Shown here: one piece after another, positions 1-64,000 of the stretch | How positions within the stretch are numbered: the first letter of the stretch is position 1 | Layout: every line of letters begins with the position of its first letter | Virus record (IMG/VR): IMGVR_UViG_3300036766_002289 | Location: 1 to 64,000 of that record | Length of the DNA: 64,000 nucleotides | Reading direction: 5' to 3' (one strand) | Notes under the pieces: model-generated | What the model was told of the DNA's origin: nothing | Databases searched by the model: none | Seen by the model: only the letters and a program-made list of their open reading frames with translations | Made by a program: the position numbers and the translations under genes

Positions 1-678
1 ATGAAAATAGGATTAATAGGCATTGGGACACTTGGGGAATCTGTATTACAAAGAATGATACGTGTTTTTGATGTAGTGTTTTACGACAAACATATTGTTC
101 GCTGGCCTTTTTGTAGACTCAGTAGACCTTATCGAGAATATAGGGTTTGTGAGTTAACTGAATTACTTAAAGTTGCAGATGGACCGATATTTCTTTGCTT
201 GCCGCCTTCTAATTATATTGTAGAAGAAGTGTGTAAAGATATTAATGATTTAGTTAGGGATATATATTACGACCAAAAAATTCCAAGGGGAACCGCTGGT
301 CGTATCGTTGTTATCAAATCTAAAGTAACACCTCCTATTACTAATGTTTTAAATGCACGATACGAATATTTGCAATGTGTCTATAATCCAGAGACACAGG
401 GGAAAATTGTTCTAGGCGGACCAGATAAGGCTGTGTCTTTTGTCAAGCGAATATACCAAAAAGCATGTCCAGATATGCCTACAATAAAAACTGATGCAGG
501 TACTGCGGAAATGGTAAAGTATGTAGCTGACAATTTTTTGGAGAGAAAAGAGCTATTTGCTTTCGAAATGTGGGAAACGTGTAATAGAGTTGGTGTAGAT
601 TATGATAAAGTAGTAGAATGTGTAATAGATGATACTAGATTAGGAACGACCCATTGGGGCATTAAAGGAGAAATATGA
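1..678 (+). CDS. UDP-glucose/GDP-mannose dehydrogenase family-like protein (short/degenerate)
   Basis: N-terminal Rossmann GxGxxG (GIGTLG); VVIKSxV.P, YNPE, AEMVKYVADNF, GVDYDKV..DTRLG motifs typical of the UDPG/MGDP dehydrogenase N and central domains. Confidence 0.7.
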   Translation: MKIGLIGIGTLGESVLQRMIRVFDVVFYDKHIVRWPFCRLSRPYREYRVCELTELLKVADGPIFLCLPPSNYIVEEVCKDINDLVRDIYYDQKIPRGTAGRIVVIKSKVTPPITNVLNARYEYLQCVYNPETQGKIVLGGPDKAVSFVKRIYQKACPDMPTIKTDAGTAEMVKYVADNFLERKELFAFEMWETCNRVGVDYDKVVECVIDDTRLGTTHWGIKGEI

Positions 679-1028
679 AAAAGAATTTAATAGTTGGCGA
701 CTATGTTGCCAAGAAGGTAAAGCAGGTTACGGGGGCCAAGGCTACTGGTACTTTTATTTTGGTTGAGAAGTTGACTGAGGCTGAGTGTGAAAACACGCCT
801 ATTATACTTCCAAATGGAGAGCAAACTAAGAATAGTAATCAGGCTTATGTAGTAGATATAGGGCCTGCTTTAGAGAAGGATAAGTGGGGACTTGCTGTAG
901 GAAGTAGGGTTTTATTACAGGGGACTTTCGTGCCAGTCCCAGCAAAGAGTCCTGGCGGTAGAGAATTGGCTATTGTAACGCCGCATGACGTAAAATGCGT
1001 TTTGATTGAAGAATCACTTGTTGATTAA
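675..1028 (+). CDS. groES: GroES/cpn10-like co-chaperonin
   Basis: ILVEK..IILP..AYVVDIGP..VGSRVL..IV..HDVKCVL pattern; 117 aa; next to dnaJ. Confidence 0.65.
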   Translation: MKKNLIVGDYVAKKVKQVTGAKATGTFILVEKLTEAECENTPIILPNGEQTKNSNQAYVVDIGPALEKDKWGLAVGSRVLLQGTFVPVPAKSPGGRELAIVTPHDVKCVLIEESLVD

Positions 1029-1037
1029 AGGAGTTGG

Positions 1038-2078
1038 ATGGATTTCTATAAGCTTTTAGAAATAGATAAAAAGGCTACTGAAGAAGAGATTAAAAAAGCT
1101 TATCGTAAGAAAGCGATGGATAATCATCCTGACCGCAATCCAGGTGATGCCAATGCCGAAAAAAGATTCAAAGAAATCCAAGAAGCTTATGAAGTTTTAG
1201 GTGATGTACATAAAAGAGCGCAATATGACAGCACTGGAAGTGCCACCAGAACTTCCAGTGCTGCTCCATTTAATAGTGGTTGGTCTTTTTTTGGGGAAGG
1301 TCATGCACCGCACACTGTTACGGAACGTGGCAGAAATATACAACTCAATGTTTCACTTGATTTAATCGAAGTCCTGAACGGCGCTAGTAAGAAAATTTCT
1401 GTTCCACAGAGAGAACGTTGCATTAATTGCGAAGGCCAAGGTTATACAGATTTTAAGTCATGCACGGCTTGTCATGGCAGTGGCAAGACCGCTATTAAGC
1501 AATCTCCATTCAATATTTATATGAGTTGTGGTGCGTGCAAAGCCACAGGGCGTTCAGGCACTGTAAGTTGCGGCACATGCAATGGCGAAGGGTTTATCAC
1601 TAAGAGTAATTTAGAAATAGCGGTAAACATCCCACCAGGAGCGGATTCTGGTCATCAAGTGAGAATCGGTGGTTATGGGGAGCCTTCCAAGCATCCTTTT
1701 GGAGCAAATGGGGACTTAGTTTTAGTTATTTTAATTAAAGATCATCCAATCTTCAAAAGAAATGGGGCTAACTTAACATTAGAATTCCCAATAGGTTTTA
1801 ATGAGTTATGCTTGGGAACAAGTGTTGAAGTGCCAACTTTAACAGGCTCAGCAATATTGACAGTGCCACCAAGGACTATAGATGGCACACAATTCCGATT
1901 AAAGGGAATGGGTTTACCTTATTACCAGGGTGGAAAAGGTGATTTGATATTGGCCGTTAAATTGGTAATCCCACCACAGGATAACATTGAGTCTAGCAAG
2001 AAATTGTTTGAGAATATCTCCAAGTTTGAGAATGCTTACTTGACAACTGAGAGAGAAAGATTTAAAATTAACAAATAG
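1038..2078 (+). CDS. dnaJ: DnaJ chaperone
   Basis: J domain with HPD, four CxxCxGxG repeats, C-terminal GDL motifs; SD aaggag. Confidence 0.95.
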   Translation: MDFYKLLEIDKKATEEEIKKAYRKKAMDNHPDRNPGDANAEKRFKEIQEAYEVLGDVHKRAQYDSTGSATRTSSAAPFNSGWSFFGEGHAPHTVTERGRNIQLNVSLDLIEVLNGASKKISVPQRERCINCEGQGYTDFKSCTACHGSGKTAIKQSPFNIYMSCGACKATGRSGTVSCGTCNGEGFITKSNLEIAVNIPPGADSGHQVRIGGYGEPSKHPFGANGDLVLVILIKDHPIFKRNGANLTLEFPIGFNELCLGTSVEVPTLTGSAILTVPPRTIDGTQFRLKGMGLPYYQGGKGDLILAVKLVIPPQDNIESSKKLFENISKFENAYLTTERERFKINK

Positions 2079-2088
2079 GAGAGATATC

Positions 2089-2565
2089 ATGAAAAATTAT
2101 CTAATACTTGGCGGGATTGCTTTTGTTGCTGTATTTATGGGGCAATTACTTTCGGCGTATATTACGTCAAGTAGACCTAACAACGTGTCAAAATTCAACG
2201 TGAAAGAAGAAATGATAGCCAGAGACTTGGATGGACGGGTTATTCAGCTGGCAGGTGGACAAGTTTGGCCATTAGATAGCTCGCAAAATATTAGAGTTAA
2301 AGTGGAAGGCAAGAAGCCTTTAGATGAGTATGTGGTGGTGATAGTAGAAGTTAGTGCATCAGCACAGGTGCAACAAGAAACCCCAGCAGGTCCAAAGGAG
2401 CAATTCTCAACGACACCTAATTCAAAAGATGTGCCTAAGACCCAGAAATTGCCAACCAAACTTCAGCTAAAAGGCATGATGAAACTTACTTATGAGTTAG
2501 TTGATAGTAATTGGTATCTAATTGGTGCAGAAGGACTTGGGATGAAAGCCTATCCCTTGGATTAG
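2089..2565 (+). CDS. hypothetical protein with N-terminal membrane anchor
   Basis: ORF with SD; hydrophobic N-terminus. Confidence 0.6.
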   Translation: MKNYLILGGIAFVAVFMGQLLSAYITSSRPNNVSKFNVKEEMIARDLDGRVIQLAGGQVWPLDSSQNIRVKVEGKKPLDEYVVVIVEVSASAQVQQETPAGPKEQFSTTPNSKDVPKTQKLPTKLQLKGMMKLTYELVDSNWYLIGAEGLGMKAYPLD

Positions 2566-3041
2566 AAGACTTTGATGGTTTGGACTTTAGATGGTGCTTT
2601 GGAAGGATCGTCATTGCGTCGTTGATATACAACGGTTATTGTTCTACCTTGTTCTGGCTCTGGTTGTATCCTTTTAAAGTCATCATATGGAATGTAAATG
2701 GTGTCTACATGGTGTTTGTCGTTCCTGTAGGTTATGATGATTGGGTTGCGTTTTTTGTCTATGTGGGTGATAATACCGCTTCGTTCGGTAGAAGGTAGTT
2801 TTAGGTCAAAGTTATTCTGACTGAAGTTGCTATCGAAATAGCCAGCTTGCCAAGATGGTGGTTCTCCTGGCTGACTACCTGTCCATTGGGCGGTTAATGC
2901 ACCGAAAATTCCTGGTGGATTTGGGATATTAGTGCCAACTGGACCAGTGTTCATGTGTGGCATTTGGCGTACTGAGTGATTAAAGCCAAATGGCGCAAAC
3001 CCTTTTTTCTCCATTAGATAGAAAAATTCTTTGAACTCCAT
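2562..3041 (-). CDS. hypothetical protein, MEFKEFF N-terminus (putative virion/internal protein)
   Basis: TAAATA just upstream on the minus strand; N-terminal motif shared with several ORFs. Confidence 0.6.
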   Translation of the reverse strand: MEFKEFFYLMEKKGFAPFGFNHSVRQMPHMNTGPVGTNIPNPPGIFGALTAQWTGSQPGEPPSWQAGYFDSNFSQNNFDLKLPSTERSGIITHIDKKRNPIIITYRNDKHHVDTIYIPYDDFKRIQPEPEQGRTITVVYQRRNDDPSKAPSKVQTIKVF

Positions 3042-3335
3042 TACATTATTTATAGGAACTGTGTGTAATTATGATAGAAATAACAGATATTCGAGTATTG
3101 TTACCTGCATTGGTTAGTTTCAAACAAGATGATAAAGAATTATCAATATTTGTCTATATAGATCAGTTAAAGAAAGACGTAGTTTTGCCAGATATGTCTG
3201 ATATATCTAACCTGGAAGAATTTAAGGCAGCGTTCACCACTTTTTATAATTCAAAAAACAAAGCAAATAAAATTCCGCCATTGCCAAGGAGTGCAATGGA
3301 AAAGGTTGATCCTGAACAATTTAAGGTGTAAAATC

Positions 3336-3866
3336 ATGAAAAAGGGAAATATTTCATCCAAAATGCCGCAGACTAATGCCAATGACTATCTTACTAAACA
3401 GAGCAATAAGATACTGACAAAGATAGTTGCGGATTCGTCTGAATTTATTCCTACATACTCAACAAAAGGGGCGGCGTGTTGCGATTTAAAGGCTAATATT
3501 CAAATACTTGAGCCTGATCTTACTGTGGTAAAGAGTATTACTGTGGGTACATTAGAAACAGTTAAGATTGACTGTGGATTCTCAATGCAACTACCAGAAG
3601 GTTTTGAAGCACAAATAAGACCTAGAAGTGGATTTGGTGCCAAGGGTTTGATTGTGCCTAATTCGCCTGGAACAATTGACGAAGATTATAGAGGTAGGAT
3701 GTGCGTTCTACTTACTAATTTAAAGAGTGAACCAGTGGTTATTAATCATCTGGATCGTATAGGGCAAATGGCTTTAAAACCAGTTTGGTACTTTGATTTT
3801 CAATGGGTGGATACTCTTGATAATACAGAACGTGGTATTGGTGGGTTTGGTTCAACAGGAATATAA
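3336..3866 (+). CDS. dut: dUTPase (trimeric)
   Basis: GAACCDL, QIRPRSG, NSPGTIDEDYRG, DRIGQ, RGIGGFGSTG motifs; start uncertain (3336 or 3363). Confidence 0.95.
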   Translation: MKKGNISSKMPQTNANDYLTKQSNKILTKIVADSSEFIPTYSTKGAACCDLKANIQILEPDLTVVKSITVGTLETVKIDCGFSMQLPEGFEAQIRPRSGFGAKGLIVPNSPGTIDEDYRGRMCVLLTNLKSEPVVINHLDRIGQMALKPVWYFDFQWVDTLDNTERGIGGFGSTGI

Positions 3867-3874
3867 AGGAACAT

Positions 3875-4798
3875 ATGAAGAATCATTGGTTAAATAAGAA
3901 AAAAGAGAAAGAAGAAGATTTTGATATAGAGTTGGCTTATAGTGAAATAACACCAGGCTTACGGCCTGTATGCATTTCTGGCATCGTAGACCCAACGCTA
4001 ATATCGGTTCAAACAGTTACTATTTCTCCACCTTTTGGGAATGCCCTTCTTAACGTATATGGGTATGTTGATGCGTATTGTAGTATTATACCCCCGTCTA
4101 GCATCGCAGACCCTACCTTGATAACGGTTCAAACAGTCTCATGTATGGATTTTGAGCCAGGTCAGACCGCACTATCAGAATTAGATGACTTTGCTAAACA
4201 TCATGTATCCCCTGCTGGATTTGGTGGTCGTGATTGCTCACCCAATTTAGAGATTGGTGATGGTAGTATGAAGTATACAAGGGAAATCCAGCTTGGCCCT
4301 TTCACTTTTAAGGACAGCGATCTTGGGATTGATATATTTTTGAATGATGTAAGAATGGGCTGGCTCAATTGTAGGGGTGAGGAAAGTTTATTTGCTTGGT
4401 TGAAGGAAAAGCACACTGCCAAGCAAGATGGCCCAGATCAAAACTATTGTTTGAAGAGTCTTTCCAATTACTCCATCAGCTGCACTTGCAGGGACACTCT
4501 GTTTTCAGAAGAATTGGTCTTATTTGGGAGAATACCAGACGGATATGATGGAGATTTAGGTGAGAGTTTTTATAAATTTGACCATGATAATGTTGTTCCT
4601 GGAAGTTTAGTGGTAACTTTTAATGGGAAAATAGTTCAAATACCAGCTTACGGTCACGAAGTTTGTGCAGAACTATTTGATATAGGCGTAAAAACCATTA
4701 GTGTTGATTACAATAAAGGAAATATTTCAATAGAATGGTCTAAAACACCTGGGGTAATTAACGTTAATCTGCAATATGAATATGAGGTTAAAGTATGA
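3875..4798 (+). CDS. hypothetical protein, MKNHWL family
   Basis: long ORF with SD; C-terminal VVPGS...VDYNKG...YEY module shared with 49579 and 50028. Confidence 0.6.
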   Translation: MKNHWLNKKKEKEEDFDIELAYSEITPGLRPVCISGIVDPTLISVQTVTISPPFGNALLNVYGYVDAYCSIIPPSSIADPTLITVQTVSCMDFEPGQTALSELDDFAKHHVSPAGFGGRDCSPNLEIGDGSMKYTREIQLGPFTFKDSDLGIDIFLNDVRMGWLNCRGEESLFAWLKEKHTAKQDGPDQNYCLKSLSNYSISCTCRDTLFSEELVLFGRIPDGYDGDLGESFYKFDHDNVVPGSLVVTFNGKIVQIPAYGHEVCAELFDIGVKTISVDYNKGNISIEWSKTPGVINVNLQYEYEVKV

Positions 4799-5025
4799 AA
4801 ATATATTGTATTACTACAGTTGGTCGTCAGGTAGATGGCGATATAGTATCAATTAGGTTTGAAAAGGCTTTTAAGTCCAAGATTAAATCCGATGCTTTCG
4901 CTAAGGATTTAACTAAGGTTTGGACAGAAAACGTGAGTACTCCTACTGGCCCTGTCCAGTTTGTTTTAGAAAGGGGTGTTCAAGAAGTTGAACTAGATGA
5001 AGAAGAGTAATTTTATAAGGAGAAT

Positions 5026-5766
5026 ATGAATATAACACCGCACAATCCCTTAGAAGGGCCAGCATCACAATTAACAATTCCGCTTCACGATGGCACAGAT
5101 GAACAAGTCTCTATAGTTGTTGTTCACAACAACAAACCAGAATATCTTAATCTTTGCCTGCAAAGTATTGCAGTAACCAGTTCTAACAATAACTACGAAT
5201 TAATTGTAGTCGATAACAATTCTGGTAAAGAATCTCAAGCTTTTCTAGATGAGATAGAAGAAGATGGCGTTAAAATAATTAGAAATGAGAAGAACCTACA
5301 TTGGAGTGCTGCTGCAAATAAAGGTGCCGAAGCAGCGTCCAAGAACTCAAAGTATATTATTTTCTTGCATCATGACGTTGTAATCATCAACCCAGCCTGG
5401 ATTGATCTTTTGATTAACGTCTCTGAATCCCAACAGTCTGGCATGGTTGGTCTAGAATTGGGCCAGTATTACATGCAGAATCAAAAAGTAGACTTTGTAC
5501 AAGAATGGTGTTTGTTGTTCAGTAAGGAATCCTGGAAGCAAATAGGTCCATTCCCAGAGACCTTGCCACAAATAGGTCATTCGTTTATAATGACCATGAA
5601 AGCTCAGTTGAAGGGTCTGAAGCCACAGGTGATGAAGAATCCAGTAGCGCATCATTACCATGTGTTTGCTTTGGATATTAATGAATTTGAAAGATTCACT
5701 GAGAGAGCTATGAATGAGATTCCAAGATTGATGCGTGAATTACAAACTATGCCAGTAACGAGGTAA
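5026..5766 (+). CDS. glycosyltransferase family 2
   Basis: VSIVVV, ELIVVDNNS, AANKGA, IIFLHHD GT-A motifs. Confidence 0.85.
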   Translation: MNITPHNPLEGPASQLTIPLHDGTDEQVSIVVVHNNKPEYLNLCLQSIAVTSSNNNYELIVVDNNSGKESQAFLDEIEEDGVKIIRNEKNLHWSAAANKGAEAASKNSKYIIFLHHDVVIINPAWIDLLINVSESQQSGMVGLELGQYYMQNQKVDFVQEWCLLFSKESWKQIGPFPETLPQIGHSFIMTMKAQLKGLKPQVMKNPVAHHYHVFALDINEFERFTERAMNEIPRLMRELQTMPVTR

Positions 5767-6485
5767 ATATGGATTTGAACTTAACTCTTTTTTCTTATAA
5801 AGATGACCGCTTAGATTTTGTGGTAAAATGGAAGCATCGTCCACAAATACATTTCAATGAAACCTATATTAATGGTGATTTACATGCTTGGCATTGTCAT
5901 TGGGAACCATTGAAGGTTTCGACGGCGGACCCAGATGCGGATTCTAAAGTTCATGATTTTCATGTTAAAGAATTGTCGGAATACAAACATCTTTCAGGTC
6001 ACGCAATTTTAGAAAATGATTTGGAGAAATGGACACTCCAAGGTTGCCGAATTACTAATTACGAAATTATAGATGAGATTCGCTTAATCGAGTTAACATA
6101 TGATGGGGTTAATTATATCAATAAAGGATGTAAACATGAATAATGATGTTATAGATTTGCTTAATAGGATTAAGTGCTGTGTAGATGATGACGAACTTCG
6201 TGTTGGATGTGGTTTTATTCCACACGGTAGTTCAAGACATTGGATTTTTCACGGCTCATATGATGTTTTAGAGAATGCTGCTGATGCTCGCATTTATGAA
6301 AAAGTCATGAATGATAGGTTGAATGAAGCTAAAGCATTAGGCTTAATCATTAACCAAACTGGTAAGGAAAAATGGTTGGTGAGTGAAAATTGGTTACTCA
6401 CTGAAGCTGGTGAGGCGTATCTTGGCCAGCGCACAAGGGGAAAGATAGTAGAGGATGAACCTAAAAGTAATTTTGGATTTGAATA

Positions 6486-7268
6486 ATGAACCGTAGAGAA
6501 TTTTTAAAGACTTCTGCTGCAATAGCGGTTACTGCTGCCATACCTATGGATATTATGGCAACAGAAACAAAAAGTCCTTTTATTGACTTCGCAGAAAAGA
6601 ATTTCAAAATAAATCATTGGGAAAAAGGTCTTATTCCTTATGAAAGTACTAAACATCATAAAGAATTAGCCAAAATCTATGATGATGAAAGATTTGTATT
6701 AGTAAAGAAGTATAGACAAGGTGGTTTTACTACTATGTCTGTACTTTATGCATTACATCAATGTCTAACTAAGATTGATTTTAGGTGTGCGTTTATCTCA
6801 AAATATGACAGTATGTCTAGGGCTGTTAAGGAGCGTATCATTAATCCCACCTTAGATTTAATGAGTTATTTAAAGCCAGATATTAAAAGAAGTAACAGTC
6901 ATTTGTTAGAATTTGAGCATGGTAGCAGGATTGATTTTCGCTGTGCAAGTAACCTTTGTGGTTGTGGTGTGAGAACTGACTTGTTCATATTTGATGAAGC
7001 TGCGTTTATAGGAAAAATGGACGAATTATACGCAGCAATTTATCCATGTGCTTCGATGGGTGGCAAGATATTTTTGGTCTCGACCCCGAATAGGCCAAGA
7101 GAATTTTTCTATAAAACCTATGAAGCGGCAATGAAGGGTAAGAACAAATATAAAGTATACGCCCCGAGTTGCTTTGAACATCCAAACTATACGCCAGAGA
7201 AAATTGCGTTGCTAAAAGGATATCTTGGTGAGAAGGGTTGGAAACAAGAGTGTTTGGCTGAATTTTAA
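6486..7268 (+). CDS. terminase large subunit ATPase-like domain with twin-arginine-like N-terminus
   Basis: KYRQGGFTT (Walker A-like), LFIFDEAAF (Walker B), VSTPN, WKQECLAEF; no nuclease domain; begins MNRREFLKTSAAIA. Confidence 0.8.
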   Translation: MNRREFLKTSAAIAVTAAIPMDIMATETKSPFIDFAEKNFKINHWEKGLIPYESTKHHKELAKIYDDERFVLVKKYRQGGFTTMSVLYALHQCLTKIDFRCAFISKYDSMSRAVKERIINPTLDLMSYLKPDIKRSNSHLLEFEHGSRIDFRCASNLCGCGVRTDLFIFDEAAFIGKMDELYAAIYPCASMGGKIFLVSTPNRPREFFYKTYEAAMKGKNKYKVYAPSCFEHPNYTPEKIALLKGYLGEKGWKQECLAEF

Positions 7269-7279
7269 GATGAACCTTA

Positions 7280-7990
7280 TTAACAATGAATGCTAAATGG
7301 ATTGATCTTAGAAACATAGTCTTCAACTTGTTTTTTGATGTCGCTCATTATTTCTTCTATTAATCTTCTATCACAGTCTTTCTTCCATTGCTCTGTCCAC
7401 AAACGTCCATCATGTTGTCCATCATATTGAATTTTTAGCTTAATGTCTAGAGTTTCTTGCGGCAAGAATGTATCTGGGTTTAAAGTTACTTGTGGATTTG
7501 CTACTGCTGATACGTTGTATTGAGGGCTGAACCATCTTGGTCTACCTGGAAAATATTCTGGGATTATATTATAACCATCTAAGCTATTATCAATCTGAAT
7601 TCTGAATTCAGCAAAAGTAAATACTTCATAATCGTTCCAGAGTCTGTCTAGGGTTACAACATACCAGTTATGTCCATCATCAGTACTGTAACGGTCACTG
7701 ATTTTACCAGTTAGTTTTCCTGATTCCACGTCTACCATCACACGACTACTTATTTCATGCATGAATGGCTTGAATTCCACATCTTTAGGTTGTTTGCCAA
7801 AATAGGTTAACTTAATAATTTTCCTGTCGTCCATAGCATTCTCTATTGCGATTATATCTAAAGCATCACTACATTTTATCATGTCTTTTATTATGGTTGC
7901 TTTTTTAAGTTCCGCTATAATTTCCTTATCTATTTCTTTTGTAATCTGAGTGGGAATGTCTTCAGCCTTTTGTAACCAATGATTTTTCAT
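7280..7990 (-). CDS. hypothetical protein, MKNHWL family
   Basis: 236-aa ORF; ACTATAT 6 nt upstream of the ATG. Confidence 0.6.
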   Translation of the reverse strand: MKNHWLQKAEDIPTQITKEIDKEIIAELKKATIIKDMIKCSDALDIIAIENAMDDRKIIKLTYFGKQPKDVEFKPFMHEISSRVMVDVESGKLTGKISDRYSTDDGHNWYVVTLDRLWNDYEVFTFAEFRIQIDNSLDGYNIIPEYFPGRPRWFSPQYNVSAVANPQVTLNPDTFLPQETLDIKLKIQYDGQHDGRLWTEQWKKDCDRRLIEEIMSDIKKQVEDYVSKINPFSIHC

Positions 7991-8079
7991 ATTTTAATAT
8001 AGTTAAGCACTTTAGATTTATTTTACACGAATTAGTATTTTTACTATAAAAAAATTTCATGTATTACTATATATAGTAT

Positions 8080-8691
8080 ATGGGTACTAAAACAATTTGG
8101 CTACAAAAAAGAAAGAAAGATGGTAAGTGCTTGCAATGCGGGAAGCTATCTGGCCCTAAATCTAAAGTTTATTGTAATAAATGTTTGATGAAATTCAATG
8201 ATAACTCTAAAAAACGTGTCAAAAAATTGTTAGAACAAGGTCTTTGTGCGCAATGTAGGAAGCCTTCAGATAAGCGTGTATGTCGAGATTGTAGTGATAA
8301 AAATAATACGAGAAGAATGGAAAAATTTAAAGTGAGGGAAAGTGCTGGCATCTGTATCAGATGTGGGAAAATGCCATCCGTATTAAATAATAGAAAATGC
8401 ACTGTTTGCTGTTTGAAACATAGTGCATGGACATATTTTCGTGATGGCAACAAATGGGTAAATTTACAAGAATTGTTTGATAGCCAAAAAGGCTTATGTC
8501 CTTATACGGGTAGGCAGTTGACAATAGGCTTAGATGCAGAAATTGACCATATCATCTCAAGGCATCAAGGTGGGAAAGATGAAATCTCTAATTTTCAGTG
8601 GGTGTATCGTGATATAAACAAAATGAAGGCTCATCAATCTCATGAACAATTTATTGATTTGATACGCGAGGTAGTCCAGTATTGTCTGTAG
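8080..8691 (+). CDS. HNH endonuclease with repeated CxxC zinc-binding motifs
   Basis: CPYTG..EIDHIISR..GG..N.QWV...NKMK HNH core; N-terminal CxxC repeats. Confidence 0.85.
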   Translation: MGTKTIWLQKRKKDGKCLQCGKLSGPKSKVYCNKCLMKFNDNSKKRVKKLLEQGLCAQCRKPSDKRVCRDCSDKNNTRRMEKFKVRESAGICIRCGKMPSVLNNRKCTVCCLKHSAWTYFRDGNKWVNLQELFDSQKGLCPYTGRQLTIGLDAEIDHIISRHQGGKDEISNFQWVYRDINKMKAHQSHEQFIDLIREVVQYCL

Positions 8692-9133
8692 ATTTACAAA
8701 ATTCTTTCATATAAGCTTCCCATGCAGGATGTGTGTGAACAACTATTTTGTGTTTAACAAAATGATTTGCATAACACATGCACCAAAGTTCTTCATCGTT
8801 TTGTTTTTGTCTATTTGGATTTTTTTTAACTATTTTTGCCCATTTTTCTTTCCACTTTGTTGAGCAGAATTTATTAAAAACCAAATGACCAATCTCGTGC
8901 AAAAAGGTAAATTCTCTTCCAAAACTATAGGGAGCGGCGACTGTTATAGTCCTATCATTAGGATTTATGATGCCAACATGTTCGTCGTCACCATCTAGGA
9001 CGTTATCGCACTGCCATTTGATTTTATAACCCTTAATCAGGCCACTATGTTTTTTTGGTAGCTTGTTAAGGGTTTTCTTTATATTTTCTTCTTGTTCGGC
9101 AGTTTGCTCAAAAAAATATTTAAAACCTTCCAT
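8651..9133 (-). CDS. zinc metallopeptidase-like protein (HExxH)
   Basis: FLHEIGH plus downstream EE; start at MEGFKYFFE after a TAAATA. Confidence 0.6.
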   Translation of the reverse strand: MEGFKYFFEQTAEQEENIKKTLNKLPKKHSGLIKGYKIKWQCDNVLDGDDEHVGIINPNDRTITVAAPYSFGREFTFLHEIGHLVFNKFCSTKWKEKWAKIVKKNPNRQKQNDEELWCMCYANHFVKHKIVVHTHPAWEAYMKEFCKSTDNTGLPRVSNQ

Positions 9134-9592
9134 TGTGTTATATTTAGTGAGCAAACCATAAATAATGTGTGGCAACTCCTTTTGGGGCATGGGGCGGGAT
9201 GCCTGGTAGCACTGGTACTGGTTTCTCGGATTATTTAGCGAACAAAGGCTATAGTAATGAAAAAGACATTCTGTGGCTTCTACCGCGACTAGATAAAGTC
9301 CAGCAAGTCGAAATGGATATCAAATTAAACAACAACGGAATGGATACTTTCCCAAGGCACAAAAGCCTGTTAAGTTCCGATATTGGCTGGAAGAAGGAGT
9401 TAATTAAGGTGTTCAGAAGTGGGACAAATGACCCAAATTTGATTAAATCATTGATTGCGGTGGTCAAAAGAGGTATAGAAAGCCACGAAAACAGGGCATC
9501 AAACCAACTCACTGGTAGTGATCGTTGGAATGAAACTTGGATTGAAGTTTATAATCAGTGGCTTAAAGAATTGTACAAACTAGGAGACATGT

Positions 9593-10261
9593 ATGCGCAG
9601 AGAGAAGGCTAAGTCTATTGCATTGCCCTCGAAGTCTAGAAAAGCGTTTCATATGGAGTTTAAGAATACCGCCCAGAAAATAGCATGGACGAATTTTGAA
9701 CAAAATGATGTTTTATTCCTATTAGGCCCCGCTGGTGTAGGTAAAACCTTCTTGGCTATGGCATTCGCAATTAGTGAGATTCTTAGTAAGAAAAAGAAGA
9801 AGATAATTCTTACAAGACCTATCGTAGATGCAGGTGAGCATTTAGGCTATTTGCCAGGAACTTTCCAAGAGAAAATCAATCCTTATTTAGCTCCACTGTA
9901 TGACTCAATGGATGCTTTAGTAGGTGTTGACACACAAGAAAGAGACAGAGTGAATGGAGCAATAGAGATTGCACCAATGGCCTACCTCAGAGGCAGAACA
10001 TTTGTTAATTCGGTGTGTATCTTAGACGAAGCCCAAAATTGTACTAAGGCTCAGATTATACTGTTCCTTACAAGATTAGGAGAAGATTCAAAAATCATTG
10101 TTACGGGTGATCCTACGCAGTCAGATTTACATGGGACTCCGTATATTAATGAGGCAGTTAAACTATTGGAATCAGTGCCTGGAATAGGCATGATGCAGTT
10201 TACTGAAGAACAGATTGTAAGACACCCGTTGGTAGGTAGGATTTTAGAAAAGTTAAAGTAA
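9593..10261 (+). CDS. phoH: PhoH family ATPase
   Basis: GPAGVGKT, LGYLPG, AYLRGRTF, ILDEAQN, GDPTQSD. Confidence 0.95.
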   Translation: MRREKAKSIALPSKSRKAFHMEFKNTAQKIAWTNFEQNDVLFLLGPAGVGKTFLAMAFAISEILSKKKKKIILTRPIVDAGEHLGYLPGTFQEKINPYLAPLYDSMDALVGVDTQERDRVNGAIEIAPMAYLRGRTFVNSVCILDEAQNCTKAQIILFLTRLGEDSKIIVTGDPTQSDLHGTPYINEAVKLLESVPGIGMMQFTEEQIVRHPLVGRILEKLK

Positions 10262-11493
10262 TGCTTAATGTACCAAAAATAGCTAATGTTATACCAGTTA
10301 ATGCCCCATTTATGCGGCTGAATATGCTCCCTGAATTCAGCACACCCATAGATGAGACAATGGATTTTCAGTTCAACATTGAAGCTTTTGCCACGTTTAG
10401 CTGTACTTTTCAATATCACGTAGGAGAAGGACCACTTTACTGGTACAGAATAGATTGGTATCCGTCTAATTGTCCTGCTCCTAGTTGTATAAGCATTTCA
10501 CCAACCATAGAATATATTGCTCCCAATTGTCCCTATGAAATAATAGACAATTGTATTGTTTTGGAGCCAGAGTGTCCATGTGAGCCATCTTGCACGCCAG
10601 GTGAGTGCGTAACAACGACTGTGGAAGTTTGGCATATGTTGGCAACTAGTGTTGAACATTTGTGTGAGAGAATTAATCAGGAGTGTTGTAGCAGACCGCC
10701 GCCTGGCTTTATGAGAAGTGTAAAACAGTATATGAGACCAGCCTTATGTTGCGACGTAGAAGTTAATGGCCCTGGTAATGATAACTACATGGATGTAGAT
10801 TTTATCAAGTGTGAATGCGGCAATTTAGTTGACCCTTGTATCGCTCAAATCATTTATCCTTGCTATATTAATAGGTGTGGTATTAATGGGCCAGCGTTTG
10901 AAGGGCCAGACCCCATTCCTGCTCAGACCATAAACTTCACAAGTGACCTTTTAGGACATAATCCAGTGCCTCTAGAAGATCATACAGAGTTAGGGATGGT
11001 TCAGCCAATTGAACTTGAGCCACCTAGTAAGCCAGGGAACAAGTTTGGTTCAACTATACCTGAAATTATTCACTGCACTCATAACTTAGACGAATGCAAT
11101 TTATTTAAAGACTTTCTAAAACGCACAAAAACTCAGTTTAATAACATTGATCTCTATTATAATAATGAGTATAAATCATGGCAGGGAACTAAGAATTTCA
11201 AGGAGTGGAAGTTCATACTAGAATGGGTTCCTAATCATGGAGGTTATAACTTTAACTTATTTGTTGATAATAAGAATTTAAAAAGTAAATTATTTCTTGT
11301 CGTAAAATTGGATAGTTTCGTAAAATTGGATAGTTTCCTAAATGACAGAAGTATTTTCGAAATAGACTTAGATTTAAATACTAAAAATGGAAATTTTAAA
11401 AATTCTGTTTTGCAGTCTAAGATTATGCATGATGATATAGGGATTTTTAAGAATTCCTGGGGCAATGAATTAAAAGTAAATATGAGAGGCTAA
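10261..11493 (+). CDS. Cys/Pro-rich hypothetical protein
   Basis: 410-aa ORF, Cys-dense N-terminal half; in-frame 18-bp duplication (VKLDSF x2) at 11301-11336. Confidence 0.65.
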   Translation: MLNVPKIANVIPVNAPFMRLNMLPEFSTPIDETMDFQFNIEAFATFSCTFQYHVGEGPLYWYRIDWYPSNCPAPSCISISPTIEYIAPNCPYEIIDNCIVLEPECPCEPSCTPGECVTTTVEVWHMLATSVEHLCERINQECCSRPPPGFMRSVKQYMRPALCCDVEVNGPGNDNYMDVDFIKCECGNLVDPCIAQIIYPCYINRCGINGPAFEGPDPIPAQTINFTSDLLGHNPVPLEDHTELGMVQPIELEPPSKPGNKFGSTIPEIIHCTHNLDECNLFKDFLKRTKTQFNNIDLYYNNEYKSWQGTKNFKEWKFILEWVPNHGGYNFNLFVDNKNLKSKLFLVVKLDSFVKLDSFLNDRSIFEIDLDLNTKNGNFKNSVLQSKIMHDDIGIFKNSWGNELKVNMRG

Positions 11494-11708
11494 TTATGGA
11501 AATCGCAATTTTAATTATTTTGGCGTTAGCATGTACTGGTAACATTATTTTACAAATCAGTAATTCTCTTCTACTGATTAAAGTTTTTGAGATTTTGAAA
11601 GGCATTCAAGAAGATGCCAACTTGAAGGACGAGGCAAAATTAAAAGCAACTGGTCTAGTAGAAGTGGCGACTGAACAATCAAATTATCCACTTCGTTTAA
11701 GATAAATA

Positions 11709-11737
11709 TTGACTCGTTAAACGAAATAATTTATACT
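11709..11737 (+). promoter_or_regulatory. sigma70-like promoter upstream of the sigma factor gene
   Basis: TTGACT-N17-TATACT. Confidence 0.6.
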
Positions 11738-11800
11738 AAAACTATCACTAATATTACTATATAATATTAACTATTTAACTGTATTTTACGGAGTAAAACT

Positions 11801-12283
11801 ATGTTGACTAAAGAAACTCAGAGACTCGTCGTTGAATTCATGCCTTTCGCAGACTCAATTGCAGCTAATAAATTCAAATCTACGCCACCCCAGATTCAGC
11901 TTGATGAACTTAAATCTGCTGCTTATCTTGGTTTATGTGATGCGGCAACTCGTTATGATGGAAAACAAGATTTTAAACCTTTGGCAGCGATACGCATACT
12001 TGGTCAAATCAAGGATTATCTAAGAAGTTTGGGACGCAGTGTAAAAGCGCGATCTATTCCAGAAGACTATGATGTTGAAGCTAAAGCAGTTGCGCCAATT
12101 TTTGAAGAAGTGCTTGACGATGTTTGCAAAAAAAACGTTTCTCCTATTGCCAAGAAGATTTTCGCCATGTATTATGGTCAAGGCTTAACGATGGCTGAAA
12201 TCGCAAGAGAAATCAATCTCACCCCAGCAAGAGTGTGTCAATTAATCAAAACTAACACAGAGACGCTGCGAAATGTCGCTTAA
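11801..12283 (+). CDS. sigma-70 family RNA polymerase sigma factor (FliA/WhiG-like, regions 2 and 4)
   Basis: DELKSAAYLGLCDAATRYD..F...A..RILGQIKDYLR; C-terminal LTMAEIAREINLTPARVCQL HTH. Confidence 0.9.
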   Translation: MLTKETQRLVVEFMPFADSIAANKFKSTPPQIQLDELKSAAYLGLCDAATRYDGKQDFKPLAAIRILGQIKDYLRSLGRSVKARSIPEDYDVEAKAVAPIFEEVLDDVCKKNVSPIAKKIFAMYYGQGLTMAEIAREINLTPARVCQLIKTNTETLRNVA

Positions 12284-12838
12284 TAATTTTTCAGTGATAC
12301 CAAAAGAAATTGTTTCTCCAGAAAGAATAGAATCTACTCTTGTGAATGTACTTGCCAAAAGTATAGCTGGCACAAGGAAAGTTCAATTGGTGTGTTTGGA
12401 TGGAAGTGTTAGGCAAAATTTTTCTAATAACGAAATTATAGGAGAATTTTGCACACAGATAAGAAGAGAAATGAGAGAGTATGAACCCATACTCAGAAAT
12501 TTTAGAATTGCAAAGACATGTATGTGGGAAGGAATTGGCAGGCCACATCACTCTTTTGCTTGGAATTTTTCTTACGAAACAACTGAAGGGATGAAACAAA
12601 TGACAGCTTTACACGCTGAGCAATTTTGTGTAGTAGCGGCAAGAAAGGCTGCTAATTCTATGACTATGGAAGATGAATTTCGAGAAATTAATGTTAAAAT
12701 GTCAAATCTGTTTACCGAAATGATTGTACTTCAAACATTGAATAAGAGAGCTTATTCAATTAATGATGAGGCGAACGTTGTTTTAGAGAATCTCTGTAAA
12801 GTTGCAGAGAAACTAGCTTCTTAGGAAAGGATCGTTCA

Positions 12839-13177
12839 ATGGCAGACAAGACCAATGCGGAGAAGTTGCAGGACTTGCTTAGCTTCGACCCAGCTAAGCG
12901 TCCTAATCTGACACAGGAGTTAATGTCAGAAGTTGTGAAGGAAATCACGGAGGAACGAACCAAGGAGGCCAAGACCAGGGCTAAAGAGCAACTGGTTAAG
13001 GCTATGCAACTACGAGAGCAAATGTCAAAGGCCAAGAAGGACTTTGATAACCAGCATCAGAAGATGGAAAAGGAACTTGGCAAGATCATGGGCCAAATTC
13101 AAGGCATTTTAACTGGTAGGTGTCCAGAAGAAAACAAGGAAGAGTGTCCTAATAAGGACGAACCAGCAACAGTGTAA
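12839..13177 (+). CDS. coiled-coil hypothetical protein
   Basis: charged helical ORF followed by a terminator. Confidence 0.6.
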   Translation: MADKTNAEKLQDLLSFDPAKRPNLTQELMSEVVKEITEERTKEAKTRAKEQLVKAMQLREQMSKAKKDFDNQHQKMEKELGKIMGQIQGILTGRCPEENKEECPNKDEPATV

Positions 13178-13182
13178 GAAAT

Positions 13183-13217
13183 AAAAAGCCTTAGTAGGGA
13201 AAACTACTAAGGCTTTT
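13183..13217 (+). terminator. intrinsic terminator
   Basis: GCCTTAGTAG/CTACTAAGGC stem, A-run before and T-run after. Confidence 0.8.
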
Positions 13218-13229
13218 CTATTATAGTGT

Positions 13230-13580
13230 ATGATTAAAGTTGATTTTCTGAAGGCCACTGGTTTTAGGGATGGTATAGATGACCATGATTATGGACGACC
13301 TGACCTGTCTCTTACTGCGAGCGTGAATGATTATGGCTATTTTTATCTAGAAGGGTATAAAAAAGGTTATGAAATAGCTGCAATAAAATCCTGGTATATG
13401 GTTAGCTATGAAAAAGTAACTAATAAAATTGACGGCTATTTTATTGATTTGGGTGAAAAAGGTAACGATTGGACTAGCGATAAGGGAAAAGCAACAAAGT
13501 TCCCTACGAGAGAAGCGGTTTCTAATAGATTAAATTCATTTTCGTGTGGTCGTAAGAATTATGGAATGACATGGGAGTAA
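13230..13580 (+). CDS. hypothetical protein, paralog of 26125..26484
   Basis: shared YLEGY.KGYE..KSWY, ATKFPTR.A and GMT.E. Confidence 0.65.
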   Translation: MIKVDFLKATGFRDGIDDHDYGRPDLSLTASVNDYGYFYLEGYKKGYEIAAIKSWYMVSYEKVTNKIDGYFIDLGEKGNDWTSDKGKATKFPTREAVSNRLNSFSCGRKNYGMTWE

Positions 13581-13999
13581 AAATATGAATTGTTGTTTAA
13601 ATCCTTATGAAATCCCAATAAATGGCGCGTGGTTAGTCGAAAATAACACCATGAACAGTATTTACGCGGGAAGACTTGTGACACTTGCGACTATTAGTAT
13701 GAGATTGAATAATATATGGCAATACAAAGAAAGAACTTCCTTGTGTGCTAATTGCAGAGAATATCTTGATAACGGTGAGAAGCTTTTGAAGCTTCAATTA
13801 AAGGCAATATTAAGGGATTAACCAATGTATGCGGTTCATGCGCAGCTATACAAGCCAGAAAACACTGATTATTGTCTAATTGCTTTGTTCACAACAGAGG
13901 AAAACGCACATAATTTTGTGTTAAAGCTTAAAGAAAAGTTCCCTGATGATTTTGAGGTTTCAGAATGGCATCAACCAATTATAGACCCAAAAGAGGTAA

Positions 14000-14773
14000 A
14001 TGAAGTTTTCCCATCTTGACAGTAAATTTAAAGTACGTTTAGTCCCGAATAAGCCATCTATTGGTCTAGTCATAGGCACTTATGGCTCTCCAGCCTATAT
14101 TCATCTCTTCTTGGAAGTAGCTAAAGCACATTTCCCTGTTCCTATCTTAATACATGACGATTGTAGTGACAAACAATGTGAATTGAAACGTTTGACGGGA
14201 CAATATGGCTGTGATTTTTCTTCCAACAATGAAAGATACGGTCATGGTTCAGGCGATATTGCGGTGTTTGCTGAAGGCTTAGCATGGGCAAAGAATAAAG
14301 GTTTGGATATTTTGGTTAAAATGTCCAGAAGGTTCATTCCTTTATTTGATTGGCGTCCTAGTTTGATTCAAACTGCATTAAAGAGTCAGCATATTACTTA
14401 CACCAATCACTGTGAGTATTTCAAGTTTGATTTCAGGAGTGAATGTGTGGGCATGTATGTGCCAGAATGGTCAAAATACATTGAAGACTTGAGAACCCTG
14501 GCTACAATACCTGTTGAAGTTGAAAAAGACATGATGGAATTCGTGAGTGAATTCCCAAAACCTACATGTGTTGTCAATGAAACCTATCTTCGTGCAAATT
14601 ATGAAAATAAATATTGCCAACAGTATGGTGTTTGGGATACAATAGGCAGCAATAGGATGAAGATAAACCCACAAATCATTTGGCACGATCATTGTCAACC
14701 AGCATCATATTTGAACAAAGCAAGGGTTTATGGACTCAAATACGATATAAAGGATTTTACTTATGATATCTGA
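14000..14773 (+). CDS. glycosyltransferase-like protein
   Basis: LVIGTY..ILIHDDCS GT-A-like N-terminus. Confidence 0.55.
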   Translation: MKFSHLDSKFKVRLVPNKPSIGLVIGTYGSPAYIHLFLEVAKAHFPVPILIHDDCSDKQCELKRLTGQYGCDFSSNNERYGHGSGDIAVFAEGLAWAKNKGLDILVKMSRRFIPLFDWRPSLIQTALKSQHITYTNHCEYFKFDFRSECVGMYVPEWSKYIEDLRTLATIPVEVEKDMMEFVSEFPKPTCVVNETYLRANYENKYCQQYGVWDTIGSNRMKINPQIIWHDHCQPASYLNKARVYGLKYDIKDFTYDI

Positions 14774-14998
14774 AGAAGTAATTGCAGGCTTGAAGAAGCA
14801 ATTCCCAGACATTCATCCTTTGATTTTTCATCGCTCATTGGAACGTGCCAAAACTCCTGGTGAGTTGTTTGATATTCTCTATTCTATGCCGACTGAGTAC
14901 CCAATTGTATGGAACGAAGAAGGTAAGAAATGGCTCACAACAAAGGACTTATTCCAGGCAAAGAATTGCAAATTTAATGATGAATAAAGGGTTTATTT

Positions 14999-15415
14999 AT
15001 GCGTGAAGTTACAACAAGATATATAGCTAAAGATGATCTTAAGAAGCTGGGCGAACTCGACCGAGAAAATGAAAATGATATTATTAATTTGTTGACTGGA
15101 CATGAAGTTGTCAATGGTATGGTTGCAGAAACTAACGATGTTGTTGGGTTTTGTATTTATAGTCTTGAAAATCCAGAAACTTTTAGTATTCTTCACTTAG
15201 TCGTAGATAAAGATTTTTGTAGGAAAGGAATAGGTACAAAGATAATAAATAGAATGAAGTCCAAATTAAATGAACAAAGAAAAATTTTGGATTATGAGGT
15301 TCCAGAGAGCTATCTGGATATGCAATTATTCTTAAAAGCAATGGGGTTTAAAGCCATACTAATAAGGAACAAACACGAAGATATATTCAAGTTTACATAT
15401 ACGGAGAACAAATGA
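14999..15415 (+). CDS. GNAT acetyltransferase (RimI-like)
   Basis: VVGFCIY, LVVDKDFCRKGIGT acetyl-CoA motif, FLKAMGF. Confidence 0.85.
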   Translation: MREVTTRYIAKDDLKKLGELDRENENDIINLLTGHEVVNGMVAETNDVVGFCIYSLENPETFSILHLVVDKDFCRKGIGTKIINRMKSKLNEQRKILDYEVPESYLDMQLFLKAMGFKAILIRNKHEDIFKFTYTENK

Positions 15416-15717
15416 TCTTAGAATTTACAGACAACCTATTTGACGTTTCTAGTGGTTTAGTGGTAGTTGATTTTTGGGGAGCTAGGTGCGGACCTTGTGT
15501 TGCAATGACTCCTATTTTTGAAAGTGTCTCCAAAAGCAATCCAGATGTAACCTTTGCTAAGGTGGATACTTCTGAAAATCAAAATGTGAGTAAGTTTTAC
15601 TCTATTAGTGCTATACCAACGCTATTGTTCTTTAAGCATGGGGAGTTAGTTAAGAGAGTAGTTGGCTTTCAATCTGAAATGCAACTAAGTAAGGTCATAG
15701 CAGAGTTAAGAAAATGA
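15412..15717 (+). CDS. trxA: thioredoxin
   Basis: VVVDFWGARCGPC, AKVD, ISAIPTLLFFK. Confidence 0.9.
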   Translation: MILEFTDNLFDVSSGLVVVDFWGARCGPCVAMTPIFESVSKSNPDVTFAKVDTSENQNVSKFYSISAIPTLLFFKHGELVKRVVGFQSEMQLSKVIAELRK

Positions 15718-16733
15718 AAAAAGTAATTATAACTGGAATCGGTGGTTTTGTTGGCGCACATGTTTTAGAATATTTCCTAGAAAAAACAGATTGGAATATC
15801 ATAGGGATAGATTCTTTCCGACATAAAGGTACTTACAGCCGCATTAATGAAATAGTTGGTTATAATGTTGGCCGAGTAAAAATATTTAACCATGATCTAG
15901 TGGCACCTATTGATATCCAACTAGAAAACCAAATTATAGGCAAGACATTAGAAAGTAACGGCAAACCCGTTGATTATATCATCAATATAGCTTCCGACAG
16001 TGCAGTAGAACGTTCAATTACAGACCCAGGCCCATGCTGGATGAATAACTGTAACTTGATGTTTAATATGCTGGAGTTTAGCAGAAGAGTTAAACCTAAG
16101 TTATTTTTGCACTTTAGTACGGATGAAGTTTATGGTGAAGCCGCACCAGACAAAGCACATCATGAATGGGACGTAATTCTACCTTCAAACCCTTATAGTG
16201 CAAGTAAAGCAGCACAGGAAGCATTAGCAATCTCGTATTGGCGAACTTATGATGTTCCATTATTGTTGCTTAACGTAATGAACATTATTGGTGAATGGCA
16301 AGATAAGGAAAAGTTCCTGCCTAAGTTGATTTATAAAGTGGCTACATGCCAGAAAATGCAGATTTATGGAGAGCCAGGCAAGATTGGTTCTCGTTTCTAC
16401 ATACATGCTAACAATATAGCTGATGCAATTATCTATTTATCTGATTTTGAGCCAGTCAAATATGGGACTCATCAACGACCAGATCGCTATAATGTTGTTG
16501 GAGATATGGAATTAGACAATTTGCAAATGGCACAGTATGTTGCCAAGATCATTGGCCAACCACTTAATTACGAATTAATCCCTTCTGAGATAGCAAGACG
16601 TGGCTATGACAAGAGATATGCTTTGGATGGCAGCAAACTGAAAAGATTAGGTTGGAAACATCCAAAATCTACGTTAGACTCGATTGAGCAAATTGTTAAA
16701 TGGACTATGGAACACCCCCATTGGTTGGTATAA
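15714..16733 (+). CDS. NAD-dependent epimerase/dehydratase (dTDP-glucose 4,6-dehydratase-like)
   Basis: TGIGGFVG, STDEVYG, PSNPYSASKAA (YxxxK), EKFLPK, DKRYALD. Confidence 0.9.
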   Translation: MKKVIITGIGGFVGAHVLEYFLEKTDWNIIGIDSFRHKGTYSRINEIVGYNVGRVKIFNHDLVAPIDIQLENQIIGKTLESNGKPVDYIINIASDSAVERSITDPGPCWMNNCNLMFNMLEFSRRVKPKLFLHFSTDEVYGEAAPDKAHHEWDVILPSNPYSASKAAQEALAISYWRTYDVPLLLLNVMNIIGEWQDKEKFLPKLIYKVATCQKMQIYGEPGKIGSRFYIHANNIADAIIYLSDFEPVKYGTHQRPDRYNVVGDMELDNLQMAQYVAKIIGQPLNYELIPSEIARRGYDKRYALDGSKLKRLGWKHPKSTLDSIEQIVKWTMEHPHWLV

Positions 16734-16735
16734 AA

Positions 16736-17302
16736 ATGAACAGAAGAACTTTTATCAAAACGGCAGCAATTAGTAGTGCGGCTTTAATGACTGGTAATTT
16801 AGCAATTGCTGCGACAGAGCCAATAAAATATGACTTTATTGAGCCAAAGTATTTGCTTCATATTTTGAAGAAACTGAGAGAATATCCTAGTAGATCGACG
16901 GATTATGATAGTCCAGTGTCGTCATCAATTTCTGAAATGTACAAAAATTATTGCTATATTACCCCAGAAATGATGAAGTTTGAAGAAAAGATTTATATTC
17001 CATTAATTGGAATTTCTAACATTCTCAGGCGTACAACACTTGGGGAGAATTCAACTGTAGATAAGACTTGGGTAGTTTTGAGTGAATCAGAAATTGATTT
17101 GTTTAATTTTACTGGTTCTAGTTTAAAACACCAAGAAACGGGGCATCCTTTAATGAAATATTGGGGTGCATGTTGTTGTGCGTGGCCACTTTATACATAT
17201 AAATATTGGCCCAAGGGATGGTTCTTATTAGGTCATGGGAAAGTTTTAAGGAAAAAAAGAAGTCAGTATGCTACGTTGCAAGTTAAGAGGAAAGAAAAAT
17301 GA
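16736..17302 (+). CDS. hypothetical protein with twin-arginine-like signal
   Basis: MNRRTFIKTAAISSAALMTGNLAIAA. Confidence 0.6.
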   Translation: MNRRTFIKTAAISSAALMTGNLAIAATEPIKYDFIEPKYLLHILKKLREYPSRSTDYDSPVSSSISEMYKNYCYITPEMMKFEEKIYIPLIGISNILRRTTLGENSTVDKTWVVLSESEIDLFNFTGSSLKHQETGHPLMKYWGACCCAWPLYTYKYWPKGWFLLGHGKVLRKKRSQYATLQVKRKEK

Positions 17303-18033
17303 GTATGAGAAATGTCGTTGATGGAGATACTTGGTTTTATGTTAAACCCATTGCAGACAATGGACAAATATTAGGAATTTCCAAGCATAGTGGTGCCCTA
17401 ATTAACATTATAGCGATAACCAGACGATCTGGCGGCGTAAAATATACTATAAATAGTGCTATTAATTTTACGTTAATTTATAAGCAGGCAGAGTTACTTG
17501 TTAAATATCTAAGAGAGTGTCATGAAAAATCAAAGACTATTAGTAAAAACGATTGGGGTGGTCTAGGCACGTATATAAAAAGAACAATAGAACTAGAATA
17601 TGGCACTGTCGTTGACGTAGTTTCTTATGGTGATGGAGAAGTTTGGCTGAGCGTATTGAATACCGACAAGAGGGGGATTCATTTCATGAATTCAGCAAAT
17701 GAACTCACTTTTACGTTAACCAAAGAGGGACTTAGAGATGTTCTGTCCGCTTTAGGAACTGAACTTGGCAAAATAACTGACCAAGCGAAACTACGGGCCT
17801 TAGAATATGAATTAAAAAAAGAAAAAGAGCGAGCAGCGATTAGTAAACCGCCGATCATTGACTCGAACGGTAAATGTTACATAGATAAGTTTATTTCTGT
17901 TGAAGATTTGACCAAAAGAATTAACAGTTATCTTATCAAGCACAGTGCAGACCCTGCCAATGTCGTGTTGGACTTGGAATATCAGGAAAATTGGGAAGAA
18001 GATGGCCCAAGAATAATATTAAGGCCAAAGTGA
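17299..18033 (+). CDS. hypothetical protein
   Basis: 244-aa ORF overlapping the upstream stop. Confidence 0.6.
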   Translation: MSMRNVVDGDTWFYVKPIADNGQILGISKHSGALINIIAITRRSGGVKYTINSAINFTLIYKQAELLVKYLRECHEKSKTISKNDWGGLGTYIKRTIELEYGTVVDVVSYGDGEVWLSVLNTDKRGIHFMNSANELTFTLTKEGLRDVLSALGTELGKITDQAKLRALEYELKKEKERAAISKPPIIDSNGKCYIDKFISVEDLTKRINSYLIKHSADPANVVLDLEYQENWEEDGPRIILRPK

Positions 18034-18144
18034 AAGTAGTTTACATTCTGTGTTTTTGGACTATAATGAAGATAGCTAGCTGATGTTAGGTTAGTGATGA
18101 TTTATGACGGTAAAAGAGACGACGGAGAGTAAAAAAGGAGAATT

Positions 18145-18864
18145 ATGAGTACGTTTTTTAGTGCGGATTTCCATTATAATCATGGAAACATTATCAAGTA
18201 TTGCAACAGGCCATTTCTAGCGGAAGAAGACCTAGCAGCACTTAATCGAGACGGTAAATGGCATGATGGTGATTGGAAAGGACCAACATCAAGTCAACAT
18301 CGCATTTCACGCGCAGGCGTAGAAATGATGAACGATGCAATTGTTAACAACATTAACAAGGTCGTTCATAAAAATGACACACTTTGGTTTTTAGGTGACT
18401 GGTGTTTTGGTGGTAAGAATAATTACTATCAGATTGCGAGAGAGTTTCGTGATCGACTTAGGTGCCAGAACATCAACATGATTTGGGGAAACCACGATCA
18501 TCGTAATATTCGGGATTTGTTCAATGAATGTTATGACTTATTTGAGACCTACGTAAATGGTCAAAGAATGGTTTTATGCCATTACGCTATGGCTGTTTGG
18601 GACAAATCCCATCGAGGGTCTTGGCAATTGTACGGTCACTCCCACAGCACAATGGAAGAATGGATGGCGAAAGCCATGCCTGGACGCCGTTCAATGGATG
18701 TAGGCATTGATAATGCTGCTAAATTGATTGGTGACTATCACCCATTCTCTTTTGAAGAGATTGCCCATATCATGAACAGTAAGCCTGGATTTTTTGCTGA
18801 CCATCATGGGAATGAAGGTGGCATTAGAACGGGTCCAACTGAAGAGGAATTATCAGATAAATAA
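18145..18864 (+). CDS. calcineurin-like metallophosphoesterase (phage type)
   Basis: ADFH, LGD, GNHD, LCHY, YGHSH, DVGID. Confidence 0.9.
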   Translation: MSTFFSADFHYNHGNIIKYCNRPFLAEEDLAALNRDGKWHDGDWKGPTSSQHRISRAGVEMMNDAIVNNINKVVHKNDTLWFLGDWCFGGKNNYYQIAREFRDRLRCQNINMIWGNHDHRNIRDLFNECYDLFETYVNGQRMVLCHYAMAVWDKSHRGSWQLYGHSHSTMEEWMAKAMPGRRSMDVGIDNAAKLIGDYHPFSFEEIAHIMNSKPGFFADHHGNEGGIRTGPTEEELSDK

Positions 18865-19616
18865 TGTGGACTAAACCCGTCAGTCAGTTAAATTGGCAAG
18901 ACATATCAACCATTTGTCCTATTTGTGATGAGCGAATGGGACGACCAAGTTATTATCATGCTGAATGTTCGCAAGGGCATTACGAAGTGTCTGCGGGTAA
19001 TTATCATGTTGATTTTTATGTTAATGGTGAGTGGGTCCATTCTGATGAGTTGAGTAATAAAGAAGATGCCATTTTAGAAAAATTAATACCTGAAGCAAGG
19101 AAAAAGTGGCAAGAGTCACGTACTCCAGTAAACAAATGCCCTTATCGTTCACCACAGATTATATCCGAAACAATAAAAGATATAATCTGCGATAAGGTCG
19201 TTTGTGAACTAGGAAGTGCTGAAGGCGATAATTTAGTCTTCATGTCCAAATATGCCAAGAAAGTTATTGGCATCGAACGTGACCTTAAAAGACATGAGAA
19301 GGCAGTAGCAAGGGGTCTTGATGTTAGAGTAGGTGATTATAAATTAGACCCATCGCCAGAAGCAGATGTATATTATTTCTGGCCAAATGATGGCGAAGCT
19401 GACAATGAGTTCCTTGTAAACAAGATACTCAGCAATAATTTCAAGGGAATAATCATTATTGCTGGGGATATGGGACACCCGCCTGAAATACCTAGTGTCA
19501 AAAGATGTGCCGAAAAAGGTAAATTATTGACGGTTCCGTTTAATGAGGGAAATGGCTGGAGAGAAAATGGAGTTTTTCTTCTCGCTATTATTGATGCAAA
19601 GGATATCCATAGGTGA
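18864..19616 (+). CDS. class I SAM-dependent methyltransferase-like protein
   Basis: VCELGSAEG and VIGIE motifs in the C-terminal part. Confidence 0.6.
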   Translation: MWTKPVSQLNWQDISTICPICDERMGRPSYYHAECSQGHYEVSAGNYHVDFYVNGEWVHSDELSNKEDAILEKLIPEARKKWQESRTPVNKCPYRSPQIISETIKDIICDKVVCELGSAEGDNLVFMSKYAKKVIGIERDLKRHEKAVARGLDVRVGDYKLDPSPEADVYYFWPNDGEADNEFLVNKILSNNFKGIIIIAGDMGHPPEIPSVKRCAEKGKLLTVPFNEGNGWRENGVFLLAIIDAKDIHR

Positions 19617-20265
19617 AATCTATCGCATACAAGGTCTCAATTTCTTTCCTAAGTTCTTTATTATAGAAATCTTCATAATTTGGCACGACGTAATTAAGTA
19701 AGTCTGCTTGTTTCTTGAATTTGGTTTCACCAACAAATACTCCCGACTTGTCTTTTTTTGTTAGATGATGCCAACTACTTTGCTCTGGTTCGAAGTTTGT
19801 TTTAAGTAAATCATTTATCTGCTGCATACCTTCTTTAAAGTTTTCTATTTTAACTATTTTGTCTAAAGGTTTATCCAAAGGTATTTCTTTTGTTTGTGCC
19901 CGCCAGTGGAGATTGCAGTATTTCAAATTTTGAGTTTCTAAAAAATGAATAAATTCTGCAAATGATGATTCATTTGGATAAGTGCTTTCTAAGTAATAGA
20001 AGTAACTGCTAACTGCGCGGTCATAAGGGTTTCTTACAACTTTAAACTTAAAGTATTCTGGATTTAAATAATCGTCAAGGAACACTAAGCCAAAATGATT
20101 GTAGAAAAAAGCTTCTCTATAATCATGTACCCATGAACTGTAGGCCAACGCTGTTTCTAATATGCCCATATGTTTGAAAAACATTCTAACGGCAAGAGTA
20201 CAGCCTGCTTTAGCTGACCAGTCCATTATTATTTTATTTTTTCTATCTATTAGTGCTTCCATCAT
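19588..20265 (-). CDS. sulfotransferase family 2 protein
   Basis: WSAKAGCT PAPS loop, VVRNPYDRAVSSY, HWRAQ, LYAIDF. Confidence 0.8.
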   Translation of the reverse strand: MMEALIDRKNKIIMDWSAKAGCTLAVRMFFKHMGILETALAYSSWVHDYREAFFYNHFGLVFLDDYLNPEYFKFKVVRNPYDRAVSSYFYYLESTYPNESSFAEFIHFLETQNLKYCNLHWRAQTKEIPLDKPLDKIVKIENFKEGMQQINDLLKTNFEPEQSSWHHLTKKDKSGVFVGETKFKKQADLLNYVVPNYEDFYNKELRKEIETLYAIDFTYGYPLHQ

Positions 20266-20910
20266 ATTATGTCCTTTAGTGCCATTACTTTGTAGTCATT
20301 TAGATAAAGATGCATCATACACTTCATGAAGGTGGCGTGGGTTGTGGTAGTCTCATGTGGATTTTCTGATAGTTCTTTAACAACGTCATGCACACAAAAG
20401 ATTCCATATTCATTGTTTTGTACTTTTTCTAAGTCTGCTATAAAATCTCCAAAAGTGTAAGTGTTGCTGAATATACCAGTGCATTTAATGTCTAATGGGT
20501 CATGAATTTTTGGTTTAAAGGGGTCTCCAGCACCCGACCTAGCATATTGAAAACCTGCTTGTTTTATTATTTCTTTTGCTTCATCATTGATGAAATAGGC
20601 TGGATATGCGAAGGAAGTTGGTTTTTTTAAGCCAACTGTATGGAATACTTGATTCAAATGTTCAATTTCTCGTTTATTGATTTCTTCGCTTGTTTCTGTC
20701 ATATGGACATGGCTAAAAAAGGTGATTACCCAATTCAAATCCGTTTCTTTCAAACTCTCTTAGATGTTCTCGTTTGAATATTTTGCAGGTGCCTAAGTAG
20801 TAACCAGATACGAAAAATGTGGCTTTGAAGTCTAGTTCTTCTAGCAATGGCTTGACAAGCAATAGGTGGGAATCGTAGCAGTCATCAAATGTTAGGACTA
20901 TGTTCTTCAT
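20262..20910 (-). pseudogene. polysaccharide deacetylase (NodB) split by a +1 frameshift
   Basis: LTFDD, ATFFV, ELGNH in ORF 20713-20910; FSH, FAYP, YARS, VH in the other frame; junction at A6 run 20715-20720. Confidence 0.75.
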
Positions 20911-21079
20911 GTATTATTGTAGTTTATGAAATTTCAAAATGTACAGGGTATGGAAAGTAGTAATAAAATATTTTCTGAATATTTGAAATTTTCTTGACAA
21001 AAATAAAAAGGATACTATTATATACCTAGTCGTTAAGCGGAGAATCTTCACGACAAGTAAGAAAAGTTTTAGAATGAGA

Positions 21080-21108
21080 TTGACAAACCTTGAATACGAT
21101 AGTAAGAT
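21080..21108 (+). promoter_or_regulatory. sigma70-like promoter for the first Y-like RNA
   Basis: TTGACA-N17-TAAGAT; a second, TTGACA-N16-TAAGAT, lies at 21336-21363. Confidence 0.65.
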
Positions 21109-21123
21109 AGGTGAGTCAGATAT

Positions 21124-21241
21124 GAGTGGGTAGCTAAAAGATTGCTTTGGCAACTTAGACAAGTAATTGTCTCCAACCCTGAAGCTTACAAGCACTAGTA
21201 TTTGAAACTAAAGAATGTTGGTTCAAGTCCAACCCCACTCG
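21124..21241 (+). ncRNA. tRNA-like RNA (UUG loop) with a permuted Y-RNA-like module in the D-loop
   Basis: acceptor GAGTGGG/CCCACTC; T arm GTTGG-TTCAAGT-CCAAC; insert CTTAGAC-aagtaatt-GTCTCCAA...CTTACAAGC. Confidence 0.75.
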
Positions 21242-21248
21242 CTTAGTA

Positions 21249-21316
21249 GCGTCCCCTAAAGGAAGAACTTACAAACAACAGGAATATGTTAAAAATAGTT
21301 CTTTAAACTTGGACGC
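21249..21316 (+). ncRNA. stand-alone Y-RNA-like RNA
   Basis: GCGTCC-CCTAA...CTTGGACGC end stem; AAGAACT/AGTTCTT helix; CTTACAAAC; T-run downstream. Confidence 0.75.
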
Positions 21317-21377
21317 AACTTTTTTTGAAAAGAACTTGACAAGGATAGGAAAAGTAGTAAGATAAGGAAGTAACGCT

Positions 21378-21501
21378 GGGGGATAAAGAAAGCTTTCGCA
21401 ACTTGGACAAGAAATTGTCCCCAACGGTTTGAGCTTACAAACTTTTAGGTAAAGAAAAGACTTTTAATCTTTTTAAATCGGTTCGACTCCGATATCCTCC
21501 A
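21378..21501 (+). ncRNA. tRNA-Lys(UUU)-like RNA with a permuted Y-like module between acceptor stem and D arm
   Basis: GGGGGAT/ATCCTCC-A; AC arm AAAGA-CTTTTAA-TCTTT; T arm ATCGG-TTCGACT-CCGAT; insert CTTGGAC..GTCCCCAA..CTTACAAAC. Confidence 0.75.
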
Positions 21502-21595
21502 CTAAGGCTTTCACTGAGCCTAGATTTTGTGTGACGGTCGCCTAGACCCAGAGCAAAACGATCAGTGATAAACGGGGTTTAAAAAGGCTGGATTA

Positions 21596-21702
21596 TGGTT
21601 GACGATAGCGGCAGATTTTACTATTTGCTGCTAAAACTTAGACAGGAAACTGTCTCCAAAAGTAGTAGCTTACAAACCGAATATAACTTTAAGATTTAAC
21701 CA
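21596..21702 (+). ncRNA. permuted Y-RNA-like RNA without a tRNA body
   Basis: TGGTTGA/TTAACCA closing stem; CTTAGAC-aggaaact-GTCTCCAA; GCTGCTA/TAGTAGC; CTTACAAAC. Confidence 0.65.
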
Positions 21703-21735
21703 AGAGACTAAATAAAATGAACAGTAGTTAAAAAT

Positions 21736-21806
21736 GGGGCTATAGTGAAGCGGGATCACGTTAGAATGGCATTCTGAAATCTGGGGTTCAAATCCCCATA
21801 GCTCCA
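21736..21806 (+). tRNA. tRNA-Ala(GGC)
   Basis: cloverleaf; G3:U70; anticodon GGC. Confidence 0.85.
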
Positions 21807-21872
21807 CTCGGGACTGTACGTTCTTTCCGCAGTTGGATATGTCGCTTGAACGGAACCAACCAGTCCTGAATT

Positions 21873-21944
21873 GTCTGGGTAGCCAAGCGGTAAGGCATCA
21901 GTCTGCAAAGCTGAATAGCGTAGGTTCAAATCCTACCCCAGACT
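21873..21944 (+). tRNA. tRNA-Cys(GCA)
   Basis: cloverleaf; TCAGT-CTGCAAA-GCTGA; U73. Confidence 0.9.
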
Positions 21945-22529
21945 TATTATTTCTGTTATGTGTTTTTTAATTTGTAGGAATGCTTCTTTAACGTAATGTT
22001 CTTTAGATACTAAGTCAGGGACAACAATTAGGTTTATATGGTTTTGATTTGCTAAGGCTAGTTTTTCTTTGTCTCTTTCTTGTATTCTGTTCAACTTGTT
22101 TTGGCCGTAAATTGGTTTGAAATGTACGATGCCGTTCCATTCTATTGCTAATTTTATAGATGGAATAGCAATGTCTACTTCATAACCAGGCAATAGAGTT
22201 TTATCATTAGGTATTATCTCCAATGATTGAAATTCTTCCTTTAAAAGGTCAAACAATATTTTTTCGCATCTTGAACGACGGGATTTACGTTTTTTAGTAT
22301 TATTGAAGGTTGTGGCGCAAGATTTACTACAAAAGGTGTTGGCTTTGATTTCGCTTGGGCGTCTGTAGAATTTTTCACCGCAAAGATGACAAGATACTTC
22401 TAGTTTTGTTTGGGTGTATGACGAAGAACATTTTCTTGAACAAAAAGGATTATTTCTTTTTTTGTAGTTTGATGTTCTTGAGAATTCTCTTTTGCAAAAG
22501 GTGCAGATAAGTTTGTGTGTTAATAGCAT
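21933..22529 (-). CDS. zinc-finger + PD-(D/E)xK (Vsr/DUF559-like) putative homing endonuclease
   Basis: CxxC / FCSxxC repeats, EVDI...LAIEWNG.VH; likely start at 22529 after ACTATAT. Confidence 0.75.
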   Translation of the reverse strand: MLLTHKLICTFCKREFSRTSNYKKRNNPFCSRKCSSSYTQTKLEVSCHLCGEKFYRRPSEIKANTFCSKSCATTFNNTKKRKSRRSRCEKILFDLLKEEFQSLEIIPNDKTLLPGYEVDIAIPSIKLAIEWNGIVHFKPIYGQNKLNRIQERDKEKLALANQNHINLIVVPDLVSKEHYVKEAFLQIKKHITEIISLG

Positions 22530-22582
22530 ATATATTATATAGTAGGATTGGAACGTTTCTGAACCTACTGCTGACTTTTGAC

Positions 22583-22610
22583 TTGACAATGCGGAAAGTT
22601 GTGGTATAGT
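22583..22610 (+). promoter_or_regulatory. sigma70-like promoter of the Ubl gene and second RNA cluster
   Basis: TTGACA-N16-TATAGT, then an AGGAGG SD. Confidence 0.65.
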
Positions 22611-22629
22611 AAAAAGGAGGGAAGGAAAA

Positions 22630-22863
22630 ATGGACAATCAAGTATTAGACGCGGTTCCTCAGATTCACATTCGCTACGACGGACGTAGCATTGATATTCC
22701 TTTGAGCGAAGTGGACATTGGTGTTTTGTCTACCGACGATCAGATTCGCAACGCAGTTGCGGAAAACATGGGCGTTCCAGTAGCTAAGCTCCGCGCTTTT
22801 GCTATTGATAAGAACGTAGAAACGAATCACATCACGCTTCGACCAGAAGCTGTGTTTGGTTGA
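22630..22863 (+). CDS. small ubiquitin-like (beta-grasp-like) protein ending in Gly
   Basis: 77 aa; beta-beta-alpha-beta-like pattern; C-terminus LRPEAVFG; strong SD; ThiF and JAB genes nearby. Confidence 0.6.
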   Translation: MDNQVLDAVPQIHIRYDGRSIDIPLSEVDIGVLSTDDQIRNAVAENMGVPVAKLRAFAIDKNVETNHITLRPEAVFG

Positions 22864-22879
22864 GATTTTTTAATCCCCA

Positions 22880-22944
22880 GGCATGGGGCTGACTTGGTGG
22901 GGAGTTCCGAAAGGAATTACCAAGTGATAGTTTGAAACCATGCC
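22880..22944 (+). ncRNA. unclassified structured RNA
   Basis: GGCATGG/CCATGCC, CTTGGT/ACCAAG, GTTCC-GAAA-GGAAT nested stems. Confidence 0.45.
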
Positions 22945-22948
22945 AATT

Positions 22949-23078
22949 GCAGGAGTAGCTGAAAAGTTAATAGTTTTTTGTACTTGGACGGTTTAAACCC
23001 GTCCCCGACTTAAAAAACTTACAAACAAGCGTCAGTAACCTAAACTGAAGAATGTAGGTGCGAATCCTACCTCCTGCT
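22949..23078 (+). ncRNA. tRNA-like RNA (CCU loop) with a permuted Y-like module in the D-loop
   Basis: GCAGGAG/CTCCTGC; TCAGT-AACCTAA-ACTGA; GTAGG-TGCGAAT-CCTAC; insert CTTGGAC..GTCCCCGA..CTTACAAAC. Confidence 0.75.
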
Positions 23079-23084
23079 CTTTAT

Positions 23085-23155
23085 TCCGTCTCCTAAATGG
23101 AAAACTTACAAACAATGCAATGAATAGTTTAAATAGTTTTCTGAACTTAGACGGA
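23085..23155 (+). ncRNA. stand-alone Y-RNA-like RNA
   Basis: TCCGTCT-CCTAA...CTTAGACGGA; GAAAACT/AGTTTTC; CTTACAAAC. Confidence 0.75.
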
Positions 23156-23178
23156 TTATTTTTATTTTAAGTGACTTG

Positions 23179-23305
23179 TTTTGTCTCCAATGATGGGAAC
23201 TTACAAACAATTTGCTCAATGGTAGAGCATCAACTTTAGACGTTGAAGAGTGTTGGTTCAATTCCAACATTGTTTTCCAAAACAGTTTTCATGACTTAGA
23301 CAAAA
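23179..23305 (+). ncRNA. YrlA-like Y RNA: Ro-binding stem enclosing a tRNA-like domain
   Basis: TTTTGTCTCCAA...CTTAGACAAAA outer stem; inner AAACAAT/ATTGTTT acceptor, GCTC/GAGC D arm, TCAAC-TTTAGAC-GTTGA, GTTGG-TTCAATT-CCAAC, then TCCA. Confidence 0.8.
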
Positions 23306-23310
23306 TGAGA

Positions 23311-23403
23311 TGGCTGCTAGCTTAACGGTATGAAGCGCTTGTGAATTCGGGCTTTAAATCCTGATGAAACTTGAGAAGTAGGGTTCAACTCCTTACGTGG
23401 CCA
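23311..23403 (+). ncRNA. tRNA-like RNA with expanded anticodon arm
   Basis: TGGCTGC/GTGGCCA, GCTT/AAGC D arm, TTCAACT T loop; about 38-nt anticodon region with internal TCGGG/CCTGA hairpin. Confidence 0.6.
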
Positions 23404-23404
23404 C

Positions 23405-23481
23405 TTTCTGTCCCCCAAAGGTAAAGCTTACAAACATTACCCAAATTCAGTGTTAAACAGCTTTATAAACTTGGACAGAAA
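23405..23481 (+). ncRNA. stand-alone Y-RNA-like RNA
   Basis: TTTCTGTCC-CCCAA...CTTGGACAGAAA; TAAAGCT/AGCTTTA; CTTACAAAC; T-run. Confidence 0.75.
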
Positions 23482-23778
23482 TTTTTTTACTTCAAGATAT
23501 AAGGACAGCGCGGTAAGAAGACAGGTGATTGTGGTCTTCCTTCTGACTAGCGGGAAAAAGCGCATTTACCGAGCAAAAGTTCTCTTTCATCGGAATGACT
23601 CGGCATTAGCCAACTTTATGATAGGGCAAGCTAGTTAATATCTTGGGGTGTAAAAATGTCTGAAGCAGAGATTTTAGTGCAAAAGATTAAAGCCGCCATA
23701 CAGGCCCATAAAGACAAAGAATCAAATAAAATCAATAATTTAGTAAAGCAAATTAATAAAGTCATCCATAAATAATGC

Positions 23779-24411
23779 ATGATTAAATTTGCAGAATTCG
23801 TAAACAGAAAGCAATTTTCTGTTACAGTTGATGAATCAAGTAGATTATTAACTAAGATTAATATCAAATCTGAAGATTATTTAAATTACTTATTTGAACA
23901 TGAAGAACTTTGGGATAAAGACCCTGTAAAGGTTCTGAATGAGATTAATCCGTTTTCAGCAGGTTGGTCTGCCTTAAAAGGGGGTTTAGGAGCTATGGGC
24001 GGCAATAGAAATGCTGCTTATTATCAAAAGCTTTTAGACCAAGCTAAAACTTTGCCACCAGAGAAATTGCAACAGGCTGGTTTAACTCCAGAAGATTTAA
24101 ATGCATTAGACCAAATGCGAGCGGATTCTGCAAAACAAGGTGCCGCTGGATTCTTTGGTGGTATGAAACAAGGTTGGGAAAACAGTCGTCAGCAGCAAGT
24201 TTTAAACAAATTAAGCCAAGCATTAGGTAAAGGTGCTTATTCTCAACAAACCCAACAACAGCAGCAACAGGGTCAAAACCAACAAAGTCAGGGTCAACAA
24301 CAGCAAAGTGGTCAGCAAATGTCACAGGTTAACCCACAGGCTTTAAGACAGGTGCAAGGACATTTACAGGCTTTGAACCAAGCTATTTCTGGAATGCTTC
24401 AAGGTGGGTAA
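23779..24411 (+). CDS. Gln/Gly-rich hypothetical protein (MIKFAEF N-terminus)
   Basis: TAAATA 4 nt upstream; poly-Q C-terminus; terminator at 24432-24456. Confidence 0.65.
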   Translation: MIKFAEFVNRKQFSVTVDESSRLLTKINIKSEDYLNYLFEHEELWDKDPVKVLNEINPFSAGWSALKGGLGAMGGNRNAAYYQKLLDQAKTLPPEKLQQAGLTPEDLNALDQMRADSAKQGAAGFFGGMKQGWENSRQQQVLNKLSQALGKGAYSQQTQQQQQQGQNQQSQGQQQQSGQQMSQVNPQALRQVQGHLQALNQAISGMLQGG

Positions 24412-24501
24412 AATTTTCATCACAATAAATTAAATCCGTTGAAAAACGGATTTTTTCGTTTACATACTCAGAAATTGTAGTATCATACAGAAGTTCAATA
24501 A

Positions 24502-26043
<1,542 letters not shown>

Positions 26044-26063
26044 AGAAAGCTTTGGAGGTCCAC

Positions 26064-26100
26064 AGACAATATCCACCTTTTACAGTGGATATTGTCTTTT
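26064..26100 (+). terminator. intrinsic terminator
   Basis: AGACAATATCCAC/GTGGATATTGTCT stem plus T-run. Confidence 0.8.
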
Positions 26101-26124
26101 ATTTTGTCTTGAACTTTCTATTAT

Positions 26125-26484
26125 ATGAATATGAAAGCCGATGAAAAATTTTTCTACATGGGGGTCCAACATGGTATAAGTGACCAATGTAATAAGTATT
26201 CCAATATGGTTACTAACATCATGGCTATCAAGAACCATCCATGTACCCGAGTATATCCAGCTAAGTATTTGGAAGGGTATACCAAAGGTTATGAAGATAC
26301 TAAGGGTAAATCTTGGTACATAGTTACCGTTGCCAATACTAAGATTAAGTCTTACTACGCTGATGGGCAATGGTTAGATACTAAAGATAATGCTACTAAG
26401 TTCCCTACTAGGGCCGCGTTAGAATTGGTAATGAAGAAAATTCCAAGCCAGCGTGGTGGTAAGTGTGGCATGACATTAGAATAG
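26125..26484 (+). CDS. hypothetical protein, paralog of 13230..13580
   Basis: shared motifs YLEGYTKGYE, KSWY, ATKFPTR. Confidence 0.65.
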   Translation: MNMKADEKFFYMGVQHGISDQCNKYSNMVTNIMAIKNHPCTRVYPAKYLEGYTKGYEDTKGKSWYIVTVANTKIKSYYADGQWLDTKDNATKFPTRAALELVMKKIPSQRGGKCGMTLE

Positions 26485-26510
26485 GAGATACACCAAATGT
26501 CACTATAAAT

Positions 26511-26999
26511 TTGGATGAAGCCAAACTAAAAATGGACAAAACAATTCAATTATTAGAAGAACAATTGAAGGGCATCAGAAGGTCATCTATTAGTGCTGGT
26601 TTCATTGAAACTGTTAAAGTCCCTTATTATGGGCAAATGACGCCTATACGTTTTATAGGTATTGTCGGTAAATGTCAAAATGGTATAACCATAACTCCAC
26701 ATGACTCAAGTTTGGTAAATGGTATTGCTAAGTTTCTTCAGGATGAAAACTTACTTAATGCTTATGCATTCTCAAAAACAACGGTTGTTATTAGTATTCC
26801 ACCTGCAAACACAGGTGAAATTGAGAGAGTTAAAAATCATATTAAGAAGTTGGGCGAAGACTCCAAGATTTCAATAAGGAATTTGAGGAAAAGTATAAGG
26901 AAATCCTTATCTAAGGAAGAATTGAAGGAAGCAGAAAAAGATTTACAAATCCTAACAGATGAGGCTTGTAACAAAATAGAGGAAATGACTCATGACTAA
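26511..26999 (+). CDS. frr: ribosome recycling factor
   Basis: L..IR..S.S...IETVKVPYYG, ITPHD, IPP, K.GE..KISIRN.R, EKDLQILTD; start uncertain. Confidence 0.85.
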   Translation: MDEAKLKMDKTIQLLEEQLKGIRRSSISAGFIETVKVPYYGQMTPIRFIGIVGKCQNGITITPHDSSLVNGIAKFLQDENLLNAYAFSKTTVVISIPPANTGEIERVKNHIKKLGEDSKISIRNLRKSIRKSLSKEELKEAEKDLQILTDEACNKIEEMTHD

Positions 27000-27742
27000 A
27001 CAAGAAATATTGGCTTTGGGAAAAATAGAAAACGATCAACAGTTGGACGAAGCTGTTGATTTGTTAGATGAATATATTATGGATAAGTTTGATACTTTAA
27101 ATGCGACTGAGCTTAAGGAATTAGAAATTCTTTCTGATCTTATTTATGAGTATGAAGAACATACTGATATTTTGAACCGTCCTTACGAGATTGGCGATGG
27201 TGGAATATGCTCGTAAATTATGATGAAGTGATGAGACAGATAAAGGTTAGGGCAGCTTTGAATAGATTGTCGTTTGAAGAAATTGAATGGGTTAGAGATG
27301 ATGGAACTAAAATTGAGTTTGATAAAAGACTCGCAGAGGAATGGAAGTTTTTTGGGCTTAGTAATGTCAATTTTCCAGAATTGGTTCTTTCAAGGGTTGT
27401 GGCTGGAGAACAGAAAGAACTCTTAGAAGAATTAGTATGGAAGATTGATAGTTGACAATTGTGCGGCATTTCTGCGATAATATAGGAAGAAAGCTTAGTT
27501 GTACTGACATACATAGGTAAACGGAGAAAAAAAATGAATCTTGTCAAAAACTCAATGTATAAAGTTAAACATACTCACACAGATCACCCAGGTAGAATTG
27601 GTAGATTTGAATTTCTAGGTGGTCCAAGAGCGGAATTTATTCTTTTGTCTGATTACACCGACCCATTGCGTTTATTTGCAGTTGGTCTATATGACATAGT
27701 TGACTTTGATCCTAAAGTTGATAATGTTGTGGAGTAATACAA

Positions 27743-28279
27743 ATGCCACGTCTAAAGTGGGTAACTGTCAATGAGTATGGAACTCCTTGGCTTAAGGCAT
27801 CCAATGTCGTAAATTTGGACATAATGGATTTATGCGAGGGTAGGTTTTGGGGCGGGCATCAAATTTACATTGCCATTAATTTCTCTATTCATAAAAGAAA
27901 TTTCGAAAAAGGACCAGATGATTGGTCACATCAATTATTAGCCCCAAATGGTGTCCACATCTATCTTCACAGTGTAGAAGAAGGCAAGGAACTTGCAGAA
28001 ATTATCTATGCTAGAATCTTAGTCTCATTAGTACCCAAGGAAACGCCTTTAATTAAGTCTTTATTAATGAATAAAGCCAAGCATAAAAAAGCCAAGTTGG
28101 AGGCATTACTTAATAAGTGGGATGTAAGTGGGGAGGTTTATTATTCAAATAAGTATCCAAAAGGGTGGATGCATGTTTGGAAGCCAGGTCACTCACCACA
28201 AAGATTAGGTTTTGATTATGCTCAAGCTGTAGATTTGATTGAAAGTGGAGTAATGCATTTAATGGCTTACAATAGGTGA
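27743..28279 (+). CDS. hypothetical protein
   Basis: 178-aa ORF with SD. Confidence 0.55.
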   Translation: MPRLKWVTVNEYGTPWLKASNVVNLDIMDLCEGRFWGGHQIYIAINFSIHKRNFEKGPDDWSHQLLAPNGVHIYLHSVEEGKELAEIIYARILVSLVPKETPLIKSLLMNKAKHKKAKLEALLNKWDVSGEVYYSNKYPKGWMHVWKPGHSPQRLGFDYAQAVDLIESGVMHLMAYNR

Positions 28280-28603
28280 CACAGTGACAGAAAATAAAGC
28301 GTTTTTGATGCGAAAGCAAATTAGACTTTTAGTGTTGAAATATTTATTAACCCTAAACTATAAGGGTAAAGGACTGGTCGTAATAGACGGTGAAAAATTA
28401 ATGGATGAGTGTAAGATTACACCACACCAAATGCGGAGAAGTTTGGGTGATTTGTGCAAAGGATTGTCATTGTATATACAGATTCATCCTGATTCATTTG
28501 TTGCGAAATGGAAGATTTCAGAACCTAGTTTGAAACAAGTTGCAGCGGCTTTAGACATTGCAATGACCGATGGTAATTGTACTAGTTGGAATCCAGAGGA
28601 AGT

Positions 28604-29533
28604 ATGAACCTATTCGATAAACTTGCGGCAGAAGAAACAGCTTTCTTCAATTCTCAATTATTTTCCCCTGTTCTCAAGGGAAAGCCAATTAGAGTACGTA
28701 TTGCTGGAATCATCGTAACCCTTAGTGTTACTAAGCCTAAGAATTTCGAAGGTTGGGGTGTTTTTGCACCTATATCCGCTAAAACCGCTCGTTTCGTTCG
28801 TGAACCAAATATGACCGAAAAGCAAAGTTATTTTAACTTATTCCCAGCATTAAGACTTATTTTGTGTCGTCATAGTAATGACCAATGGTTCGGTATCCCC
28901 GCCAATCAGTCTGATACTAGATTCAAAATTACTGGAACCGTACCAATCCAACTTTGTACTGAAGTACAAATGTTTGATATGGTTAAGGTTCGTTTTGATG
29001 GGACTAATATCTGGTTTGAACAAATTGATCCCCGACATAGCCTAAAGCATTCTGCATATATGCGTGAATCGGTTATTAAATTCCTAGAAGCTCCAAAGCT
29101 TGAACTTTCAGGTTTAACTATCGAAGAACGCGATGCATATTTAATTGCATTGAATGACGCTTTGGCTGCGGACGCAGAAGCAAAGCGTGACAAGCAAGAA
29201 GAACGTATCCAAAAGGCGTTGGCATTAACTGGTGCCACATATCAAAGCTATATTGAACGTGGTGACACATTTACCATTGAATTTATGGTCGGACGTGAAC
29301 GCCATCGTTCAGTAGTCAAAAAGGAAAATCTTGCCGTTGAATCTGCTGGTATTTGTCTTGCTGGTACAGATCGTAACTTTGATCTTCAAAGCTTGGTTGG
29401 GGTTATTAGAGAAGGTCAACGTAATCGTAGAATTGTTCGCGTTGGGGAAAATCGTCAATTTGGTAATCCTAATGACTATGGTTATGAACAAGAAGACTAT
29501 GATCGTCAACTTGGAGATGATGACTATGACTAA
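28604..29533 (+). CDS. conserved-looking hypothetical protein; candidate E2-like conjugating enzyme
   Basis: C-terminal domain with AGICL (compare the E2 active-site GxICL) followed by FDLQSLVGVIRE helix; near JAB, ThiF and Ubl genes. Confidence 0.45.
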   Translation: MNLFDKLAAEETAFFNSQLFSPVLKGKPIRVRIAGIIVTLSVTKPKNFEGWGVFAPISAKTARFVREPNMTEKQSYFNLFPALRLILCRHSNDQWFGIPANQSDTRFKITGTVPIQLCTEVQMFDMVKVRFDGTNIWFEQIDPRHSLKHSAYMRESVIKFLEAPKLELSGLTIEERDAYLIALNDALAADAEAKRDKQEERIQKALALTGATYQSYIERGDTFTIEFMVGRERHRSVVKKENLAVESAGICLAGTDRNFDLQSLVGVIREGQRNRRIVRVGENRQFGNPNDYGYEQEDYDRQLGDDDYD

Positions 29534-30299
29534 GAAACTAGTACTAGGTTGTTTTTGCATGGCTATTTTGGCTAGCTGTTTGTTTATTGTCTTTGCACCA
29601 ATTAATGCAAATAAACTACAGCAGACAGAGCATAAACATAAGCCAGGTCAATTTGGCGGTTTTATCATGGAATTAGGTAAAGATAACTACCACTTGGAAG
29701 TTTCTTTAGGCAAAGATGGCGTAATTACGATTTATACGCTTGGCAAAGATGAAACTAGAGTTATTTCTGTAGAGAAACAAGTTATAACCGCCTATTTGAA
29801 GGATGATAAATTTGATTTAATGCCTAGTCCCCAAGCTGGCGATGAAGACAAAACTTCCAGGTTTATTGGTAAATTGCCAGCCAAGTATTTGAGCGAAGGT
29901 GAGATTAGTATTATTTTTAATATCGTTATAGAAGGGCAACGGTTTAGGGCTAGGATTTTAATTACTCAATTACCTCAAACCGACTTGTCGAGTGCTGAAG
30001 AGAAGAAACTTTATTTAACGCCAGGTGGCCTTTACACTGAACAGGATATCATTGCAAATGGGAAGACTTCCGCTTCTAATAAGTTTAAGGATTTTGTTCC
30101 ATCCCATGATCTAAAGCCTAAGAAAGGCGACCGAATTTGTCCTATCACTCTTACTAAAGCCAATCCAAAATGTACTTGGATTATCAACGGTAAAGAATAT
30201 TGGTTCTGTTGTCCACCTTGCATCGAGGAATTTCTTATTTTGGCTAAGGAAAAACCTGAACAAGTCAAATTACCTGAAGAATATATTAAAGGAGAATAA
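29526..30299 (+). CDS. secreted protein with His-rich motif and C-terminal YHS-like CP..FCCxxC domain
   Basis: signal peptide, EHKHKPGQFGG, CPITLTKANPKC..YWFCCPPC. Confidence 0.65.
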   Translation: MTKKLVLGCFCMAILASCLFIVFAPINANKLQQTEHKHKPGQFGGFIMELGKDNYHLEVSLGKDGVITIYTLGKDETRVISVEKQVITAYLKDDKFDLMPSPQAGDEDKTSRFIGKLPAKYLSEGEISIIFNIVIEGQRFRARILITQLPQTDLSSAEEKKLYLTPGGLYTEQDIIANGKTSASNKFKDFVPSHDLKPKKGDRICPITLTKANPKCTWIINGKEYWFCCPPCIEEFLILAKEKPEQVKLPEEYIKGE

Positions 30300-30300
30300 C

Positions 30301-30753
30301 ATGAAAAGAGAGCATTGTTGGGTATTGTTGGGTAGTGTTAGGGAGAATTTATGGTTTGGGCGGCGAGCTAAAATGACTCGTGGTGCCCCTTGTAGTGTTG
30401 ATTTTAATGCAGATTATGTTATCAATCGTGAAGAGACTAAGGGCGATGTAATCGGCTGGTTACATACGCACCCAGGTATGATTGCCAGTCCAAGTAACCG
30501 TGACCATCGCACAATGAAGGCATGGGTTCTTGCATTAGGCCACCCCTTGGTTTGTGCGATTGCTGGCGTAGATGGATTGCGTGCTTATTGGTATATGGAT
30601 GATGAGTCTGAACCGATTGAATCTGCGGTATGCGTTAAGCTAGCTAATTTCATTGTTGGTGTTACTAATCCTGTTTGTTGTGATAATTTTGACCAGTTGA
30701 TAAATAAGTGTGTATCTTGGGACGAAGCAGAAGAAAAATTAGGACTTAAGTAA
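30301..30753 (+). CDS. JAB/MPN+ (Mov34) metalloprotease
   Basis: VIGWLHTHP....PSNRD JAMM motif HxH-x7-S-x2-D. Confidence 0.85.
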   Translation: MKREHCWVLLGSVRENLWFGRRAKMTRGAPCSVDFNADYVINREETKGDVIGWLHTHPGMIASPSNRDHRTMKAWVLALGHPLVCAIAGVDGLRAYWYMDDESEPIESAVCVKLANFIVGVTNPVCCDNFDQLINKCVSWDEAEEKLGLK

Positions 30754-30830
30754 TTGGTTAGTTCACTCCCGTTGGCAACGCTGCCTTTGAGCAGGTGATA
30801 GGAGTGGATTAGCCTTTTTAGGAGCATATC

Positions 30831-31331
30831 ATGAGTCGTTATTTTGTTTCGATTTCTGTTGAAGAATTAAAGTCAAAAGTCGATGCTTATTTGGACGATG
30901 ATTCTAATATAAGGCATTTAACGCCTATTATTAGTAAGGATTTAGATAAAGTTAAATTCGATACAGAGAATATGGAGTCGGAGTCTGATTATGGTTATGG
31001 TCACGCCGAGGATTTAGTTGGCTATCATGTCCTTGAAAATGGTATGCCTATTTTGGGAGTTACAGCAGGCGGCGATTGGGAATGGCCAATATTTTTCTGT
31101 ATTTATTTTGATGGCAAAAAGCTTCGTGGTTATATTCCAGAAAAAGGTAATACTTGGAATACTGACACAAAAAAAGCCTATGGAAATGATGATGGTGCTG
31201 ACTTAAAAAATGCCAAGAAACGTTGGCCAATCCAGTATCCAAAAGATACTACTGATACTGAAGTCGAGCCATATGGTGATCTTGATTTAATGATTGAGGA
31301 TATTACAAATCGTATTATCAAAAAAGTCTAA
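30831..31331 (+). CDS. hypothetical protein
   Basis: ORF with SD; GGDWEWPIFF..Y.DGKKLRGYIP motif. Confidence 0.6.
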   Translation: MSRYFVSISVEELKSKVDAYLDDDSNIRHLTPIISKDLDKVKFDTENMESESDYGYGHAEDLVGYHVLENGMPILGVTAGGDWEWPIFFCIYFDGKKLRGYIPEKGNTWNTDTKKAYGNDDGADLKNAKKRWPIQYPKDTTDTEVEPYGDLDLMIEDITNRIIKKV

Positions 31332-31351
31332 AATGAGTCATACATAATTGT

Positions 31352-32293
31352 ATGACAGTAGAATTTTTTCCAGGCCCTGATTCGGATTTTTGGACAGTGC
31401 CAGCGGGTGTTTTTTCTGTTTTTGTAGAAGCAGTTGGCGGCGGTGGTGGTGGTTCTAGTGGTCATGACGGTGATTCATTACAATTTGGCGGTGACGGTGG
31501 TGGTGGCGCTGGCTATGGTGCAGCTGTTTTAGCTGTTATACCTGGAGGTGTTTATAGTCGATATTCATCAGGGGGTGGAGATAGTAGTGATTTCGGCCCA
31601 GCCATAGTTCGTGGAGGCGGCGGCGGGGGAGGTCCATTCCCTTGGTCAGGTGGGACGGATAATATAGGCACCATTACAGTCAACGGTGGAGATGGTGCCC
31701 CATCTCCTATGATTGTTTTTGGCAATGGTGGCGTGGGCGGCGCATCCGCTGTTGGTGGCAGTGCTGGTACAGCTGGAATTGGTGCTGTTCCAGGTCCAGC
31801 TGGCAATGGTGGTGATGGGGGTTTTGCAGGTGGAGGTGGTGGGGGTGGAGGTGGTGCCCTTGTTGGTGCTGGCAGTGGAGGCGCAGGCGCGGTTGGCTAT
31901 ATTCGACTTACTTATACCATCATTTATTTAGGTTCCCCAAGTCCTTCAATAGACAATCCTGGCTCACCTATAGTGCCAGGCAATACAATAACTATTCCTG
32001 GTACTCCTGACACTGAGAGTTGTCTTGACACGATTACAAGTGTTACTTTTAATGGAATACCAGCATCTTTTTCTATAGTGGACGGTAATCTTATAATCAT
32101 TGTACCGCCTGGAGTTTCTGGGAATGGTATATTAGAAGTGACTTCAGACTGTGGAGTTATGGATTTCGCTTATATCGCTGAAAATGCAGTTGGTTGTTGT
32201 AAAACAGTAGTTTATTGCTGTAAAGTTTGTGCCCCAACAAGTTCCTGCCCCCTTGGAATATTACTTATGGAACTTCTTTTAAAAAGTGACTAA
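31352..32293 (+). CDS. glycine-rich protein with C-terminal IPT/TIG-like domain (putative virion fibre/decoration)
   Basis: WTVPAGV..VGGGGGG, Gly repeats, SVTFNGIPASF..IIVPPG; paralog of the next gene. Confidence 0.7.
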   Translation: MTVEFFPGPDSDFWTVPAGVFSVFVEAVGGGGGGSSGHDGDSLQFGGDGGGGAGYGAAVLAVIPGGVYSRYSSGGGDSSDFGPAIVRGGGGGGGPFPWSGGTDNIGTITVNGGDGAPSPMIVFGNGGVGGASAVGGSAGTAGIGAVPGPAGNGGDGGFAGGGGGGGGGALVGAGSGGAGAVGYIRLTYTIIYLGSPSPSIDNPGSPIVPGNTITIPGTPDTESCLDTITSVTFNGIPASFSIVDGNLIIIVPPGVSGNGILEVTSDCGVMDFAYIAENAVGCCKTVVYCCKVCAPTSSCPLGILLMELLLKSD

Positions 32294-32300
32294 ATAATGC

Positions 32301-33248
32301 ATGACTGTATTGTTATTTCCTGGTCCAACTTCGACTACTTGGACAGTGCCCCCTGGTGTTATTTCTGTTTTTGCTGAATGTTATGGTGAGGGTGGTCTCG
32401 CTTCTAATGGAGCAACAGGAGAAGGCCCAAATGTTGCGGGCGGCGACGGTGGCGGTGGTGGTGGCTATGGGGCTTCAACTTTAGTCGTGATTCCAGGTGA
32501 AGTTTATAATGTTACAGCAGGCAGTGGCGGTAGCGCAACTGATTCTAATTTTAGTGGCCCTGGTGGAACCGTTGATGGTAGCGGTGGTTTATTTCAAGCT
32601 CCACCTAATCATGGTACTGGCAGTGGTGATGTTACTGATGATGGGGGTGATGGCATAGCAGGTGCTTTTCCAGCTGGTTTTAGTGCTGGTGGAGATGGTG
32701 GCGCAGGTGGTGGTCCATCAGGTGGCAGTGGTGGTACTGGTGGTGCAGGTCATGATGATGCCGCTGGCGATGCGGGTAGTCCTGGTGGTGCTTATGGAGG
32801 GGGCGGCGGCGCAGGTGGGGGTGGCTTTCTAGGTGGAGGTGCAGGGGCAAATGGTGCAATCGGTGTTGTAATACTAACTTTTAGTTCGATTTATTTACTG
32901 AATCCAGACCCACCAATAGATACTGCACCTGGAATTACTCCTGGTGATATTATCACTATTCCAAGTGTCCCAGATACTGAAGATTGTCTTAATACAATTG
33001 TAAGTGTCACTTTTAATGGAGTGCCAGCATCTTTTTCTATAGTAGGCGGTAATCTTGTAATTACTGTCCCATCTGGCATTACTAGTGGCACATTGGAAGT
33101 TATTTCTTCAGAATGCGGGTCTATGACTTTTTCTTATATTGTTAATAGTGGTAATGTAGTGGCAATTTGTTGCAATGTATGTGCTGTAACTAGCAGATGC
33201 CCACCCTGGATGGTTAGATACGGTAGCTCTATAAGAACAAGAGGTTGA
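32301..33248 (+). CDS. glycine-rich protein with IPT/TIG-like domain, paralog
   Basis: same architecture as 31352..32293; TAAATA upstream. Confidence 0.7.
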   Translation: MTVLLFPGPTSTTWTVPPGVISVFAECYGEGGLASNGATGEGPNVAGGDGGGGGGYGASTLVVIPGEVYNVTAGSGGSATDSNFSGPGGTVDGSGGLFQAPPNHGTGSGDVTDDGGDGIAGAFPAGFSAGGDGGAGGGPSGGSGGTGGAGHDDAAGDAGSPGGAYGGGGGAGGGGFLGGGAGANGAIGVVILTFSSIYLLNPDPPIDTAPGITPGDIITIPSVPDTEDCLNTIVSVTFNGVPASFSIVGGNLVITVPSGITSGTLEVISSECGSMTFSYIVNSGNVVAICCNVCAVTSRCPPWMVRYGSSIRTRG

Positions 33249-33292
33249 CATTTAGACATTTCGTGCTATAGTGCCCTATAGGGGAGGATACA

Positions 33293-33940
33293 ATGGCAAA
33301 TAGCAAATTTCATCATGAAGAAATCTATCGTGGTAAGGATTTAGCCGCAAGACTAGGTGTTCCAATCACCGTCTGTGGTGCAGGTGCCATCGGTAGCAAT
33401 CTAGTAGATAATCTTACCCGTCAAGGATTTAGCAAAATTACCGTTATTGACATGGATCGTGTTGAAGTTCATAATCTTAATACTCAGATTTATGCTGAAG
33501 CCGATGTTGGTGCGCTCAAGGCAGACGCACTTAAAAACCGCGTGTTTAGAAACATTGGCGTGGAAATTGAAGCAGTCAACAAGGAAATGTCAGCTGCCAA
33601 TGTAAAGCAGCTTCTCAAGAAGGCTAGTATCCTTGTTGACTGCTTCGATAATAACAAAGCACGGCAATTAGTACAGAATCATGCAAGAGAGAAGGGTAAT
33701 CCTTGCCTACATATTGGTCTTTATGAAGATTATGCCGAGGTTATGTGGGATAAGAAATATCGTGTTCCCAAGGACCAAACACAAGGCGATGTATGTGATT
33801 ATCCGCTTGCTCGTAATATTGCCATGTTAGCGGTCATTGTAGCAACTGAAGAACTCTTAAGCTTTCAGTTGGAGGAGCCACCAAGGTTCCAAGATTGGTC
33901 AATTACTCTAAAAGATTTAGCAATTAAAAAATTCTCTTGA
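33293..33940 (+). CDS. ThiF/MoeB/E1-like adenylyltransferase
   Basis: VCGAGAIGS, IDMDRVEVHNLNTQ, DVGALKA, VDCFDN; DVCDYP candidate catalytic Cys; own TTGACA..TATAGT promoter at 33245-33272. Confidence 0.9.
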   Translation: MANSKFHHEEIYRGKDLAARLGVPITVCGAGAIGSNLVDNLTRQGFSKITVIDMDRVEVHNLNTQIYAEADVGALKADALKNRVFRNIGVEIEAVNKEMSAANVKQLLKKASILVDCFDNNKARQLVQNHAREKGNPCLHIGLYEDYAEVMWDKKYRVPKDQTQGDVCDYPLARNIAMLAVIVATEELLSFQLEEPPRFQDWSITLKDLAIKKFS

Positions 33941-34080
33941 TTGGCAAGAAATTTGTGATAAGATTATAAAAATGTTACTGTAATAACAGACCAAGATAGA
34001 GACGCATTTGGATTTACGTTAAACACCTTGGTAAGTTGAATTATTTTTATTAGTGTTGGACACTAGAAAGGTTTACTAAA

Positions 34081-34173
34081 ATGTCTAAGGAAAAGTCTCC
34101 TAAGAAGGAAACAAAGAAGCCATCAAAGAAGGCGGCTACTAAGAAGGCAGCAGTTAAGACTCCAGCCAAGTAA
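34081..34173 (+). CDS. 30-aa Lys/Ala-rich basic peptide (histone H1-like)
   Basis: MSKEKSPKKETKKPSKKAATKKAAVKTPAK; SD aaagg; terminator at 34182-34215. Confidence 0.55.
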   Translation: MSKEKSPKKETKKPSKKAATKKAAVKTPAK

Positions 34174-34229
34174 ATGGAACCAATCCCCGCCAAAATTTGG
34201 CGGGGATTATTTTTTAAAAGGAACTCAAT

Positions 34230-34913
34230 ATGAAAAAGTTTTTATTATCAATGATTGCAGTTTTAATCGCGCCCATTACATTGTTTGCAGGTGAAATTAC
34301 CGTCACAGGCACTAGTGTCGTATCCATGCCAGCTACGACAGGCTATATCACAGTAGCCGTAGTCACAGAGGCAAAAACTCCAGCAGATGCACTAGCCCTA
34401 AATAAGGATGCAACGACTAACATTTTTGCACTTTTGAAGAAATTGAATATTAAAAAAGAGGAAATGCAAACTCAAGGTTTTCAATTATCCCCTAAGTTCG
34501 TTTATATTCAAAACCAAGAAGCAACCCTTACGGGGTATACAGTTAAATATACTTTGCAGATAACTGTATGCGATATAGCTAATACAGGCAAGGTATTGGA
34601 TAGCATTGTTAAGGAAGGTGCCAATCGAGTTGAAGGGGTAAGATTTGGTGTTACAGATGATAAAATGCAAGAAGCTTTGACTAAAGCACGAACGGAAGCT
34701 GCTAAGAATGCCAGAGAAAAAGCTTTGTTATTCGCATCAGCTTTGAATCCTAATGCAAAATTGAAACTAAAGACACTTTCTGAGCATAGTGCAGATACAG
34801 GTAATAGAGTATATTCTAATATGGCAGACCGTAGCCCAGGTGGAAGCACCAATATTGAAGGTGGTGAAATTTCAGTAAAAGTTCAAGTTCAAACAGTTTG
34901 GGACTGTGATTAA
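34230..34913 (+). CDS. SIMPL (DUF541) domain periplasmic protein
   Basis: signal peptide; ITVTG, GYTV, GANRVEGVRF, A..NAREKA, GEISV..QV. Confidence 0.85.
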   Translation: MKKFLLSMIAVLIAPITLFAGEITVTGTSVVSMPATTGYITVAVVTEAKTPADALALNKDATTNIFALLKKLNIKKEEMQTQGFQLSPKFVYIQNQEATLTGYTVKYTLQITVCDIANTGKVLDSIVKEGANRVEGVRFGVTDDKMQEALTKARTEAAKNAREKALLFASALNPNAKLKLKTLSEHSADTGNRVYSNMADRSPGGSTNIEGGEISVKVQVQTVWDCD

Positions 34914-34975
34914 TTGAAAAAAAAGACACGGTTAATAACCGTGTCTTTTTATTTGTACTTATCTAAATAAGGTAA

Positions 34976-35842
34976 ATGAAATTTCATACTTGGGTTGAAG
35001 CAAAAGGCTGGTTTGAAAGATTGCCACAAAAGCCATTGGACTATAATAAGTCACAAATTGACCTATTCGTAGAAGCAATGGCAGATAAGAATAAGAATTC
35101 AGCCGCTCTTTATCGCACTTTAAGCCGACAATCCTACAAAGACACTAGATATGATAAGCCAATTGCCAATAATTTGCTTCTCTACAATGACGTGAGACTA
35201 AAAAATGCTCTTGGTGCGGTCCATAATAATGTAGGAGAATCAGAGTTTAAGTTTATCACAGATGGGTCAATAAGAATAATTCATACACCAGTTATTTATG
35301 ATGATTTAGACAAACACCTGCTTTTTAGCGTTATAATACACGAATTGTCCCATGCAGATCATTGGCTGAGAGACAAGAGATTCAAACCAACAAAGTTCAA
35401 TTCTTTCAATTCTGAAAAATATGTTAAACATTGGACAGAAGCCAGGGCATATTCTCAACAGTTAGTGACTTTACTGCACAGAATTCCAAATAGGCAGTCC
35501 ATTTTGGATGCTTTTGGTCGGTCCCCAACAATGGATACCTTTACACATGGCGGAAAAGAAATGGTCTACGCCAAACCTGCTGTGTTTTCTTGGTCGCCAC
35601 TTTTACTAGATACTGCAAAAGAATTCCTTGCCCATTACCAAGGCAGAAATGAAGGCGTTTTGTCCAATATCGCCGCCCCATTAGTCACTGGCGCATCCCT
35701 TTTGATGCCACAAAGCCAAATGCCACAAAAGCCAGTAAACGTTATGCAGCAACAAGTTATGTCTCAAGCCCATGAAGCAGCCGATTTGGTAAAGCAAATT
35801 GTTGATAAAATGCTTTTCAGAAATTTCTTGATTAGGATTTGA
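34976..35842 (+). CDS. HExxH metalloprotease-like protein (MKFHTWVE N-terminus)
   Basis: IIHELSHAD..EARAY; TAAATA upstream. Confidence 0.6.
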   Translation: MKFHTWVEAKGWFERLPQKPLDYNKSQIDLFVEAMADKNKNSAALYRTLSRQSYKDTRYDKPIANNLLLYNDVRLKNALGAVHNNVGESEFKFITDGSIRIIHTPVIYDDLDKHLLFSVIIHELSHADHWLRDKRFKPTKFNSFNSEKYVKHWTEARAYSQQLVTLLHRIPNRQSILDAFGRSPTMDTFTHGGKEMVYAKPAVFSWSPLLLDTAKEFLAHYQGRNEGVLSNIAAPLVTGASLLMPQSQMPQKPVNVMQQQVMSQAHEAADLVKQIVDKMLFRNFLIRI

Positions 35843-36098
35843 TGCTCTGATATACTAAGGACTCCTTTCCTTCGGTGGCTTATTTTAATCTCCGCGAAAT
35901 AAGTTGCCTCATGACCGCCTTGGGTTATTCCAGGGCGGTCAGCTTTTATAGCTTAGTTGTACCAGGAGAGTCAGAAAGATTTTGGTAATCAACTTGACAA
36001 AGAAGAAATCGGTGGTATATTAGGGTAACGCAGTTGAGAAAAAGAATTTTTGAAAATTATCTTGCAAAAAAAAGTTTCGGCTGCGTATATTAATATGA

Positions 36099-36398
36099 AT
36101 GGAAAGAAGAAAGCGTGATGCTCTATGGCATCGTAAGCAACACGAATCGGTAAAGATCGAGATATTTAAAACGTTAGGGTCGAAGTGTAATATCTGTGGG
36201 TTTGATGATATTCGTGCTTTATGTATCGACCACATAAATGGCGGTGGTCTTTTAGAGAGGGCTAAACCAAAAGGCCAATATTACGTTGTGATCTGTAAGA
36301 AGTTAAGAGATAGTTGTGAAGATTACCAATTACTTTGTGCAAATTGTAACTTAATTAAAAAGGTAGAGAGAAAAGAAGGACGTAAAAGGGTATACTGA
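36099..36398 (+). CDS. HNH-like endonuclease
   Basis: CNICG..LCIDHINGGG..YQLLCANCN. Confidence 0.75.
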   Translation: MERRKRDALWHRKQHESVKIEIFKTLGSKCNICGFDDIRALCIDHINGGGLLERAKPKGQYYVVICKKLRDSCEDYQLLCANCNLIKKVERKEGRKRVY

Positions 36399-36399
36399 T

Positions 36400-36471
36400 A
36401 CCAGGATGGAGAAGAAGAATCTCGCTTGGCTCATAACCAAGAGAACGGTGGTGCAAATCCATCTCCTGGAA
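36400..36471 (+). tRNA. tRNA-Met(CAT), unpaired 1:72 (initiator-like)
   Basis: CTTGG-CTCATAA-CCAAG; T loop TGCAAAT. Confidence 0.8.
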
Positions 36472-36514
36472 CTTTTAGAAGAATGCTCTCGTTGAGCATA
36501 GTTAGGATTTAAAA

Positions 36515-36823
36515 ATGAACACTAATATCGTGAAACGCTGGTTTGGAATTAATGCTGTTAATCAACAGCCATGTGCCGCTGCGTTTACGGGTAAAACCCC
36601 CGTAGAACAGGGACATGATAATACAAAGCATCCTTGAGCGATGACGGCTCAGGGATATAACCTGAGCCATACGGAAAGAACTAAAACCTTGGCTTGGGTT
36701 AAACACCTGAACCAAGGTTTTTTGTTTGCCGAAGGAAAAACCGACTGATAGACGTAACTCCCGTAATGTTCTATGACTTTACGGATCGGTGTTTTGAAAG
36801 TTGGACGCGGGGTCTTTGAAAAT
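36515..36823 (+). promoter_or_regulatory. putative leader/attenuator plus boxA-like element ahead of the tRNA array
   Basis: 40-codon ORF 36515-36637, hairpins, terminator 36683-36723, GGTCTTTGAAAAT at 36811-36823. Confidence 0.45.
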
Positions 36824-36876
36824 TTAATGAGAGTTCATGCCTGGCATTAAGTTGTTTAGGGTGAATTCTCTTGCAC

Positions 36877-36947
36877 GGGCGATTAGTTCACTGGTAGAAT
36901 ACCAGCCTGACGTGCTGAAGAAAAGGGTTCGATTCCCTTATTGCCCA
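36877..36947 (+). tRNA. tRNA-Val(GAC)
   Basis: cloverleaf; loop CTGACGT. Confidence 0.8.
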
Positions 36948-36953
36948 CTATAT

Positions 36954-37028
36954 CAGGGATTAGCGCAGTTTGGCTAGCGCGCCTGCCTTGGACGCAGGAG
37001 GCCAAAGGTTCAAATCCTTTATCCCTGA
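36954..37028 (+). tRNA. tRNA-Pro(TGG)
   Basis: CCTGC-CTTGGAC-GCAGG. Confidence 0.9.
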
Positions 37029-37034
37029 CTTTAT

Positions 37035-37105
37035 TGAGGGTTCGTCTAATGGTAGGACGAGAGGCTTTGAACCTCTCTGTGGGCGTTCGACTCGCTCACC
37101 CTCAG
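37035..37105 (+). tRNA. tRNA-Gln(TTG)
   Basis: AGAGG-CTTTGAA-CCTCT. Confidence 0.9.
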
Positions 37106-37260
37106 CTATGGAAGAAAAACAATATTTATCTAATAGAGATAAAGTGCTTTCCCCAAGATTGGGAAAAGGATGGTGTATTTGCGATAGGGTTTACATAGGA
37201 AACTATGAAAAATGTCCTATATGCAAACGAAGAAACGGTAGAAGAAGATTAAAGAGGTAA

Positions 37261-37334
37261 CGGGCAATGGGCTAACGGTAAGCCGCCTACGTCGGAAGTA
37301 GGACAACATTTCGGTTCGAATCCGAATTGCCCGA
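37261..37334 (+). tRNA. tRNA-Pro(CGG)
   Basis: CCTAC-GTCGGAA-GTAGG. Confidence 0.85.
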
Positions 37335-37456
37335 CTATAAAAGCCTGGATAAATCGAGGGCAAGGTGAACTGTCATGAGACATTACTCCTAAATGGTCCA
37401 GGTGATTCCAAAAGAATCCCCATACCCCGATAGCTTAGTTGTACCAAGAACGTTTT

Positions 37457-37530
37457 CTGGCTGTGGGCTAATGGTAAGCCTCCTGCGTTGGAAGCAGGAC
37501 ATCATCTCAGTTCGACTCTGAGTAGCCAGA
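37457..37530 (+). tRNA. tRNA-Pro(TGG)
   Basis: CCTGC-GTTGGAA-GCAGG. Confidence 0.85.
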
Positions 37531-37539
37531 CTGATTTAT

Positions 37540-37614
37540 TGCGGTGGTTTCAGTGCTGGTACTGATCTCTGCCTTTGAAGCAGATGTACGCTGGTTCAAT
37601 TCCAGCCGCCGCAG
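37540..37614 (+). tRNA. tRNA-Gln(TTG)
   Basis: TCTGC-CTTTGAA-GCAGA; atypical D arm. Confidence 0.75.
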
Positions 37615-37616
37615 CT

Positions 37617-37690
37617 AGTAAGTGTCGTAGTGTATCGGACAGCACACTCCCGTCCTGGGAGTAGAACCGTTCAATTCGGTAGCACTTACT
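37617..37690 (+). tRNA. atypical/pseudo tRNA (Gly TCC-like)
   Basis: AGTAAGTG/CACTTACT acceptor, ACTCC-CGTCCTG-GGAGT with no U33, TTCAATT T loop. Confidence 0.5.
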
Positions 37691-37697
37691 TCCTATC

Positions 37698-37766
37698 GGG
37701 GGCAGTCTATGGGTAGCCGTTGGCCTTTGCAAGGCTGACTATGGGGATCGTAACCCCATGCCTCCA
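37698..37766 (+). tRNA. tRNA-Ala(TGC), copy 1
   Basis: G3:U70; loop TTTGCAA; T loop ATCGTAA; identical to 62038-62106. Confidence 0.8.
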
Positions 37767-37772
37767 CTGTAT

Positions 37773-37843
37773 CGGCCATTGTTGAAATGGTATCATGCTT
37801 CTTTTACACGGAAGAATCGGGGGTCCGATTCCCTCATGGCCGA
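37773..37843 (+). tRNA. tRNA-Val(TAC)
   Basis: CTTCT-TTTACAC-GGAAG. Confidence 0.8.
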
Positions 37844-37850
37844 CTGTTAG

Positions 37851-37923
37851 CGACCTATGTTGTAGTGGCTCTGCAAGACTGTCTGATAAGCAGTAAGTCC
37901 AGGTTCGATTCCTGGTGGGTCGA
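37851..37923 (+). tRNA. tRNA-Ile(GAT)
   Basis: ACTGT-CTGATAA-GCAGT. Confidence 0.8.
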
Positions 37924-37934
37924 TTGTTATTTAT

Positions 37935-38006
37935 GCGGGTATGACCGATTGGTTAGGTGCTAATCTTCCAAATTAGTTGAAGTGAGTTCGATTCTCACTA
38001 CCCGTA
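37935..38006 (+). tRNA. tRNA-Gly(TCC)
   Basis: CTAAT-CTTCCAA-ATTAG. Confidence 0.85.
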
Positions 38007-38063
38007 CTGTAAATTTTCTTTTAATCTTATGGAAAGATTAAAAGAAAATGACTATATCATGGT

Positions 38064-38504
38064 ATGAAAACAAAAACATGTAATAATTGTCATTCAGAAA
38101 AACCATTATCAGAGTTTAATAGTAAAAAAAATAGTAAAGATGGACTTCAGCCGTGGTGTAGGGAATGTAATAAACAAAGATCACGACAGTATTATGCAGA
38201 TAACAGAGAATCCCATAAAAAAACTATTTTAAAAAGAAAGCATGAAAATTACAGGAAGATAAGAGATAGGATTTTAGAATTTAAAAAGAGTAATCCTTGT
38301 CTTGTTTGTGGGGAAAAAGAGCCGATTTGTTTAGATTTTCATCATGTGGAAAAGAAAAAAGTAAGAATTGCTGCGATTGCTTCAACGAATTGCAGTTTAG
38401 ATACGGTGGAAAAAGAAATTAAAAAGTGTGTAATTCTTTGCTCTAATTGTCATCGTAAATTACATGCTGGAATAATTGCCCTCGAAGCATTAATGGTGAT
38501 GTAG
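38064..38504 (+). CDS. HNH endonuclease (tRNA-associated family)
   Basis: CxxC, CLDFHH, EIKKCVILCSNCHRKLH; 3' end overlaps tRNA-Lys. Confidence 0.85.
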   Translation: MKTKTCNNCHSEKPLSEFNSKKNSKDGLQPWCRECNKQRSRQYYADNRESHKKTILKRKHENYRKIRDRILEFKKSNPCLVCGEKEPICLDFHHVEKKKVRIAAIASTNCSLDTVEKEIKKCVILCSNCHRKLHAGIIALEALMVM

Positions 38505-38549
38505 CGGTCTTTTAAACCGCACAACAGAGTTCGATTCTCTGCGGGGGTA
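38478..38549 (+). tRNA. tRNA-Lys(TTT)
   Basis: GCGGT-CTTTTAA-ACCGC. Confidence 0.8.
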
Positions 38550-38558
38550 CTGAATTTT

Positions 38559-38630
38559 GGGCGTGTCGTCTAACGGGAAGACGGTTGGTTTGCACCCAGC
38601 AAATGAGGGTTCAATTCCCTTCACGGTCCA
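38559..38630 (+). tRNA. tRNA-Ala(TGC)
   Basis: GTTGG-TTTGCAC-CCAGC. Confidence 0.75.
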
Positions 38631-38639
38631 CTGTTTTAT

Positions 38640-38713
38640 GGCTCCGAAACCTTTAGTTGGATGAGGTCCAGTCTTTTAAACTGGTTAAGAGGGTTCGATT
38701 CCCTACGGAGCTA
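38640..38713 (+). tRNA. tRNA-Lys(TTT)
   Basis: CCAGT-CTTTTAA-ACTGG. Confidence 0.75.
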
Positions 38714-38718
38714 CTTTT

Positions 38719-38790
38719 GCCGTTCTAACATAGTGGACTATGTGCTTGTGTGAAGAACAAGAAATTTGGGTTCAATTCCCAGGAACGGCA
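38719..38790 (+). tRNA. tRNA-Phe(GAA)
   Basis: CTTGT-GTGAAGA-ACAAG. Confidence 0.8.
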
Positions 38791-38993
38791 CTTCACTACT
38801 ATATTATAATTGGTTATACTTTTAAGGATTAAACATGATAAGTGCAAACGATTTGAATGAATTACGAAGGCTAGTAACGAATTCCTATGACGGTGATAAG
38901 GGCATTATTAGCAGAGTATTAAGAGGTATCACTGACTTAACAAACGAGAACGCTCGTTTAAAGGCAGAGATTCAAAAGCTTAAGGCTAAGTAA

Positions 38994-39066
38994 GCAGCTT
39001 TGGTGAAGTTGGTACTCACGTTTGTCTGAAGAACAAAAGAACTCGGTTCGATTCTGAGAGGCTGCA
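38994..39066 (+). tRNA. tRNA-Phe(GAA)
   Basis: TTTGT-CTGAAGA-ACAAA. Confidence 0.85.
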
Positions 39067-39182
39067 CTAAGGAGAGCCTTACTCCAATTGAGAAAGAAAT
39101 TTCTAGGGACGGTCAATCCCGATGATGAAAAAGTATTTCAACGAGGTGACTCAAGGCTGAGAGGGTGACACCTCTTATTTAT

Positions 39183-39254
39183 TCCCTTGTCTTTCAATGT
39201 GTAGGAAGACTGGCTGTTAACCAGTTAATCTAGGTTCGAGTCCTAGCGAGGGAG
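39183..39254 (+). tRNA. tRNA-Asn(GTT)
   Basis: ACTGG-CTGTTAA-CCAGT. Confidence 0.8.
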
Positions 39255-39261
39255 TTAGAAT

Positions 39262-39332
39262 TGTGGAGTCGTACAACGGTAGTACGCGAAGCTGTTAACT
39301 TCGTTATGGGGGTTCGATTCCCTCCTCCACAG
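39262..39332 (+). tRNA. tRNA-Asn(GTT)
   Basis: CGAAG-CTGTTAA-CTTCG. Confidence 0.85.
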
Positions 39333-39339
39333 CTTTTAT

Positions 39340-39411
39340 GGTGTACGTCGTCTAATGGTAGGACGCCAGACTGTGAATCTGATAATGGCGGTTCGATTCC
39401 GCTCGCACACC
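39340..39411 (+). tRNA. tRNA-His(GTG)
   Basis: G-1/C73; CCAGA-CTGTGAA-TCTGA. Confidence 0.85.
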
Positions 39412-39420
39412 CTTACATTA

Positions 39421-39493
39421 GCCTCGTTAGACTTCTGGGAAGTCACCACGCTTTCAACGTGGAACAAGATGGGATCGAAACCCATACGAGGTA
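39421..39493 (+). tRNA. tRNA-Glu(TTC)
   Basis: CCACG-CTTTCAA-CGTGG; T loop ATCGAAA. Confidence 0.8.
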
Positions 39494-39496
39494 CTT

Positions 39497-39964
39497 ATGA
39501 AAGTATGTTCTAGATGTGGTTTGGGAAAAAATATATTGTGTTTTTCCAAAAATGCTGGTAAAGTCGATGGACTTAACGTCTGGTGTAAAGAATGTTGTAA
39601 AGTTTACCGAGATGATTATTATATCCTACATAAAGATTATGAAATAGAGAGAAAAAATCTTCGCAAAGCAAGTAATAAAAAATGGTTCGAAGACTACCGA
39701 TCTAAACTTTGTTGTGAGATTTGTGAGGAAAGCCATCCTGCTACACTTGATTTTCATCACAAAAACGTAATAGAAAAAGATTTTAATGTGAGCATACTTG
39801 TCAGTGAAGGTTATGGAATTAAGAGGATTCTTGAAGAGATTGCTAAATGTAGGGTGTTATGTTCTAACTGTCATAGAAAACTTCATTGGGAAGAAAGGAG
39901 AGAGTATAATGACACATATGACTCCAGAGCAAGCGGCGGAATTTTGGAAACAAATGGACGCTGA
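39497..39964 (+). CDS. HNH endonuclease (tRNA-associated family)
   Basis: TLDFHH..EIAKCRVLCSNCHRKLH. Confidence 0.85.
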   Translation: MKVCSRCGLGKNILCFSKNAGKVDGLNVWCKECCKVYRDDYYILHKDYEIERKNLRKASNKKWFEDYRSKLCCEICEESHPATLDFHHKNVIEKDFNVSILVSEGYGIKRILEEIAKCRVLCSNCHRKLHWEERREYNDTYDSRASGGILETNGR

Positions 39965-40720
39965 AATTTGAAAAAGAGAACGTTTTTCTTAATTCTCGCG
40001 GCTGGATTCAATGTCTGGGAACATTTGTAGATCATAACGGGAAAGAATATGTGTCAGAAGCATGGGCACATCCTATTACGCTTAAAAAGTATAGTACAGG
40101 TGCTTTTGTTGTCGCAACAGAAGATTATCTTCGTGAAAAAGGTTGGAAAAGTATTCTCGAAGTTGAGCGTGCTGGGGAAAAGAAGTGGAACAAGATTTAT
40201 AAGATGGGAAGGTGTCAAAGCCCTGTAACAAAAAGGATTTATTGCTATCTTGAAGCAGAATGGTATGCAATTGAACGTAATTTCGATGAAAGTGATTATC
40301 CTTTTGGAATGTCCCAACATACTATTGAACTAAACAAACTTATCAAGGATTTTAAAAAGGATGAATATTTCATCTGGTTTCATCGGAGTTCAGAAGGACA
40401 GCATGTAGGAGTATACGGAGAAACTTATATTACTGAATTTTGGACTCAAGATGAAATCAAAACGTATAAAATAGACGAGGCAGCAAAAATTTCAAAGGTA
40501 ATGATTGAAGCATTAGTATCTCCTGATAGGGCCAGATGCGCTTTGAATTGGTCTCAAGATGATGTTGAAAAGGCAATAGAACGTGCTAGTATCGTATAGT
40601 CGGTGTCAACATGAATAGAAGTGAATTGTGATGCTTTGACTGATACATACAAATCTAAAAATTTGGGCAATGGAAGGGCTAAAAGAAGAGAGAGATATCG
40701 CACAGGTAAAAGTTATTAAT

Positions 40721-40793
40721 GCCGCTTAAGCAAAATGGTATGCGCCTGTTTTGTAAGCAGGAAAATAAGTGAGTTCGATTCTCACAGGCGGCT
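40721..40793 (+). tRNA. tRNA-Thr(TGT)
   Basis: CCTGT-TTTGTAA-GCAGG. Confidence 0.8.
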
Positions 40794-40818
40794 CTGTTCT
40801 TTAGCTTAGTTGTACCAA

Positions 40819-40856
40819 TGGGAACGTTATGACACAGTGGGAACGTTATGACACAG
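40819..40856 (+). repeat. 19-bp tandem duplication
   Basis: TGGGAACGTTATGACACAG x2, spanning the start of ORF 40848. Confidence 0.9.
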
Positions 40857-41133
40857 AACGAAATGTTAGACCGAATTGTGGAGATTTATGAAAATAATCC
40901 TTCTCCACTCCCTGAAGAACTACTCCCTGAATGGCGAAAGCTTAATGATGATTTGAGGGAACTAGATGAAGAAAAATGTTATGGTCTTGGGTTCTATCAT
41001 AAAGGGTATACGATAAATTTACATGGCAGTAAGATATTTTTAAATAAAATGTCGAAAGAACAGTATTGTGATATGTTGGATATGTTTCGTGGCAAGATAA
41101 CGGTTAAGGAGTTTAATAAGAAGTGGTAAGAAT

Positions 41134-41205
41134 GCCTCCGTGATCGTAATGGTAACGAATCAGACTCTTAATCTGAGAATCCGAGTTCAACTCTCGGCGG
41201 GGGTA
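41134..41205 (+). tRNA. tRNA-Lys(CTT)
   Basis: TCAGA-CTCTTAA-TCTGA. Confidence 0.85.
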
Positions 41206-41210
41206 CTAGT

Positions 41211-41753
41211 ATGCCCTTAACTATGAAAAAGTGTAATAAATGTGGTCTAGAAAAAACAGAATTTCATAAAAATACATCTTACTGTAAAGAGTGTAATATT
41301 GTTAGAGTTAAAGAGTGGGCAATACTTAATAAAGAAAAAATAACTAAAAACAGCGGTATCTATATAAAAGCTAAGCACTTTTTATTAAAGGCTATACTAG
41401 ATGATATTAAACATGAGAATGGGTGTAGTTTTTGTGGAGAGAATGATGCGTGCTGTTTAGATTTTCATCATATTGCTAATAAATCTGATAATGTTTCTAA
41501 ACTTCAACGAGATAAGAATGTTAAAAAGATTTGTGAAGAGTTGAATAAGTGTATCATAGTATGCGCAAACTGTCATCGAAAATTACACGATGGGAAAATA
41601 AATATTGGCGTTAGAAAGCTATTTGACATTAGTTTAGAAGAATTTATTACTAGAGTAAGTAACAGAGCAGCAGAATTTCTTCCCGATGAAAAACGGGTTA
41701 GAAAATGGTTAATTGCTCCTAAAGCTGTAGCGGCACAAGCACCTGTCTCTTAA
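41211..41753 (+). CDS. HNH endonuclease (tRNA-associated family)
   Basis: CLDFHH..ELNKCIIVCANCHRKLH; 3' end overlaps the next tRNA. Confidence 0.85.
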   Translation: MPLTMKKCNKCGLEKTEFHKNTSYCKECNIVRVKEWAILNKEKITKNSGIYIKAKHFLLKAILDDIKHENGCSFCGENDACCLDFHHIANKSDNVSKLQRDKNVKKICEELNKCIIVCANCHRKLHDGKINIGVRKLFDISLEEFITRVSNRAAEFLPDEKRVRKWLIAPKAVAAQAPVS

Positions 41754-41798
41754 ACAGGGGTCGTAATGACATTCCGAGTTCAAGTCTCGGTAGGGGCA
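41715..41798 (+). tRNA. tRNA with CTT (Lys) anticodon and long variable arm
   Basis: CCTGT-CTCTTAA-ACAGG; variable hairpin GTC-GTAAT-GAC; A73. Confidence 0.75.
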
Positions 41799-41800
41799 CT

Positions 41801-41872
41801 GTGGGTGAAGCCAAACGGTGCGGCATCTGTGTGTGAATCAGAATATAATGGGTTCAACTCCCATCATCCACC
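41801..41872 (+). tRNA. tRNA-His(GTG)
   Basis: loop GTGTGAA; C73. Confidence 0.7.
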
Positions 41873-41873
41873 C

Positions 41874-42284
41874 TTAATCGTCGATTTCTTCTATGGTATG
41901 TTGCTCTGTGCGATTAGCATCATTGGCGGCTTTAGCAGCAAGTTCATGATATCTTTTTTTAAGTTTTTCGATTTCTTCTTCAGTGAGGTTTTCGATATGG
42001 AGCAAACGGTTACTAGCTCCTTTATGGGATACAAGTAATTCGTCTAACTTTAAATGAAGTGCTATTTGCTCTTTATTTTGAGTTCTTTGAATAAGGAAGA
42101 CCATTAAGAAGGTAATGATGGTGGTAAGGGTATTGATGAATAGGCTGTGAGAATCGCTCCAGTTGAAAAATGGACCTGAGCATAACCAGATAAGCACAAT
42201 GAAAATGGCCATAATGAAGGCTGATGTACTGCCAGCCCAATTGGTTATCTTTTTGGCCATCAGTTCAAATTTGCTTATTCGCAC
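41874..42284 (-). CDS. low-affinity iron permease (Fet4-like) family membrane protein
   Basis: GSTSAF..W..SGP.F.WSD...INT.TTIITFLMVFLIQ.TQN....HLKLDEL. Confidence 0.85.
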   Translation of the reverse strand: MRISKFELMAKKITNWAGSTSAFIMAIFIVLIWLCSGPFFNWSDSHSLFINTLTTIITFLMVFLIQRTQNKEQIALHLKLDELLVSHKGASNRLLHIENLTEEEIEKLKKRYHELAAKAANDANRTEQHTIEEIDD

Positions 42285-42313
42285 GGTTTATATATGGTTA
42301 ATAATTTTTAAAC

Positions 42314-42386
42314 GGGGAAGAAGCTCAGTTGGGAGAGCAACCGCCTGTCGAGCGGAAGGGTGCGGGTTCGACTCCCGTGTTCCTCG
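42314..42386 (+). tRNA. tRNA-Asp(GTC)
   Basis: CCGC-CTGTCGA-GCGG; G73. Confidence 0.8.
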
Positions 42387-42396
42387 CCTTATTTTT

Positions 42397-42488
42397 TGCG
42401 GTGTCATCTAATGGCAAGATACGGGTCTCAAGGGTCAAACAGCCCATAAATGAAGCCTGAAATGTAGGTTCGACTCCTACCGCCGTAA
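42397..42488 (+). ncRNA. tRNA-like RNA with about 21-nt insertion in the anticodon loop
   Basis: TGCGGTG/CGCCGTA, ATCT/AGAT, CGGGT..GCCTG with internal GGGT/GCCC hairpin, GTAGG-TTCGACT-CCTAC. Confidence 0.65.
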
Positions 42489-42573
42489 TTATAGACCGTA
42501 AGTATTGGTGTAAAAGAGCAGATTAAGTCTTCTCACGAAGCGTATAAGTCTCTTTAGCACAGCGGTCGCGTTT

Positions 42574-42648
42574 AGGATTGTGGGCCAGCCTGGAGTGGCC
42601 GTCTCCCTGTCACGGAGAAGATCGAGGGTTCAAATCCCTTCAATCCTG
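42574..42648 (+). tRNA. tRNA-Asp(GTC)
   Basis: TCTCC-CTGTCAC-GGAGA. Confidence 0.9.
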
Positions 42649-42681
42649 CTGAAATAAGTTGAACCTTACTCTATATATGGT

Positions 42682-43293
42682 ATGCCATATAAAGATAAGG
42701 TTAAGCAGAAAGAATTTTCAAAACGTCATTATTTGTTGAATAAGGAAGTTTATCAACAATCCAGAAAACAAAATCGTAATAATCGCCATATTTGGTTCAA
42801 TGGAGTAAAATCACAACTAAAATGTTGTCAATGTGGAGAAAACGATTATCGCTGTTTAGATTTTCACCATAGGGAATTTGAGGAAAAAGTATTTGGAATT
42901 TCTGAAGGTGTAAAATCAGGTTATAGTGAAGAGAAAATTATAAAAGAAATTTCTAAATGTGATGTGTTATGTGCTAATTGTCATAGGAAAAAACATGCAA
43001 GCGTAAGATTGCCTGCTGACGGGTACCACAGGGAACGAGTTGGCAAAAACATAAAATGGCTAAGAGAATTTAAAAGAAAATTAAGTTGTGTTGATTGCGG
43101 CATAAAAGATGAATTTGTTCTAGATTTTCATCATCTTCGAGATAAAGATGATACTATTTGTAGATTAGCGGGAAATGGTTGTTCCGTCGAACGACTCTTA
43201 GAAGAAATTGCTAAATGCGAGGTTATATGTGCTAATTGCCATAGAAAGCGACATAATGGTAATGTATGGTCTGAAGATTCAGTGAAAAATTAG
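42682..43293 (+). CDS. tandem double-HNH endonuclease
   Basis: two LDFHH...EI.KC.V.CANCHRK.H domains. Confidence 0.85.
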   Translation: MPYKDKVKQKEFSKRHYLLNKEVYQQSRKQNRNNRHIWFNGVKSQLKCCQCGENDYRCLDFHHREFEEKVFGISEGVKSGYSEEKIIKEISKCDVLCANCHRKKHASVRLPADGYHRERVGKNIKWLREFKRKLSCVDCGIKDEFVLDFHHLRDKDDTICRLAGNGCSVERLLEEIAKCEVICANCHRKRHNGNVWSEDSVKN

Positions 43294-44504
43294 GAGCAGA
43301 TTTAAAAATACTTTAAGGGGGAACAATGAAACTGCCAGAACCAACCATAGCAGATTTGAGACGTGCTAAGGAATTTATTGGTGAAGAAAGTTTGCTGCTT
43401 GCTCAGTGGGCTGCGGAGGAACGCAGGCGAATTCTTTCAATTTTAAGGGGCGTTAATTTAACTGGTGGTCCTTCTGGTTGGGAAATAGCCGATTATTTGA
43501 AAGAAGAAACTGATAATGAGATATAGTAAGGAAAAAAAAGTTATTACTTATTACGATAAATTAATTAGGGGCGACCAATTCATTGGAAATCCCCAAGGTG
43601 GTTGGATATTTGTAAAAACTGATATTAAAGGTATTGCGGTTAGGCTTGCTGATGGCGGAACTGTTCAGTGGGAAGACAATGCAGAAGTGCATAAAGTGCA
43701 GTCTGCTTCCTAATTGAGATATAGGTATTAAAACTATATACCTATATGCCAATGTATCCTTGTCTTTGTGTCCCTTATAATCCAGGTACTCCTGTCCCAT
43801 GTTCGATGCCTGGAACAGGTGATGCTGGTGGAATTTTGGAATTACAGTTGCTTAATGTTCAAATGGGGATGATGGGAGTTTTTGACGGTGGTTGTGGACT
43901 GTTTTTCTACACACATGTACTAGCCTATAATGTAAGTTTTGGCCCGTCAGGGGCTTATCAGATGCAGGTTTTTGATAAGTTCCAGGGCGTGTGGAATTTA
44001 GTAATGTTTAGTGGAGTTTTATACCAAACTACAGATGCATTAAATGCCTACGGGCCTTTTTTACCACTTGACCAAATTACTTTGTTTTGGAATAATGTAA
44101 AGTTACCACCTACTAATCCAAATGGTGGATTTTTATTGAATCCAGTGTGATTTATGGCAAAGAAAAAAGAAGAATATAAGTTTGCAAAACTTGACACAAT
44201 TCACAATGTTTACGAAATGACTGAAATCCCAGAAGGCGCAACTCATGTTGAATCAGAAACGGATTACAGTAATTGCTATTACGAGAGCGATAGCCCAAGT
44301 ATCAAGTTAACTTTTTACAAGAAAGAAAAAGCATGAGAAAGATAGCTGCGATTCTTGAATTAAATGCTCAAGAACTCAAGTATTTGCTTCACGGTCTTAA
44401 ACAGTTAGATATGCATTACAATGCTGGTTCCAGAGATTTTAATCGTGAAGAAATGCATGAGAAACTTCAACAGAAACTTGAAAAGGCTTCTGTTGATTTG
44501 AAAT

Positions 44505-44577
44505 AGCTCTACTGTTGGTGGGTACAACGGGTGGCCTCCAAAACCACTGCTTGCGGGTTCGATTCCTGCTAGGGCTG
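44505..44577 (+). tRNA. tRNA-Trp(CCA)
   Basis: loop CTCCAAA; A1-U72, G73. Confidence 0.75.
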
Positions 44578-45158
44578 CTTATAGAAAGGTGATTAAATGA
44601 CAATTTCAATAGACATTGGTAAGTTTGAGGCCGAGATTGAATATATAAGTGCAATCGGTAAACGCAGCCGCAAGGTGGAATTAGAAGTTATGTGGCATAG
44701 TTGTTGGGTGTATCAAGTAACCTACTATAGGCCAAGAGATGCTGAAGATCATGTTGTAGTCGTAACTAAAGACTGGTATCCACCCAACATCAATATTAGT
44801 TTCACTCCAGAACAATTTGATAAGGTAGTAGAATTATATCCTTTGGCTCCCAAAAATGAGAGAGATCAATGTTATAAGCCATTTTATGAAGATTATGATT
44901 TGAGTAGGGGCATGTTTGATTTTGGGGATGATGTTCTATTTCAAGCGTTCAAAAGCCCACAACCGACCGATGATGAAAGAGTATATTTAGTGCGACATTG
45001 TTTTTCTTATGGCACACCTACACCTGATACAGCTGTTCTTGGCTTACATGTTGATGATCTAAAAAAATTGAAAGAATTGCTTGATAGTAAGAAAAATGAA
45101 ATTTTTTATTCTGGATGTAAAATATCTTGGCCATCTAAAATATTAGGTGATCTTTAAT

Positions 45159-45231
45159 TCCTCAGTAGCTCAATAGGTAGAGCGCAAAGCTGTTAACTTT
45201 GATGTTCCTCGTTCGAGTCGAGGCTGAGGAG
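45159..45231 (+). tRNA. tRNA-Asn(GTT)
   Basis: CAAAG-CTGTTAA-CTTTG; canonical cloverleaf. Confidence 0.9.
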
Positions 45232-45734
45232 CTTATGAATCTTACATGGTTTGGTAAAATGGGCATGGTGTTTATGATAGCATCTTGTATGCTAGGTGTT
45301 GTGTCGATGGCAACTAGGTCAGTAACCATGTTATGGTGTTCTGCCGCATTTAGCGTCATTGCTGGCGTATTAATGACATTTGAAGCAACTAAACACAAGA
45401 GATAAAATTATGAACTTAATATTTATGTTAACTTTGTGTTGCGGTGAAATCCCTACTGCCGAAGATACTAATCTTCAAACTAAAAAGGCGATTGTCGAGA
45501 TTCAGAGAAAAGCAGAAAAGGATTTTGAATCTTATATTGAGTTGAATATAAGGGACGCAGTAAGGAAAGGGAAATATACCACATCTTTGATTATTCAGGA
45601 AGATTTTAATGTTCTTCCTTATGTGAAGGCTGTATTAATGCCAAAGTTAGAAAAACTTGGGTATAAAGTTGAATTAAAGATTCCTCCGAAAGATTCGATT
45701 GGTAATCCAACTTTGTATATCAGGTGGGAGTAGT

Positions 45735-45953
45735 TTATTTTTCTGCGAATGGTGGACGGGCAGTACCAGGGAAATCTTGATTTAACGTTCCAAGTGGTTG
45801 TGGTTTCTTGATTTGATATTGGGCTGTTTGGCCCTTTTTGATAGGGATCATTAAATTAGGATTGATTGGGACTTGCATAGGATTTGGGCCGTTTGGAGTC
45901 ACCATTTGTTGTGGGCCAGGTTCTAAGCCTTCAAGCCATTGTCTGAAGTTCAT
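45735..45953 (-). CDS. small Pro/Gln-rich protein (MNFRQWLE N-terminus)
   Basis: coupled to upstream ORF; shared N-terminal motif. Confidence 0.55.
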   Translation of the reverse strand: MNFRQWLEGLEPGPQQMVTPNGPNPMQVPINPNLMIPIKKGQTAQYQIKKPQPLGTLNQDFPGTARPPFAEK

Positions 45954-46501
45954 TGAGGTAATCCTGTTCTTAACTTTTTAGCGCCTGCTGGTTTGTAAAT
46001 TCCAGTGCCAACGTATTGTGTTGTATCTGGTTGCATTGGTGGAGAGCTAAAATATTGGTTAGTATTGCCGACTGTTTGTGGTGTTAGTGTCATTGTTGGG
46101 GAATACCCTAATGACCTACCGAATTCAACTGTTTTTCTGCTAATTGGGTCTTTTTGTAATACACCCATTACGTAATTCCTGGCGAGTGTTCTTCCTGCTT
46201 GTCGTCTATCGCCTATTTTGGCTTTAGAAGCTATTTTTCGCATTGTTCCTTGAATAATTTCTTGTCTGTTAGTAGGGTTGCTTAGGTAGTCGGCGGCGTA
46301 GTGTAACCAGGAAAAAGGTGGTGGGCCTTGTTGAGAATCTGGTCCCCTTCTCATGGTTCGTGTAGGTTCGGTACTCATTTTAACGATGGCATTGTATGCA
46401 GCTTCTGCATCCTCGGCTGTTTCCGCTTTCGAGTTACCTCTTGTATAGACGCCTAAATTTATACCTTGTGCTTCACGAATTTCAATCCATTCTTTAAACA
46501 T
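45950..46501 (-). CDS. hypothetical protein (MFKEWIE N-terminus)
   Basis: TATAAATA just upstream on the minus strand. Confidence 0.6.
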   Translation of the reverse strand: MFKEWIEIREAQGINLGVYTRGNSKAETAEDAEAAYNAIVKMSTEPTRTMRRGPDSQQGPPPFSWLHYAADYLSNPTNRQEIIQGTMRKIASKAKIGDRRQAGRTLARNYVMGVLQKDPISRKTVEFGRSLGYSPTMTLTPQTVGNTNQYFSSPPMQPDTTQYVGTGIYKPAGAKKLRTGLPQ

Positions 46502-46543
46502 ATGGTATTTATATAAAATTTTTGATTTTTGTTGAATAATTTA

Positions 46544-46594
46544 GCCCTCATAGTACAATGGCAGTATAACTGAGTCCGATTCTCAGTGAGGGCT
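46544..46594 (+). ncRNA. mini-tRNA lacking the anticodon arm
   Basis: GCCCTCA/TGAGGGC acceptor, TAC-AATGGCA-GTA D arm, CTGAG-TCCGATT-CTCAG T arm, nothing between D and T arms. Confidence 0.65.
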
Positions 46595-47046
46595 TTGGAT
46601 AATGGAAGAATTATATTTCTGTATGCACTTGACGGAAAATGAGCATTACATAGCTGAATGGGATTTTCAAGAAAAATGTGAAGTATTGGGACTGACTATC
46701 GTTTATTACAGGAAGTTGAAGGAAGGTCATGTGCCGATGTATCGTGAGATTAAGGTGAAGGGTGAACGGCTCGCTATAAATCAATTTAAGAAATTCTTGA
46801 AAGAGAAATTTTATACAGAGCAAATTGAGAGAAACCCGCACAAAGTTTAGCCTTTTTTTGGAGAATAATTATGTTTACAGAGAAAGAAATCCAGACGATT
46901 AAACTTGCTTTAAAGGCATTTAAATTGCAGATGTGTTTTGATTCAAGAAGCACTACTAAGGATTTTAATCCAGTCCTTTTAGATGAGTTAACTTCTCAAA
47001 TGGAAAATTTTTATAAGACTTTATTGGGAAAAGTCGATAACCTTTT

Positions 47047-47117
47047 GCCACTATAGTATAATGGCATTACGTCTGTTTCGTAATCAGAAATTGAGGGTTC
47101 GATTCCTTCTAGTGGCT
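47047..47117 (+). tRNA. tRNA-Thr(CGT)
   Basis: loop TTCGTAA; cloverleaf. Confidence 0.85.
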
Positions 47118-47119
47118 CT

Positions 47120-47227
47120 GTGGAATTAGTGTAAATGGACAGCACGTAGGAGAAAGCAACAGTAAAGCCTTTTTAGGTGAAAATGATGCTCATCCCTGAA
47201 GTGACGGTTCGAATCCGTTATTACACC
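47120..47227 (+). ncRNA. tRNA-like RNA with greatly expanded anticodon arm
   Basis: GTGGAAT/ATTACAC, GTG/CAC D arm, GACGG-TTCGAAT-CCGTT; about 50-nt anticodon region. Confidence 0.6.
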
Positions 47228-47577
47228 TGACTATAGCTTAGTTGTACCAATGGTGGTGTTCCGATTTTTCAATAAAAAAGGAGGCTTCACATGCGGTTCT
47301 CATTGGCTATGGTATTTTTGCTTTTTGTGTCCCCGTGTTTCGCTGATAATTTTCTTTCTGTTCTAAAGAAAGATCAGAAAATCGTCTTGAGGGAAGGTCC
47401 ACAGGGCTATCAAATTGTCATTTACAAGAATTTCGGCGTTGAGCCTGCGTCATTTAAGGTTATTGAGGTTGGTACAGACTATATTGTGGTTGAAGATGCG
47501 GTTGGTTTGAACGAAATTCGTATTCCGATTTACTCAATTAAGTCGATTACAACGACTAAACTTCCAAAGGTTAAAGA

Positions 47578-47970
47578 ATGAAGTTTGACAGTGAAGGTAA
47601 ATTGGAGTATGGTCCAGGTCGTAGAGCGGTGGTCTGGGTGGATCAAGGGATTTCGGATTTTTACCGAAAGTTAGTTCCTAAGTATTATTATGCTCAGCCA
47701 CAGATGTATCCAGCCCACATTACGGTTGTGAGATTACGTTTAGAAGATGCAAAAAATCTAGATGTGTGGAATAAATACAATTTGGAAGCAATTCCATTTG
47801 TGTATGACAGTGAAGTGTATTTTGATGGAACTTACTTCTATTTGAATGTCCAAAGTGATAGGATAGGTGACATTCGTGAAGAGTTAGGGTTGCCTAGATT
47901 CCGTTTTGGGGATTTAGGGGCTGCGAAGCAATGTTATCATATTTCTATTGGGAATGTTAAAAATGGTTAA
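47578..47970 (+). CDS. 2H phosphoesterase family protein
   Basis: two HxT/S motifs (PAHITV, YHISIG) with IREELGL between them. Confidence 0.7.
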   Translation: MKFDSEGKLEYGPGRRAVVWVDQGISDFYRKLVPKYYYAQPQMYPAHITVVRLRLEDAKNLDVWNKYNLEAIPFVYDSEVYFDGTYFYLNVQSDRIGDIREELGLPRFRFGDLGAAKQCYHISIGNVKNG

Positions 47971-48568
47971 TTTGTGTTTGTTTTTGTTTGCGGCATTACT
48001 TGCCTATTTTAGGTTTCATATGTCATCACATCCAGTGAGCATAGATGGAAGTTATGAAGCAATAGCGCACTTGTTTGTTGGTGGGTTGCTTGGAGCATGG
48101 TTGGTGTCGCGTAAATATTTTTATTTAGTTTTGGTGGTAGCTTTATCTGGTTTTGAGTTATTTTCGTTTTTAAGTAGGTGAGGAGATTTGGATGGTCAGT
48201 AATGCTTTTCGCAAGATGATGGGTGATCGTCATCAGAATTCTGATGGTTTCACTTACGTCTATGGGGCCATTAAGGATGGTTCCACTGCCCGTCCCGCAA
48301 CTGCTTCCACCAAGAAGTCGATTCGTAGCGACAAGAGGAAGGTCAGAAATCAGGAACTTAGGCAGATTGAGAAGGATTCATATGAGAGACGGTAAGGCAA
48401 AAATTGAGCAAGCTGACGGCTCATCTGGTAATTGGCATCGTTCCCTTAAAAAGAGGAAGTTGAGAAGTGAGCGCCGTCGAGCCAAAAGGAATCCAGAATG
48501 TCAGACCGCGTATCGTAGATACAGTGGTTACGAATTGTAAGATTGGCCCGTTAAGATTTATATTATTT

Positions 48569-48640
48569 GTCCTCTGAGTGTGATAGATAGCACGACAGTC
48601 TACGAAGCTGTAGGAAATAGAGCGTAACTATTAGAGGATA
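48569..48640 (+). tRNA. tRNA-Arg(ACG)
   Basis: ACAGT-CTACGAA-GCTGT; T loop AGCGTAA. Confidence 0.75.
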
Positions 48641-48691
48641 TTTGAATAAAATAATATGAACCTCTACTATATTATAGTAGAGGTTCATATT

Positions 48692-49558
48692 ATGAAATAC
48701 AATTTAGAACATATACAGAAACATTATGATGAAGGTTTGTCGTGGATTGAAGTTGCATCTAATTTAAAAATTAGTGAAGGCAGTTTAAGATATATGAGGA
48801 AAAAAGGATTCTTGAAAAGCAGGGATGCTAAAACAAAAATGAAATTTGCGGCTAAAAAGATATCTAGTGCTATGAAAGTGGCTCATGATGAAGGTAGGCA
48901 CCCTGGCTGGTTATCAGTAAACTTGAATAAGGAAAATAGAACCTACCCAGAACAGTTTTTTATTAATGCTATTGGTAATTTTAGATATTTAGATAACTAT
49001 ACCATATTGGAGAAAGTTGCTTTTCATCAATATGTTTTTGATTTTGTGATAGTAGAAGAAAAAATTGATATAGAGATAGACGGTGAACACCACCTTCATG
49101 ATTTTAATACAGTTGAAAAAGATGTAAAAAGAGACAAGAAAGCAATTGCTAATGGATGGAAGGTTTTTAGGATATCATGGGATGAATTGCGTTTGAATAC
49201 TTCTAAGGTTATGGATGAATTAATTAACTTCATAAAATTAAATAAAAGTGATAATGAATCTGTGATTCAAGTTATTACGCTTGAACCTACAGATAATCCA
49301 AGAAGTTTCCGTGCGGCTAAATTTAAGATTAGTTGTCATCCACCTAAGCCAAAAAGACAAGTTGGGGAATATAGGCCAAAATTTAAATTAAGAAAAGTGG
49401 TGAGACCACCAAAAGAAGAGTTAGAAAAATTAGTTTGGCAAATTCCATCATTGCATCTGTCTAGTAAGTTCGGAGTTAGTGATAGAACAATTGGAAAGTG
49501 GTGTAAATGGTATGATATTACTAAGCCACCTAGAGGTTATTGGATGAAGAACGCTTGA
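48692..49558 (+). CDS. DUF559/Vsr-like endonuclease with HTH domains
   Basis: YVFDF..IEIDGEHH..RD....GWKVFRISW; C-terminal FGVSD.TIGKWC..PPRGYW. Confidence 0.8.
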   Translation: MKYNLEHIQKHYDEGLSWIEVASNLKISEGSLRYMRKKGFLKSRDAKTKMKFAAKKISSAMKVAHDEGRHPGWLSVNLNKENRTYPEQFFINAIGNFRYLDNYTILEKVAFHQYVFDFVIVEEKIDIEIDGEHHLHDFNTVEKDVKRDKKAIANGWKVFRISWDELRLNTSKVMDELINFIKLNKSDNESVIQVITLEPTDNPRSFRAAKFKISCHPPKPKRQVGEYRPKFKLRKVVRPPKEELEKLVWQIPSLHLSSKFGVSDRTIGKWCKWYDITKPPRGYWMKNA

Positions 49559-49578
49559 ATACATACAAGAAGAGGTTT

Positions 49579-50016
49579 ATGAAAAATTATTGGTTAGATA
49601 AGAAAAAGGGCGGATTTCCACAAGACGATGAATTTTCGAAAGTGGCGGGTTGTTGTGGTGATTTTGCTTGTAATTGCTCTGCTAATTTAGATATATTTTA
49701 TGGGTCTCAGTTTGTTCAAAATGAAGAGATTTATGGCCGAGCGATAGAACGAAACGAAAGTAAGGCTATTTGGAAAACTGAATTTACTCCTATATTAAGA
49801 GGCACAATGTTCGGTAAGGTCTATATGAATGGTGCCGAAATTTATGATTTTAGTTTTTGTTTTTCGGGCAGTGTTGTTTTGAAACAAGTTAATGATAGTG
49901 AGATGAAGATTTTGCGTATAAATTTAAAGGAAGCAACTGGAGAAATTGAAACTTGGTGGGATAAGTTGCCTATATTAGACACCATAATTAAGGTAAATTA
50001 CGAATTTATTAGATGA
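49579..50016 (+). CDS. hypothetical protein, MKNYWL family
   Basis: NLDIFY.S.F.QNE, TPILRGTM, terminal VNYEF. Confidence 0.6.
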   Translation: MKNYWLDKKKGGFPQDDEFSKVAGCCGDFACNCSANLDIFYGSQFVQNEEIYGRAIERNESKAIWKTEFTPILRGTMFGKVYMNGAEIYDFSFCFSGSVVLKQVNDSEMKILRINLKEATGEIETWWDKLPILDTIIKVNYEFIR

Positions 50017-50027
50017 ATTAGGAGACT

Positions 50028-50639
50028 ATGAAAAATTATTGGTTGGATAAAAGGTCTGATTTGCCAGGGTGGAAAGATGGTAAAATAGTTGACATGGATT
50101 TGTGGAAGGGCAAATGCTCTAAGTGTGGTGAGTATGAGTGGCCGTTTAACGATGAAAATATCATGATGCAAGGCGACCCTATGTGTGCATGTTACAGTGG
50201 TTATTGCAATTTAGATATTTTTTATCCTAGTAGGTTTATCCAGAATGAAACATTGGATGTTCGGAGTGATAATGGTTATATAACCACTTATCAGGTAATG
50301 CATACGCCTATTTTACCTGGAACAATGAGCGGTTATATTTGCTTAGAAGAACAATGTCCGCCACTTAATGGTTGGAGTTTCACAGTAAATTCGGAAGGTA
50401 AGTTTGAAGTGAAGCGATATGGTGAATGGGCGAAGAATTCTTTATCTGGCGATGACGACGTATTGACTTTGCAAAAATTAGCAGAAAGTGATGAACCACT
50501 AATTAGTTATTATGATGAAATTCATTATTGGGAAACAAAGTTAAATTGTGTGACAGGTATATTAGAACTTCATCATCATACTGTTGGACCTACACCAAAA
50601 ATAGTTGCATCCTACGAATATGATAAGTGTGAGGTTTAG
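50028..50639 (+). CDS. hypothetical protein, MKNYWL family paralog
   Basis: NLDIFYPSRFIQNE, TPILPGTM, terminal SYEY. Confidence 0.6.
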   Translation: MKNYWLDKRSDLPGWKDGKIVDMDLWKGKCSKCGEYEWPFNDENIMMQGDPMCACYSGYCNLDIFYPSRFIQNETLDVRSDNGYITTYQVMHTPILPGTMSGYICLEEQCPPLNGWSFTVNSEGKFEVKRYGEWAKNSLSGDDDVLTLQKLAESDEPLISYYDEIHYWETKLNCVTGILELHHHTVGPTPKIVASYEYDKCEV

Positions 50640-50801
50640 ATAAGGAGTATTAACATGAACTGCTCAGAATGCAAGAGATCATGTGATGAATTGCACGATT
50701 GCGATTGTGGAGAATACTCTGGCAAGTGCAATGAATGTTGGCAGAAAGTTCCTTCTAAGCATAGAGAAGAAGTCTGTGTTGTAGATTGGCTGGAAGATGA
50801 T

Positions 50802-50872
50802 GCGGCTGTGATGTAGTGGTAGCCTGCTTGCTTGCCGAGCAAGATGTTCGGGTCCGATTCCCGATAGCCGCT
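50802..50872 (+). tRNA. tRNA-Gly(GCC)
   Basis: CTTGC-TTGCCGA-GCAAG; U73. Confidence 0.85.
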
Positions 50873-51792
50873 CTTATGAATACAATAGAAGAAGCTTGTG
50901 ATAAGATAAGAGAGTACTTAACTCAATGGTATATTGAGCATAAGAGTGCCATCGTCAAAACTTGTACCCCTTATGCTCAATATTTAAACGGTAGTTATTT
51001 GTATGACGCCAAACAAAAGTTTATTGAATTGAATCCAAAATATAAGAAATTTGATTTTTATATTCATACTGGCTTTGATGTAGATGGCGATACTTGGCAA
51101 CCTGGGTGTTTAGATGGTTGTTGCCAAACTCGGGCAAAAGTGCGTGGAATATATGTAGTGCCTATAGATTGGAAGCAGGCCAGAAATCTAGCTCTTAAAA
51201 AATCAAGAACACTCGCAATGATATCGAGATTTAAGTTTATGTCAAAATGGGTAGGACAATGAAAGATGAATTAACTTTAGAAGAATTCAAGCATATGAAC
51301 GAAGAAGCCAAAGCGTTGAGAATACAATGGATGACTGAGTATCATCTAACTGAAGAGGAAATGGCGGAAAGTTTGATATATGATCCTCCAAGTGATGTGC
51401 AGAAGGAACAAGAAGAATTGGATGCAGTTAGGCACTGTGCTACCATCGACTTTTCTTGGCTTAAAGATTTGCATAAAGAGATATATAAGGAAAACGGACT
51501 CCCTGAAGACACAACTGGCAGGATAATTTGCATAGCTTGTAGAAAGCTTGTTTGGTTTGACGAAAAAGGTCTCGCTTATTGTAATTGTCATGCCGAAGGA
51601 ATAGAACTTTTATGACATACGTAAATCTAATAGTTAATGTTGGTTGTTTGAGCGAAGATGAGTGTGAGGTCATTGAAGCTGAGATTAGTGAGTTATTGGA
51701 AAGACATAAGATGAAATTGCATTCAACTCGTTCGGCACCTCAGCAAAGTTGGATAGATGAGGAATTGCAGTTTTATCCCGAAGATATGTAAT

Positions 51793-51864
51793 GGCCCGTT
51801 CGACTTCTAGAGAGGTCGCTTGATTCTCAATCAAGCTAGATGGGAGCGTAACCCATACGGGTCA
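51793..51864 (+). tRNA. tRNA-Glu(CTC)
   Basis: CTTGA-TTCTCAA-TCAAG; T loop AGCGTAA. Confidence 0.8.
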
Positions 51865-51866
51865 CT

Positions 51867-51980
51867 AACGAGTAGGATCGACATAGGCCGTCTGACAAAC
51901 ACTTGCACAGTCTAGTCGGACCTTTCCTTAACTGATCTAAAGAGTTTATTTTGGTGCAACGGGATAAACTTCTGCTCGTT
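51867..51980 (+). ncRNA. unclassified structured RNA between two tRNA-Glu genes
   Basis: AACGAGTAG/CTGCTCGTT closing stem; GTCTGAC/GTCGGAC; AGTTTATTTT/GGGATAAACT. Confidence 0.5.
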
Positions 51981-51983
51981 TAT

Positions 51984-52055
51984 GCCGCATTAGTTTAGAA
52001 GTTAGAACATAGGACTTTCAATCCTAAGAAGAGGGAGCATTACCCTCATGCGGTA
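51984..52055 (+). tRNA. tRNA-Glu(TTC)
   Basis: TAGGA-CTTTCAA-TCCTA; T loop AGCATTA. Confidence 0.8.
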
Positions 52056-53096
52056 CTAATGTATATTGAAGAATGGCATAAATGCTGGTGCAGTTGTGAA
52101 GCCGTGAATTGGGTATGTTCAGGTAATCTAGAAGATTACACTGTGCCCGATGTTCACGGCTTTAAGTGTTTTAAGTGTGGTGAAACTAATAAGTTTGACC
52201 TTGATTTGTTTGAAGAAGATGAGTTATACATTGTGGATGGCTTAGAAAGTCCTAACTAATATGGAACGAGTAGAATTTGTAATTATTGAAACTGACGGAT
52301 TTCATGAAACTTTGGCGTGTCCAAAATGCGGCAATATTTTTGAAATTGACGTTCACACAGAGTTGAACCTTGTATTTGATAAGGAATACATGGGTCTAGT
52401 GAGTAAATGTCCTGATTGTGGGGCTTTACAAAAGGGCGATGAGGAGTTAGTATGATTTTCAAGGGTAAAGTTTGGAAATATCAACTTTTCAAAGAGGTTA
52501 GTATATGACTGAGAATGAATTCATGCGTGGAAAACTCTTGGATTATTATTCCACACTTAATGTGGAAGGTGTCATAACAGAGTTGGAAATGGAAAGTGAA
52601 ATGGATAATATTTCACTCAATATGTCTGAGTTAGAAGTTAAGAGGAAGTACAAACGCTTAAAAGGGTTGGGCATTTCATGAAAAAGTTACTCATTGTACT
52701 AGTTTTGTTATTAAGTCCAGCTTTATTTGCCGCTGATAAAGTTGAAAAACGAACTATCGAAATCTACATGCAGAAAAAGAATTTTGATGATAACACAATT
52801 GGCTTTTATATGTGGGTGAACGATGCTGATTTTATCATTAGAAATAGTGCCCCGAATGTTGATGTTGGGTATAGTTTTTCTGGGGGCATTTACTTGGAGA
52901 GTGACCGTCTAAGAACTGCTATGTTTTTCATCCACAATTGGAATGAGAAAAGTAGTAATTATTGCACCGTAATCGAATTTGGCGGAATACGTCCTGATGA
53001 TATTCATATCTATCTCCCCGAGGGAGCAACGGCAAAAGTATACGCTAGTAGTTTAGATAGAATATATAAGAAGAAAGAATAAAGCATACATATTGC

Positions 53097-53510
53097 ATGT
53101 TCAATGAATGGCTCTGTCTAAAAGAAGCAGCAAATCGTGGACTTTACCAGCAGTTGTTAGCAATGCGTCCACTAATGGCTCAAGCTGCTCAGAAGATTTA
53201 TAATGAATGGAATCAGGAAGATGAATGCGACGTAGGTGGTATTTGTGACGAAATTGAACGAGCGGTTGCCACTGTAATCTCTATGCGAGTCAGGAATGCC
53301 AATACCACAGAAGGTGGCCAAGATGGTGACGATCATGCTTGGACAATTGTTTATAATCGCAGTGAATCATATGGGGTAGACATACCGCCGCATGTATATG
53401 AAACTGGTGGTGGTTATTGCTGGAAAAAGGTTCCAGGTGTAGTTATTCAGGCTAATGATGTTGTGGTATGGGATTTAGGAATTCATCCAAGCGAGTTTCA
53501 GGAACGGTAG
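53097..53510 (+). CDS. hypothetical protein (MFNEWL N-terminus; Cys/His/Asp)
   Basis: GGICDEI, DHAW, GVDIP motifs; TACATA upstream. Confidence 0.55.
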   Translation: MFNEWLCLKEAANRGLYQQLLAMRPLMAQAAQKIYNEWNQEDECDVGGICDEIERAVATVISMRVRNANTTEGGQDGDDHAWTIVYNRSESYGVDIPPHVYETGGGYCWKKVPGVVIQANDVVVWDLGIHPSEFQER

Positions 53511-53556
53511 CTTTACAACGTCTTGGTTTCGTGCTATACTAATCATGGAGGAACCA

Positions 53557-54651
53557 ATGAAACTACCTACGCTTTATTCACGTCGTTCTGATGGCAAAGT
53601 CCAAATCTGGGAAAAAGAAATTGTAGACAATAAATACCGTACACATTCAGGCATTAAAGACGGTGAAATCGTCACTGCTGAGTGGACAGTGTGTGTAGAA
53701 AAGAACTTAGGCAAGACAAATTACATTGACGCCAAACATCAGGCAGTCACGGAAGCCAAGGCCGAATGGCAGAAGAAAAAAGATAAAGGTTATAAGGAAG
53801 ATATCAAGGATATTGATAATTCCACTTTTTTTGAGCCGATGCTTGCCAAGGTTTGGCAGGATTATAAGGATGAGGCAATTTATCCTGCCTATGTCCAGCC
53901 TAAGTTAGACGGAATGCGTCTTATTGCAAATAAAGAAGGTCTGTGGACAAGGAACGGCAAAGAGTATAAGTCTATTCCGCACATCTATGAAGCTCTGAAG
54001 CCTTTATTTAAATTCAACCCTAAATACATTTTTGACGGGGAGGTTTACGCGGATAAATTCGCGCACGATTTCAACAAAATCTGTTCGCTGGCTAAAAAGA
54101 CTAAACCAACGGATGAAGACATTGCAGAGTCTGAGAAAAGTATTGAATATCATGTTTACGATTTCCCGTATTGGGATGATGTATTCAGTGCCCGTCATGC
54201 TGAGTTGCTTAAAGTCGCTAAGCATTTCAAGAACAAGAAATTAAAGATTGTTGAGACGCATGAAGTTGCGTCTAGTAAAGAAATTGATACTCACTATGAG
54301 AAGTTTGTTCAGGACGGTTATGAGGGTTTAATGGTTCGCATGGATGCAAAGTATGAGAATAAGCGAACTAAGGTTCTGCTTAAGTATAAGGAATTTAAGG
54401 ATGATGAGTATGAAATTTTGGATGTAGTGGAAGGTGTAGGCAATAAGAGTGGTGGTGCAGGGGCACTTGTTTGTAAGAACAAGGACAACAGCACGTTCCA
54501 TTCTAACATTAAGGGCAATCGTGAGTTCTGTAAGGCCATGTTAATCAATAAGAATGATTACATTGGCAAGATGGCGACTATTCAATTCTTTAATTTGACG
54601 GTGGATGGTGTGCCTCGATTCCCTTATTTCTTGAGGGTTCGTGATGAATAG
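53557..54651 (+). CDS. ATP-dependent DNA ligase
   Basis: FEPMLA, QPKLDGMR (motif I), FDGEVY, YHVYD, GYEGLMVR, LLKYK, GVPRFP. Confidence 0.95.
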   Translation: MKLPTLYSRRSDGKVQIWEKEIVDNKYRTHSGIKDGEIVTAEWTVCVEKNLGKTNYIDAKHQAVTEAKAEWQKKKDKGYKEDIKDIDNSTFFEPMLAKVWQDYKDEAIYPAYVQPKLDGMRLIANKEGLWTRNGKEYKSIPHIYEALKPLFKFNPKYIFDGEVYADKFAHDFNKICSLAKKTKPTDEDIAESEKSIEYHVYDFPYWDDVFSARHAELLKVAKHFKNKKLKIVETHEVASSKEIDTHYEKFVQDGYEGLMVRMDAKYENKRTKVLLKYKEFKDDEYEILDVVEGVGNKSGGAGALVCKNKDNSTFHSNIKGNREFCKAMLINKNDYIGKMATIQFFNLTVDGVPRFPYFLRVRDE

Positions 54652-55131
54652 TTTTGATGTAGAAGTTATAATTCATTCTAGGAAAAAGTCATGGACATGG
54701 ACATAGATAAATTTCAAACCAGAGCGGAATTTATTGATTCTGAAGATGGGGATTTTGAGGTAATGCACGCTAAGGAATGTTCAAAATGAACGAGTTTGAT
54801 TACGTGGAAAGTCTTGAATTTTCCGCTAGGATTAATGTATGCAGCGGTTTTAAATGTGTGGTGAATAGTTTTCGGGATGATGAGATTATTCAGAAGTTAA
54901 TTGCTGGGATGAGTGATTGGCGTAATCAGTTATCAGTTTTTGAGCGAGTGCAGTTAGTGTTGTTGAAAGATTCTGGAGGCGATGAATACGAACATCAGCA
55001 TGACACAGCTATGGCGGCATATCTCTATGTACTTGGCCAGTGTAACATGGCTTTAGCTACATTGTGTTGTAATTTGGTGTTGGATATTGACCGTATATTT
55101 TGGGCACGCAAAATGGCGTGGGAATTAAAGT

Positions 55132-55791
55132 ATGGACTGGCTTAAATTTGAAATCTTTGTCCGAGTCCTAATTTTTTATAGTATATTCAGCTTTTATGCC
55201 GAAGTTGATTTTGCTCAAGAAAACACAAGTAGCGGTTTTTGGTTATGGAGTGAGCGAATAGTCGCAATTCTATTTACTATTGAATATTTCTTAAGATGGA
55301 GTTGGTCAAAACATGGTTGGAAGTGGCCATTCACTTTTTATGCTGTTGTAGATTTACTTGCAATTCTTCCTTTCTATGTTGGCCTTTTTGTTCAGCCACA
55401 TCATCTTGGCGTTATTAGGTCTTTTCGTGTATTAAGGCTTTTAAAGCTTACACGTTACAGCATTGCCTTGGATAGGTTCTTGGAGAGTTTTAGAAGAATC
55501 AAGGACGAGTTGGCGATTATTGTAGTTTTCTTAATGATTGTTGTGTTTTTGGGGGCTACTTTATTATACGAATTTGAGCATCCTGCTCAACCTGATAAGA
55601 TAACTTGTTTATCTGATGCTACTTGGCTTTGTTTTATTACCATCTCGACTATTGGCTACGGGGACATATTCCCAATAACATGGCCAGGAAGAATTGTTGT
55701 AATGGTCGTTTGTGTATTAGGGTTAGGTGTTTTTGGGTCATTTGTAAGTTTGCTGGGGAGTTCCCTAACTAACAAAGACTTGACAAAGTGA
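55132..55791 (+). CDS. voltage-gated-type potassium channel
   Basis: S4 RSFRVLRLLKL; selectivity filter TIGYGD; DLLAILPFY. Confidence 0.9.
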   Translation: MDWLKFEIFVRVLIFYSIFSFYAEVDFAQENTSSGFWLWSERIVAILFTIEYFLRWSWSKHGWKWPFTFYAVVDLLAILPFYVGLFVQPHHLGVIRSFRVLRLLKLTRYSIALDRFLESFRRIKDELAIIVVFLMIVVFLGATLLYEFEHPAQPDKITCLSDATWLCFITISTIGYGDIFPITWPGRIVVMVVCVLGLGVFGSFVSLLGSSLTNKDLTK

Positions 55792-55826
55792 TTTTTTGTA
55801 CTATGTTAATAGTAAAGGAGAATAAC

Positions 55827-56072
55827 ATGCTCTAGGTAGAAAACTGTGATTGTGTATTTCATTTTAACAAAGCTAGTTTGGCTGACCCAACTCTTCCTGC
55901 TTGGGTTTTGAAGATAAAAGGTGAATCATATTACGTGACACATGTTACGTCTAATGCTCCTTGGTCTACCAAGGAAACTCCTGATAATTCACATACAAAG
56001 GGAAGTTTGAAATTTAAGCGGGTGAATGTTGTAATTAATGATGATAAATCTGCTGATATCAACCCTATATAA
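55827..56072 (+). pseudogene. small protein with in-frame TAG at codon 3
   Basis: AAGGAG SD then ATG CTC TAG GTA..., in frame with ..VFHFNK..WVLKIKGESYYV. Confidence 0.5.
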
Positions 56073-56436
56073 GTAAAAGGGGTGATATTATGCAATTAGT
56101 AAGATTTAAGAATGCGGAAGGCTGTGCAACATGCACTCAAACAGTAAATTTTGCAACTTTGCGAGCAATCGGCATGTTGAAAGCGAATGATGCCGATGAC
56201 AATAGTTACTTTGTTAGAATTTCATTTGCTAACGGTGACACATATCTAGCCAGAGATAATATGAGTCTTTCACAAGCAACTGATTACAGGAATTTGCTAG
56301 AAAGTTATTGGTTTGGTGTTGACACCAACAGTTCTTTTGGACTCGGGCTTGATAAGTGTGCGATTGATGCTTAATACTATGTGGTAAAAGATGAGAAGGC
56401 TGGAGATTCCAGCCTTTTTCCATTTAGGAGGCTAAA

Positions 56437-56727
56437 ATGCCTAATCAAGTGAAGTTTCGTGGCGGTCCTAATCTTACTTGGTATATTGTAACTGCTGTTT
56501 TGTTTGCCATTGATATCTATTATGGCATAGCATGGCTCGCTTCTAATCTAGCTACTGCTGCTATTGTCTATTCTTATCTAAGATATAAGCATATTCCTAT
56601 TATCAAAAGTCTACTTGATACTGACTGGTACAAGCTGACTATGGGGCAGGTAGTATTTCGAAAATTCCCAAAAGCAATAGCAAAATATCATTTTATTAAT
56701 CGCATGGTTAGAAGACGGCTACATTAA
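56437..56727 (+). pseudogene. truncated nicotinate phosphoribosyltransferase (PncB) N-terminus behind a TM segment
   Basis: [17 protein letters not shown]....FP....YHFINR, then abrupt end. Confidence 0.7.
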
Positions 56728-56782
56728 ACTTCGTGATATTACAAGAAACAAGGATATCGAGTTTAATTGCTACGGCAGCAAA

Positions 56783-57307
56783 TTGATGGGGTTTGATGGC
56801 AGGATTTATACCCAGAGCGGCATGAATATCATCGAAGTGATTTTTACAGAAATAAAAGATAAGATTATTGCCACCCCGCATATCGTTGCCAATGTTCTGG
56901 AACAGGCAACAAGATTTTACGATGGTGCAGTCGTCCAGAATTTGTTTGATGCTTATTATGTATCCATTTTTCCTGTAAGCAAGGCTTGTCAGCAGATTGC
57001 ACTGAGAGAATTGGATGGTCTTCGTGTTATCGACGCAAAATTCGAAGGTAAAATTCTGATGGTAGTTGCAGTCGATAAAAAGGGACACTACAATAGGTTT
57101 ACTTTTGCCTTCAAGGACGATTGGAAGTCTTATGATATTGCCAAAAAGGAAAACATCACTTACACTGGTTTGAATTTCACGGTGCTGGATAACGGCGTGT
57201 GTGTTCACATTGATGAAGATGAAAATATTGAAATTTTTCAAATAGGCAAGCTTGGTAGTGCAAAAGTTGTGACCGATGATGTAATTAATCACGATATGCT
57301 CTTGTAA
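56783..57307 (+). CDS. 5'-truncated beta-rich protein fragment
   Basis: frame open from about 56681 with no SD/ATG; abuts the pncB break. Confidence 0.45.
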   Translation: MMGFDGRIYTQSGMNIIEVIFTEIKDKIIATPHIVANVLEQATRFYDGAVVQNLFDAYYVSIFPVSKACQQIALRELDGLRVIDAKFEGKILMVVAVDKKGHYNRFTFAFKDDWKSYDIAKKENITYTGLNFTVLDNGVCVHIDEDENIEIFQIGKLGSAKVVTDDVINHDMLL

Positions 57308-57370
57308 CAAGGGCGCAACGGTTATGTTTACCAAAGAGGATTCAATTTACTCTGTAACCATGAGGAAACC

Positions 57371-58162
57371 ATGAGCGAAGAAAACGAACAAGTTGATGAA
57401 AAGTGGGAATTGATCCAGAATTTGGAGTTGTCCACAGTTAAAGAACGTCTTCTTAATAAGAAGAATTTCATATGGAAGTGGACACATGACTTGGATAAGG
57501 TAGAAGCTGAATACAGACAATTTCTGTACTTGGCTGCTACGCATCCTGACGATGTAATTGTGCCTTGGTCTGATGCCTTAGATGAATTCTGGCATATGCA
57601 TATTCTGGACACTCGCAAGTATGAACAGGATTGCATGGCGATATTTGGCAAGATGTTTCATCATGACCCACATACGCCAATTGGTAGTGAAAAACAAGTA
57701 AGTAATTTTACTAATACTAAGAAGATTTACAGGGCAACCTTTAGGGATAGGGTTACGTCTACTGCTTACGTAGGTTGTGGGGGCGTGTTCGAACCTGTAT
57801 TTTGTTCTAGTTGCGCTGGGGTTGTGATAGATATTCAACCAGACGTTACACATACTCAACCTGAAGATTCTAGCGTCGATAGTGTTGGTGGCGGGATTGT
57901 TGCAGGCGTAAGCGAAGCTGCAAATGGTGTTTCTATCGCGGTTTCAGATTCTGTAAGCAGTCCAGATAGCTCAGACAGTGGGTCCAGTCCAAGTAGTTGT
58001 GGTGGAAGTAGCAGTCCAGATAGCGGTAGCTCAGATAGTGGGTCCAGTTCTAGCTCAGATAGCGGTAGCTCAGATAGTGGTAGCTCTGGTAGTAGCTGTA
58101 GTGGCGGTGGCAGTTCTTGTGGTGGAGGAAGTAGTTGCGGCGGTGGTGGAGGCGGGGATTAA
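57371..58162 (+). CDS. glycine-rich-domain (GRDP/DUF1399-like) protein with Ser/Gly/Cys tail
   Basis: EYRQFLYL, DEFWHMHILDT.KY..DC..IFG..HHDP; SCGGG tail. Confidence 0.75.
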   Translation: MSEENEQVDEKWELIQNLELSTVKERLLNKKNFIWKWTHDLDKVEAEYRQFLYLAATHPDDVIVPWSDALDEFWHMHILDTRKYEQDCMAIFGKMFHHDPHTPIGSEKQVSNFTNTKKIYRATFRDRVTSTAYVGCGGVFEPVFCSSCAGVVIDIQPDVTHTQPEDSSVDSVGGGIVAGVSEAANGVSIAVSDSVSSPDSSDSGSSPSSCGGSSSPDSGSSDSGSSSSSDSGSSDSGSSGSSCSGGGSSCGGGSSCGGGGGGD

Positions 58163-58556
58163 ATTTTGCTATAATTTACTAGATTAGATTGCCTACCGTA
58201 GTAAAATGTCCCAACCGTGGCGGCTTCGGACCTTCGCTAGCAGGGGTGAAAGACAGCACTGAACCGAGAAAAGCTAACCACATTTTTATATATAGATTAT
58301 GACGAAAGATGAATGCAAAAAGCTGATTGCGGAAAAAATCACCCAAGTAGGTGGTGCTAGGGCTGATGAATTAGTGGCGTGGCATGGTTTTTACAAAACA
58401 GAGGGATTTTCTGAAGTATTCCATCCAGAGTTTTTACAGCAAATGGTTACGGAAGGAATGATTACAGAAATAAAGTATACTATACCAGAAGATAAGAATA
58501 GTTTCAGTTTTTTGGTGCCAAAGGGCACAAAGGTCAGTATAATAGGGTAGAGAATT

Positions 58557-58631
58557 CGGGCTATAGCGTAACTTGGCTATCGCGTCTGGTTTGGGGCCAG
58601 AAGACTTTCGGTTCAAATCCGAATAGCCCGA
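58557..58631 (+). tRNA. tRNA-Pro(GGG)
   Basis: TCTGG-TTGGGGC loop region; canonical cloverleaf. Confidence 0.85.
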
Positions 58632-59079
58632 TTTATGAATTTTACAGAAATTGAAGAAGTAGTAAATAACTGGCGAATATTCGATCTCGACCAACTATTT
58701 GAAGACAGAATTCCAATATCACTATGTCTTCAAGCACAGGTTAAGTATAATGAAAGCAATAATTTTGAGCCTCAATTTATGAGGTTGAGCATTCCTTTGG
58801 TAATTCGTGCATTTGCAGAATCTAAAGCTTTCAAAAGAAACCACTTTATTAACTACGACGAACATGACAAACCGCAACTTGCGATATTGAAGGTTAAGCA
58901 CAAAGCATTTATTCCTAATAACTTGGATGAGGAAGCTGAATATGCGGCTAAGCTTGCTGTACAGATTCTAAAAGAAATAGATGCTTTGTTTGAAGATGTA
59001 ATGAATGAAGATATAGTTTTTCATGGACTTGGCTGCTTGAAAGATGGAGCGATCACCATTTTATTTAGTCGAGGTTGAT

Positions 59080-59442
59080 ATGCTAATCCCTGGCACTACT
59101 TTCAGCGATTATGATCCCTTAGATGATTATAAAAAAAAGATTAGTCCACAACTTTATGAGTTTATGGCTAGAGTATCTTATATTACTAAAGCCGATCTAA
59201 ACAAAAATCACTCAGAAGATTTACTTTTTGCTAATACCGTTGAAGAACTTGGTGAATATGCTGCTGCCAAGACCGTAGAAAAGGGTATCAAGAAGAAGAT
59301 GCTCAAAGAAAGTTCCAAGATTGAATCAGTTGATTTGACCATTTGTGCCCTGTCACTTTTCTTTGCAAATGGTGGCACATTGCAGGATTTGTGTAGCATC
59401 GGTCAAGAAAAACTGAATAAATGGGAAGATAGAGTAAAATGA
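59080..59442 (+). CDS. MazG-like NTP pyrophosphohydrolase
   Basis: VEELGEYA..ESVD..KLNKW. Confidence 0.65.
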   Translation: MLIPGTTFSDYDPLDDYKKKISPQLYEFMARVSYITKADLNKNHSEDLLFANTVEELGEYAAAKTVEKGIKKKMLKESSKIESVDLTICALSLFFANGGTLQDLCSIGQEKLNKWEDRVK

Positions 59443-59628
59443 GTTGGAACTATAGAATAATGAAGCATGTGGACGATGGCGAAACATGGTATGGAATACA
59501 CGAAGTCATCTATGACGAAGGAAAACTTAGTTATACAGAGACTGCATTTGCAATTGGGGATAGCCCCGAAGAATTGAAGTCTGTGTGCGAGATGATGTGT
59601 GAAGCTTTCAAAAAACCTATTTTGGAGT

Positions 59629-60519
59629 ATGAAAATGAGCGAGAATCTACTTAAAGCTTGTGGTCTGATCCTTGGTGTTGGTTTAGTTTGTGGCGTACTT
59701 TCGTTCTTTGTCTGGTTTCTCAATAGCTCCAATCCAGACGTGCCTGCTGGATATGTTGGCTATCAGACTCAAGGAGCAGTTTTTGGTCAAGGCAAGTTTT
59801 ATGGAACATTAAAAGGCCCAGCTTCCCCAGGTCGAACATGGATGGTTAAGAGTTTCCCTGTTAGTATTACTCCTTACACTTACGCAGAAGAATTCTCTGG
59901 AGAGAGTGAAGTTCTTTCCAAGGACAATCTGAAGATTAATTACAGAATTCATATAGTATGGCGTATCAAGGAAGATAGTGTTAAGGATGCTGTGGAAAAA
60001 TTCTCTACTATTGATACAACTGGTAAGATACAAGACCCAGAAAAAGTCGTAAAAGACATTTATGGCAATTACCTTAAAGAACCACTTAGAACTTTTAGTC
60101 GAGATGAAGTGCAAAAGTTGAATTGGGTCGAAATCAAAGAAAAACAGGTCATTATAGGGGATAACATCAAGAATAATATGCTTAAGTTAACAAAGGACAC
60201 ACCATTCGATATCATTAGTGTGGTTGTCGGCAATATCCAATATCCTAAAGTAGTATCTGATGCAGTAGCAGATAATCTTGCTACAACACAGCATTTAGAG
60301 AAGGAAAGAAAAGATGCCGAACGAAGGGTTGTGCAGGCGGAAGGTATTGCTAAGTCTATGGAAATTATCAACCAAAGACTGACTTCACAATACTTGCAGC
60401 ACGAGGCTATTGAAGCACAGAAGTCTATGGTTAATAGTCCTAATCATACGGTTATCTACATTCCTGTAGGTAATATGGGTATTCCTTTGGTGGGGACTAT
60501 TGATGCGGGTAAAAAATGA
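59629..60519 (+). CDS. SPFH/Band 7 membrane protein
   Basis: N-terminal TM, VPAGYVG, LSKDNL, A.GIAK..IN..LT..YLQ. Confidence 0.85.
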   Translation: MKMSENLLKACGLILGVGLVCGVLSFFVWFLNSSNPDVPAGYVGYQTQGAVFGQGKFYGTLKGPASPGRTWMVKSFPVSITPYTYAEEFSGESEVLSKDNLKINYRIHIVWRIKEDSVKDAVEKFSTIDTTGKIQDPEKVVKDIYGNYLKEPLRTFSRDEVQKLNWVEIKEKQVIIGDNIKNNMLKLTKDTPFDIISVVVGNIQYPKVVSDAVADNLATTQHLEKERKDAERRVVQAEGIAKSMEIINQRLTSQYLQHEAIEAQKSMVNSPNHTVIYIPVGNMGIPLVGTIDAGKK

Positions 60520-60676
60520 GTGAAGTAGAGATTTTACAAAAGGAAAATGAGCAACTAAGAGCTACTATTAAGGAATTAAGAGAGCAATTAGAAGCTTATA
60601 AAAGACAAACAAGGCGGCAATATTATGCCGACCAAGACTACGTGTCTTACCATGATGAAGATAGGCGTGACTAATT

Positions 60677-61219
60677 ATGGCTGAAACAAGTAAGGCAGAA
60701 CAACGTAGGGGCAGAGAAGGTTGGTTTGCACAGTATGCTCCGTTCGACAAGTCTGGGATTGATCTAGGTTGCGGTGATGATTGCTTAAATCAATCTTTTC
60801 GTAGGTTTGACTGTGTTTTTGGCGATGGCGATGCTCAGTTTATGCATGGAACTTATGACGACCAATTTCATACTGTATATGCCAGCCACCTTCTAGAACA
60901 CCTTAATAACCCAATAGAAGCCATATATAACTGGTATAGAATTTGCCGAAGTCCTGGCCACGTAATCATTTGTGTCCCACACAGGGATTTGTATGAGAAA
61001 AAGCTAGAATTGCCTAGCAGGTGGAATGCAGAGCATAAGACCTTTTGGTTGCCAGAAAATGGGGAATCGCCTGTAACAATGGGGTTAAAGGAAGTGATCT
61101 TGCAGGCTATTCCACATGCTGATATAGTGTCATTAAGGATTTTGAATGAAGGTTGGGCGTCTAATGGTGATGCTCATTCTAGTGGCGAATATAGTATAGA
61201 GGCTATAATAAGAAAGTGA
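60677..61219 (+). CDS. class I SAM-dependent methyltransferase
   Basis: GIDLGCG, ASHLLEHL, W.RI...G...I.VP. Confidence 0.85.
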   Translation: MAETSKAEQRRGREGWFAQYAPFDKSGIDLGCGDDCLNQSFRRFDCVFGDGDAQFMHGTYDDQFHTVYASHLLEHLNNPIEAIYNWYRICRSPGHVIICVPHRDLYEKKLELPSRWNAEHKTFWLPENGESPVTMGLKEVILQAIPHADIVSLRILNEGWASNGDAHSSGEYSIEAIIRK

Positions 61220-61240
61220 CTAACTATAATAGATAATATT

Positions 61241-61313
61241 GGCCCGTGAGTGTGACGGATTAACACGAAAGTCTTCGAAACTTTTATAATAGGTTCAATT
61301 CCTATACGGGCTA
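61241..61313 (+). tRNA. tRNA-Arg(TCG)
   Basis: AAAGT-CTTCGAA-ACTTT. Confidence 0.8.
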
Positions 61314-62037
61314 CTATGACGTTAGTGATAAGTTACTCTATTAATTACGAGAACGGTGAAGGTGATTTACTAGAAGCGATAGCAGATATAAATTTTCCCA
61401 ATGCCGTAGAGTCACCAGACTTTCCAGAAAGTGCGTGTGATGAGACAGCAAGAAGATATTTAGTCAATCGTATTTTAACTGAAGGTGGCAGGGTCATTAA
61501 GATAAATAAAGCTGGATATAGATGGAAAGAATATGAGGATGGAGACTAATGGATATTCCAGACGAGTGGATGTGGTGTCACGACGTATTATATGGTTTTG
61601 GCTACCGTAAAGGTGATTCGGATAAGGTTATAAGGTTAGAAGATGCTGCTCAATTTCTTGGATGGACTGTTGAACATAGAAGTTTTCGTGATGCTCTAAG
61701 CATAGAACGGCAGCTTGAGCTTGACGAAATCTATGACAAATTGCAACCTTTTCTCGCAGAAAGATTAGAGAAACGACGTAAATATGTTGAAGAACATCCA
61801 TCCAAATATGATAGGATAACTGTGGCTCAAGTAAGCAGAGAGTATCCTAAATTATGAAGAAGTTTAAATCTATTAACAAATGGATTTTTGAGAATTGTGC
61901 GTGTGACTGCTGGATTTGCCAGAAGACTAATAATCTATTGCTTAAAATAGCAGTTTATGCGGTTTGGTTTACTTTAGTACTTTGTATATTGTGTAGTTTG
62001 TTTGTTTTGATTGTGAAAGTTGGGGAATTAATATAAC

Positions 62038-62106
62038 GGGGGCAGTCTATGGGTAGCCGTTGGCCTTTGCAAGGCTGACTATGGGGATCGTAACCCCATG
62101 CCTCCA
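62038..62106 (+). tRNA. tRNA-Ala(TGC), copy 2
   Basis: identical to 37698-37766. Confidence 0.8.
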
Positions 62107-62737
62107 CTATATGCAGAAATATAAAGAAGACAGTCCTTTTGTAAAAGGGTGTAAGCCAGACGGATTTGCCACAAGCTGGGAGCCTAAGAAGTTCAAATAC
62201 AAATGGCTAGAATTATGGCAAAAAAGTACTGATGGCTTTGTGGGGCTGGCAAAAATCAGTAAGAAAATGCCTTTGTATTGGAGAAGTCCAAAAAATTTGA
62301 TTTATGGAGTCATAGTATTGCAGGCTGGTTTTCATAACGACCAAGAGTGGGTCAGAGTATTAAGGAAAACTGCTGATAGCGTCATAATTCCAAATCCTGA
62401 ATATAATAAGAATGGCAACCCAACAAGAATAATCATCGACCTTAATCCAAAAAACTAATAAAAAGGTTTAAAATGTTTTCACACAATCCAAAATGGTTTA
62501 GTGACAAGATGCGTGAGACTAAGGATTTACCCCATATTGAGGTGACAAAGAAAGAATTCATCAAATTGTTTGTTAAGAATGGTGGCGAAAAGAAGGACGC
62601 AAGCTTCCAAGCTAATATATGCGAAGGATTAGGCAGTAGTGTTCAAATAGGCAATCAGATGGTAAGTATTAAGGGGGCTTAACTCATCGGCTAAATTTTT
62701 TAATTAAGCTTTTGAGTCATCCATACTATATTATTGT

Positions 62738-63220
62738 ATGGATATAATTCAACTGGAAAACCTTGTAAATCAAGGATTAAGTCAATATAAAATTGCAGAT
62801 ATTTTTGGTTGCTCGCAAAGTAAGATAAAATATTGGTGCATTAAACTTGGTATAAAGGCAAAACAAAAAATTAGGAAATGTGCTTTGTGCGGGGAAACGG
62901 ATGCCATTAAAATTTATAGGCATAAAGATGGTAGGTTTAGGTATCGTTGCAAGAAGTGTGATAATAAAAAAACTATTGAGCGGTTTAGGGATTACAAAAA
63001 GAAGGCCGTAGAATATAAAGGTAGTAAGTGTTTGATTTGCGGTTATTCTAAGTGTTTAGCGTCTTTAGAATTTCATCATAGGAGTCCAGATGAAAAAGAC
63101 CCGCGTTGGACTAAAATGCGAAATTGGCCCCTTTATAAAATAAAAACTGAATTGGATAAATGTGATTTAGTCTGTAGTAATTGTCATAGGGAGATTCATT
63201 ATGGAAGAGGTGAAATATGA
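62738..63220 (+). CDS. HTH + HNH endonuclease (same family as the tRNA-associated HNHs)
   Basis: LEFHH..EKD..ELDKCDLVCSNCHREIH. Confidence 0.85.
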   Translation: MDIIQLENLVNQGLSQYKIADIFGCSQSKIKYWCIKLGIKAKQKIRKCALCGETDAIKIYRHKDGRFRYRCKKCDNKKTIERFRDYKKKAVEYKGSKCLICGYSKCLASLEFHHRSPDEKDPRWTKMRNWPLYKIKTELDKCDLVCSNCHREIHYGRGEI

Positions 63221-63494
63221 ATTTTTTTGAAGTTTGTTTTAACAGCATGTCTGGCTTAAGAATCTTGATTGTAAAGAGCGTTATGCCTTGTCTCAGTTAA
63301 TGATTTGTAGGACAATTACTGGAGAACAAGTTCGTGAAAAACATCCCGAAGTAGATTTTACTAGAATACACAATGTAACTCCTTTTTTAAGTCTTATCCC
63401 ACCACCAGTGGATTTATGGTCGTTTAATGAAGATTGGTATGATGTTTTGGTCAAGGTTATGCTTTTAGAAGGTATTCGTTAATTGGAGATAATC

Positions 63495-64000
63495 ATGAAT
63501 AAAGAACGTAGGGGCTTTATGGCTTGGCTAGCTGGGTTTTTTGGTCTTGGCGCGGTTACGCAATTAGGTGCGCAACCAGTAAGTATGACCAACAATCATC
63601 CAGTATATGGGAAACAAGGTGAATGGATTCTTTACAAACAAGATGTGCCAAATAAAAAAGGCATTATTGTCTTTACAATGAATGTTGGTAATCTTCCCCC
63701 CTTAAAAGCAGAAGCCTACATTGAAAGGATCAAAGATCAGTTCCGTAAAAGTGGCAACCCACAAGATTGGCAAGACTGGCAGCATATTTTTATGCCAGTC
63801 CGCCATCAAGAAACTAAGGTTGAGATTTTTTCATTTGAAAAGTGTGATTACATAGAGCCTATGAAAGTTCTGGGGGCTGTCGTTCCTTTTGTAGCCCCAA
63901 GTAAAGAATCTGTAAAGGATTATGTCCTTTTGATGTTAGGTGCGCCAGTTGTTAAGGTTGAATTAGATGATACTCAACTTGAATTTGCATATAACAGTAC
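63495..64000 (+). CDS. chimeric protein (partial): Tat-like N-terminus + portal-like segment + neck gp13-like segment
   Basis: not in the ORF track (runs off the window); MNKERRGF.., VFTMNVGNLPPLKAEAYIE, VKDYVLLMLGAPVVKVELDDTQ. Confidence 0.6.
   Translation, partial: MNKERRGFMAWLAGFFGLGAVTQLGAQPVSMTNNHPVYGKQGEWILYKQDVPNKKGIIVFTMNVGNLPPLKAEAYIERIKDQFRKSGNPQDWQDWQHIFMPVRHQETKVEIFSFEKCDYIEPMKVLGAVVPFVAPSKESVKDYVLLMLGAPVVKVELDDTQLEFAYNS

Follow-up and report, generated by a model that had tools for sequence, protein, structure and literature searches.

A huge sediment phage carries, besides its normal DNA-packaging terminase, a second copy of only the terminase motor (ATPase) domain, preceded by a conserved leader of the twin-arginine (Tat) type. 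The gene is one of several in this phage group in which the same kind of leader is joined to copies of head, neck or packaging proteins. It lies in a 64,000-nt window comprising the first 64 kb of the 390,039-bp virus record IMGVR_UViG_3300036766_002289, which has a GC content of about 37-38% and 37 tRNA genes and comes from a sediment metagenome. IMG/VR labels the record a "provirus", but the parent contig is 590,099 bp and the nearest GenBank relative, the uncultured phage LR756511.1, is 595,163 bp with a TerL that is 67% identical, so the record is probably about two thirds of a ~0.6-Mb phage. The original prediction, made from sequence alone, had described a stand-alone terminase ATPase domain with Walker A/B and coupling motifs, no nuclease domain and a twin-arginine-like leader, outside a structural module, and this observation is confirmed. 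Its interpretation, a recurring combination of RR leader and structural-protein fragment serving as decoys or membrane-tethered paralogues, is only partly supported: the design is real and wider than was claimed, whereas the functional reading as decoys, Avs antagonists or membrane tethers has no direct evidence here.

Features of the window and of the remainder of the record (positions are identical in both numbering systems)
Position	Strand	Feature
5026..5766	+	Family-2 glycosyltransferase (GT2), the conserved upstream neighbour (GT2, then the paralogue, then PhoH further downstream)
6486..7268	+	Gene for the 260-aa RR-leader TerL-ATPase paralogue; its ATG overlaps the stop of the upstream ORF (TAATG)
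6486..6560	+	Tat-type signal peptide, aa 1-25: n-region MNRREFLK, h-region TSAAIAVTAAIPM, c-region DIMA ending in a predicted signal-peptidase site I-M-A|T (by inspection)
6579..7265	+	TerL (T4 gp17-type) ATPase domain, aa 32-260, without a nuclease domain
6651..6659	+	Site of the adenine-binding [YF]-Q motif of true TerLs; reads H-H (aa 57-58)
6705..6734	+	Deviant Walker A, KKYRQGGFTT (aa 74-83)
6984..6998	+	Walker B with the catalytic Glu, FIFDE (aa 167-171)
7080..7088	+	Coupling (C) motif, STP (aa 199-201)
15714..16733		Sugar epimerase/dehydratase gene
16736..17302	+	Second RR-leader ORF (188 aa), directly after the epimerase/dehydratase gene; passenger of unknown kind
63495..64000	+	Third RR-leader ORF (255 aa; runs to 64262 of the record), with the leader, a portal-derived motif (aa 59-90) and gp13-like N- and C-terminal segments
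69954..70289		Fourth RR-leader ORF (111 aa), in the record beyond the window
368239..370083		Complete TerL (614 aa), ATPase and nuclease domains
369358..369840		Terminase_6C (PF17289) match within that TerL
372396..374927		T4-type portal gene containing an intein-like insert

The terminase ATPase paralogue and the packaging terminase

The 260-aa protein, which begins MNRREFLKTSAAIAVTAA, is encoded by an intact ORF in a tightly packed array of genes, mostly on the + strand, and no alternative genetic code was needed to read it. Pfam Terminase_6N scores 24.3 bits against a cut-off of 22, and PHROG_2 "terminase large subunit" gives an E value of 1e-21. An AlphaFold2 model built on a 10-sequence alignment has a pLDDT of 82.6 and a pTM of 0.81, with only residues 1-27 disordered. 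A Foldseek search with this model places the T4 gp17 ATPase domain first (2O0J/2O0H, E about 1e-17 to 1e-18, with 3e-18 to 2O0J; TM 0.77), followed by other large terminases, and an Avs3-bound terminase (8DGC) is among the matches. The protein aligns to residues 68-297 of the phage's own TerL at 33% identity and ends exactly where the nuclease domain would begin. Its Walker A is of the same deviant type as that of the phage's own TerL (SKFRQAGLTT). Residues K75, R77, G79 and G80 of Walker A, D170 and E171 of Walker B and S199 of the coupling motif are invariant in family alignments of 10 to 11 sequences and conserved in 17/17 of the RR-leader forms described below.

The paralogue is not the packaging enzyme. 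An intact TerL containing both Terminase_6N and Terminase_6C lies beside the portal gene elsewhere in the record, Terminase_6C being found only in that TerL, and the other genes of the 375-382 kb stretch include a prohead-protease homologue and the MCP. The paralogue is located about 360 kb away in the record, among genes for GT2, an HNH endonuclease and PhoH, a neighbourhood conserved in two other contigs. That it is half of a split functional terminase, or a decaying remnant with a chance leader, is therefore very unlikely: the ORF is intact, gene order is conserved across genomes, and the motifs are under clear constraint. Some ATPase-only proteins elsewhere (P0187, P0196, P0234 and P0245 of the profile search below) carry a true-TerL-type N-terminus and may be split or truncated TerLs. 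The two conditions set in advance as refuting the prediction, a split terminase and an unconserved leader, were both examined, and neither applies. Scanning for promoters and terminators gave results at chance level.

Conservation of the leader

The N-terminus reads N-R-R-E-F-L-K, compared with the Tat consensus (S/T)-R-R-x-F-L-K, followed by a weakly hydrophobic 13-residue stretch rich in Ala, Thr and Ser and then D-I-M-A|T-E. The NCBI Tat model TIGR01409 (TAT_signal_seq) scores 18.3 bits against a curated cut-off of 16.7, whereas Pfam TAT_signal (PF10518) scores 21.7, just below its cut-off of 22.7. Seven of ten close homologues (45-57% identity) keep MNRREF(L/F/I)(K/Q), and five of these seven match TIGR01409 at E up to 0.1. 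The n-region is conserved while the h-region varies among small and hydrophobic residues, an A at -1 is common, and the site before the mature part reads V-M-A, I-M-A, V-I-A or P-I-A. Against the homologue on contig L006, the first 13 aligned codons show four synonymous and no non-synonymous differences, followed by conservative swaps in the h-region, the pattern of a translated, selected signal peptide. The remaining three homologues (P0008-P0010) truly lack the leader but retain the same motifs and gene neighbourhood; in L005 a stop codon lies 12 codons upstream of the start. A 31%-identical relative on another contig (L007) again starts MNRREF followed by a hydrophobic core. Scans for relatives returned none among genome contigs, and hence no clue to the host, and only one and three among viral contigs and metagenomes, respectively.

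A profile search of 1.84 billion representative proteins revealed a larger family, with 219 hits at E up to 1e-30. Of about 156 proteins analysed (the 150 listed representatives together with P0001-P0010), 64 end within 15 residues of the ATPase border and 54 continue for more than 100 residues and are classed as full TerLs, a classification that rests on protein ends as called in metagenomes. The RR leader is present in 17 of the 64 short forms and in none of the 54 rows classed as full-length TerLs (none of the 59 listed proteins of 330 aa or more). Inspection of two such ORFs confirms that they are complete and stand alone, one of them on a 39.5-kb contig of small phage-like genes. Other short forms carry different N-terminal modules, an RHH-like one and an "NYWL"-type tag. 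In a careful 19-row tree, the family plus one ORF of unknown kind from contig L010 forms the sister group of this phage group's TerLs (95/93), the two groups together are set apart from other T4-like TerLs at 100/99, and the leaderless clade is nested inside leader-bearing ones, which points to loss of the leader. In a quick 156-row tree, in which deep branches are weak, 13 of the 17 RR forms fall in one clade made only of short forms, the other four lie elsewhere, and well-supported branches force at least four gains or losses of the leader.

The leader could instead be a propeptide that brings the copies into the prohead and is removed by the T4-like prohead protease, as with the T4 capsid-targeting sequences. 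Several leaders are followed by a Glu (A-T-E, M-A-E, I-A-E), T4-type proteases cut after Glu, and the phage has a gp21-like protease (PHROG_207). However, the Glu is absent in several homologues (P0004, P0014, P0016), whereas a small residue at -1 is nearly universal, and the hydrophobic core and RRxFLK motif match the Tat model rather than the known hydrophilic capsid-targeting sequences, making this reading unlikely.

RR leaders on copies of head and neck proteins

A scan of the 390-kb record for an RR motif followed by a hydrophobic core, placed at an ATG, found four long ORFs, at 6486, 16736, 63495 and 69954; the original prediction had listed the first three. In the 69954 ORF, residues 40-108 are 58% identical to residues 670-741 of this phage's own portal (E 2e-27). 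The 63495 ORF, which starts MNKERRGFMAWLAGFFGLGA, carries a segment (residues 59-90) that is 59% identical to portal residues 502-533, and its C-terminal half matches the N- and C-terminal segments of T4 neck protein gp13 by PHROG_211 and by a PDB profile search; its predicted model is poor (pLDDT 63.5) and gave only weak fold matches to T4 portal-neck complexes. Eight of the nine sequences in its family alignment (the query and seven of its eight homologues, including the one in LR756511.1) have the leader M..RRGF.AWLAGFFGLGA. Because PHROG_211 hits only this ORF in the 390-kb record, we considered whether it is the phage's real neck protein. This was rejected because LR756511.1, a complete relative, has both a canonical gp13-like gene, in a 304-aa open frame, and the RR-leader mini-version; as the record is cut from a 590-kb contig, the true gene probably lies outside it.

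The 16736 ORF starts MNRRTFIKTAA, its leader is conserved, and TIGR01409 scores 15.8, just under the cut-off. Contrary to the original prediction, it shows no structural-protein homology: no similarity to the portal and no paralogue in the genome were found, and a search of the ESM Atlas gave only weak leads to small subunits of gluconate 2-dehydrogenase, which probably reflect the leader itself. The Tat models, which are short, miss most of the other leaders, namely 63495, its family, the LR756511.1 ORFs and the protein P0148.

In LR756511.1 the same scan finds about seven such ORFs, four of them within 25 kb. Their passengers are paralogues of the portal (E 1e-5), the prohead protease (E 2e-20; PHROG_207 E 6e-27), a paralogue of a PHROG_227 "tail sheath stabilizer" gene (E 9e-20), and the gp13-like adaptor plus portal and, weakly, the MCP. 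Given the separate canonical gp13-like gene, the RR versions are extra copies and not the structural genes themselves. In L007 and another contig, L009, the RR-leader ATPase gene is directly followed by a small ORF carrying the same portal motif.

Possible routing to the cell envelope

Our preferred reading, at a probability of about 0.5, is that these proteins are routed as pre-folded copies to the host Tat translocon and cell envelope. In this view, the ATPase domain folds in the cytoplasm, possibly binding a nucleotide there, is taken by its leader to the host TatBC receptor, is moved across or held at the inner membrane, and is cut by signal peptidase after I-M-A. In the envelope it would act as an NTP-primed or nucleotide-independent binding module for DNA or virion parts, not as a packaging motor, with conflict with superinfecting phages as one plausible setting. 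The analysis establishes the gene, its predicted fold, the lack of a nuclease domain, the separate true TerL, the conservation of the leader and the recurrence of the design, whereas Tat dependence, export, cleavage, NTP binding or hydrolysis, final location and role are inferred. The same kind of leader on unrelated passengers, which derive from fast-folding cytoplasmic proteins, is what one expects of a general host pathway transporting folded proteins, and Tat fits better than Sec. Basic residues, in many cases Lys, follow many h-regions, a Sec-avoidance feature of Tat signals. RR-leader ORFs also sit beside sugar-modifying genes, here GT2 and the epimerase, and glycosyl- and sulfotransferase genes in contig L058, a weak hint of an envelope role. 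No TatA or TatC gene was found in the phage record, and the only sequencing runs containing the sequence are sediment DNA runs, with no RNA run among them.

The main difficulty, which remains unexplained, is that Walker A, Walker B and the C-motif are perfectly conserved in the RR forms, arguing for NTP hydrolysis, although the periplasm has no ATP. Only the adenine-binding [YF]-Q motif has changed, reading H-H in 9 of 17 and keeping Q in 5 of 17 RR forms, against Q in 48 of 54 full TerLs. The leaderless sister clade and the RHH-like and NYWL-type modules further suggest a cytoplasmic activity aimed at different places. Either the nucleotide is bound before export, as Tat substrates do with cofactors, or the domain stays on the cytoplasmic face, tethered at the membrane or at TatBC.

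The second possibility is the main rival, though a doubtful one. The tethered ATPase would work on DNA at the membrane, for example by helping to reel in or position a roughly 0.6-Mb genome together with the membrane-targeted portal and adaptor pieces. The conserved NTPase motifs, the missing nuclease domain (DNA would be moved without being cut), the leaderless and RHH-fused relatives (which point to a cytoplasmic, DNA-related activity), the co-occurrence of RR-leader ORFs built from channel-lining pieces of the portal and gp13, and the portal-motif ORFs that follow the gene in L007 and L009 favour it. However, positive charges at the N-terminus and a hydrophobic stretch of only 13-15 residues predict a passenger outside the cytoplasm, the A-x-A-like sites suggest that the leader is cut off, and no Tat-type signal is known to hold a domain on the cytoplasmic side. 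Complex prediction for the ATPase (residues 28-260) with the 63495 protein (residues 52-255) scored 0.00, which counts neither for nor against binding.

Anti-defence decoys are unlikely on present evidence. In that reading, fragments of proteins sensed by STAND/Avs-type receptors would bind those sensors without activating them, and the leader would sequester or remove the bound sensor at the Tat translocon by "hitch-hiking". Support is circumstantial: the passengers overlap the published Avs targets TerL, portal, portal adaptor, MCP and other core structural proteins (PMC13581612), and Avs3 bound to a terminase (8DGC) is among the fold matches of the ATPase domain. The prohead protease and the sheath stabiliser are not on the list quoted from that paper, a decoy has no need of conserved catalytic residues, export would remove the fragment from the compartment where the sensors act, the same passenger set is explained simply as head and neck genes, and no paper describing phage-encoded TerL or portal decoys was found.

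A broader reading is possible but tentative: a group of ~0.4-0.6 Mb sediment phages may use the host Tat pathway to place a whole panel of pre-folded copies of their own head, neck and packaging proteins in the envelope, including the TerL motor domain, pieces of the portal, the gp13-like adaptor, the prohead protease and a sheath-stabiliser paralogue. This would be a previously undescribed phage strategy; it could sense or block superinfecting phages or carry host pattern-recognition sensors away by hitch-hiking, and the TerL module might be exported with a nucleotide already bound, as a single-use switch. Targeted literature searches, a comparative study of jumbo phages, the huge-phage paper and a 2026 Tat review yielded no description of Tat-type leaders on terminase, portal, neck or protease paralogues, and the review mentions no phage-encoded Tat substrate. 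Against the sources searched, the domain architecture and gene family are new, whereas the ATPase fold and the signal type are known. Terminase, portal, neck and protease proteins are textbook cytoplasmic assembly parts, and conserved export-type leaders on diverged copies mean that huge phages have given these folds a second job, probably at the cell envelope. If exported, they would be the first phage-encoded family of Tat substrates in the literature searched and a case of a P-loop DNA-motor domain working, or being stored, outside the cytoplasm, raising the question of nucleotide-loaded export; if tethered, they point to a membrane-bound DNA-handling device in phages with very large genomes.

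Compared with T4 gp17-type TerLs (Terminase_6N plus Terminase_6C; PDB 2O0H, 3CPE), the paralogue shares the predicted ATPase fold, the motifs and the clade-specific deviant P-loop, and by these would work like a TerL ATPase domain. It differs in lacking the RNase-H-like nuclease domain, in the replacement of the first ~67 TerL residues by a signal peptide, in its H-H at the Q-motif, and in its location among auxiliary genes, outside the packaging role. With bacterial Tat substrates, such as cofactor-binding periplasmic enzymes, it shares the sequence criteria of n-region, h-region and A-x-A-like site, and a passenger that would fold and may bind a nucleotide in the cytoplasm; it differs in being phage-encoded and in its DNA-motor ATPase with intact catalytic residues, no exported P-loop motor being known. 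Partial, internal or split TerL products (T4 gp17' forms; ATPase-only ORFs with a TerL-type N-terminus in metagenomes) are likewise ATPase-only, but they keep the TerL N-terminus and the packaging context, whereas this is a separate, diverged gene family with its own targeting leader. The T4 periplasmic proteins used in superinfection and lysis control (antiholin RI, Imm, Sp) are also phage-encoded and sent to the envelope by an N-terminal signal, and RI is thought to sense periplasmic DNA from superinfecting phages (PMC8385771); there is no sequence or fold relation, that paper describes RI's leader only as a cleavable signal peptide, and the functional analogy is a hypothesis only. ATPase-only "terminase" hits are common in metagenomes (64 of about 156 top representatives), and they can be mistaken for the packaging gene in phylogenies and genome annotation.

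N-terminal modules on structural fragments and TerL paralogues

A second recurring N-terminal tag, MKN[YH]WL[DNQ][KR], heads nine ORFs. Two of these, at 49.5-50.6 kb, carry a segment that is 29-30% identical to residues ~107-237 of the major capsid protein. Similar tags head some ATPase-only TerL paralogues from other samples (proteins P0139, P0152, and P0244). These ORFs may represent a second series of genes joining a tag to a structural fragment. Five further ATPase-only TerL paralogues from other samples (P0132, P0135, P0237, P0250, and P0255) start with an RHH-like module (MQVNITIPDDWK...), suggesting a DNA-binding domain fused to the motor domain. On a metagenome contig (L010), an actin/ParM-like ORF lies directly upstream of a TerL-like ORF, which groups with the paralogue family (95/93) but continues past the ATPase border.

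Extent of the record and the portal insert

IMG/VR classes the 390,039-bp record (G000) as a provirus cut from a 590,099-bp contig. The closest complete relative is a 595,163-bp phage, and a canonical gp13-like neck gene is missing from the record, indicating that the "host" flank is probably phage sequence trimmed by mistake. The portal genes of this phage and of its 595-kb relative, LR756511.1, contain a large intein-like insert, spanning roughly residues 90-320, that begins with Cys and ends in HNC.

Coordinates of the additional features
Feature	Reference	Positions	Strand
Tagged ORF	window	3875-4798	+
Tagged ORF	window	7280-7990	-
Tagged ORF	window	49579-50016	+
Tagged ORF	window	50028-50639	+
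Tagged ORF	record	79389	
Tagged ORF	record	147069	
Tagged ORF	record	383198	
Tagged ORF	record	383413	
Tagged ORF	record	383630	
Portal gene	record (L011:490-3021)	372396-374927	
Portal gene	LR756511.1	531014-533587	
tRNA genes (37)	window	21736-61314	
tRNA-like call	window	23312-23404	
HNH-type ORF	window	8080-8691	+
HNH-type ORF	window	62738-63220	+
Paralogue of the ORF at 8080	record	218930-219745	
Small ORF	window	5769-6143	+
Paralogue of small ORF	record	388083-388499	-
Actin/ParM-like ORF	L010	98-1111	
TerL-like ORF	L010	1121-2038	

tRNA genes and neighboring ORFs

The tRNA genes lie mostly in clusters at 36.4-42.6 kb, accompanied by one odd tRNA-like call with a two-base "anticodon." HNH-type endonuclease ORFs rich in CxxC motifs lie near two of the RR-leader genes, with the ORF at 8080 having a paralogue at 218.9 kb. 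The small ORF two genes upstream of the RR-leader TerL-ATPase paralogue has a 33%-identical paralogue of its own at the far end of the record.

What the first reader, a model, noticed from the sequence alone, without database searches (positions are those of the whole stretch)
21124..23078. Circularly permuted Y module grafted inside tRNA bodies (tRNA-Y chimeras)
In three RNAs the helix strands are in reversed order, forming a hairpin CTTRGAC-loop-GTCYCC. This module is inserted inside an otherwise complete cloverleaf: in the D-loop at 21124-21241 (UUG loop) and 22949-23078 (CCU loop), and between acceptor stem and D arm at 21378-21501 (Lys UUU). This is the inverse of the YrlA topology, in which the Ro stem encloses the tRNA domain; that topology is also present here (23179-23305). 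Inference: the chimeras keep free acceptor ends, so they could be RNase P/CCA-processed and perhaps aminoacylated, tethering Ro60 to ribosomes, synthetases or anticodon nucleases. I know of no description of this topology.
Basis: partly seen in the sequence, partly recalled or inferred. Interest (0 to 1): 0.92.

Follow-up and report, generated by a model that had tools for sequence, protein, structure and literature searches.

The report
tRNA-shaped RNAs carrying a Y-RNA hairpin
Next to a Ro60-like gene, a huge phage encodes tRNA-shaped RNAs with free acceptor ends that carry a Y-RNA-like hairpin in their D region; this conserved RNA class, apparently undescribed, is also found beside the same gene set in Planctomycetota genomes.

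Summary
At 21124-21241, 21378-21501 and 22949-23078 there are three cloverleaf-like RNAs. Each has a 7-bp acceptor stem, an anticodon arm and a T arm, and each is interrupted in the D region by a hairpin (CTTRGAC-loop-GTCYCC plus a second stem and TACAAAC).

A covariance model finds 50 such RNAs in 21 loci. Of base-pair cells, 98.6% are paired and 19 of 23 pairs show compensatory changes. All 50 lie 0.2-4.3 kb upstream of a 500-aa ORF, on its strand. That ORF's predicted fold is Ro60 (TROVE ring plus vWA).

The same module also occurs in normal order, with its ends at the helix, both alone and enclosing a tRNA-like body. A copy also sits in the 5'UTR of the Ro60-like gene.

Best reading: this is a new architecture of Ro60 partner (Y-like) RNA, whose tRNA-like frame supplies tRNA-type end maturation and a tRNA-mimic effector domain. 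Binding by the Ro60-like protein is inferred, not shown.

Aminoacylation or ribosome tethering is unsupported: some members lack an anticodon arm and the window's third RNA lacks U33.

New context: the RNAs belong to a conserved cassette (ubiquitin-like 77-aa protein, Ro60-like, 309-aa protein, JAB, E1-like) that is also chromosomal in Planctomycetota.

No Rfam family or held paper describes the RNAs or the cassette.

The parts
21080..21108 (+). sigma-70-like promoter (TTGACA-17-TAAGAT) about 15 nt upstream of chimera W1
   Evidence: 10 of 12 matches; consensus match only
21124..21241 (+). Chimera W1: tRNA-like frame (acceptor GAGUGGG/CCCACUC, loop AUUUGAA, T arm) with a permuted Y-like hairpin in the D loop
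   Evidence: R1 model 104.8 bits; Rfam tRNA 30.0 bits partial; MFE fold gives the cloverleaf plus hairpin, z -2.6
21249..21326 (+). Normal-order simple Y-like module (GTCCCC..CTTACAAAC..CTTGGAC) ending in a T run
   Evidence: fold z -4.6
21336..21363 (+). sigma-70-like promoter upstream of chimera W2
21378..21501 (+). Chimera W2: Y-like hairpin between the acceptor 5' strand and a complete D arm; anticodon loop CUUUUAA (UUU)
   Evidence: R1 100.3 bits; Rfam tRNA 28.9 bits partial; fold z -3.2; ortholog in L003 shows a compensated T stem
21505..21521 (+). terminator-like hairpin directly after W2
21610..21702 (+). Permuted Y-like hairpin plus TACAAAC without a tRNA frame; orthologs in L003 and L018
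   Evidence: R1 49.3 bits; fold
22630..22863 (+). p77: conserved 77-aa protein ending ...RPEAVFG, embedded in the RNA array; candidate ubiquitin-like protein
   Evidence: found in 68 of about 95 Ro60 loci, and in the long loci tabulated it lies upstream of the Ro60-like gene; alignment; no family hit
22949..23078 (+). Chimera W3: Y-like hairpin (62-nt insert) in the D loop; anticodon loop AACCUAA (CCU, A33)
   Evidence: Rfam tRNA 43.1 bits full length; R1 108.1 bits; fold z -5.3
23086..23158 (+). Normal-order simple Y-like module
23181..23305 (+). Normal-order Y-like stem enclosing a complete tRNA-like cloverleaf (anticodon UAG) through its acceptor ends
   Evidence: Rfam tRNA 67.6 bits at 23205-23276; the same arrangement recurs in L002, L003, L004, L010, L013
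23408..23479 (+). Normal-order simple Y-like module
24502..24522 (+). Y-helix-like hairpin (GNRA-capped) between a promoter-like site and the Shine-Dalgarno sequence of the Ro60-like gene; candidate autoregulatory operator
   Evidence: kept with compensatory changes in L003, L019, L020, L024
24541..26043 (+). Ro60-like protein (TROVE-type ring plus vWA with DxSxS)
   Evidence: PDB 9KOP/9L5Y E 5.5e-5; AF2 pLDDT 82; the top 13 Foldseek hits are all Ro60, TM 0.56-0.66; MIDAS residues invariant
28586..29533 (+). p315 (309 aa from the likely start): conserved partner downstream of the Ro60-like gene; beta-barrel rich, weakly OB/S1-like
30301..30753 (+). Prok-JAB peptidase of the conserved cassette
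33293..33940 (+). ThiF/E1-like adenylating enzyme of the conserved cassette

Best explanation
These are Y-like partner RNAs of the phage's Ro60-like protein, built on a tRNA frame.

The element that recurs in every RNA of the cluster is a two-helix module. It has a 6-bp helix flanked by unpaired ACUU and CC-NAC, an internal loop, a second helix, and a single-stranded UACAAAC.

In the ordinary form the RNA ends lie at the first helix, as in classical Y RNAs. In the chimeras that helix is closed by a short loop, usually GNRA. The module opens at its other end into the D region of a tRNA-like body.

The 5' and 3' ends of the RNA are therefore those of a 7-bp acceptor stem stacked on a T arm.

Inferred steps:
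- The acceptor/T minihelix lets host RNase P and the tRNA 3'-end enzymes cut each unit out of the array transcripts, and probably lets a CCA be added.
- The Ro60-like ring binds the hairpin.
- The tRNA-shaped body acts as the effector domain, like the tRNA-like domain of YrlA. It would bring Ro60 and the rest of the cassette to proteins that recognise tRNA shape, or act as a decoy for them.
- The extra copy of the hairpin beside the Shine-Dalgarno sequence of the Ro60-like gene would give feedback control.

Shown here: the RNAs, their conserved structure, their linkage to the Ro60-fold gene and the cassette, and the permutation.

Inferred: Ro60 binding, processing, and the effector role.
For: - Structure: 50 members in 21 loci. 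98.6% of cells are paired, 19 of 23 pairs have compensatory changes, 0 of 500 shuffles reach these values, and slid controls give 44-54%.
- The anticodon stem was not in the model, yet it is 91.5% paired and all 5 pairs are compensated.
- Linkage: all 50 are on the strand of the Ro60-like gene, 211-4342 nt upstream, median 1.1 kb. Within the 64-kb window the model hits strongly only in this cluster.
- A pattern scan of viral contigs found the module with its partner strand almost only on contigs already known to carry the Ro60-like gene. L111 is the unchecked exception.
- The protein is Ro60-fold.
- Same module in normal order: about 36 regex matches in 18 loci, 29 with 5 of 5 stem-2 pairs.
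- The 5' strand GUCYCC resembles the vertebrate GGUCCGA that Ro60 contacts (PMC4201824).
- An operator-like copy in the 5'UTR is kept with compensatory changes in four relatives.
- tRNA-type ends: G1 in 48 of 50, and the discriminator is followed by CT in 42 of 50, the same as the phage's own tRNAs at 24 of 33. Promoter-like and terminator-like sites bracket W1 and W2.
- Precedents: YrlA tRNA mimicry and RNase P/CCA processing of M. smegmatis YrlA (PMC4201824, bioRxiv 10.1101/312249). Thermus phage Ro60 binds phage Y-like RNAs and host PNPase (PMC12135203).
Against: - No binding or expression data exist.
- The helix lacks the bacterial GNCGAAN0-1G motif, and Rfam's Y_RNA model gives nothing even at E up to 10.
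- The cassette holds another possible RNA binder (p315, weakly OB-like) that could own the hairpin or the UACAAAC.
- Most loci were fetched through the Ro60-like gene, so linkage to it is partly by construction.
- 28 of 50 members keep a canonical anticodon loop. A pure processing and scaffold role does not explain that.
Confidence: 0.6

Rival explanations
1. The chimeras are working tRNAs. They would be aminoacylated and used, or at least bound, by EF-Tu and ribosomes, and would carry Ro60 as cargo. This would tether Ro60 and its nuclease partners to translation, or mark phage tRNAs.
For: - 41 of 50 have 7-nt loops, and 28 of 50 have U33 and a purine at 37, far above chance. Anticodons recur (CAU, GAA, GUU, UCU/CCU, UUU).
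- W2 and its ortholog keep anticodon UUU and discriminator A.
- The acceptor ends look like those of the phage's tRNAs.
Against: - Three members have no anticodon arm and several more have only a stub. W3 has A33. W1's loop is not kept in L018 or L003 (CAGUAAA). U8 is present in 24 of 50, and the D arm is disrupted.
- The window already has ordinary tRNA-Gln(UUG) and tRNA-Lys(UUU).
- A 40-60-nt arm plus a 55-kDa ring at the elbow is hard to fit into ribosomal sites (inference).
Confidence: 0.12
2. The hairpin and/or the UACAAAC is the handle of another cassette protein (p315 or p77) rather than of Ro60. Alternatively, the tRNA-like RNAs are substrates or cofactors of the ubiquitin-like/E1 pair, for example in a thiolation-type or tagging reaction, with Ro60 acting only as a scaffold.
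For: - p77, p315, JAB and ThiF are kept in the same order beside the Ro60-like gene in every long phage locus but one (L013) and in most Planctomycetota chromosomal loci checked.
- p77 ends in a nearly invariant Gly, with short tails in some homologs.
- The p315 model is beta-barrel rich, with weak hits to S1/OB proteins.
- From memory: Ubl/E1 pairs serve tRNA thiolation in other organisms.
Against: - The p315 fold matches are weak (TM below 0.2) and no family is assigned.
- The p77 fold could not be tested.
- The helix resembles the vertebrate Ro60 site, and a copy sits on the Ro60-like mRNA itself.
Confidence: 0.15
3. The hairpin is an intron-like or mobile insertion in tRNA genes. It would either be removed to give ordinary tRNAs, or have inactivated them.
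For: - The insert sits in a tRNA-like frame.
- In six members, including W1 and W3, deleting the module in silico lets ARAGORN call a tRNA whose anticodon matches the loop read.
Against: - In about 41 of 50 members neither deletion variant gives any ARAGORN tRNA call.
- The module has conserved sequence and covarying helices identical to free-standing modules.
- It is in a constant orientation and always beside the Ro60-like gene.
- It has no group I core and no bulge-helix-bulge motif (sequence).
- The frames are not recent copies of the phage's isoacceptor tRNAs.
Confidence: 0.04

Closest known systems
YrlA (bacterial tRNA-like Y RNA; S. Typhimurium, M. smegmatis, mycobacteriophages)
   Same: Encoded within a few kb upstream of a Ro60 ortholog on the same strand. 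Combines a Ro60-type helix with a tRNA-like domain that has a T arm. M. smegmatis YrlA is cut by RNase P and receives CCA, so a free acceptor end on a Y RNA has a precedent (PMC4201824).
   Different: In YrlA the Ro helix is formed by the RNA's 5' and 3' ends, the acceptor stem is a closed stem-loop, there is no anticodon loop, and the helix replaces the anticodon arm (bioRxiv 10.1101/312249). Here the acceptor ends are free in a one-piece RNA, the Y helix is loop-closed, it sits in the D region, and an anticodon arm is usually kept. The motif is GUCYCC/CUURGAC plus UACAAAC, not GNCGAAN0-1G.
Metazoan Y RNAs (Rfam RF00019)
   Same: A helix with unpaired residues next to it. The 5' strand GUCYCC is close to GGUCCGA (PMC4201824) and the 3' strand CUURGAC is close to the vertebrate CUUGAC (the latter from memory). 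The normal-order modules in the cluster have their ends at this helix.
   Different: No match to the Rfam model even at E up to 10. Transcribed from bacterial-type promoters in arrays. The chimeras have a different topology.
Thermus phage phiLo Ro60 with Yrl1/Yrl2
   Same: A phage-encoded Ro60 with Y-like RNAs encoded upstream of it. It is the closest solved relative of the window's protein by sequence (PMC12135203).
   Different: Yrl1 and Yrl2 are stem-bulge-stem RNAs defined by a CGAA motif. No tRNA frame, arrays or Ubl/E1 cassette were reported.
tmRNA and viral tRNA-like structures
   Same: tRNA mimics with a free acceptor end and a T arm, processed by tRNA enzymes, with a large non-tRNA domain attached.
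   Different: Those are aminoacylated and have known roles in translation or replication. Their extra domain leaves from the anticodon side. No relation to Ro60.
Circularly permuted tRNA genes (Cyanidioschyzon, some archaea)
   Same: Show that tRNA-like RNAs tolerate circular permutation and are matured by RNase P/Z (cited in bioRxiv 10.1101/312249).
   Different: Those are precursors of ordinary tRNAs. Here it is the Y module, not the tRNA, that is permuted.

Membership tests
Bacterial Y RNA / YrlA | Encoded within about 4 kb of a Ro60 ortholog, on the same strand | tested here: met
   50 of 50 on the same strand, 211-4342 nt upstream (49 of 50 within 4 kb). The ORF is Ro60-fold.
Bacterial Y RNA / YrlA | GNCGAAN0-1G (or GGUCCGA) motif in the Ro60-binding strand | tested here: not met
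   The conserved strand is GUCYCC-NAC, with no CGAA. Only partial likeness to GGUCCGA.
Bacterial Y RNA / YrlA | Topology: Ro helix made by the 5' and 3' ends, closed acceptor stem-loop, no anticodon loop | tested here: not met
   The acceptor stem is formed by the RNA ends, the Y helix is loop-closed, and an anticodon arm is present in most.
Bacterial Y RNA / YrlA | tRNA-like domain with a T arm (GGUUCRANYCC) and D-loop features | tested here: met
   T stem G-C pairs invariant; T loop UUCRANY in 35 of 50; a GG after UACAAAC in many members.
Bacterial Y RNA / YrlA | Physically bound by Ro60 | not testable with these tools
   Indirect only: a 5'UTR copy of the helix on the Ro60-like mRNA.
Metazoan Y RNA (Rfam RF00019) | Match to the Rfam covariance model | tested here: not met
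   No hit at E up to 10 in 20900-23700.
tRNA | Cloverleaf with a 7-bp acceptor stem, anticodon arm and T arm, scoring above Rfam's gathering threshold | tested here: inconclusive
   W3 43.1 bits full length with a 62-nt insert; W1 30.0 bits partial; W2 28.9 bits (threshold 29). The stems covary. ARAGORN calls none.
tRNA | Canonical core: U8, compact D arm, U33 and purine 37 | tested here: not met
   U8 in 24 of 50; D region holds the 40-60-nt module; canonical loop in 28 of 50; W3 has A33.
tRNA | Aminoacylation and decoding | not testable with these tools
   None.
Ro60 / TROVE-vWA protein (ORF 24541-26043) | HEAT-repeat ring plus C-terminal vWA domain with a MIDAS motif | tested here: met
   The top 13 Foldseek hits are Ro60 structures over the full length, TM 0.56-0.66. 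phmmer to 9KOP/9L5Y gives E 5.5e-5. D323/S325/S327 are invariant. Pfam TROVE itself is not detected and vWA is below cut-off.
Intron-containing tRNA gene (group I or bulge-helix-bulge) | Insert with an intron core, or splice motifs, whose removal restores a tRNA | tested here: not met
   The insert is a 40-62-nt conserved hairpin module. In-silico removal gives no ARAGORN tRNA call in about 41 of 50, and an anticodon-consistent call in only 6.

The most novel reading that the evidence does not exclude
The chimeras are CCA-tailed, possibly chargeable tRNA mimics that serve as interchangeable guide adaptors. Each would present a different tRNA identity (Lys-UUU, Gln-UUG, Arg-YCU, Met-CAU, Asn-GUU, Phe-GAA). 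This would aim a Ro60 ring, and the ubiquitin-like/E1/JAB machinery encoded with it, at proteins that recognise particular tRNAs, such as anticodon nucleases, synthetases or ribosomes. That would be an RNA-addressed protein-tagging or decoy system, shared by Planctomycetota and their huge phages.
Probability: 0.1. Interest if true: 0.92.

Novelty: new variant of a known kind. Interest (0 to 1): 0.8.

Why it matters
Y RNAs are the obligate partners of Ro60. In bacteria only two architectures (Yrn1 and YrlA) are characterised, and what the tRNA-like domain of YrlA does is an open question.

This family offers:
- at least 50 natural variants in which the same Ro60-type module is wired into a tRNA frame in a different way;
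- side by side in one operon, the unpermuted forms;
- a likely operator on the Ro60-like mRNA.

That gives a direct handle on which parts of a Y RNA matter for Ro60 binding, and on what the tRNA mimic recruits.

The unexpected linkage of a Ro60-like gene to a ubiquitin-like protein, an E1-like enzyme and a JAB peptidase is conserved from huge phages to multi-megabase Planctomycetota contigs. It suggests a function for bacterial Ro60 beyond the PNPase complex.

Practically, tRNA finders miss these RNAs, so tRNA-like content in huge phages and Planctomycetota is under-counted.

Tried and rejected
- Rfam at gathering and at E up to 10: only the tRNA model matches. No Y_RNA, YrlA-type or other family.
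- BLAST of the region against 50,697 phage records: one distant hit to an unannotated 595-kb phage, uninformative.
- In-silico deletion of the module followed by ARAGORN, as a test of 'tRNA plus insert': about 41 of 50 members give no tRNA call in either variant, and only 6 give a call with the matching anticodon. The frames are therefore not simply interrupted tRNAs.
- Comparison of the frames with the phage's own isoacceptor tRNAs: only generic similarity, so they are not recent copies.
- Two regex classifiers for normal versus permuted modules were too loose or buggy and were discarded. A stricter one was used, but it still misses some window modules and includes at least one artefact (L002 6033-6164), so its counts are approximate.
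- A strict regex for 5'UTR hairpins found almost nothing. Reading the upstream sequences directly showed the hairpin in five close relatives.
- Pfam, PHROGs, NCBIfam and PDB sequence searches for p77 and p315: no assignment. Foldseek for p315 gave only weak OB/S1-like matches.
- A K-turn reading of the internal loop was considered by eye and dropped, because no G-A tandem sits in the right place.
- The first genome-contig scan failed; the repeat worked.
Full report
**What is in the sequence.** The window is part of a huge-phage contig of about 590 kb with 37 ARAGORN tRNA calls. Between 21100 and 23480, all on the + strand, eight RNAs share three motifs: GTCYCC, CTTACAARC and CTTRGAC.
- CTTACAARC occurs 9 times in 64 kb, against 1.4 expected, and 8 of these are in the cluster.
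- The Y of GTCYCC and the R of CTTRGAC covary in 8 of 8 modules.
- Four modules are in 'normal' order, GTCYCC...CTTACAAAC...CTTRGAC: about 21249-21326, 23086-23158, 23181-23305 and 23408-23479.
- Four are permuted, CTTRGAC-loop-GTCYCC...CTTACAARC, with hairpins at 21154, 21402, 21637 and 22983.
- A ninth hairpin lies at 24502-24522.

**The three chimeras.**
- Rfam's tRNA model aligns 22949-23078 from position 1 to 71 at 43.1 bits, with a 62-nt insertion in the D loop. It aligns the 3' parts of the other two at 30.0 and 28.9 bits.
- Single-sequence folds give a 7-bp acceptor stem, the two-helix hairpin, an anticodon arm and a T arm, with z-scores of -2.6, -3.2 and -5.3.
- In W1 and W3 the module lies within the D loop. 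In W2 it lies between the acceptor strand and a complete D arm.
- W3's anticodon loop has A where tRNAs have U33.

**It is a conserved family.** The 500-aa ORF at 24541-26043 brought in 17 viral and 80 metagenomic loci.
- A parse of hairpins flanked by a T arm and a complementary 7-mer gave 17 non-redundant chimeras, each with a different acceptor stem.
- A covariance model built from them finds 50 full-length matches at 56-114 bits in 21 loci.
- On their alignment 98.6% of pair cells are standard pairs, and 19 of 23 pairs change on both sides. No shuffle of 500 reaches these values, and sliding the partners by 1-3 columns drops pairing to 44-54%.
- The alignment was fitted to the model, which favours the modelled stems. 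The anticodon stem was not in the model, yet it is 91.5% paired with all five pairs compensated.
- A D stem around the module is weaker: 75% paired where it can be aligned.
- The hairpin helix is 6 bp in 36 of 50 and is capped by GNRA in 28 of 50.
- The unpaired ACUU before the helix, CC-NAC after it, and UACAAAC are the most conserved letters of the RNA.

**Permutation.** About 36 normal-order modules in 18 loci carry the same GTCYCC-NAC-(stem 2)-TACAAAC and (stem 2)-ACTTRGAC. In 29 of them stem 2 pairs 5 of 5.
- 22 enclose a T arm and 14 are simple stem-loops (a regex count, approximate).
- The enclosed tRNA-like bodies start inside the TACAAAC motif (A1) in the window and in L002, L003, L004, L010 and L013.
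- So one module is used in three wirings: alone, around a tRNA-like body, and inside one.
- The form at 23181-23305 is not YrlA-like. YrlA joins its tRNA-like domain through the anticodon stem and has a closed acceptor loop (PMC4201824; bioRxiv 10.1101/312249).

**tRNA-like ends.**
- G1 is present in 48 of 50.
- The base after the acceptor stem is A, G or U.
- The two bases after the discriminator are CT in 42 of 50.
- The phage's ordinary tRNAs show the same CT in 24 of 33 and encode no CCA.
- Promoter-like sites lie 15 nt upstream of W1 and W2, and a terminator-like hairpin follows W2.
- These features fit excision by tRNA-end enzymes, but this is inference.

**Are they tRNAs?** 41 of 50 have 7-nt anticodon loops and 28 have U33 and a purine at 37. 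Anticodons recur: CAU, GAA, GUU, UCU/CCU, UUU. Several points count against a decoding role:
- Three members have no anticodon arm and several more have only a stub.
- W1's loop differs in its closest relatives.
- U8 is present in only 24 of 50.
- Members without a GG after TACAAAC tend to have altered T loops.
- Removing the module in silico gives no ARAGORN tRNA call in about 41 of 50.
- The frames are not copies of the phage's isoacceptor tRNAs.
- The window already holds normal tRNA-Gln(UUG) and tRNA-Lys(UUU).

**The protein partner.**
- Pfam sees only a sub-threshold vWA domain.
- phmmer finds the Thermus phage phiLo Ro60 (9KOP, 9L5Y; E 5.5e-5).
- The AlphaFold model (pLDDT 82) has Ro60 structures as its top 13 Foldseek hits over the full length: human, Xenopus, Deinococcus Rsr and phiLo.
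- The MIDAS residues are invariant.
- All 50 chimeras lie 211-4342 nt upstream of this gene on its strand, which matches the operational criterion used for YrlA (PMC4201824).
- GUCYCC resembles the vertebrate GGUCCGA that Ro60 contacts (PMC4201824). It is not the bacterial GNCGAA motif, and Rfam's Y_RNA model does not match.
- The hairpin at 24502-24522 sits between a promoter-like site and the Shine-Dalgarno sequence of the Ro60-like gene. It is kept with compensatory helix changes in L003, L019, L020 and L024. An operator that mimics the main RNA target is the usual logic of autoregulation. I take this as the best indirect support that this helix is what the protein binds.

**A larger system.** tblastn with the window's ORFs shows a cassette: p77 - Ro60-like - p315 - JAB - ThiF/E1-like.
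- It is kept in this order on one strand in every long phage locus but one (L013).
- It is also kept in most Planctomycetota loci checked, including contigs of 1.6-6.3 Mb. Some lack a detectable JAB. Isolate genomes (Zavarzinella formosa, Gemmata) carry the Ro60-like gene, but no other cassette gene was detected in their loci.
- p77 ends in a nearly invariant Gly (...RPEAVFG), and some homologs have short tails after it. Together with the E1-like enzyme and the JAB peptidase, this suggests a ubiquitin-like protein. Its fold was not tested.
- The p315 model is beta-barrel rich, with only weak S1/OB-like matches.
- The RNA model also hits upstream of the Ro60-like gene in the genome loci, best at 89.8 bits.
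- More distant members use an ACUUGUAC/GUACCC helix with 30-80-nt loops.
- In L144 the D arm is intact and the Y arm takes the place of the anticodon arm. That is the true un-permuted counterpart of YrlA, but the evidence is one single-sequence fold with a non-significant z-score.

**Verdict.** The RNAs are real, structured and conserved. Their topology is not in Rfam 15 or in the papers I could search. The library is incomplete and two Wolin-lab reviews were not held.
- Best explanation: a new architecture of Ro60-associated Y-like RNA on a tRNA frame (0.6).
- Rivals: working tRNAs with a Ro60 handle (0.12); RNAs that belong to another cassette protein or to the Ubl/E1 chemistry (0.15); intron-like inserts (0.04).

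Noticed in passing
window 24502-24522 (and L003, L019, L020, L024 just upstream of their Ro60-like genes): A GNRA-capped copy of the Y-like helix sits between a promoter-like site and the Shine-Dalgarno sequence of the Ro60-like gene. It is kept with compensatory changes in four relatives. It is a candidate translational operator for autoregulation.
   Followed up: partly
window 22630-22863, 24541-26043, 28586-29533, 30301-30753, 33293-33940: A conserved cassette of p77 (C-terminal Gly, ubiquitin-like?), Ro60-like, p315, JAB and ThiF/E1-like, in the same order in huge phages and in most Planctomycetota chromosomal loci checked. I found no description of it in the papers searched.
   Followed up: partly
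L121-L200 (e.g. L124, L173, L157): This Ro60-like clade is mainly found in Planctomycetota (Gemmataceae, Isosphaeraceae, Pirellulaceae, Phycisphaerae), including multi-megabase contigs and isolates, with a few in Chloroflexota and Desulfobacterota. This hints at the phage's host range or at the source of the cassette.
   Followed up: partly
L144:4032-4190, L039:4731-4880, L173:4070-4801: Divergent relatives use an ACUUGUAC/GUACCC helix with 30-80-nt terminal loops. In L144 the D arm is intact and the Y arm replaces the anticodon arm, a second free-acceptor topology.
   Followed up: partly
window 21933-22637 (- strand): An HNH homing-endonuclease ORF (PHROG 559, E 1e-19) is inserted in the middle of the RNA array. 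It is present only in this phage and its identical IMG/VR copy.
   Followed up: partly
window 21574-21702: GGGGTTTAAAAAGGCTGG at 21574 matches the 5' end of a chimera in L003 (3089-3199). It is followed instead by the frame-less permuted module. This looks like a deletion or recombination remnant.
   Followed up: no
window 22880-22944: A long, stable hairpin (-28.5 kcal/mol, z -2.8) lies directly 5' of chimera W3. It matches no family.
   Followed up: no
window 23312-23404: ARAGORN calls a 93-nt 'tRNA-???' with a 2-base anticodon. It has an acceptor stem and a T arm but an aberrant middle, and lies between two Y-like modules.
   Followed up: no
window tRNAs (33 Rfam hits) and all 50 chimeras: The discriminator base is followed by CT in 24 of 33 phage tRNAs and in 42 of 50 chimeras, and no CCA is encoded. 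This may be a shared 3'-processing signal.
   Followed up: partly
L060:3664-3802, L002:5982-6119, L004 6523-6593, L016 4420-4495: Several chimeras and tRNA-like genes near Ro60 loci carry the unusual anticodon AUU (A34).
   Followed up: no
window 26463-26999 and 9593-10261: The phage encodes a ribosome recycling factor (Pfam RRF, E 5e-23) just downstream of the Ro60-like gene, and a PhoH-like ATPase further upstream.
   Followed up: no
L111:3762-3860: A Y-like 5' strand plus TACAAAC, followed by a tRNA-like T arm, on a 58-kb viral contig not fetched through the Ro60-like gene. Whether that contig carries the cassette was not checked.
   Followed up: no

Follow-up and report, generated by a model that had tools for sequence, protein, structure and literature searches.

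The window, that is, the whole 64,000-nt stretch of DNA analysed here, encodes a 77-aa candidate Ubl modifier, a Ro60-like protein, a 309-aa protein (p315), a JAB/JAMM metalloprotease, and a minimal ThiF-type E1, with tRNA-like RNAs on both sides of the Ubl gene (Table 1). An earlier note on this DNA had read these genes as a phage-borne Ubl-E1-E2-JAB conjugation system tied to a Ro60/Y RNA locus, and an ORF check confirmed that all of the genes it named exist where it had placed them. Of its overall reading, the Ubl, E1, and JAB components and their linkage to the Ro60-like gene stood; the E2 call is unconfirmed, and the phage specificity and the Y RNA identity did not hold.

Table 1. Positions of module genes, tRNA-like RNAs, and a neighbouring gene in the window
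Feature	Position	Strand	Basis or remark
R1 RNA copies upstream of Ubl gene (n = 3)	21152-21248, 21400-21508, 21635-21714	+	partial tRNA CM matches, alignments, cmsearch
Ubl, 77 aa	22630..22863	+	ORF; terminal Gly, RPEAVFG-stop
tRNA-like gene downstream of Ubl	22949-23085	+	62-nt D-loop insertion = R1 hairpin (R1 copy 22981-23085)
R1-like element fused to tRNA-Leu(UAG), downstream of Ubl	23144-23283	+	cmsearch, tRNA searches
Ro60-like protein, 500 aa	24541..26043	+	distant TROVE-like N-terminal region, vWA domain
p315, 309 aa; candidate E2-like thioester carrier	28604..29533	+	JGI gene call; AGICL motif
JAB/JAMM metalloprotease; putative deconjugase or precursor-processing peptidase	30301..30753	+	Pfam Prok-JAB
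166-aa protein 3' of JAB	30831..31331	+	tblastn; outside core
Minimal ThiF-type E1, 215 aa	33293..33940	+	PF00899, E 4.5e-31

Proteins and RNAs of the module

The C-terminus of the Ubl reads RP(E/Q)AV(F/Y)G-stop almost everywhere, from phage through Nostoc. Some of its 22 close homologs carry short tails past the Gly, and G77 is kept in 39 of 41 further orthologs from phage and bacterial loci; in nearly every ortholog the stop codon follows at once on the conserved Gly, the hallmark of C-terminal activation. The AF2 model (pLDDT 82) has the order beta-beta-alpha-beta-beta, and UBL domains are its best Foldseek matches (probability 0.92), none of which is statistically significant (best E 0.04). 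The Ubl call of the earlier note holds, and the model points with moderate strength to a beta-grasp-like fold. Rad60-SLD was matched by one member of the Ubl family (E 0.008).

The ThiF/E1 assignment is likewise upheld by its Pfam match and by the Cys of the DVCDYP motif, Cys168, which is invariant in 78 of 78 sequences. Residues G29, G31, G34, D53, D55, R56, N61, Q65, K76, D116, D119, R124, and C168 are each kept in 75-78 of the 78, and the predicted adenylation site, with its ATP and Mg motifs, is intact and essentially invariant. By linear offset, C168 probably occupies the position of the crossover-loop Cys of MoeB/ThiF. The E1 also matches PADLOC E1-E2 models (E down to 1.3e-18), and its PDB profile matches, which cover positions 1-150 only, comprise SUMO E1, TcdA, MoeB, Uba4, ThiF, MccB, and Cap2.

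The predicted JAMM protease is a Prok-JAB protein (E 4.4e-7, 30.2 bits against a cut-off of 25), as had been proposed, and PADLOC JAB models match it as well. Its motif is intact (E4...H55-T-H57-P-x6-S65-x2-D68), with E4, H55, H57, S65, and D68 each kept in 28-29 of 29 orthologs. The JAB gene is present at both loci where the Ubl extends beyond the Gly. Roughly half of the bacterial loci that are otherwise complete do without it, which indicates that reversal is not obligatory. The 166-aa neighbour has tblastn matches only in the closest phage relatives (L001, L005, and L093), and the protein at the equivalent position of L002 is unrelated to it.

The protein p315 is laid out as tandem S1/OB-like domains, which make up the N-terminal two thirds, followed by a long helix, a C-terminal alpha/beta domain with Cys251, and an acidic tail. 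Cys251 is invariant (95/95), and its motif, GICLxGxDxxFDLQSLV, is the best-conserved stretch of the protein, a pattern usual for catalytic sites. The family counts 415 homologs, 1068 representative clusters, and 410 loci across species genomes. The ORF listing starts the gene earlier than the JGI call, at TTG 28586. In the family libraries searched p315 has zero matches, with UBC, Prok-E2, and RWD all absent by sequence; Foldseek searches with its AF2 model (pLDDT 85.6) returned S1/OB/CSD proteins and one RWD protein, but no E2, and p315 has no HPN-like motif. The AGICL motif that had suggested an E2 is present, but the E2 identity is not confirmed. The C-terminal domain is modelled as a helix, then four strands, the Cys loop, and a further helix. 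This succession appears compatible with a minimal UBC/RWD core, and helix-strands-helix would suit a dsRBD-like domain too.

The Ro60-like protein, found at 65 loci, has only vWA domains in Pfam, and the MIDAS motif of its vWA domain is intact, with D323-x-S325-x-S327, T385, and D409 invariant (alignment A6). A weak TROVE match to the PDB entries 9L5Y/9KOP (E 5.5e-5; 1.2e-4 with profile) and a comparison with Deinococcus Rsr that reached only E 0.067 suggest that it is only a distant TROVE relative. It also matches phrog_850, 'RNA-binding protein'.

Each R1 copy upstream of the Ubl gene comprises a bulged hairpin, the motif GCUUACAAAC, an anticodon-like hairpin, and a T-arm. Compensatory changes occur in 10 of 11 R1 base pairs (alignments A7/A8), and cmsearch with the R1 model gave 95 matches, all on the strand of the module. 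In phages as well as bacteria, the Ubl gene is flanked by both R1 RNAs and true tRNAs. The supposed "Y RNA array" is thus indeed an array of covarying tRNA-like RNAs, but an Rfam search of the window array gave no Y RNA or YrlA match; as judged by covariation, R1 is a real tRNA-like RNA family, distinct from the Rfam Y RNAs.

Linkage and spread of the module

The order Ubl, Ro60-like, p315, (JAB), ThiF is kept on one strand in L001, L002, L005, L008, L010, L093-L101, and bacterial loci, and all five genes occur in identical order in phages (L001, L002, and L005), marine phage contigs (L008 and L010), and bacterial chromosomes. Besides related huge phages, the module is found in marine phages and in hundreds of bacterial species from at least eight phyla. 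Chromosomal copies in Planctomycetota, Cyanobacteria, Chloroflexota, and others mean that the pathway is not, as had been supposed, specific to phages. Among the 62 loci with enough flank, 20 hold the complete five-gene set and 19 all but JAB. No other gene is paired with ThiF as tightly as p315, which adjoins it in 81 of 97 loci; the pair stands alone within 8 kb at 11 loci, though cyanobacterial modules are spread out and may reach beyond the flanking sequence retrieved. At 28-65% identity between phyla, gene order and strand stay the same and the genes in between are exchanged, and the operons of L008, L010, and L012 are compact or overlapping, with a stop-to-start overlap between module genes in L010. 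With the order conserved from phages to at least eight bacterial phyla, the linkage of the module genes is far beyond chance. The refutation named in the earlier note, a failure of the genes to co-occur in other genomes, clearly does not apply, and the functional link of the Ubl, E1, p315, and JAB genes to the Ro60-like locus holds.

Arrays of tRNAs accompany the module, as do genes for RNA repair in some lineages. A connection with RNA repair or translation is suggested by the accessory genes at its loci, namely Tpt1, RNase T, NADAR, PARG, and paralogs of L7/L12 and RRF; an AAA ATPase is a further accessory gene. Pfam records for genes across ~0-60 kb of the window contain no ThiS, ThiG, MoaD/E, or Cys-synthesis families, in agreement with the absence of sulfur-cofactor biosynthesis genes asserted before.

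Proposed mechanism and rival readings

The best reading, which we consider about as likely as not, is that the module is an E1-activated Ubl thioester relay integrated into a Ro60-like RNP, with p315 as an E2-like carrier. The E1 would bind ATP and adenylate the free C-terminal Gly77 of the Ubl, which would then form a thioester on Cys168 of the E1 and pass to Cys251 of p315, the C-terminal alpha/beta domain acting as carrier. The tandem S1/OB-like domains may dock on RNA or on a Ro-like particle loaded with tRNA-like RNAs, where the Ubl would be joined to a particle component or to a client recruited there; that this target is Ro60, a partner protein, or RNA is pure conjecture. JAB, where present, would take the Ubl off and could also trim the few precursors with residues after the Gly. 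The role of the module may be the upkeep of RNA and translation in conflict. The comparisons show the gene identities, the invariant residues, the modelled Ubl fold, the synteny, and the RNA family; all of the chemistry, the E2 role, and the target are inferred. Points against this relay are the lone Gly at the Ubl C-terminus in place of Gly-Gly, the non-significant Foldseek matches of the Ubl, the lack of any E2 match to p315, the frequent absence of JAB, the loci with p315-ThiF alone, and the distance of the Ro-like protein from TROVE.

Activation and conjugation of the Ubl by the E1 on its own, in the manner of archaeal SAMP/UbaA and Thermus TtuB/TtuC, is rather unlikely; p315 would then lie outside the relay as an RNA-binding adaptor or main target, with its Cys in another role. 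Ubl conjugation without an E2 is established for SAMPs and TtuB, no search gives p315 an E2 signature, and p315 is reminiscent of nucleic-acid-binding proteins in its S1/OB-like domains and its acidic tail. The conservation of the Cys251 motif, usual for a catalytic site, and the tight pairing of p315 with ThiF speak for a place in the relay. A sulfur-carrier role seems distinctly improbable: the E1 would make a Ubl thiocarboxylate whose sulfur is donated to thiolate tRNAs or tRNA-like RNAs, with p315 as an RNA-binding persulfide or sulfur transferase and JAB acting as in TtuD or Mec+. The Thermus Ubl/E1/JAMM triad serves tRNA thiolation, the surroundings are rich in tRNA and tRNA-like genes, and p315 combines RNA-binding-type domains with one invariant Cys. 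In NCBIfam the E1 comes closest to ThiF and MoeB types, but its scores lie far under every equivalog cut-off. Moreover, the module has no rhodanese domain, cysteine desulfurase, or PP-loop ATPase for RNA base activation, p315 has no Cys cluster of the TtuA/Ncs6 type, and known carriers end in Gly-Gly.

The loci where p315-ThiF has no detectable Ubl nearby, and the rank of TcdA among the best PDB relatives of the E1 (E 1.7e-14), would suit a direct action of the ThiF-like enzyme and p315 on RNA, as TcdA acts on t6A of tRNA, the Ubl being no modifier but an RNA-binding beta-grasp subunit like TGS domains, which have that fold and bind RNA (PMC1779556). We regard this as very improbable, given the stop immediately after the Gly of the Ubl, its co-occurrence with JAB, and an E1 that resembles TcdA no more than SUMO E1. 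Scarcely credible is a neighbourhood kept through descent only, with no common function: the genes do span 11 kb of the window, unrelated genes intervene, and promoter-like and terminator-like sites set them apart, but such a reading is already contradicted by the comparative data, namely the order and strand kept while intervening genes are swapped and the compact operons.

Likeness to known systems

The pairing of Ubl conjugation genes with a Ro60-like RNP module appears previously undescribed, in that no description was found in the literature searched. Several features of the module recur in the operons that serve Ubl conjugation in bacteria (type II CBASS Cap2/Cap3; Bil; Bub; types 6a-6e, Iyer et al. 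2006, PMC1779556): the substrate is a beta-grasp protein or ends in Gly, the E1 is of the ThiF type and keeps a conserved Cys, an isopeptidase of the JAB family is present, and the partner beside the E1 bears a Cys. Unlike those operons, the module has no CD-NTase, E1-E2 fusion, or recognisable UBC/Prok-E2 domain, the partner of its E1 has S1/OB-like domains, and it always comes with a Ro60-like TROVE/vWA protein and tRNA-like RNAs; TROVE, vWA, and tRNA genes are listed in none of the 2006 operon types (PMC1779556). The Ubl systems that work without an E2 and also carry sulfur (Haloferax SAMP/UbaA/HvJAMM1 and Thermus TtuB/TtuC/TtuD with TtuA) resemble it in the small Ubl, the minimal E1 with no classical E2 dedicated to it, the JAMM protease, and the link to tRNA biology. 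They differ from the module in the single terminal Gly of its Ubl and its lack of a PP-loop thiolase or rhodanese, and they have no counterpart of p315 or the Ro-like proteins.

Bacterial Ro60 (Rsr)/YrlA/PNPase and phage Ro60 (phiLo, PMC12135203) also place a TROVE/vWA-type gene beside tRNA-like non-coding RNAs, and do so in phages too. The Ro60-like protein of the module is only distantly related to TROVE, the R1 RNAs have neither the GNCGAA motif described for YrlA nor a match to the Rfam Y RNA families, and a Ubl/E1 partnership of Rsr has not been reported in the literature searched. Ubl, E1, JAB, and p315 components are absent from the description of the ROT/TROVE-scaffold RNA-repair neighbourhoods in a jumbo-phage overview (PMC7824862). 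Those neighbourhoods are alike in their TROVE protein, tRNA-like partner, and RNA-repair context, and the Tpt1, RNase T, NADAR, and PARG accessory genes of the module match that RNA-repair setting.

A conserved gene module in phages and bacteria

The module consists, in order, of genes for a 77-aa ubiquitin-like candidate (Ubl), a Ro60-like protein, p315 (the family of the window's 309-aa protein), an optional JAB and a ThiF-type E1. Every gene named in the earlier note was found in the window, on the plus strand (see the table). The window derives from a metagenomic contig of 590,099 bp (JGI 3300036766, Ga0373622_0000005), and the same sequence is present in IMG/VR as viral contig L092. The window is AT-rich, and its 37 tRNA genes in 64 kb agree with what a huge phage should have. 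No GenBank phage was matched by the region in megablast, and the only phage record matched by tblastn was LR756511.1, an unannotated 595-kb "uncultured phage" that carries a p315 gene.

When all ORFs of 97 loci were clustered to find the families held in common, the widely common families were exclusively p315 (97 loci), ThiF (81), Ro-like (65), Ubl (47) and JAB (29); their genes share a strand and keep their order throughout. All five genes are present in 20 of the 62 loci with enough flank and all but JAB in a further 19; Ubl was undetected in 8/62, and p315 and ThiF stand alone in 11/62. Cyanobacterial modules are spread across up to 7-8 kb, so that some of their partners may fall beyond the fetched flank. 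Ubl homologs on long contigs retain the arrangement Ubl, Ro-like, p315, JAB, ThiF, and tblastn confirmed the five genes in three of the compared loci, L001, L002 (44-66% identical) and L005, while two marine phage contigs (L008 and L010) hold compact operons with stop-to-start gene overlaps.

Relatives of p315 turned up at 410 loci when a single genome of each species was scanned, covering Planctomycetota, Cyanobacteria (including Nostoc, Microcoleus, Oscillatoria and Trichodesmium), Chloroflexota, Acidobacteria, Actinomycetota, Ignavibacteria, Armatimonadota and Myxococcota, complete chromosomes included. IMG/VR held 13 further viral loci with p315, and one distant homolog sits on a contig with planctomycete-type genes. 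An exhaustive HMMER search placed the family at 1068 representative clusters, all of ~270-310 aa. The linkage of the module genes is real and old. Conserved synteny in phages and bacteria bears out the earlier link of a Ubl pathway to the Ro locus; the description of that pathway as phage-borne was too narrow, as the module also lies in the chromosomes of many bacterial phyla.

Near-consensus extended -10 promoter-like sites directly 5' of the Ubl and ThiF genes in the window, together with terminator-like hairpins after the Ubl, Ro-like and ThiF genes, suggest separate transcription units in the window phage, unlike the compact bacterial operons. Several further genes lie in and around the module. 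The Cys-rich ORF between a tRNA-Cys gene and Ubl has no Pfam match, is absent from related loci and may be a mobile insertion. The two Gly-rich paralogs between JAB and ThiF occur only in the window phage, have Cys-rich tails and give weak matches to phrog_863 (tail fibre assembly). Between p315 and JAB lies a gene for a predicted membrane protein whose Cys motif weakly resembles YHS/TRASH, and just past ThiF one for a secreted SIMPL/DUF541 protein (E 4e-44); neither is conserved along with the module. Downstream, a very large array holds 33 of the window's 37 tRNA genes, and an ATP-dependent ligase and a Band_7 protein are encoded within the same stretch.

Accessory genes recur in the compared loci: Tpt1/KptA RNA 2'-phosphotransferase in 10, an AAA ATPase in 7, and an RNase T-like exonuclease and NADAR in 5 each; DUF6847 is a further one. 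The first four are lineage-specific and are situated after the Ro-like gene and before p315. A PARG-like gene follows Ubl in one phage, a cyanobacterial L7/L12 paralog lies within the module in five Nostoc-type loci, and the window module contains a ribosome recycling factor homolog (PF01765, E 5e-23). Judged by their predicted products, the accessory genes are RNA- or translation-related, with RNA repair and ADP-ribose as the theme. The absence of cofactor biosynthesis genes, claimed earlier, was upheld: over roughly 0-60 kb the window has no thiamine, molybdopterin or cysteine-synthesis family on record, the conserved and accessory families of the other loci include none, and ThiG/H, MoaE, CysM, PP-loop ATPase and rhodanese were found neither in the window nor among the conserved and accessory families of the 97 loci. 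Membership in a thiamine, Moco or Cys pathway was ruled out, there being no partner genes.

Positions of features in the window and in compared phage or bacterial loci (L numbers)
Feature	Locus	Position	Strand	Remarks
Ubl candidate	window	22630-22863	+	77-aa ORF, C-terminus RPEAVFG
Ro-like protein	window	24541-26043	+	500 aa
p315	window	28604-29533	+	309 aa, contains AGICL
p315 acidic tail	window	29450-29533		predicted disordered
JAB	window	30301-30753	+	150 aa
ThiF E1	window	33293-33940	+	215 aa, contains DVCDYP
R1 copies	window	21152-21248, 21400-21508, 21635-21714, 22981-23085, 23144-23283, 24500-24574
tRNA-like gene	window	22949-23078
Promoter-like / terminator-like sites	window	22583-22610, 33245-33272, 22838-22864, 26064-26097, 34182-34208
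Cys-rich ORF	window	21933-22637	-	234 aa
Ribosome recycling factor homolog	window	26463-26999
Predicted membrane protein	window	29559-30299		246 aa
Gly-rich paralogs	window	31352-32293, 32301-33248		~314 aa
SIMPL/DUF541 protein	window	34230-34913
tRNA array	window	36400-61314
ATP-dependent ligase	window	53545-54651
Band_7 protein	window	near 59.6-60.5 kb
PARG-like gene	L001	11130-11822		phage, after Ubl
Tpt1/KptA, AAA ATPase, RNase T-like, NADAR genes	L042; L031; L051	3288-3893 and 4027-5235; 6326-6886; 6840-7367
L7/L12 paralog	L083	3619-4011		Nostoc-type example
CUA-anticodon tRNAs	L070; L072; L079; L086	1608-1680; 2464-2536; 1992-2064; 1490-1564

tRNA-like RNAs around the Ubl gene

The Ubl gene lies in an RNA array, and this placement is conserved in its own right. 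The RNAs belong to a tRNA-like family (R1) that Rfam does not recognise; in its design, a hairpin bearing bulged Cs (AACUUGGAC ... GUCCCCAA) is combined with the GCUUACAAAC motif, an anticodon-like hairpin and a T-arm. A covariance model built from six copies gave 95 matches in 60 sources (phages, Planctomycetota, Chloroflexota, Cyanobacteria and Actinomycetota), all on the strand of the module and clustered just 5' and 3' of the Ubl gene. R1 is also present in L001, L005, L010, L014, L018, L023 and others; in L018 the order is one R1 copy, Ubl, three R1 copies and the Ro-like gene, and L014 and L023 are alike. Single-sequence folds of the elements were not significant but the comparative model was, with compensatory changes in 10 of the 11 modelled pairs (46-sequence alignment).

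The earlier placement of Ubl inside an RNA array was therefore correct, R1 copies flanking the gene in phages and bacteria, and the naming of those RNAs as Y RNA has to give way to the tRNA-like R1 family. No Rfam Y RNA match was obtained in the window at E <= 1, the GNCGAA motif reported for YrlA is absent from the R1 consensus, and the Rfam matches near the window's Ubl gene are partial and tRNA-like. We infer that the R1 RNAs bind the Ro-like protein; the bulged-C hairpin presumably resembles the Ro-binding helix of Y RNAs, a likeness to be taken as a lead rather than a test.

One tRNA-like gene in the window has full acceptor, anticodon and T arms and a 62-nt D-loop insertion that is the R1 hairpin; position 33 of its anticodon loop is A, not U. 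Genuine tRNAs with varied anticodons flank Ubl in the bacterial loci. In four Nostoc loci the tRNA directly 5' of Ubl has the amber-reading anticodon CUA, and arrays of 2-7 ordinary tRNAs lie upstream of Ubl in other bacterial loci.

The proteins of the module

The E1 and JAB assignments made earlier were confirmed, and both are solid at the level of sequence. The E1 matches PF00899 (E 4.5e-31), PADLOC E1-E2 models down to 1e-18 and, in PDB profile searches, SUMO E1, TcdA, MoeB, Uba4, ThiF, MccB and Cap2, in each case over the adenylation domain. A Rossmann-type ATP site (GxGxxG with acidic and Arg/Lys residues) is present, G29, G31, G34, D53, D55, R56, N61, Q65, K76, D116, D119 and R124 are kept in 75-78 of 78 E1s, and C168 is kept in all 78. 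By linear offset C168 falls near the crossover-loop Cys187/Cys184 of MoeB/ThiF, the PDB alignments ending at about position 150. The CxxC pairs of the MoeB/ThiF zinc site are absent from the 215-aa protein. The JAB scores above the Prok-JAB gathering cut-off and has an intact metal site (E...HxHx7Sx2D), with E4, H55, H57, S65 and D68 kept in 28-29 of 29 sequences.

The window's Ubl matched no protein family, and one member of the Ubl family weakly matches the SUMO-like Rad60-SLD model. An AF2 model with 22 homologs as input (pLDDT 82.4) has a beta-beta-alpha-beta-beta order and a flexible C-terminal tail; its top Foldseek matches in the PDB are UBL domains (Dsk2, hPLIC-2, SUMO) and protein G/L beta-grasps (probability <=0.92, E >=0.04). 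These results argue with moderate strength for a beta-grasp fold. The C-terminus RP(E/Q)AV(F/Y)G is held from phage to Nostoc, with a stop directly after G77 in 39 of 41 orthologs. Among the 22 close homologs, 8 have 1-9 residues beyond the Gly, and the only two of these with known context come from loci with JAB. Ubl ends in (F/Y)-G, with one Gly where ubiquitin, SAMP and ThiS/MoaD have Gly-Gly. The beta-grasp model and the Gly terminus bear out the earlier Ubl call. A spurious ORF was ruled out by protein-level conservation across very different GC contents and by the confident fold.

The Ro-like protein has a clear vWA domain in Pfam with invariant MIDAS residues and matches phrog_850. The Pfam TROVE model did not match it; its TROVE part gave a weak PDB match to the Ro60 of Thermus phage phiLo (9L5Y/9KOP, E ~1e-4), and the comparison with Deinococcus Rsr reached only E 0.067. 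The protein appears to be only a distant TROVE relative, and the clear vWA/MIDAS domain combined with so distant a relationship makes "Ro60-like" the right label.

For p315, which the earlier note had called an E2 by its AGICL motif, neither sequence nor fold searches returned an E2. The window protein has no match in Pfam, NCBIfam, PADLOC, PHROGs or PDB sequences (including a PDB sequence profile), and UQ_con, Prok-E2_A-E and RWD were matched by neither the whole protein, its halves nor its C-terminal part in Pfam, NCBIfam, PADLOC and PHROGs. No UBC-type Pfam model was matched by 40 family members at E <= 10, an uninformative single-sequence hhalign comparison with PRTRC proteins A and B found nothing, and the one annotated homolog examined is labelled "hypothetical protein" in RefSeq. 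Over residues 1-160 the AF model (pLDDT 85.6) is beta-rich; beyond them come a 36-residue helix and four strands, and the loop with Cys251 leads into a further helix and an acidic tail that is disordered. In Foldseek searches of the PDB and BFVD with the whole model, the N-terminal S1/OB domains dominate, and the matches are of S1, OB or cold-shock type (exosome cap subunits, ribosomal protein S1, Unr, Dis3L2, Mpa/Rpt OB domains); no E2 is among the matches, and there is a single RWD protein (5mu3_A, Ctf19-Mcm21, E 0.013).

Cys251 is invariant in 95/95 sequences, lies four residues past the fourth strand of the model and belongs to the best-conserved stretch of the family, G-I-C-L-x-G-x-D-x-x-F-D-L-Q-S-L-V. 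There is no HPN motif before it, the upstream ...VESAGIC... being without conserved His or Asn; some bacterial E2-like families likewise have no HPN (PMC1779556). The predicted order of elements in residues 173-273 (helix, four strands, Cys, helix) would fit a minimal UBC/RWD core and a dsRBD-like domain alike, which leaves the E2 assignment plausible but unproven. The most fitting description of p315 is an S1/OB-type protein, probably RNA-binding, that has a catalytic-looking Cys domain. Its acidic tail ends in an aromatic residue (DDDDY/W) in phages and Planctomycetota, is lacking from the cyanobacterial versions and may be seen as reminiscent of SSB-type tails.

A candidate relay, its alternatives and known systems

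An E1-to-carrier thioester relay would need two cysteines and a beta-grasp protein that ends in Gly, and the module has the two invariant cysteines and, by prediction, such a protein in Ubl. The data show the gene identities, the invariant residues, the synteny and the RNA family; each chemical step of such a relay, and its target, we infer as follows. The E1 would adenylate Gly77 of Ubl, take Ubl onto Cys168 and pass it to Cys251 of p315, which the S1/OB domains would anchor to RNA or to the Ro-like particle; Ubl would then be joined to one of the particle's components or clients, and JAB would trim precursors and reverse the mark.

Several other readings have to be set against this relay. 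The possibility that the module genes are mere neighbours is contradicted by the comparative data. In an E2-independent pathway like those of SAMP or TtuB, p315 would be adaptor or target instead of carrier, and the E1 might also act directly on RNA in the manner of TcdA, which is among its profile matches. Ubl could serve as a sulfur carrier for RNA thiolation, but rhodanese, desulfurase and PP-loop enzymes are missing and Ubl has a single Gly. A variant of the relay would move Ubl from the Cys251 thioester onto RNA, not (only) onto protein lysines, forming for example an ester at the 3' end of an R1 RNA or of a damaged tRNA bound in the Ro-like ring, a peptidyl-tRNA-like mark that would serve RNA repair or ribosome rescue. 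As in tRNA charging, where an aminoacyl-adenylate is made, an adenylate would be formed first. The S1/OB-type carrier, the Ubl gene inside an RNA array and the lack of an evident protein target keep this variant in consideration, though we regard it as very improbable.

Taken as a whole, the interpretation of the locus as a Ubl-E1-E2-JAB conjugation system tied to Ro60 is partly supported. Bacterial Ubl-E1-JAB pathways are currently known from sulfur transfer and a few antiphage systems. The module would be a further widespread class, huge phages included, coupled to a Ro60-like RNP and also to tRNA-like RNAs, tRNA arrays and RNA-repair enzymes. It would offer a tractable prokaryotic model of how a ubiquitin-like modifier connects to RNA quality control or translation maintenance, give the large p315 family a testable role and may shed light on the presence of mobile tRNA arrays in huge phages and some bacteria.

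No paper connecting TROVE/Ro60 with ThiF, Ubl or JAB was found in full-text literature searches that covered subscription journals thinly; an Asgard virus preprint lists both Ro60 and E1-like genes, without a link between them. RNA-repair and quality-control neighbourhoods with TROVE proteins and tRNA-like partners have been discussed (PMC7824862), and the accessory genes place the module among them, alike in RNA-repair context and different in its added Ubl pathway. The module also differs from the Rsr/YrlA/PNPase particle. CBASS or Bil membership was ruled out in the absence of a CD-NTase and a recognisable E2; neither a CD-NTase nor the Cap2 E1-E2 fusion of type II CBASS is among the conserved families of the loci. 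Bacterial Ubl conjugation operons (CBASS Cap2/Cap3, Bil, Bub and the 2006 types 6a-6e) resemble the module in mode of working, whereas the module is without CD-NTase, E1-E2 fusion or recognisable UBC domain, and its obligatory Ro-like/vWA protein and tRNA-like RNAs occur in none of those operon types.

What the first reader, a model, noticed from the sequence alone, without database searches (positions are those of the whole stretch)
27492..47249. Exact 16-nt motif TAGCTTAGTTGTACCA repeated around the tRNA region
Identical copies at 35949, 37431, 40802 and 47234, plus a 13-nt core at 27492 just after a sigma70-like promoter. All are intergenic and on the same strand; several follow a tRNA or hairpin. 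Non-palindromic, so it may be an RNA-level signal (antitermination or processing), a phage-sigma promoter element or a recombination site.
Basis: seen in the sequence. Interest (0 to 1): 0.6.

Follow-up and report, generated by a model that had tools for sequence, protein, structure and literature searches.

The report
Giant-phage promoter repeated about 100 times
The repeated 16-letter word is the core of a roughly 20-letter signal, most likely a transcription start signal, that an uncultured 390-kb phage places in front of about 100 early-type genes and tRNA clusters; it is probably read by the host RNA polymerase carrying a phage-made sigma factor.

Summary
There are four exact copies and one degenerate copy in the window, all on the + strand. 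The window is the first 64 kb of a 390,039-bp phage record, which holds 96-101 copies on the + strand and 1-7 on the other.

The full element is about 20 nt, wATAsCTTAGTTGTACCAA, with TAGTTGTAC invariant and no -35-like box. About 70 copies lie in one 36-kb block of small genes. The element sits just upstream of + strand genes and tRNAs. In 22 copies an ATG lies exactly 10 nt after GTAC, often without a Shine-Dalgarno sequence.

The genes it precedes are of early or middle type (rIIA, RNA ligase, kinase, tRNAs), never virion genes. I found no phage RNA polymerase and no MotA/AsiA, but three sigma genes.

Two relatives have the same system with AGCTGTAC. Across 33 orthologous promoters the core is 100% conserved except one base, T here and C there.

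Only genomes with the sigma gene at window 11801-12283 carry the motif.

Best reading: a phage-specific middle or delayed-early promoter that also bounds shuffling gene cassettes.

The parts
27489..27508 (+). Degenerate promoter copy (core AGCTTAGTTGTAC, then TG instead of CA). It lies 26 nt upstream of ORF 27534-27737.
   Evidence: matrix score 21.9. An orthologous copy precedes the 97%-identical ORF in relative G001.
27452..27481 (+). Sigma70-type promoter TTGACA-18-GATAAT, in tandem just upstream of the degenerate copy.
   Evidence: It belongs to a family of about 25 T4-early-like host-type promoters.
35912..35941 (+). Strong terminator-like hairpin (-24.4 kcal/mol) ending 5 nt before the next motif copy.
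35947..35966 (+). Promoter copy with the exact 16-mer, directly behind the terminator.
   Evidence: score 30.4. G001 has a copy in the same context, a hairpin with a T-run before it (place 42469).
35994..36021 (+). Sigma70-type promoter TTGACA-16-TATATT, 28 nt after the motif copy. It precedes ORF 36099-36398 and tRNA-Met.
37429..37448 (+). Promoter copy with the exact 16-mer. It ends 8 nt before tRNA-Pro (37457) and heads a tRNA array running to 38007.
   Evidence: score 31.5. An orthologous copy precedes the same tRNA in G001 (place 43695).
40800..40819 (+). Promoter copy with the exact 16-mer, starting about 7 nt after tRNA-Thr (40721-40794). It precedes ORF 40848-41129.
   Evidence: score 31.3.
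47232..47251 (+). Promoter copy with the exact 16-mer, preceding ORF 47291-47581, which has a strong Shine-Dalgarno sequence.
   Evidence: score 32.6. An orthologous copy lies 50 nt before the 70%-identical ORF in G001.
11801..12283 (+). sigA: a 160-aa sigma factor with regions 2 and 4. Its nearest solved relatives are FliA/sigma-28 and WhiG. It is the candidate reader of the motif.
   Evidence: It is present in all three motif-bearing genomes and absent from three motif-less relatives.
11709..11737 (+). Sigma70-type promoter TTGACT-17-TATACT, 63 nt upstream of sigA. It predicts early expression of sigA by the host enzyme.

Best explanation
Claim. The 16-mer is the core of a phage-specific promoter about 20 nt long. 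Its consensus is w-A-T-A-s-C-T-T-A-G-T-T-G-T-A-C-C-A-A.

Proposed mechanism (inferred).
- The host RNA polymerase with its own sigma70 first transcribes genes behind about 25 T4-early-like promoters. One of these genes is the phage sigma factor sigA (window 11801-12283).
- Core polymerase carrying a phage sigma, most likely sigA, then starts at the roughly 100 motif copies.
- The start point probably lies at a purine 2-7 nt after GTAC.
- This turns on the non-structural middle or delayed-early genes, the tRNA arrays, and a 36-kb block of about 70 small single-gene cassettes.

Consequences. Each cassette carries the same roughly 20-50 nt of promoter and leader, and sometimes a G+C-rich hairpin before them. 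The copies therefore also act as homology patches at which cassettes are exchanged and reordered between related phages.

Shown here: the motif, its census, its geometry, the gene classes it precedes, its conservation, and its co-occurrence with sigA.

Inferred: that it is a promoter, where transcription starts, and which sigma reads it.
For: (1) Strand and place. There are 96-101 copies on the coding strand against 1-7 on the other. No other non-coding word is over-represented; the other frequent k-mers are coding repeats.

(2) Geometry. The copies lie 10-50 nt upstream of + strand starts. An ATG sits at exactly +19 from the T of TAGTTGTAC in 22 of 101 copies. 34% of copies have their first ATG in the +17..+24 window, against 5% for random positions. 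tRNAs begin at +19 to +21. The same geometry holds in relative G001, with 25 copies, and in W01.

(3) Purine after the core. The positions just after GTACC are 87-96% purine and invariant A in G001, as expected near a start point.

(4) Terminators. Several copies directly follow strong terminator hairpins: 35949, 299455, 307133 and 309450, and two in metagenome locus L038. An RNA-processing site placed there would rarely be transcribed.

(5) Gene class. The motif precedes rIIA, a T4-type RNA ligase, a P-loop kinase, an SprT-like protein, an AAA ATPase, a phosphoesterase and tRNAs. There are no copies in the virion-gene blocks at 70-140 kb and 320-390 kb.

(6) No phage polymerase or MotA/AsiA found. 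There are no Pfam hits for T7-like or multisubunit RNA polymerase. There is no DFDGD motif in six frames. There is no MotA or AsiA. There are three sigma genes.

(7) Footprint. In 33 orthologous G000/G001 promoter pairs, identity is 29% upstream and about 100% in the core. One position is T in every G000 copy and C in every G001 copy. The downstream proteins are only 63% identical.

(8) Phyletic pattern. The motif and sigA are both present in G000, G001 and W01. Both are absent from G002, G003 and the complete G004. G004 still has sigB and sigC homologues, and G002 and G003 have sigC homologues.

(9) Order of expression. sigA has a host-type promoter. No copy of the motif lies in the 130 nt upstream of sigA in any of the three genomes. 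sigA lies before the first motif copy in map order.
Against: No transcript data exist. No RNA run holds the phage, so the start site is not mapped.

The element is unusual for a sigma-dependent promoter. It is a contiguous block of about 20 nt conserved up to and beyond the presumed start, which resembles single-subunit polymerase promoters. sigA has a region 4, yet no -35-like box is conserved.

Only about 22% of copies have a strong upstream hairpin, which is not significantly above background (p = 0.055). Most copies could therefore also be reached by read-through transcripts.

The motif-sigA co-occurrence rests on six genomes. The three carriers form one clade that also share rIIA, so the pattern is phylogenetically confounded.

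The region 2.4 helix of sigA is nearly identical in G000 and G001 despite the T/C switch. The only correlated change is an RE/ER swap in region 4.2.
Confidence: 0.72

Rival explanations
1. RNA-level signal. The motif is transcribed as part of long read-through RNAs. It is then the binding or cleavage site of a phage or host ribonuclease, or of a translational factor. This would create defined 5' ends 9-10 nt ahead of the start codons and release the tRNAs.
For: The strict strand bias and the fixed distance to ATGs and tRNA 5' ends fit a cleavage site as well as a start site. Most copies lack a terminator upstream. Some copies lie just downstream of a sigma70-type promoter, so they would be transcribed (27452/27491 and 142097/142159). 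Many ATGs at +19 lack a Shine-Dalgarno sequence, so something else must recruit ribosomes.
Against: No conserved secondary structure accompanies the motif. The downstream hairpin has no covariation support, and the downstream regions fold less well than controls. Several copies sit right behind strong terminators. The dense block has no host-type promoters at all that could feed a long precursor. No dedicated endoribonuclease was identified; only selected proteins were scanned, so this is weak.
Confidence: 0.12
2. The motif is read by an unrecognised phage-encoded RNA polymerase, or a polymerase packaged in the virion, rather than by host core plus a phage sigma. The promoter would then work like those of T7-type or N4-type enzymes.
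For: A contiguous block of about 20 nt conserved through the presumed start, with a single position switched between relatives, is the pattern seen in T7/T3-type promoters (own knowledge). The ORFs of 600 aa or more that were scanned include several with no family assignment.
Against: There are no Pfam hits for T7-like, Rpb1 or Rpb2 domains. There is no DFDGD motif and no paired T7 motifs in six frames. Three sigma genes imply use of the host core enzyme.
Confidence: 0.08
3. The motif is the binding site of a phage transcription activator or repressor that works with host sigma70 (MotA-like sigma appropriation). Alternatively, its primary role is as a site for cassette recombination.
For: The AGCTTAG part loosely resembles the T4 MotA box TGCTTtA (own knowledge). 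Copies often sit in tandem with sigma70-type promoters. Cassette order differs between strains, with breakpoints at the motif.
Against: No -10 element follows at the required distance, and an ATG at +19 leaves no room for one. The invariant part is TAGTTGTAC, not the MotA-box-like part. There is no MotA or AsiA homologue. A pure recombination site would not need a fixed distance to start codons or restriction to one gene class. No recombinase was linked to it.
Confidence: 0.06

Closest known systems
Single-element promoters of the phage phiEco32 sigma factor gp36 (tAATGTAtA, start 6-8 bp downstream; PMC8948821)
   Same: Both are phage-specific, have no -35 box, and consist of one conserved block close to the start. 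In both cases the phage has no polymerase of its own and encodes a sigma. Both contain a TGTA core.
   Different: The phiEco32 element is 9 nt and there are six mapped promoters. Here the block is about 20 nt with about 100 copies. gp36 lacks region 4, whereas sigA has one.
PeSL cassettes (promoter-early stem-loop) of T4-type phages (PMC2839356, PMC4122927)
   Same: Both are repeated composite regulatory cassettes made of promoter, leader and Shine-Dalgarno sequence, often with a GGGG...CCCC hairpin. Both flank small orphan genes in a hyperplastic block, and gene cassettes are shuffled between related phages at these repeats.
   Different: PeSL promoters are strong sigma70-like -35/-10 promoters. 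This motif has neither box. Only about a fifth of copies have a strong hairpin. Mini-circles are not testable here.
Promoters of T7-type single-subunit RNA polymerases (own knowledge)
   Same: Both are contiguous blocks of about 17-23 nt conserved up to the start. Related phages differ at single specificity positions across all their promoters.
   Different: No such polymerase gene is detectable, and there is no sequence similarity.
T4 middle promoters (MotA box plus sigma70 -10; PMC2988021 listed, details from own knowledge)
   Same: The gene class is the same (rIIA, tRNAs, nucleic-acid enzymes). Both occur in tandem with early host-type promoters.
   Different: There is no -10 element, no MotA or AsiA, and the invariant bases are different ones.

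Membership tests
Phage-sigma-dependent promoter class | Conserved element on the coding strand immediately upstream of a defined set of phage genes | tested here: met
   96-101 forward against 1-7 reverse copies, 10-50 nt before starts, and only before non-structural genes.
Phage-sigma-dependent promoter class | The phage encodes a sigma factor and no RNA polymerase of its own | tested here: met
   Three sigma genes. No polymerase domains or catalytic motifs.
Phage-sigma-dependent promoter class | Transcripts start a few bases downstream, and initiation depends on the sigma | not testable with these tools
   No RNA runs hold the phage.
Phage-sigma-dependent promoter class | Motif and sigma co-occur across related genomes | tested here: met
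   sigA and the motif are present in G000, G001 and W01 and absent from G002, G003 and G004. The sample is small and confounded by ancestry.
Host sigma70 promoter | TTGACA-like and TATAAT-like boxes 16-18 bp apart | tested here: not met
   No information content upstream of position -7 and no -10 box. Consensus sites are not enriched in the dense block.
T7-type single-subunit polymerase promoter | A cognate single-subunit polymerase gene in the genome | tested here: not met
   PF00940 gave no candidate, although the control genomes cannot contain this family either. No paired T7 motifs B and C were found.
T4 MotA-dependent middle promoter | MotA box near -30 plus a sigma70 -10 element; MotA and AsiA genes present | tested here: not met
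PeSL regulatory cassette | Repeated promoter-plus-stem-loop units flanking small orphan genes in a hyperplastic region | tested here: inconclusive
   The dense block at 280-316.6 kb has about 70 units. Strong hairpins occur before about 22% of copies only.
PeSL regulatory cassette | The promoter is sigma70-like | tested here: not met
PeSL regulatory cassette | Recombination between units reshuffles cassettes | tested here: met
   In the block, only 14 of 23 orthologues are collinear with G001, against 10 of 10 outside it. Contigs of related strains join at motif positions. Homology to L041 begins at the motif.
Structured RNA signal (processing or antitermination site) | Conserved secondary structure with covariation | tested here: not met
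   RNAalifold finds no consensus structure. The proposed stem scores no better than shuffles. There are no Rfam hits other than tRNA.

The most novel reading that the evidence does not exclude
A sigma-28-like two-domain phage sigma, or an unrecognised phage polymerase, recognises a contiguous element of about 20 bp that runs up to the start point, in the manner of a T7 promoter but on a host multisubunit enzyme. It would launch very short, Shine-Dalgarno-less leaders with a fixed 10-nt spacing from GTAC to ATG. Its specificity would have been re-tuned by one base in about 100 promoters at once between sister phages (T here, C in G001 and W01).
Probability: 0.15. Interest if true: 0.7.

Novelty: new member of a known kind. 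Interest (0 to 1): 0.4.

Why it matters
The motif gives a transcription map for an uncultured 390-kb phage and its relatives. It marks which roughly 100 genes form one regulatory class and names a testable sigma factor.

The complete one-base switch across 33 orthologous promoters offers a natural experiment on how a promoter and its reader co-evolve.

The motif-bounded cassettes show how giant phages can reshuffle small accessory genes.

The element and its sigma could also serve as an orthogonal expression pair if the pairing is confirmed.

Tried and rejected
- Near-identity search of 6.5 kb of the window against GenBank phages: no match.
- Exact 16-mer in IMG/VR: only single chance hits.
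- The same 16-mer in relative LR756511: chance level. That phage uses the AGCTGTAC variant instead.
- Other over-represented k-mers: they proved to be coding repeats of giant structural genes.
- Hairpin in the conserved leader (TTAGGGT...ACCCTAA): no consensus fold and no covariation.
- General enrichment of terminators before the motif: not significant.
- T4-type late box TATAAATA: not enriched genome-wide.
- MotA/AsiA mechanism: rejected.
- RNA evidence: no RNA runs. Read laying was given 6,000 letters, and only DNA contigs were available.
- Portal-based relatives G002-G007: no enrichment of the motif.
- Motif strings in the literature: only unrelated primers.
- Scans of ORFs of 600 aa or more for a polymerase: only structural or packaging families, or nothing.

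No alternative genetic code was used.
Full report
**Observation**

The 16-mer TAGCTTAGTTGTACCA occurs exactly at window 35949, 37431, 40802 and 47234. A 13-nt core occurs at 27492. All five are on the + strand. That is 5 matches at up to 3 mismatches against 0.73 expected, and no shuffle reached 5.
- one copy follows a hairpin of -24 kcal/mol;
- one starts 7 nt after tRNA-Thr;
- one ends 8 nt before tRNA-Pro;
- one follows a tRNA-like T-arm;
- the degenerate copy follows a TTGACA-18-GATAAT promoter.

**Scale**

The window is the first 64 kb of a 390,039-bp virus record from a sediment metagenome. Genome-wide counts are:
- 86 forward and 1 reverse copies at up to 2 mismatches, with 0 for the backwards control;
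- 101 forward and 6 reverse copies of the core TAGTTGTAC;
- 96-99 forward and 1-4 reverse sites by weight matrix.

Aligning all copies shows a contiguous conserved block of about 20 nt, [not A]-A/T-T-A-G/C-C-T-T-A-G-T-T-G-T-A-C-C-A-A. TAGTTGTAC is invariant. Nothing is conserved further upstream, so there is no -35-like box. Copies are sparse from 27 to 280 kb and dense from 280 to 316.6 kb, with about 70 copies every 200-500 bp. There are none in the virion-gene blocks. All other over-represented words are coding repeats of giant structural genes.

**Anatomy**

Nearly every copy lies just upstream of a + strand start. Two classes stand out.
- Class 1: in 22 of 101 copies an ATG lies exactly 19 nt after the T of TAGTTGTAC, which is 10 nt after GTAC. 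It often has no Shine-Dalgarno sequence. 34% of copies have their first long-ORF ATG at +17..+24, against 5% of random positions.
- Class 2: the ATG lies at about +45..+50, behind a conserved leader (TTAGGkTGTrATT ... CTAAC-GGAG) and a strong Shine-Dalgarno sequence.

tRNAs start at +19 to +21. The two positions after GTACC are 87-96% purine. A putative leader hairpin has no covariation support.

Strong G+C-rich hairpins precede about 22% of copies, which is not significantly above background. Where present they abut the motif, and the motif's T-rich 5' half could serve as the terminator tail (inference).

**Gene class**

The motif precedes rIIA, a T4-type RNA ligase, a P-loop kinase, an SprT-like protein, an AAA ATPase, a metallophosphoesterase, tRNA arrays and many small orphan genes. 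Portal, terminase and the giant structural genes have no copy.

**Transcription machinery**

I found no T7-like or multisubunit polymerase domains. There is no DFDGD catalytic motif in six frames. There is no MotA or AsiA.

There are three sigma genes:
- sigA: window 11801-12283, 160 aa, regions 2 and 4; its nearest solved relatives are FliA/WhiG;
- sigB: 160245-161072, 275 aa, regions 2 and 4;
- sigC: 78810-79136 on the minus strand, a weak match to T4 gp55-type late sigma.

The genome also carries about 25 host-type promoters resembling T4 early promoters, TT(T/G)ACA-N12-GTrs-TAnnnT. All are on the + strand between 18 and 270 kb, and none lies in the dense block. A similar host-type site, TTGACT-17-TATACT, lies 63 nt before sigA. 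Several of the early-type promoters stand in tandem with motif copies.

**Relatives**

*G001.* This is an IMG/VR record of 373 kb whose sigA is 81% identical. It has the same architecture, with 111 forward and 4 reverse copies of AGCTGTAC. Its consensus is ATAGCTTAGCTGTACCnAGT, and 25 copies have the ATG at the same distance.

*W01.* This is LR756511, 595 kb, with sigA 52% identical. It has 134 AGCTGTAC copies, including a dense block of small cassettes with the same geometry.

*Orthologous promoters.* Of 93 motif-driven ORFs here, 47 have a G001 homologue, and 33 of those keep the motif upstream. Over these 33 pairs:
- identity is 29% upstream, which is random;
- identity is about 100% in the core;
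- one position is T in every copy here and C in every G001 copy;
- identity is about 40% downstream, and the encoded proteins are 63% identical at the median.

*Metagenome fragments.* A fragment (L041) shows the same pattern. The motif is identical, the spacer to the ATG has diverged but keeps its length, and there is no homology upstream. Another fragment (L038) has three copies in 1.2 kb, two of them behind terminators.

**Which reader**

Six genomes were compared.

| Genome | Motif enriched | sigA | sigB | sigC |
|---|---|---|---|---|
| G000 (this phage) | yes | yes | yes | yes |
| G001 | yes | yes | yes | yes |
| W01 | yes | yes | yes | yes |
| G004 (533 kb, complete) | no | no | yes | yes |
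| G002 (partial) | no | no | no | yes |
| G003 (partial) | no | no | no | yes |

G004 instead shows an ECF-type bipartite motif.

In all three carriers, no copy of the motif lies in the 130 nt upstream of sigA, and sigA lies before the first motif copy in map order.

This makes sigA the best candidate, but the sample is small and confounded by ancestry. The promoter-recognition helix of sigA region 2.4 barely differs between G000 and G001. The only change that tracks the T/C switch is an RE/ER swap in region 4.2.

**Cassette shuffling**

Outside the dense block, 10 of 10 orthologous motif-driven genes are collinear with G001. Inside it, only 14 of 23 are. Contigs of related strains from other sediment and freshwater runs break and rejoin at motif positions. 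This parallels the PeSL cassettes of T4-type phages, but with a promoter that is not sigma70-like.

**Conclusion**

The finding is real and is best read as a new phage-specific promoter class for middle or delayed-early genes. It is probably read by host core polymerase with a phage sigma, most likely sigA. It doubles as the homology patch of a shuffling cassette array.

The main rival is an RNA-level processing or translation signal. It cannot be excluded without 5'-end data.

The unusual points are these:
- the length and contiguity of the element;
- the fixed spacing to start codons that lack a Shine-Dalgarno sequence;
- the complete one-base switch between sister phages.

Noticed in passing
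Genome-wide; in the window at 18040, 21336, 22583, 24459, 33245, 35994, 47585, 53512 and 55780: A family of about 25 host-type promoters resembling T4 early promoters, TT(T/G)ACA-N12-GTrs-TAnnnT. All are on the + strand, and none lies in the dense cassette block. The relative W01 has 28 on its corresponding strand.
   Followed up: partly
G000 83.5-110 kb (outside the window): Giant ORFs of 2,482 and 1,428 aa and their neighbours carry many near-identical coding repeats (for example GCTTCAGGCACA and TATCCTTGGA). These account for all other over-represented k-mers.
   Followed up: partly
G000 91092 and 330283 (outside the window); window 3054 and 46513 (minus strand): The T4-type late box TATAAATA sits 4-7 nt before the ATG of large late ORFs. 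This suggests gp55-type late promoters giving nearly leaderless mRNAs. The box is not enriched genome-wide.
   Followed up: partly
Window 47119-47230: A tRNA-like 3' part (GGTTCGAATCC T-arm plus an acceptor-like end) lies directly before the 47234 copy. Neither ARAGORN (with introns allowed) nor Rfam calls it. It may be a tRNA remnant.
   Followed up: partly
Window 23312-23404: ARAGORN reports a 93-nt tRNA of undetermined identity with a two-base anticodon ('aa'), next to tRNA-Leu. Rfam does not report it.
   Followed up: no
G000 305-316 kb (L036): About 20 cassettes share a leader after the motif: TTAGGkTGTrATT, then CCCTAAC and GGAG. The relatives have similar TTGTrA and CTAAC-GGAG strings. 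The function is unknown, and no fold is supported.
   Followed up: partly
G004 (IMG/VR, 533 kb), 99-230 kb: A portal-related phage without sigA carries about 13 copies of an ECF-type bipartite motif, AAGTTTCCGAACC-N16-GTCTTCC. It looks like a different phage-specific promoter class.
   Followed up: no
G000 161041-161826: An HNH-endonuclease-like ORF overlaps the end of sigB.
   Followed up: no
G000 305102-305521 and 307511-308608: A P-loop kinase (AAA_33) and a T4 RNA-ligase-1-like gene lie close together in the cassette block. They resemble a tRNA-repair pair, and both are motif-driven with the ATG at +19.
   Followed up: no
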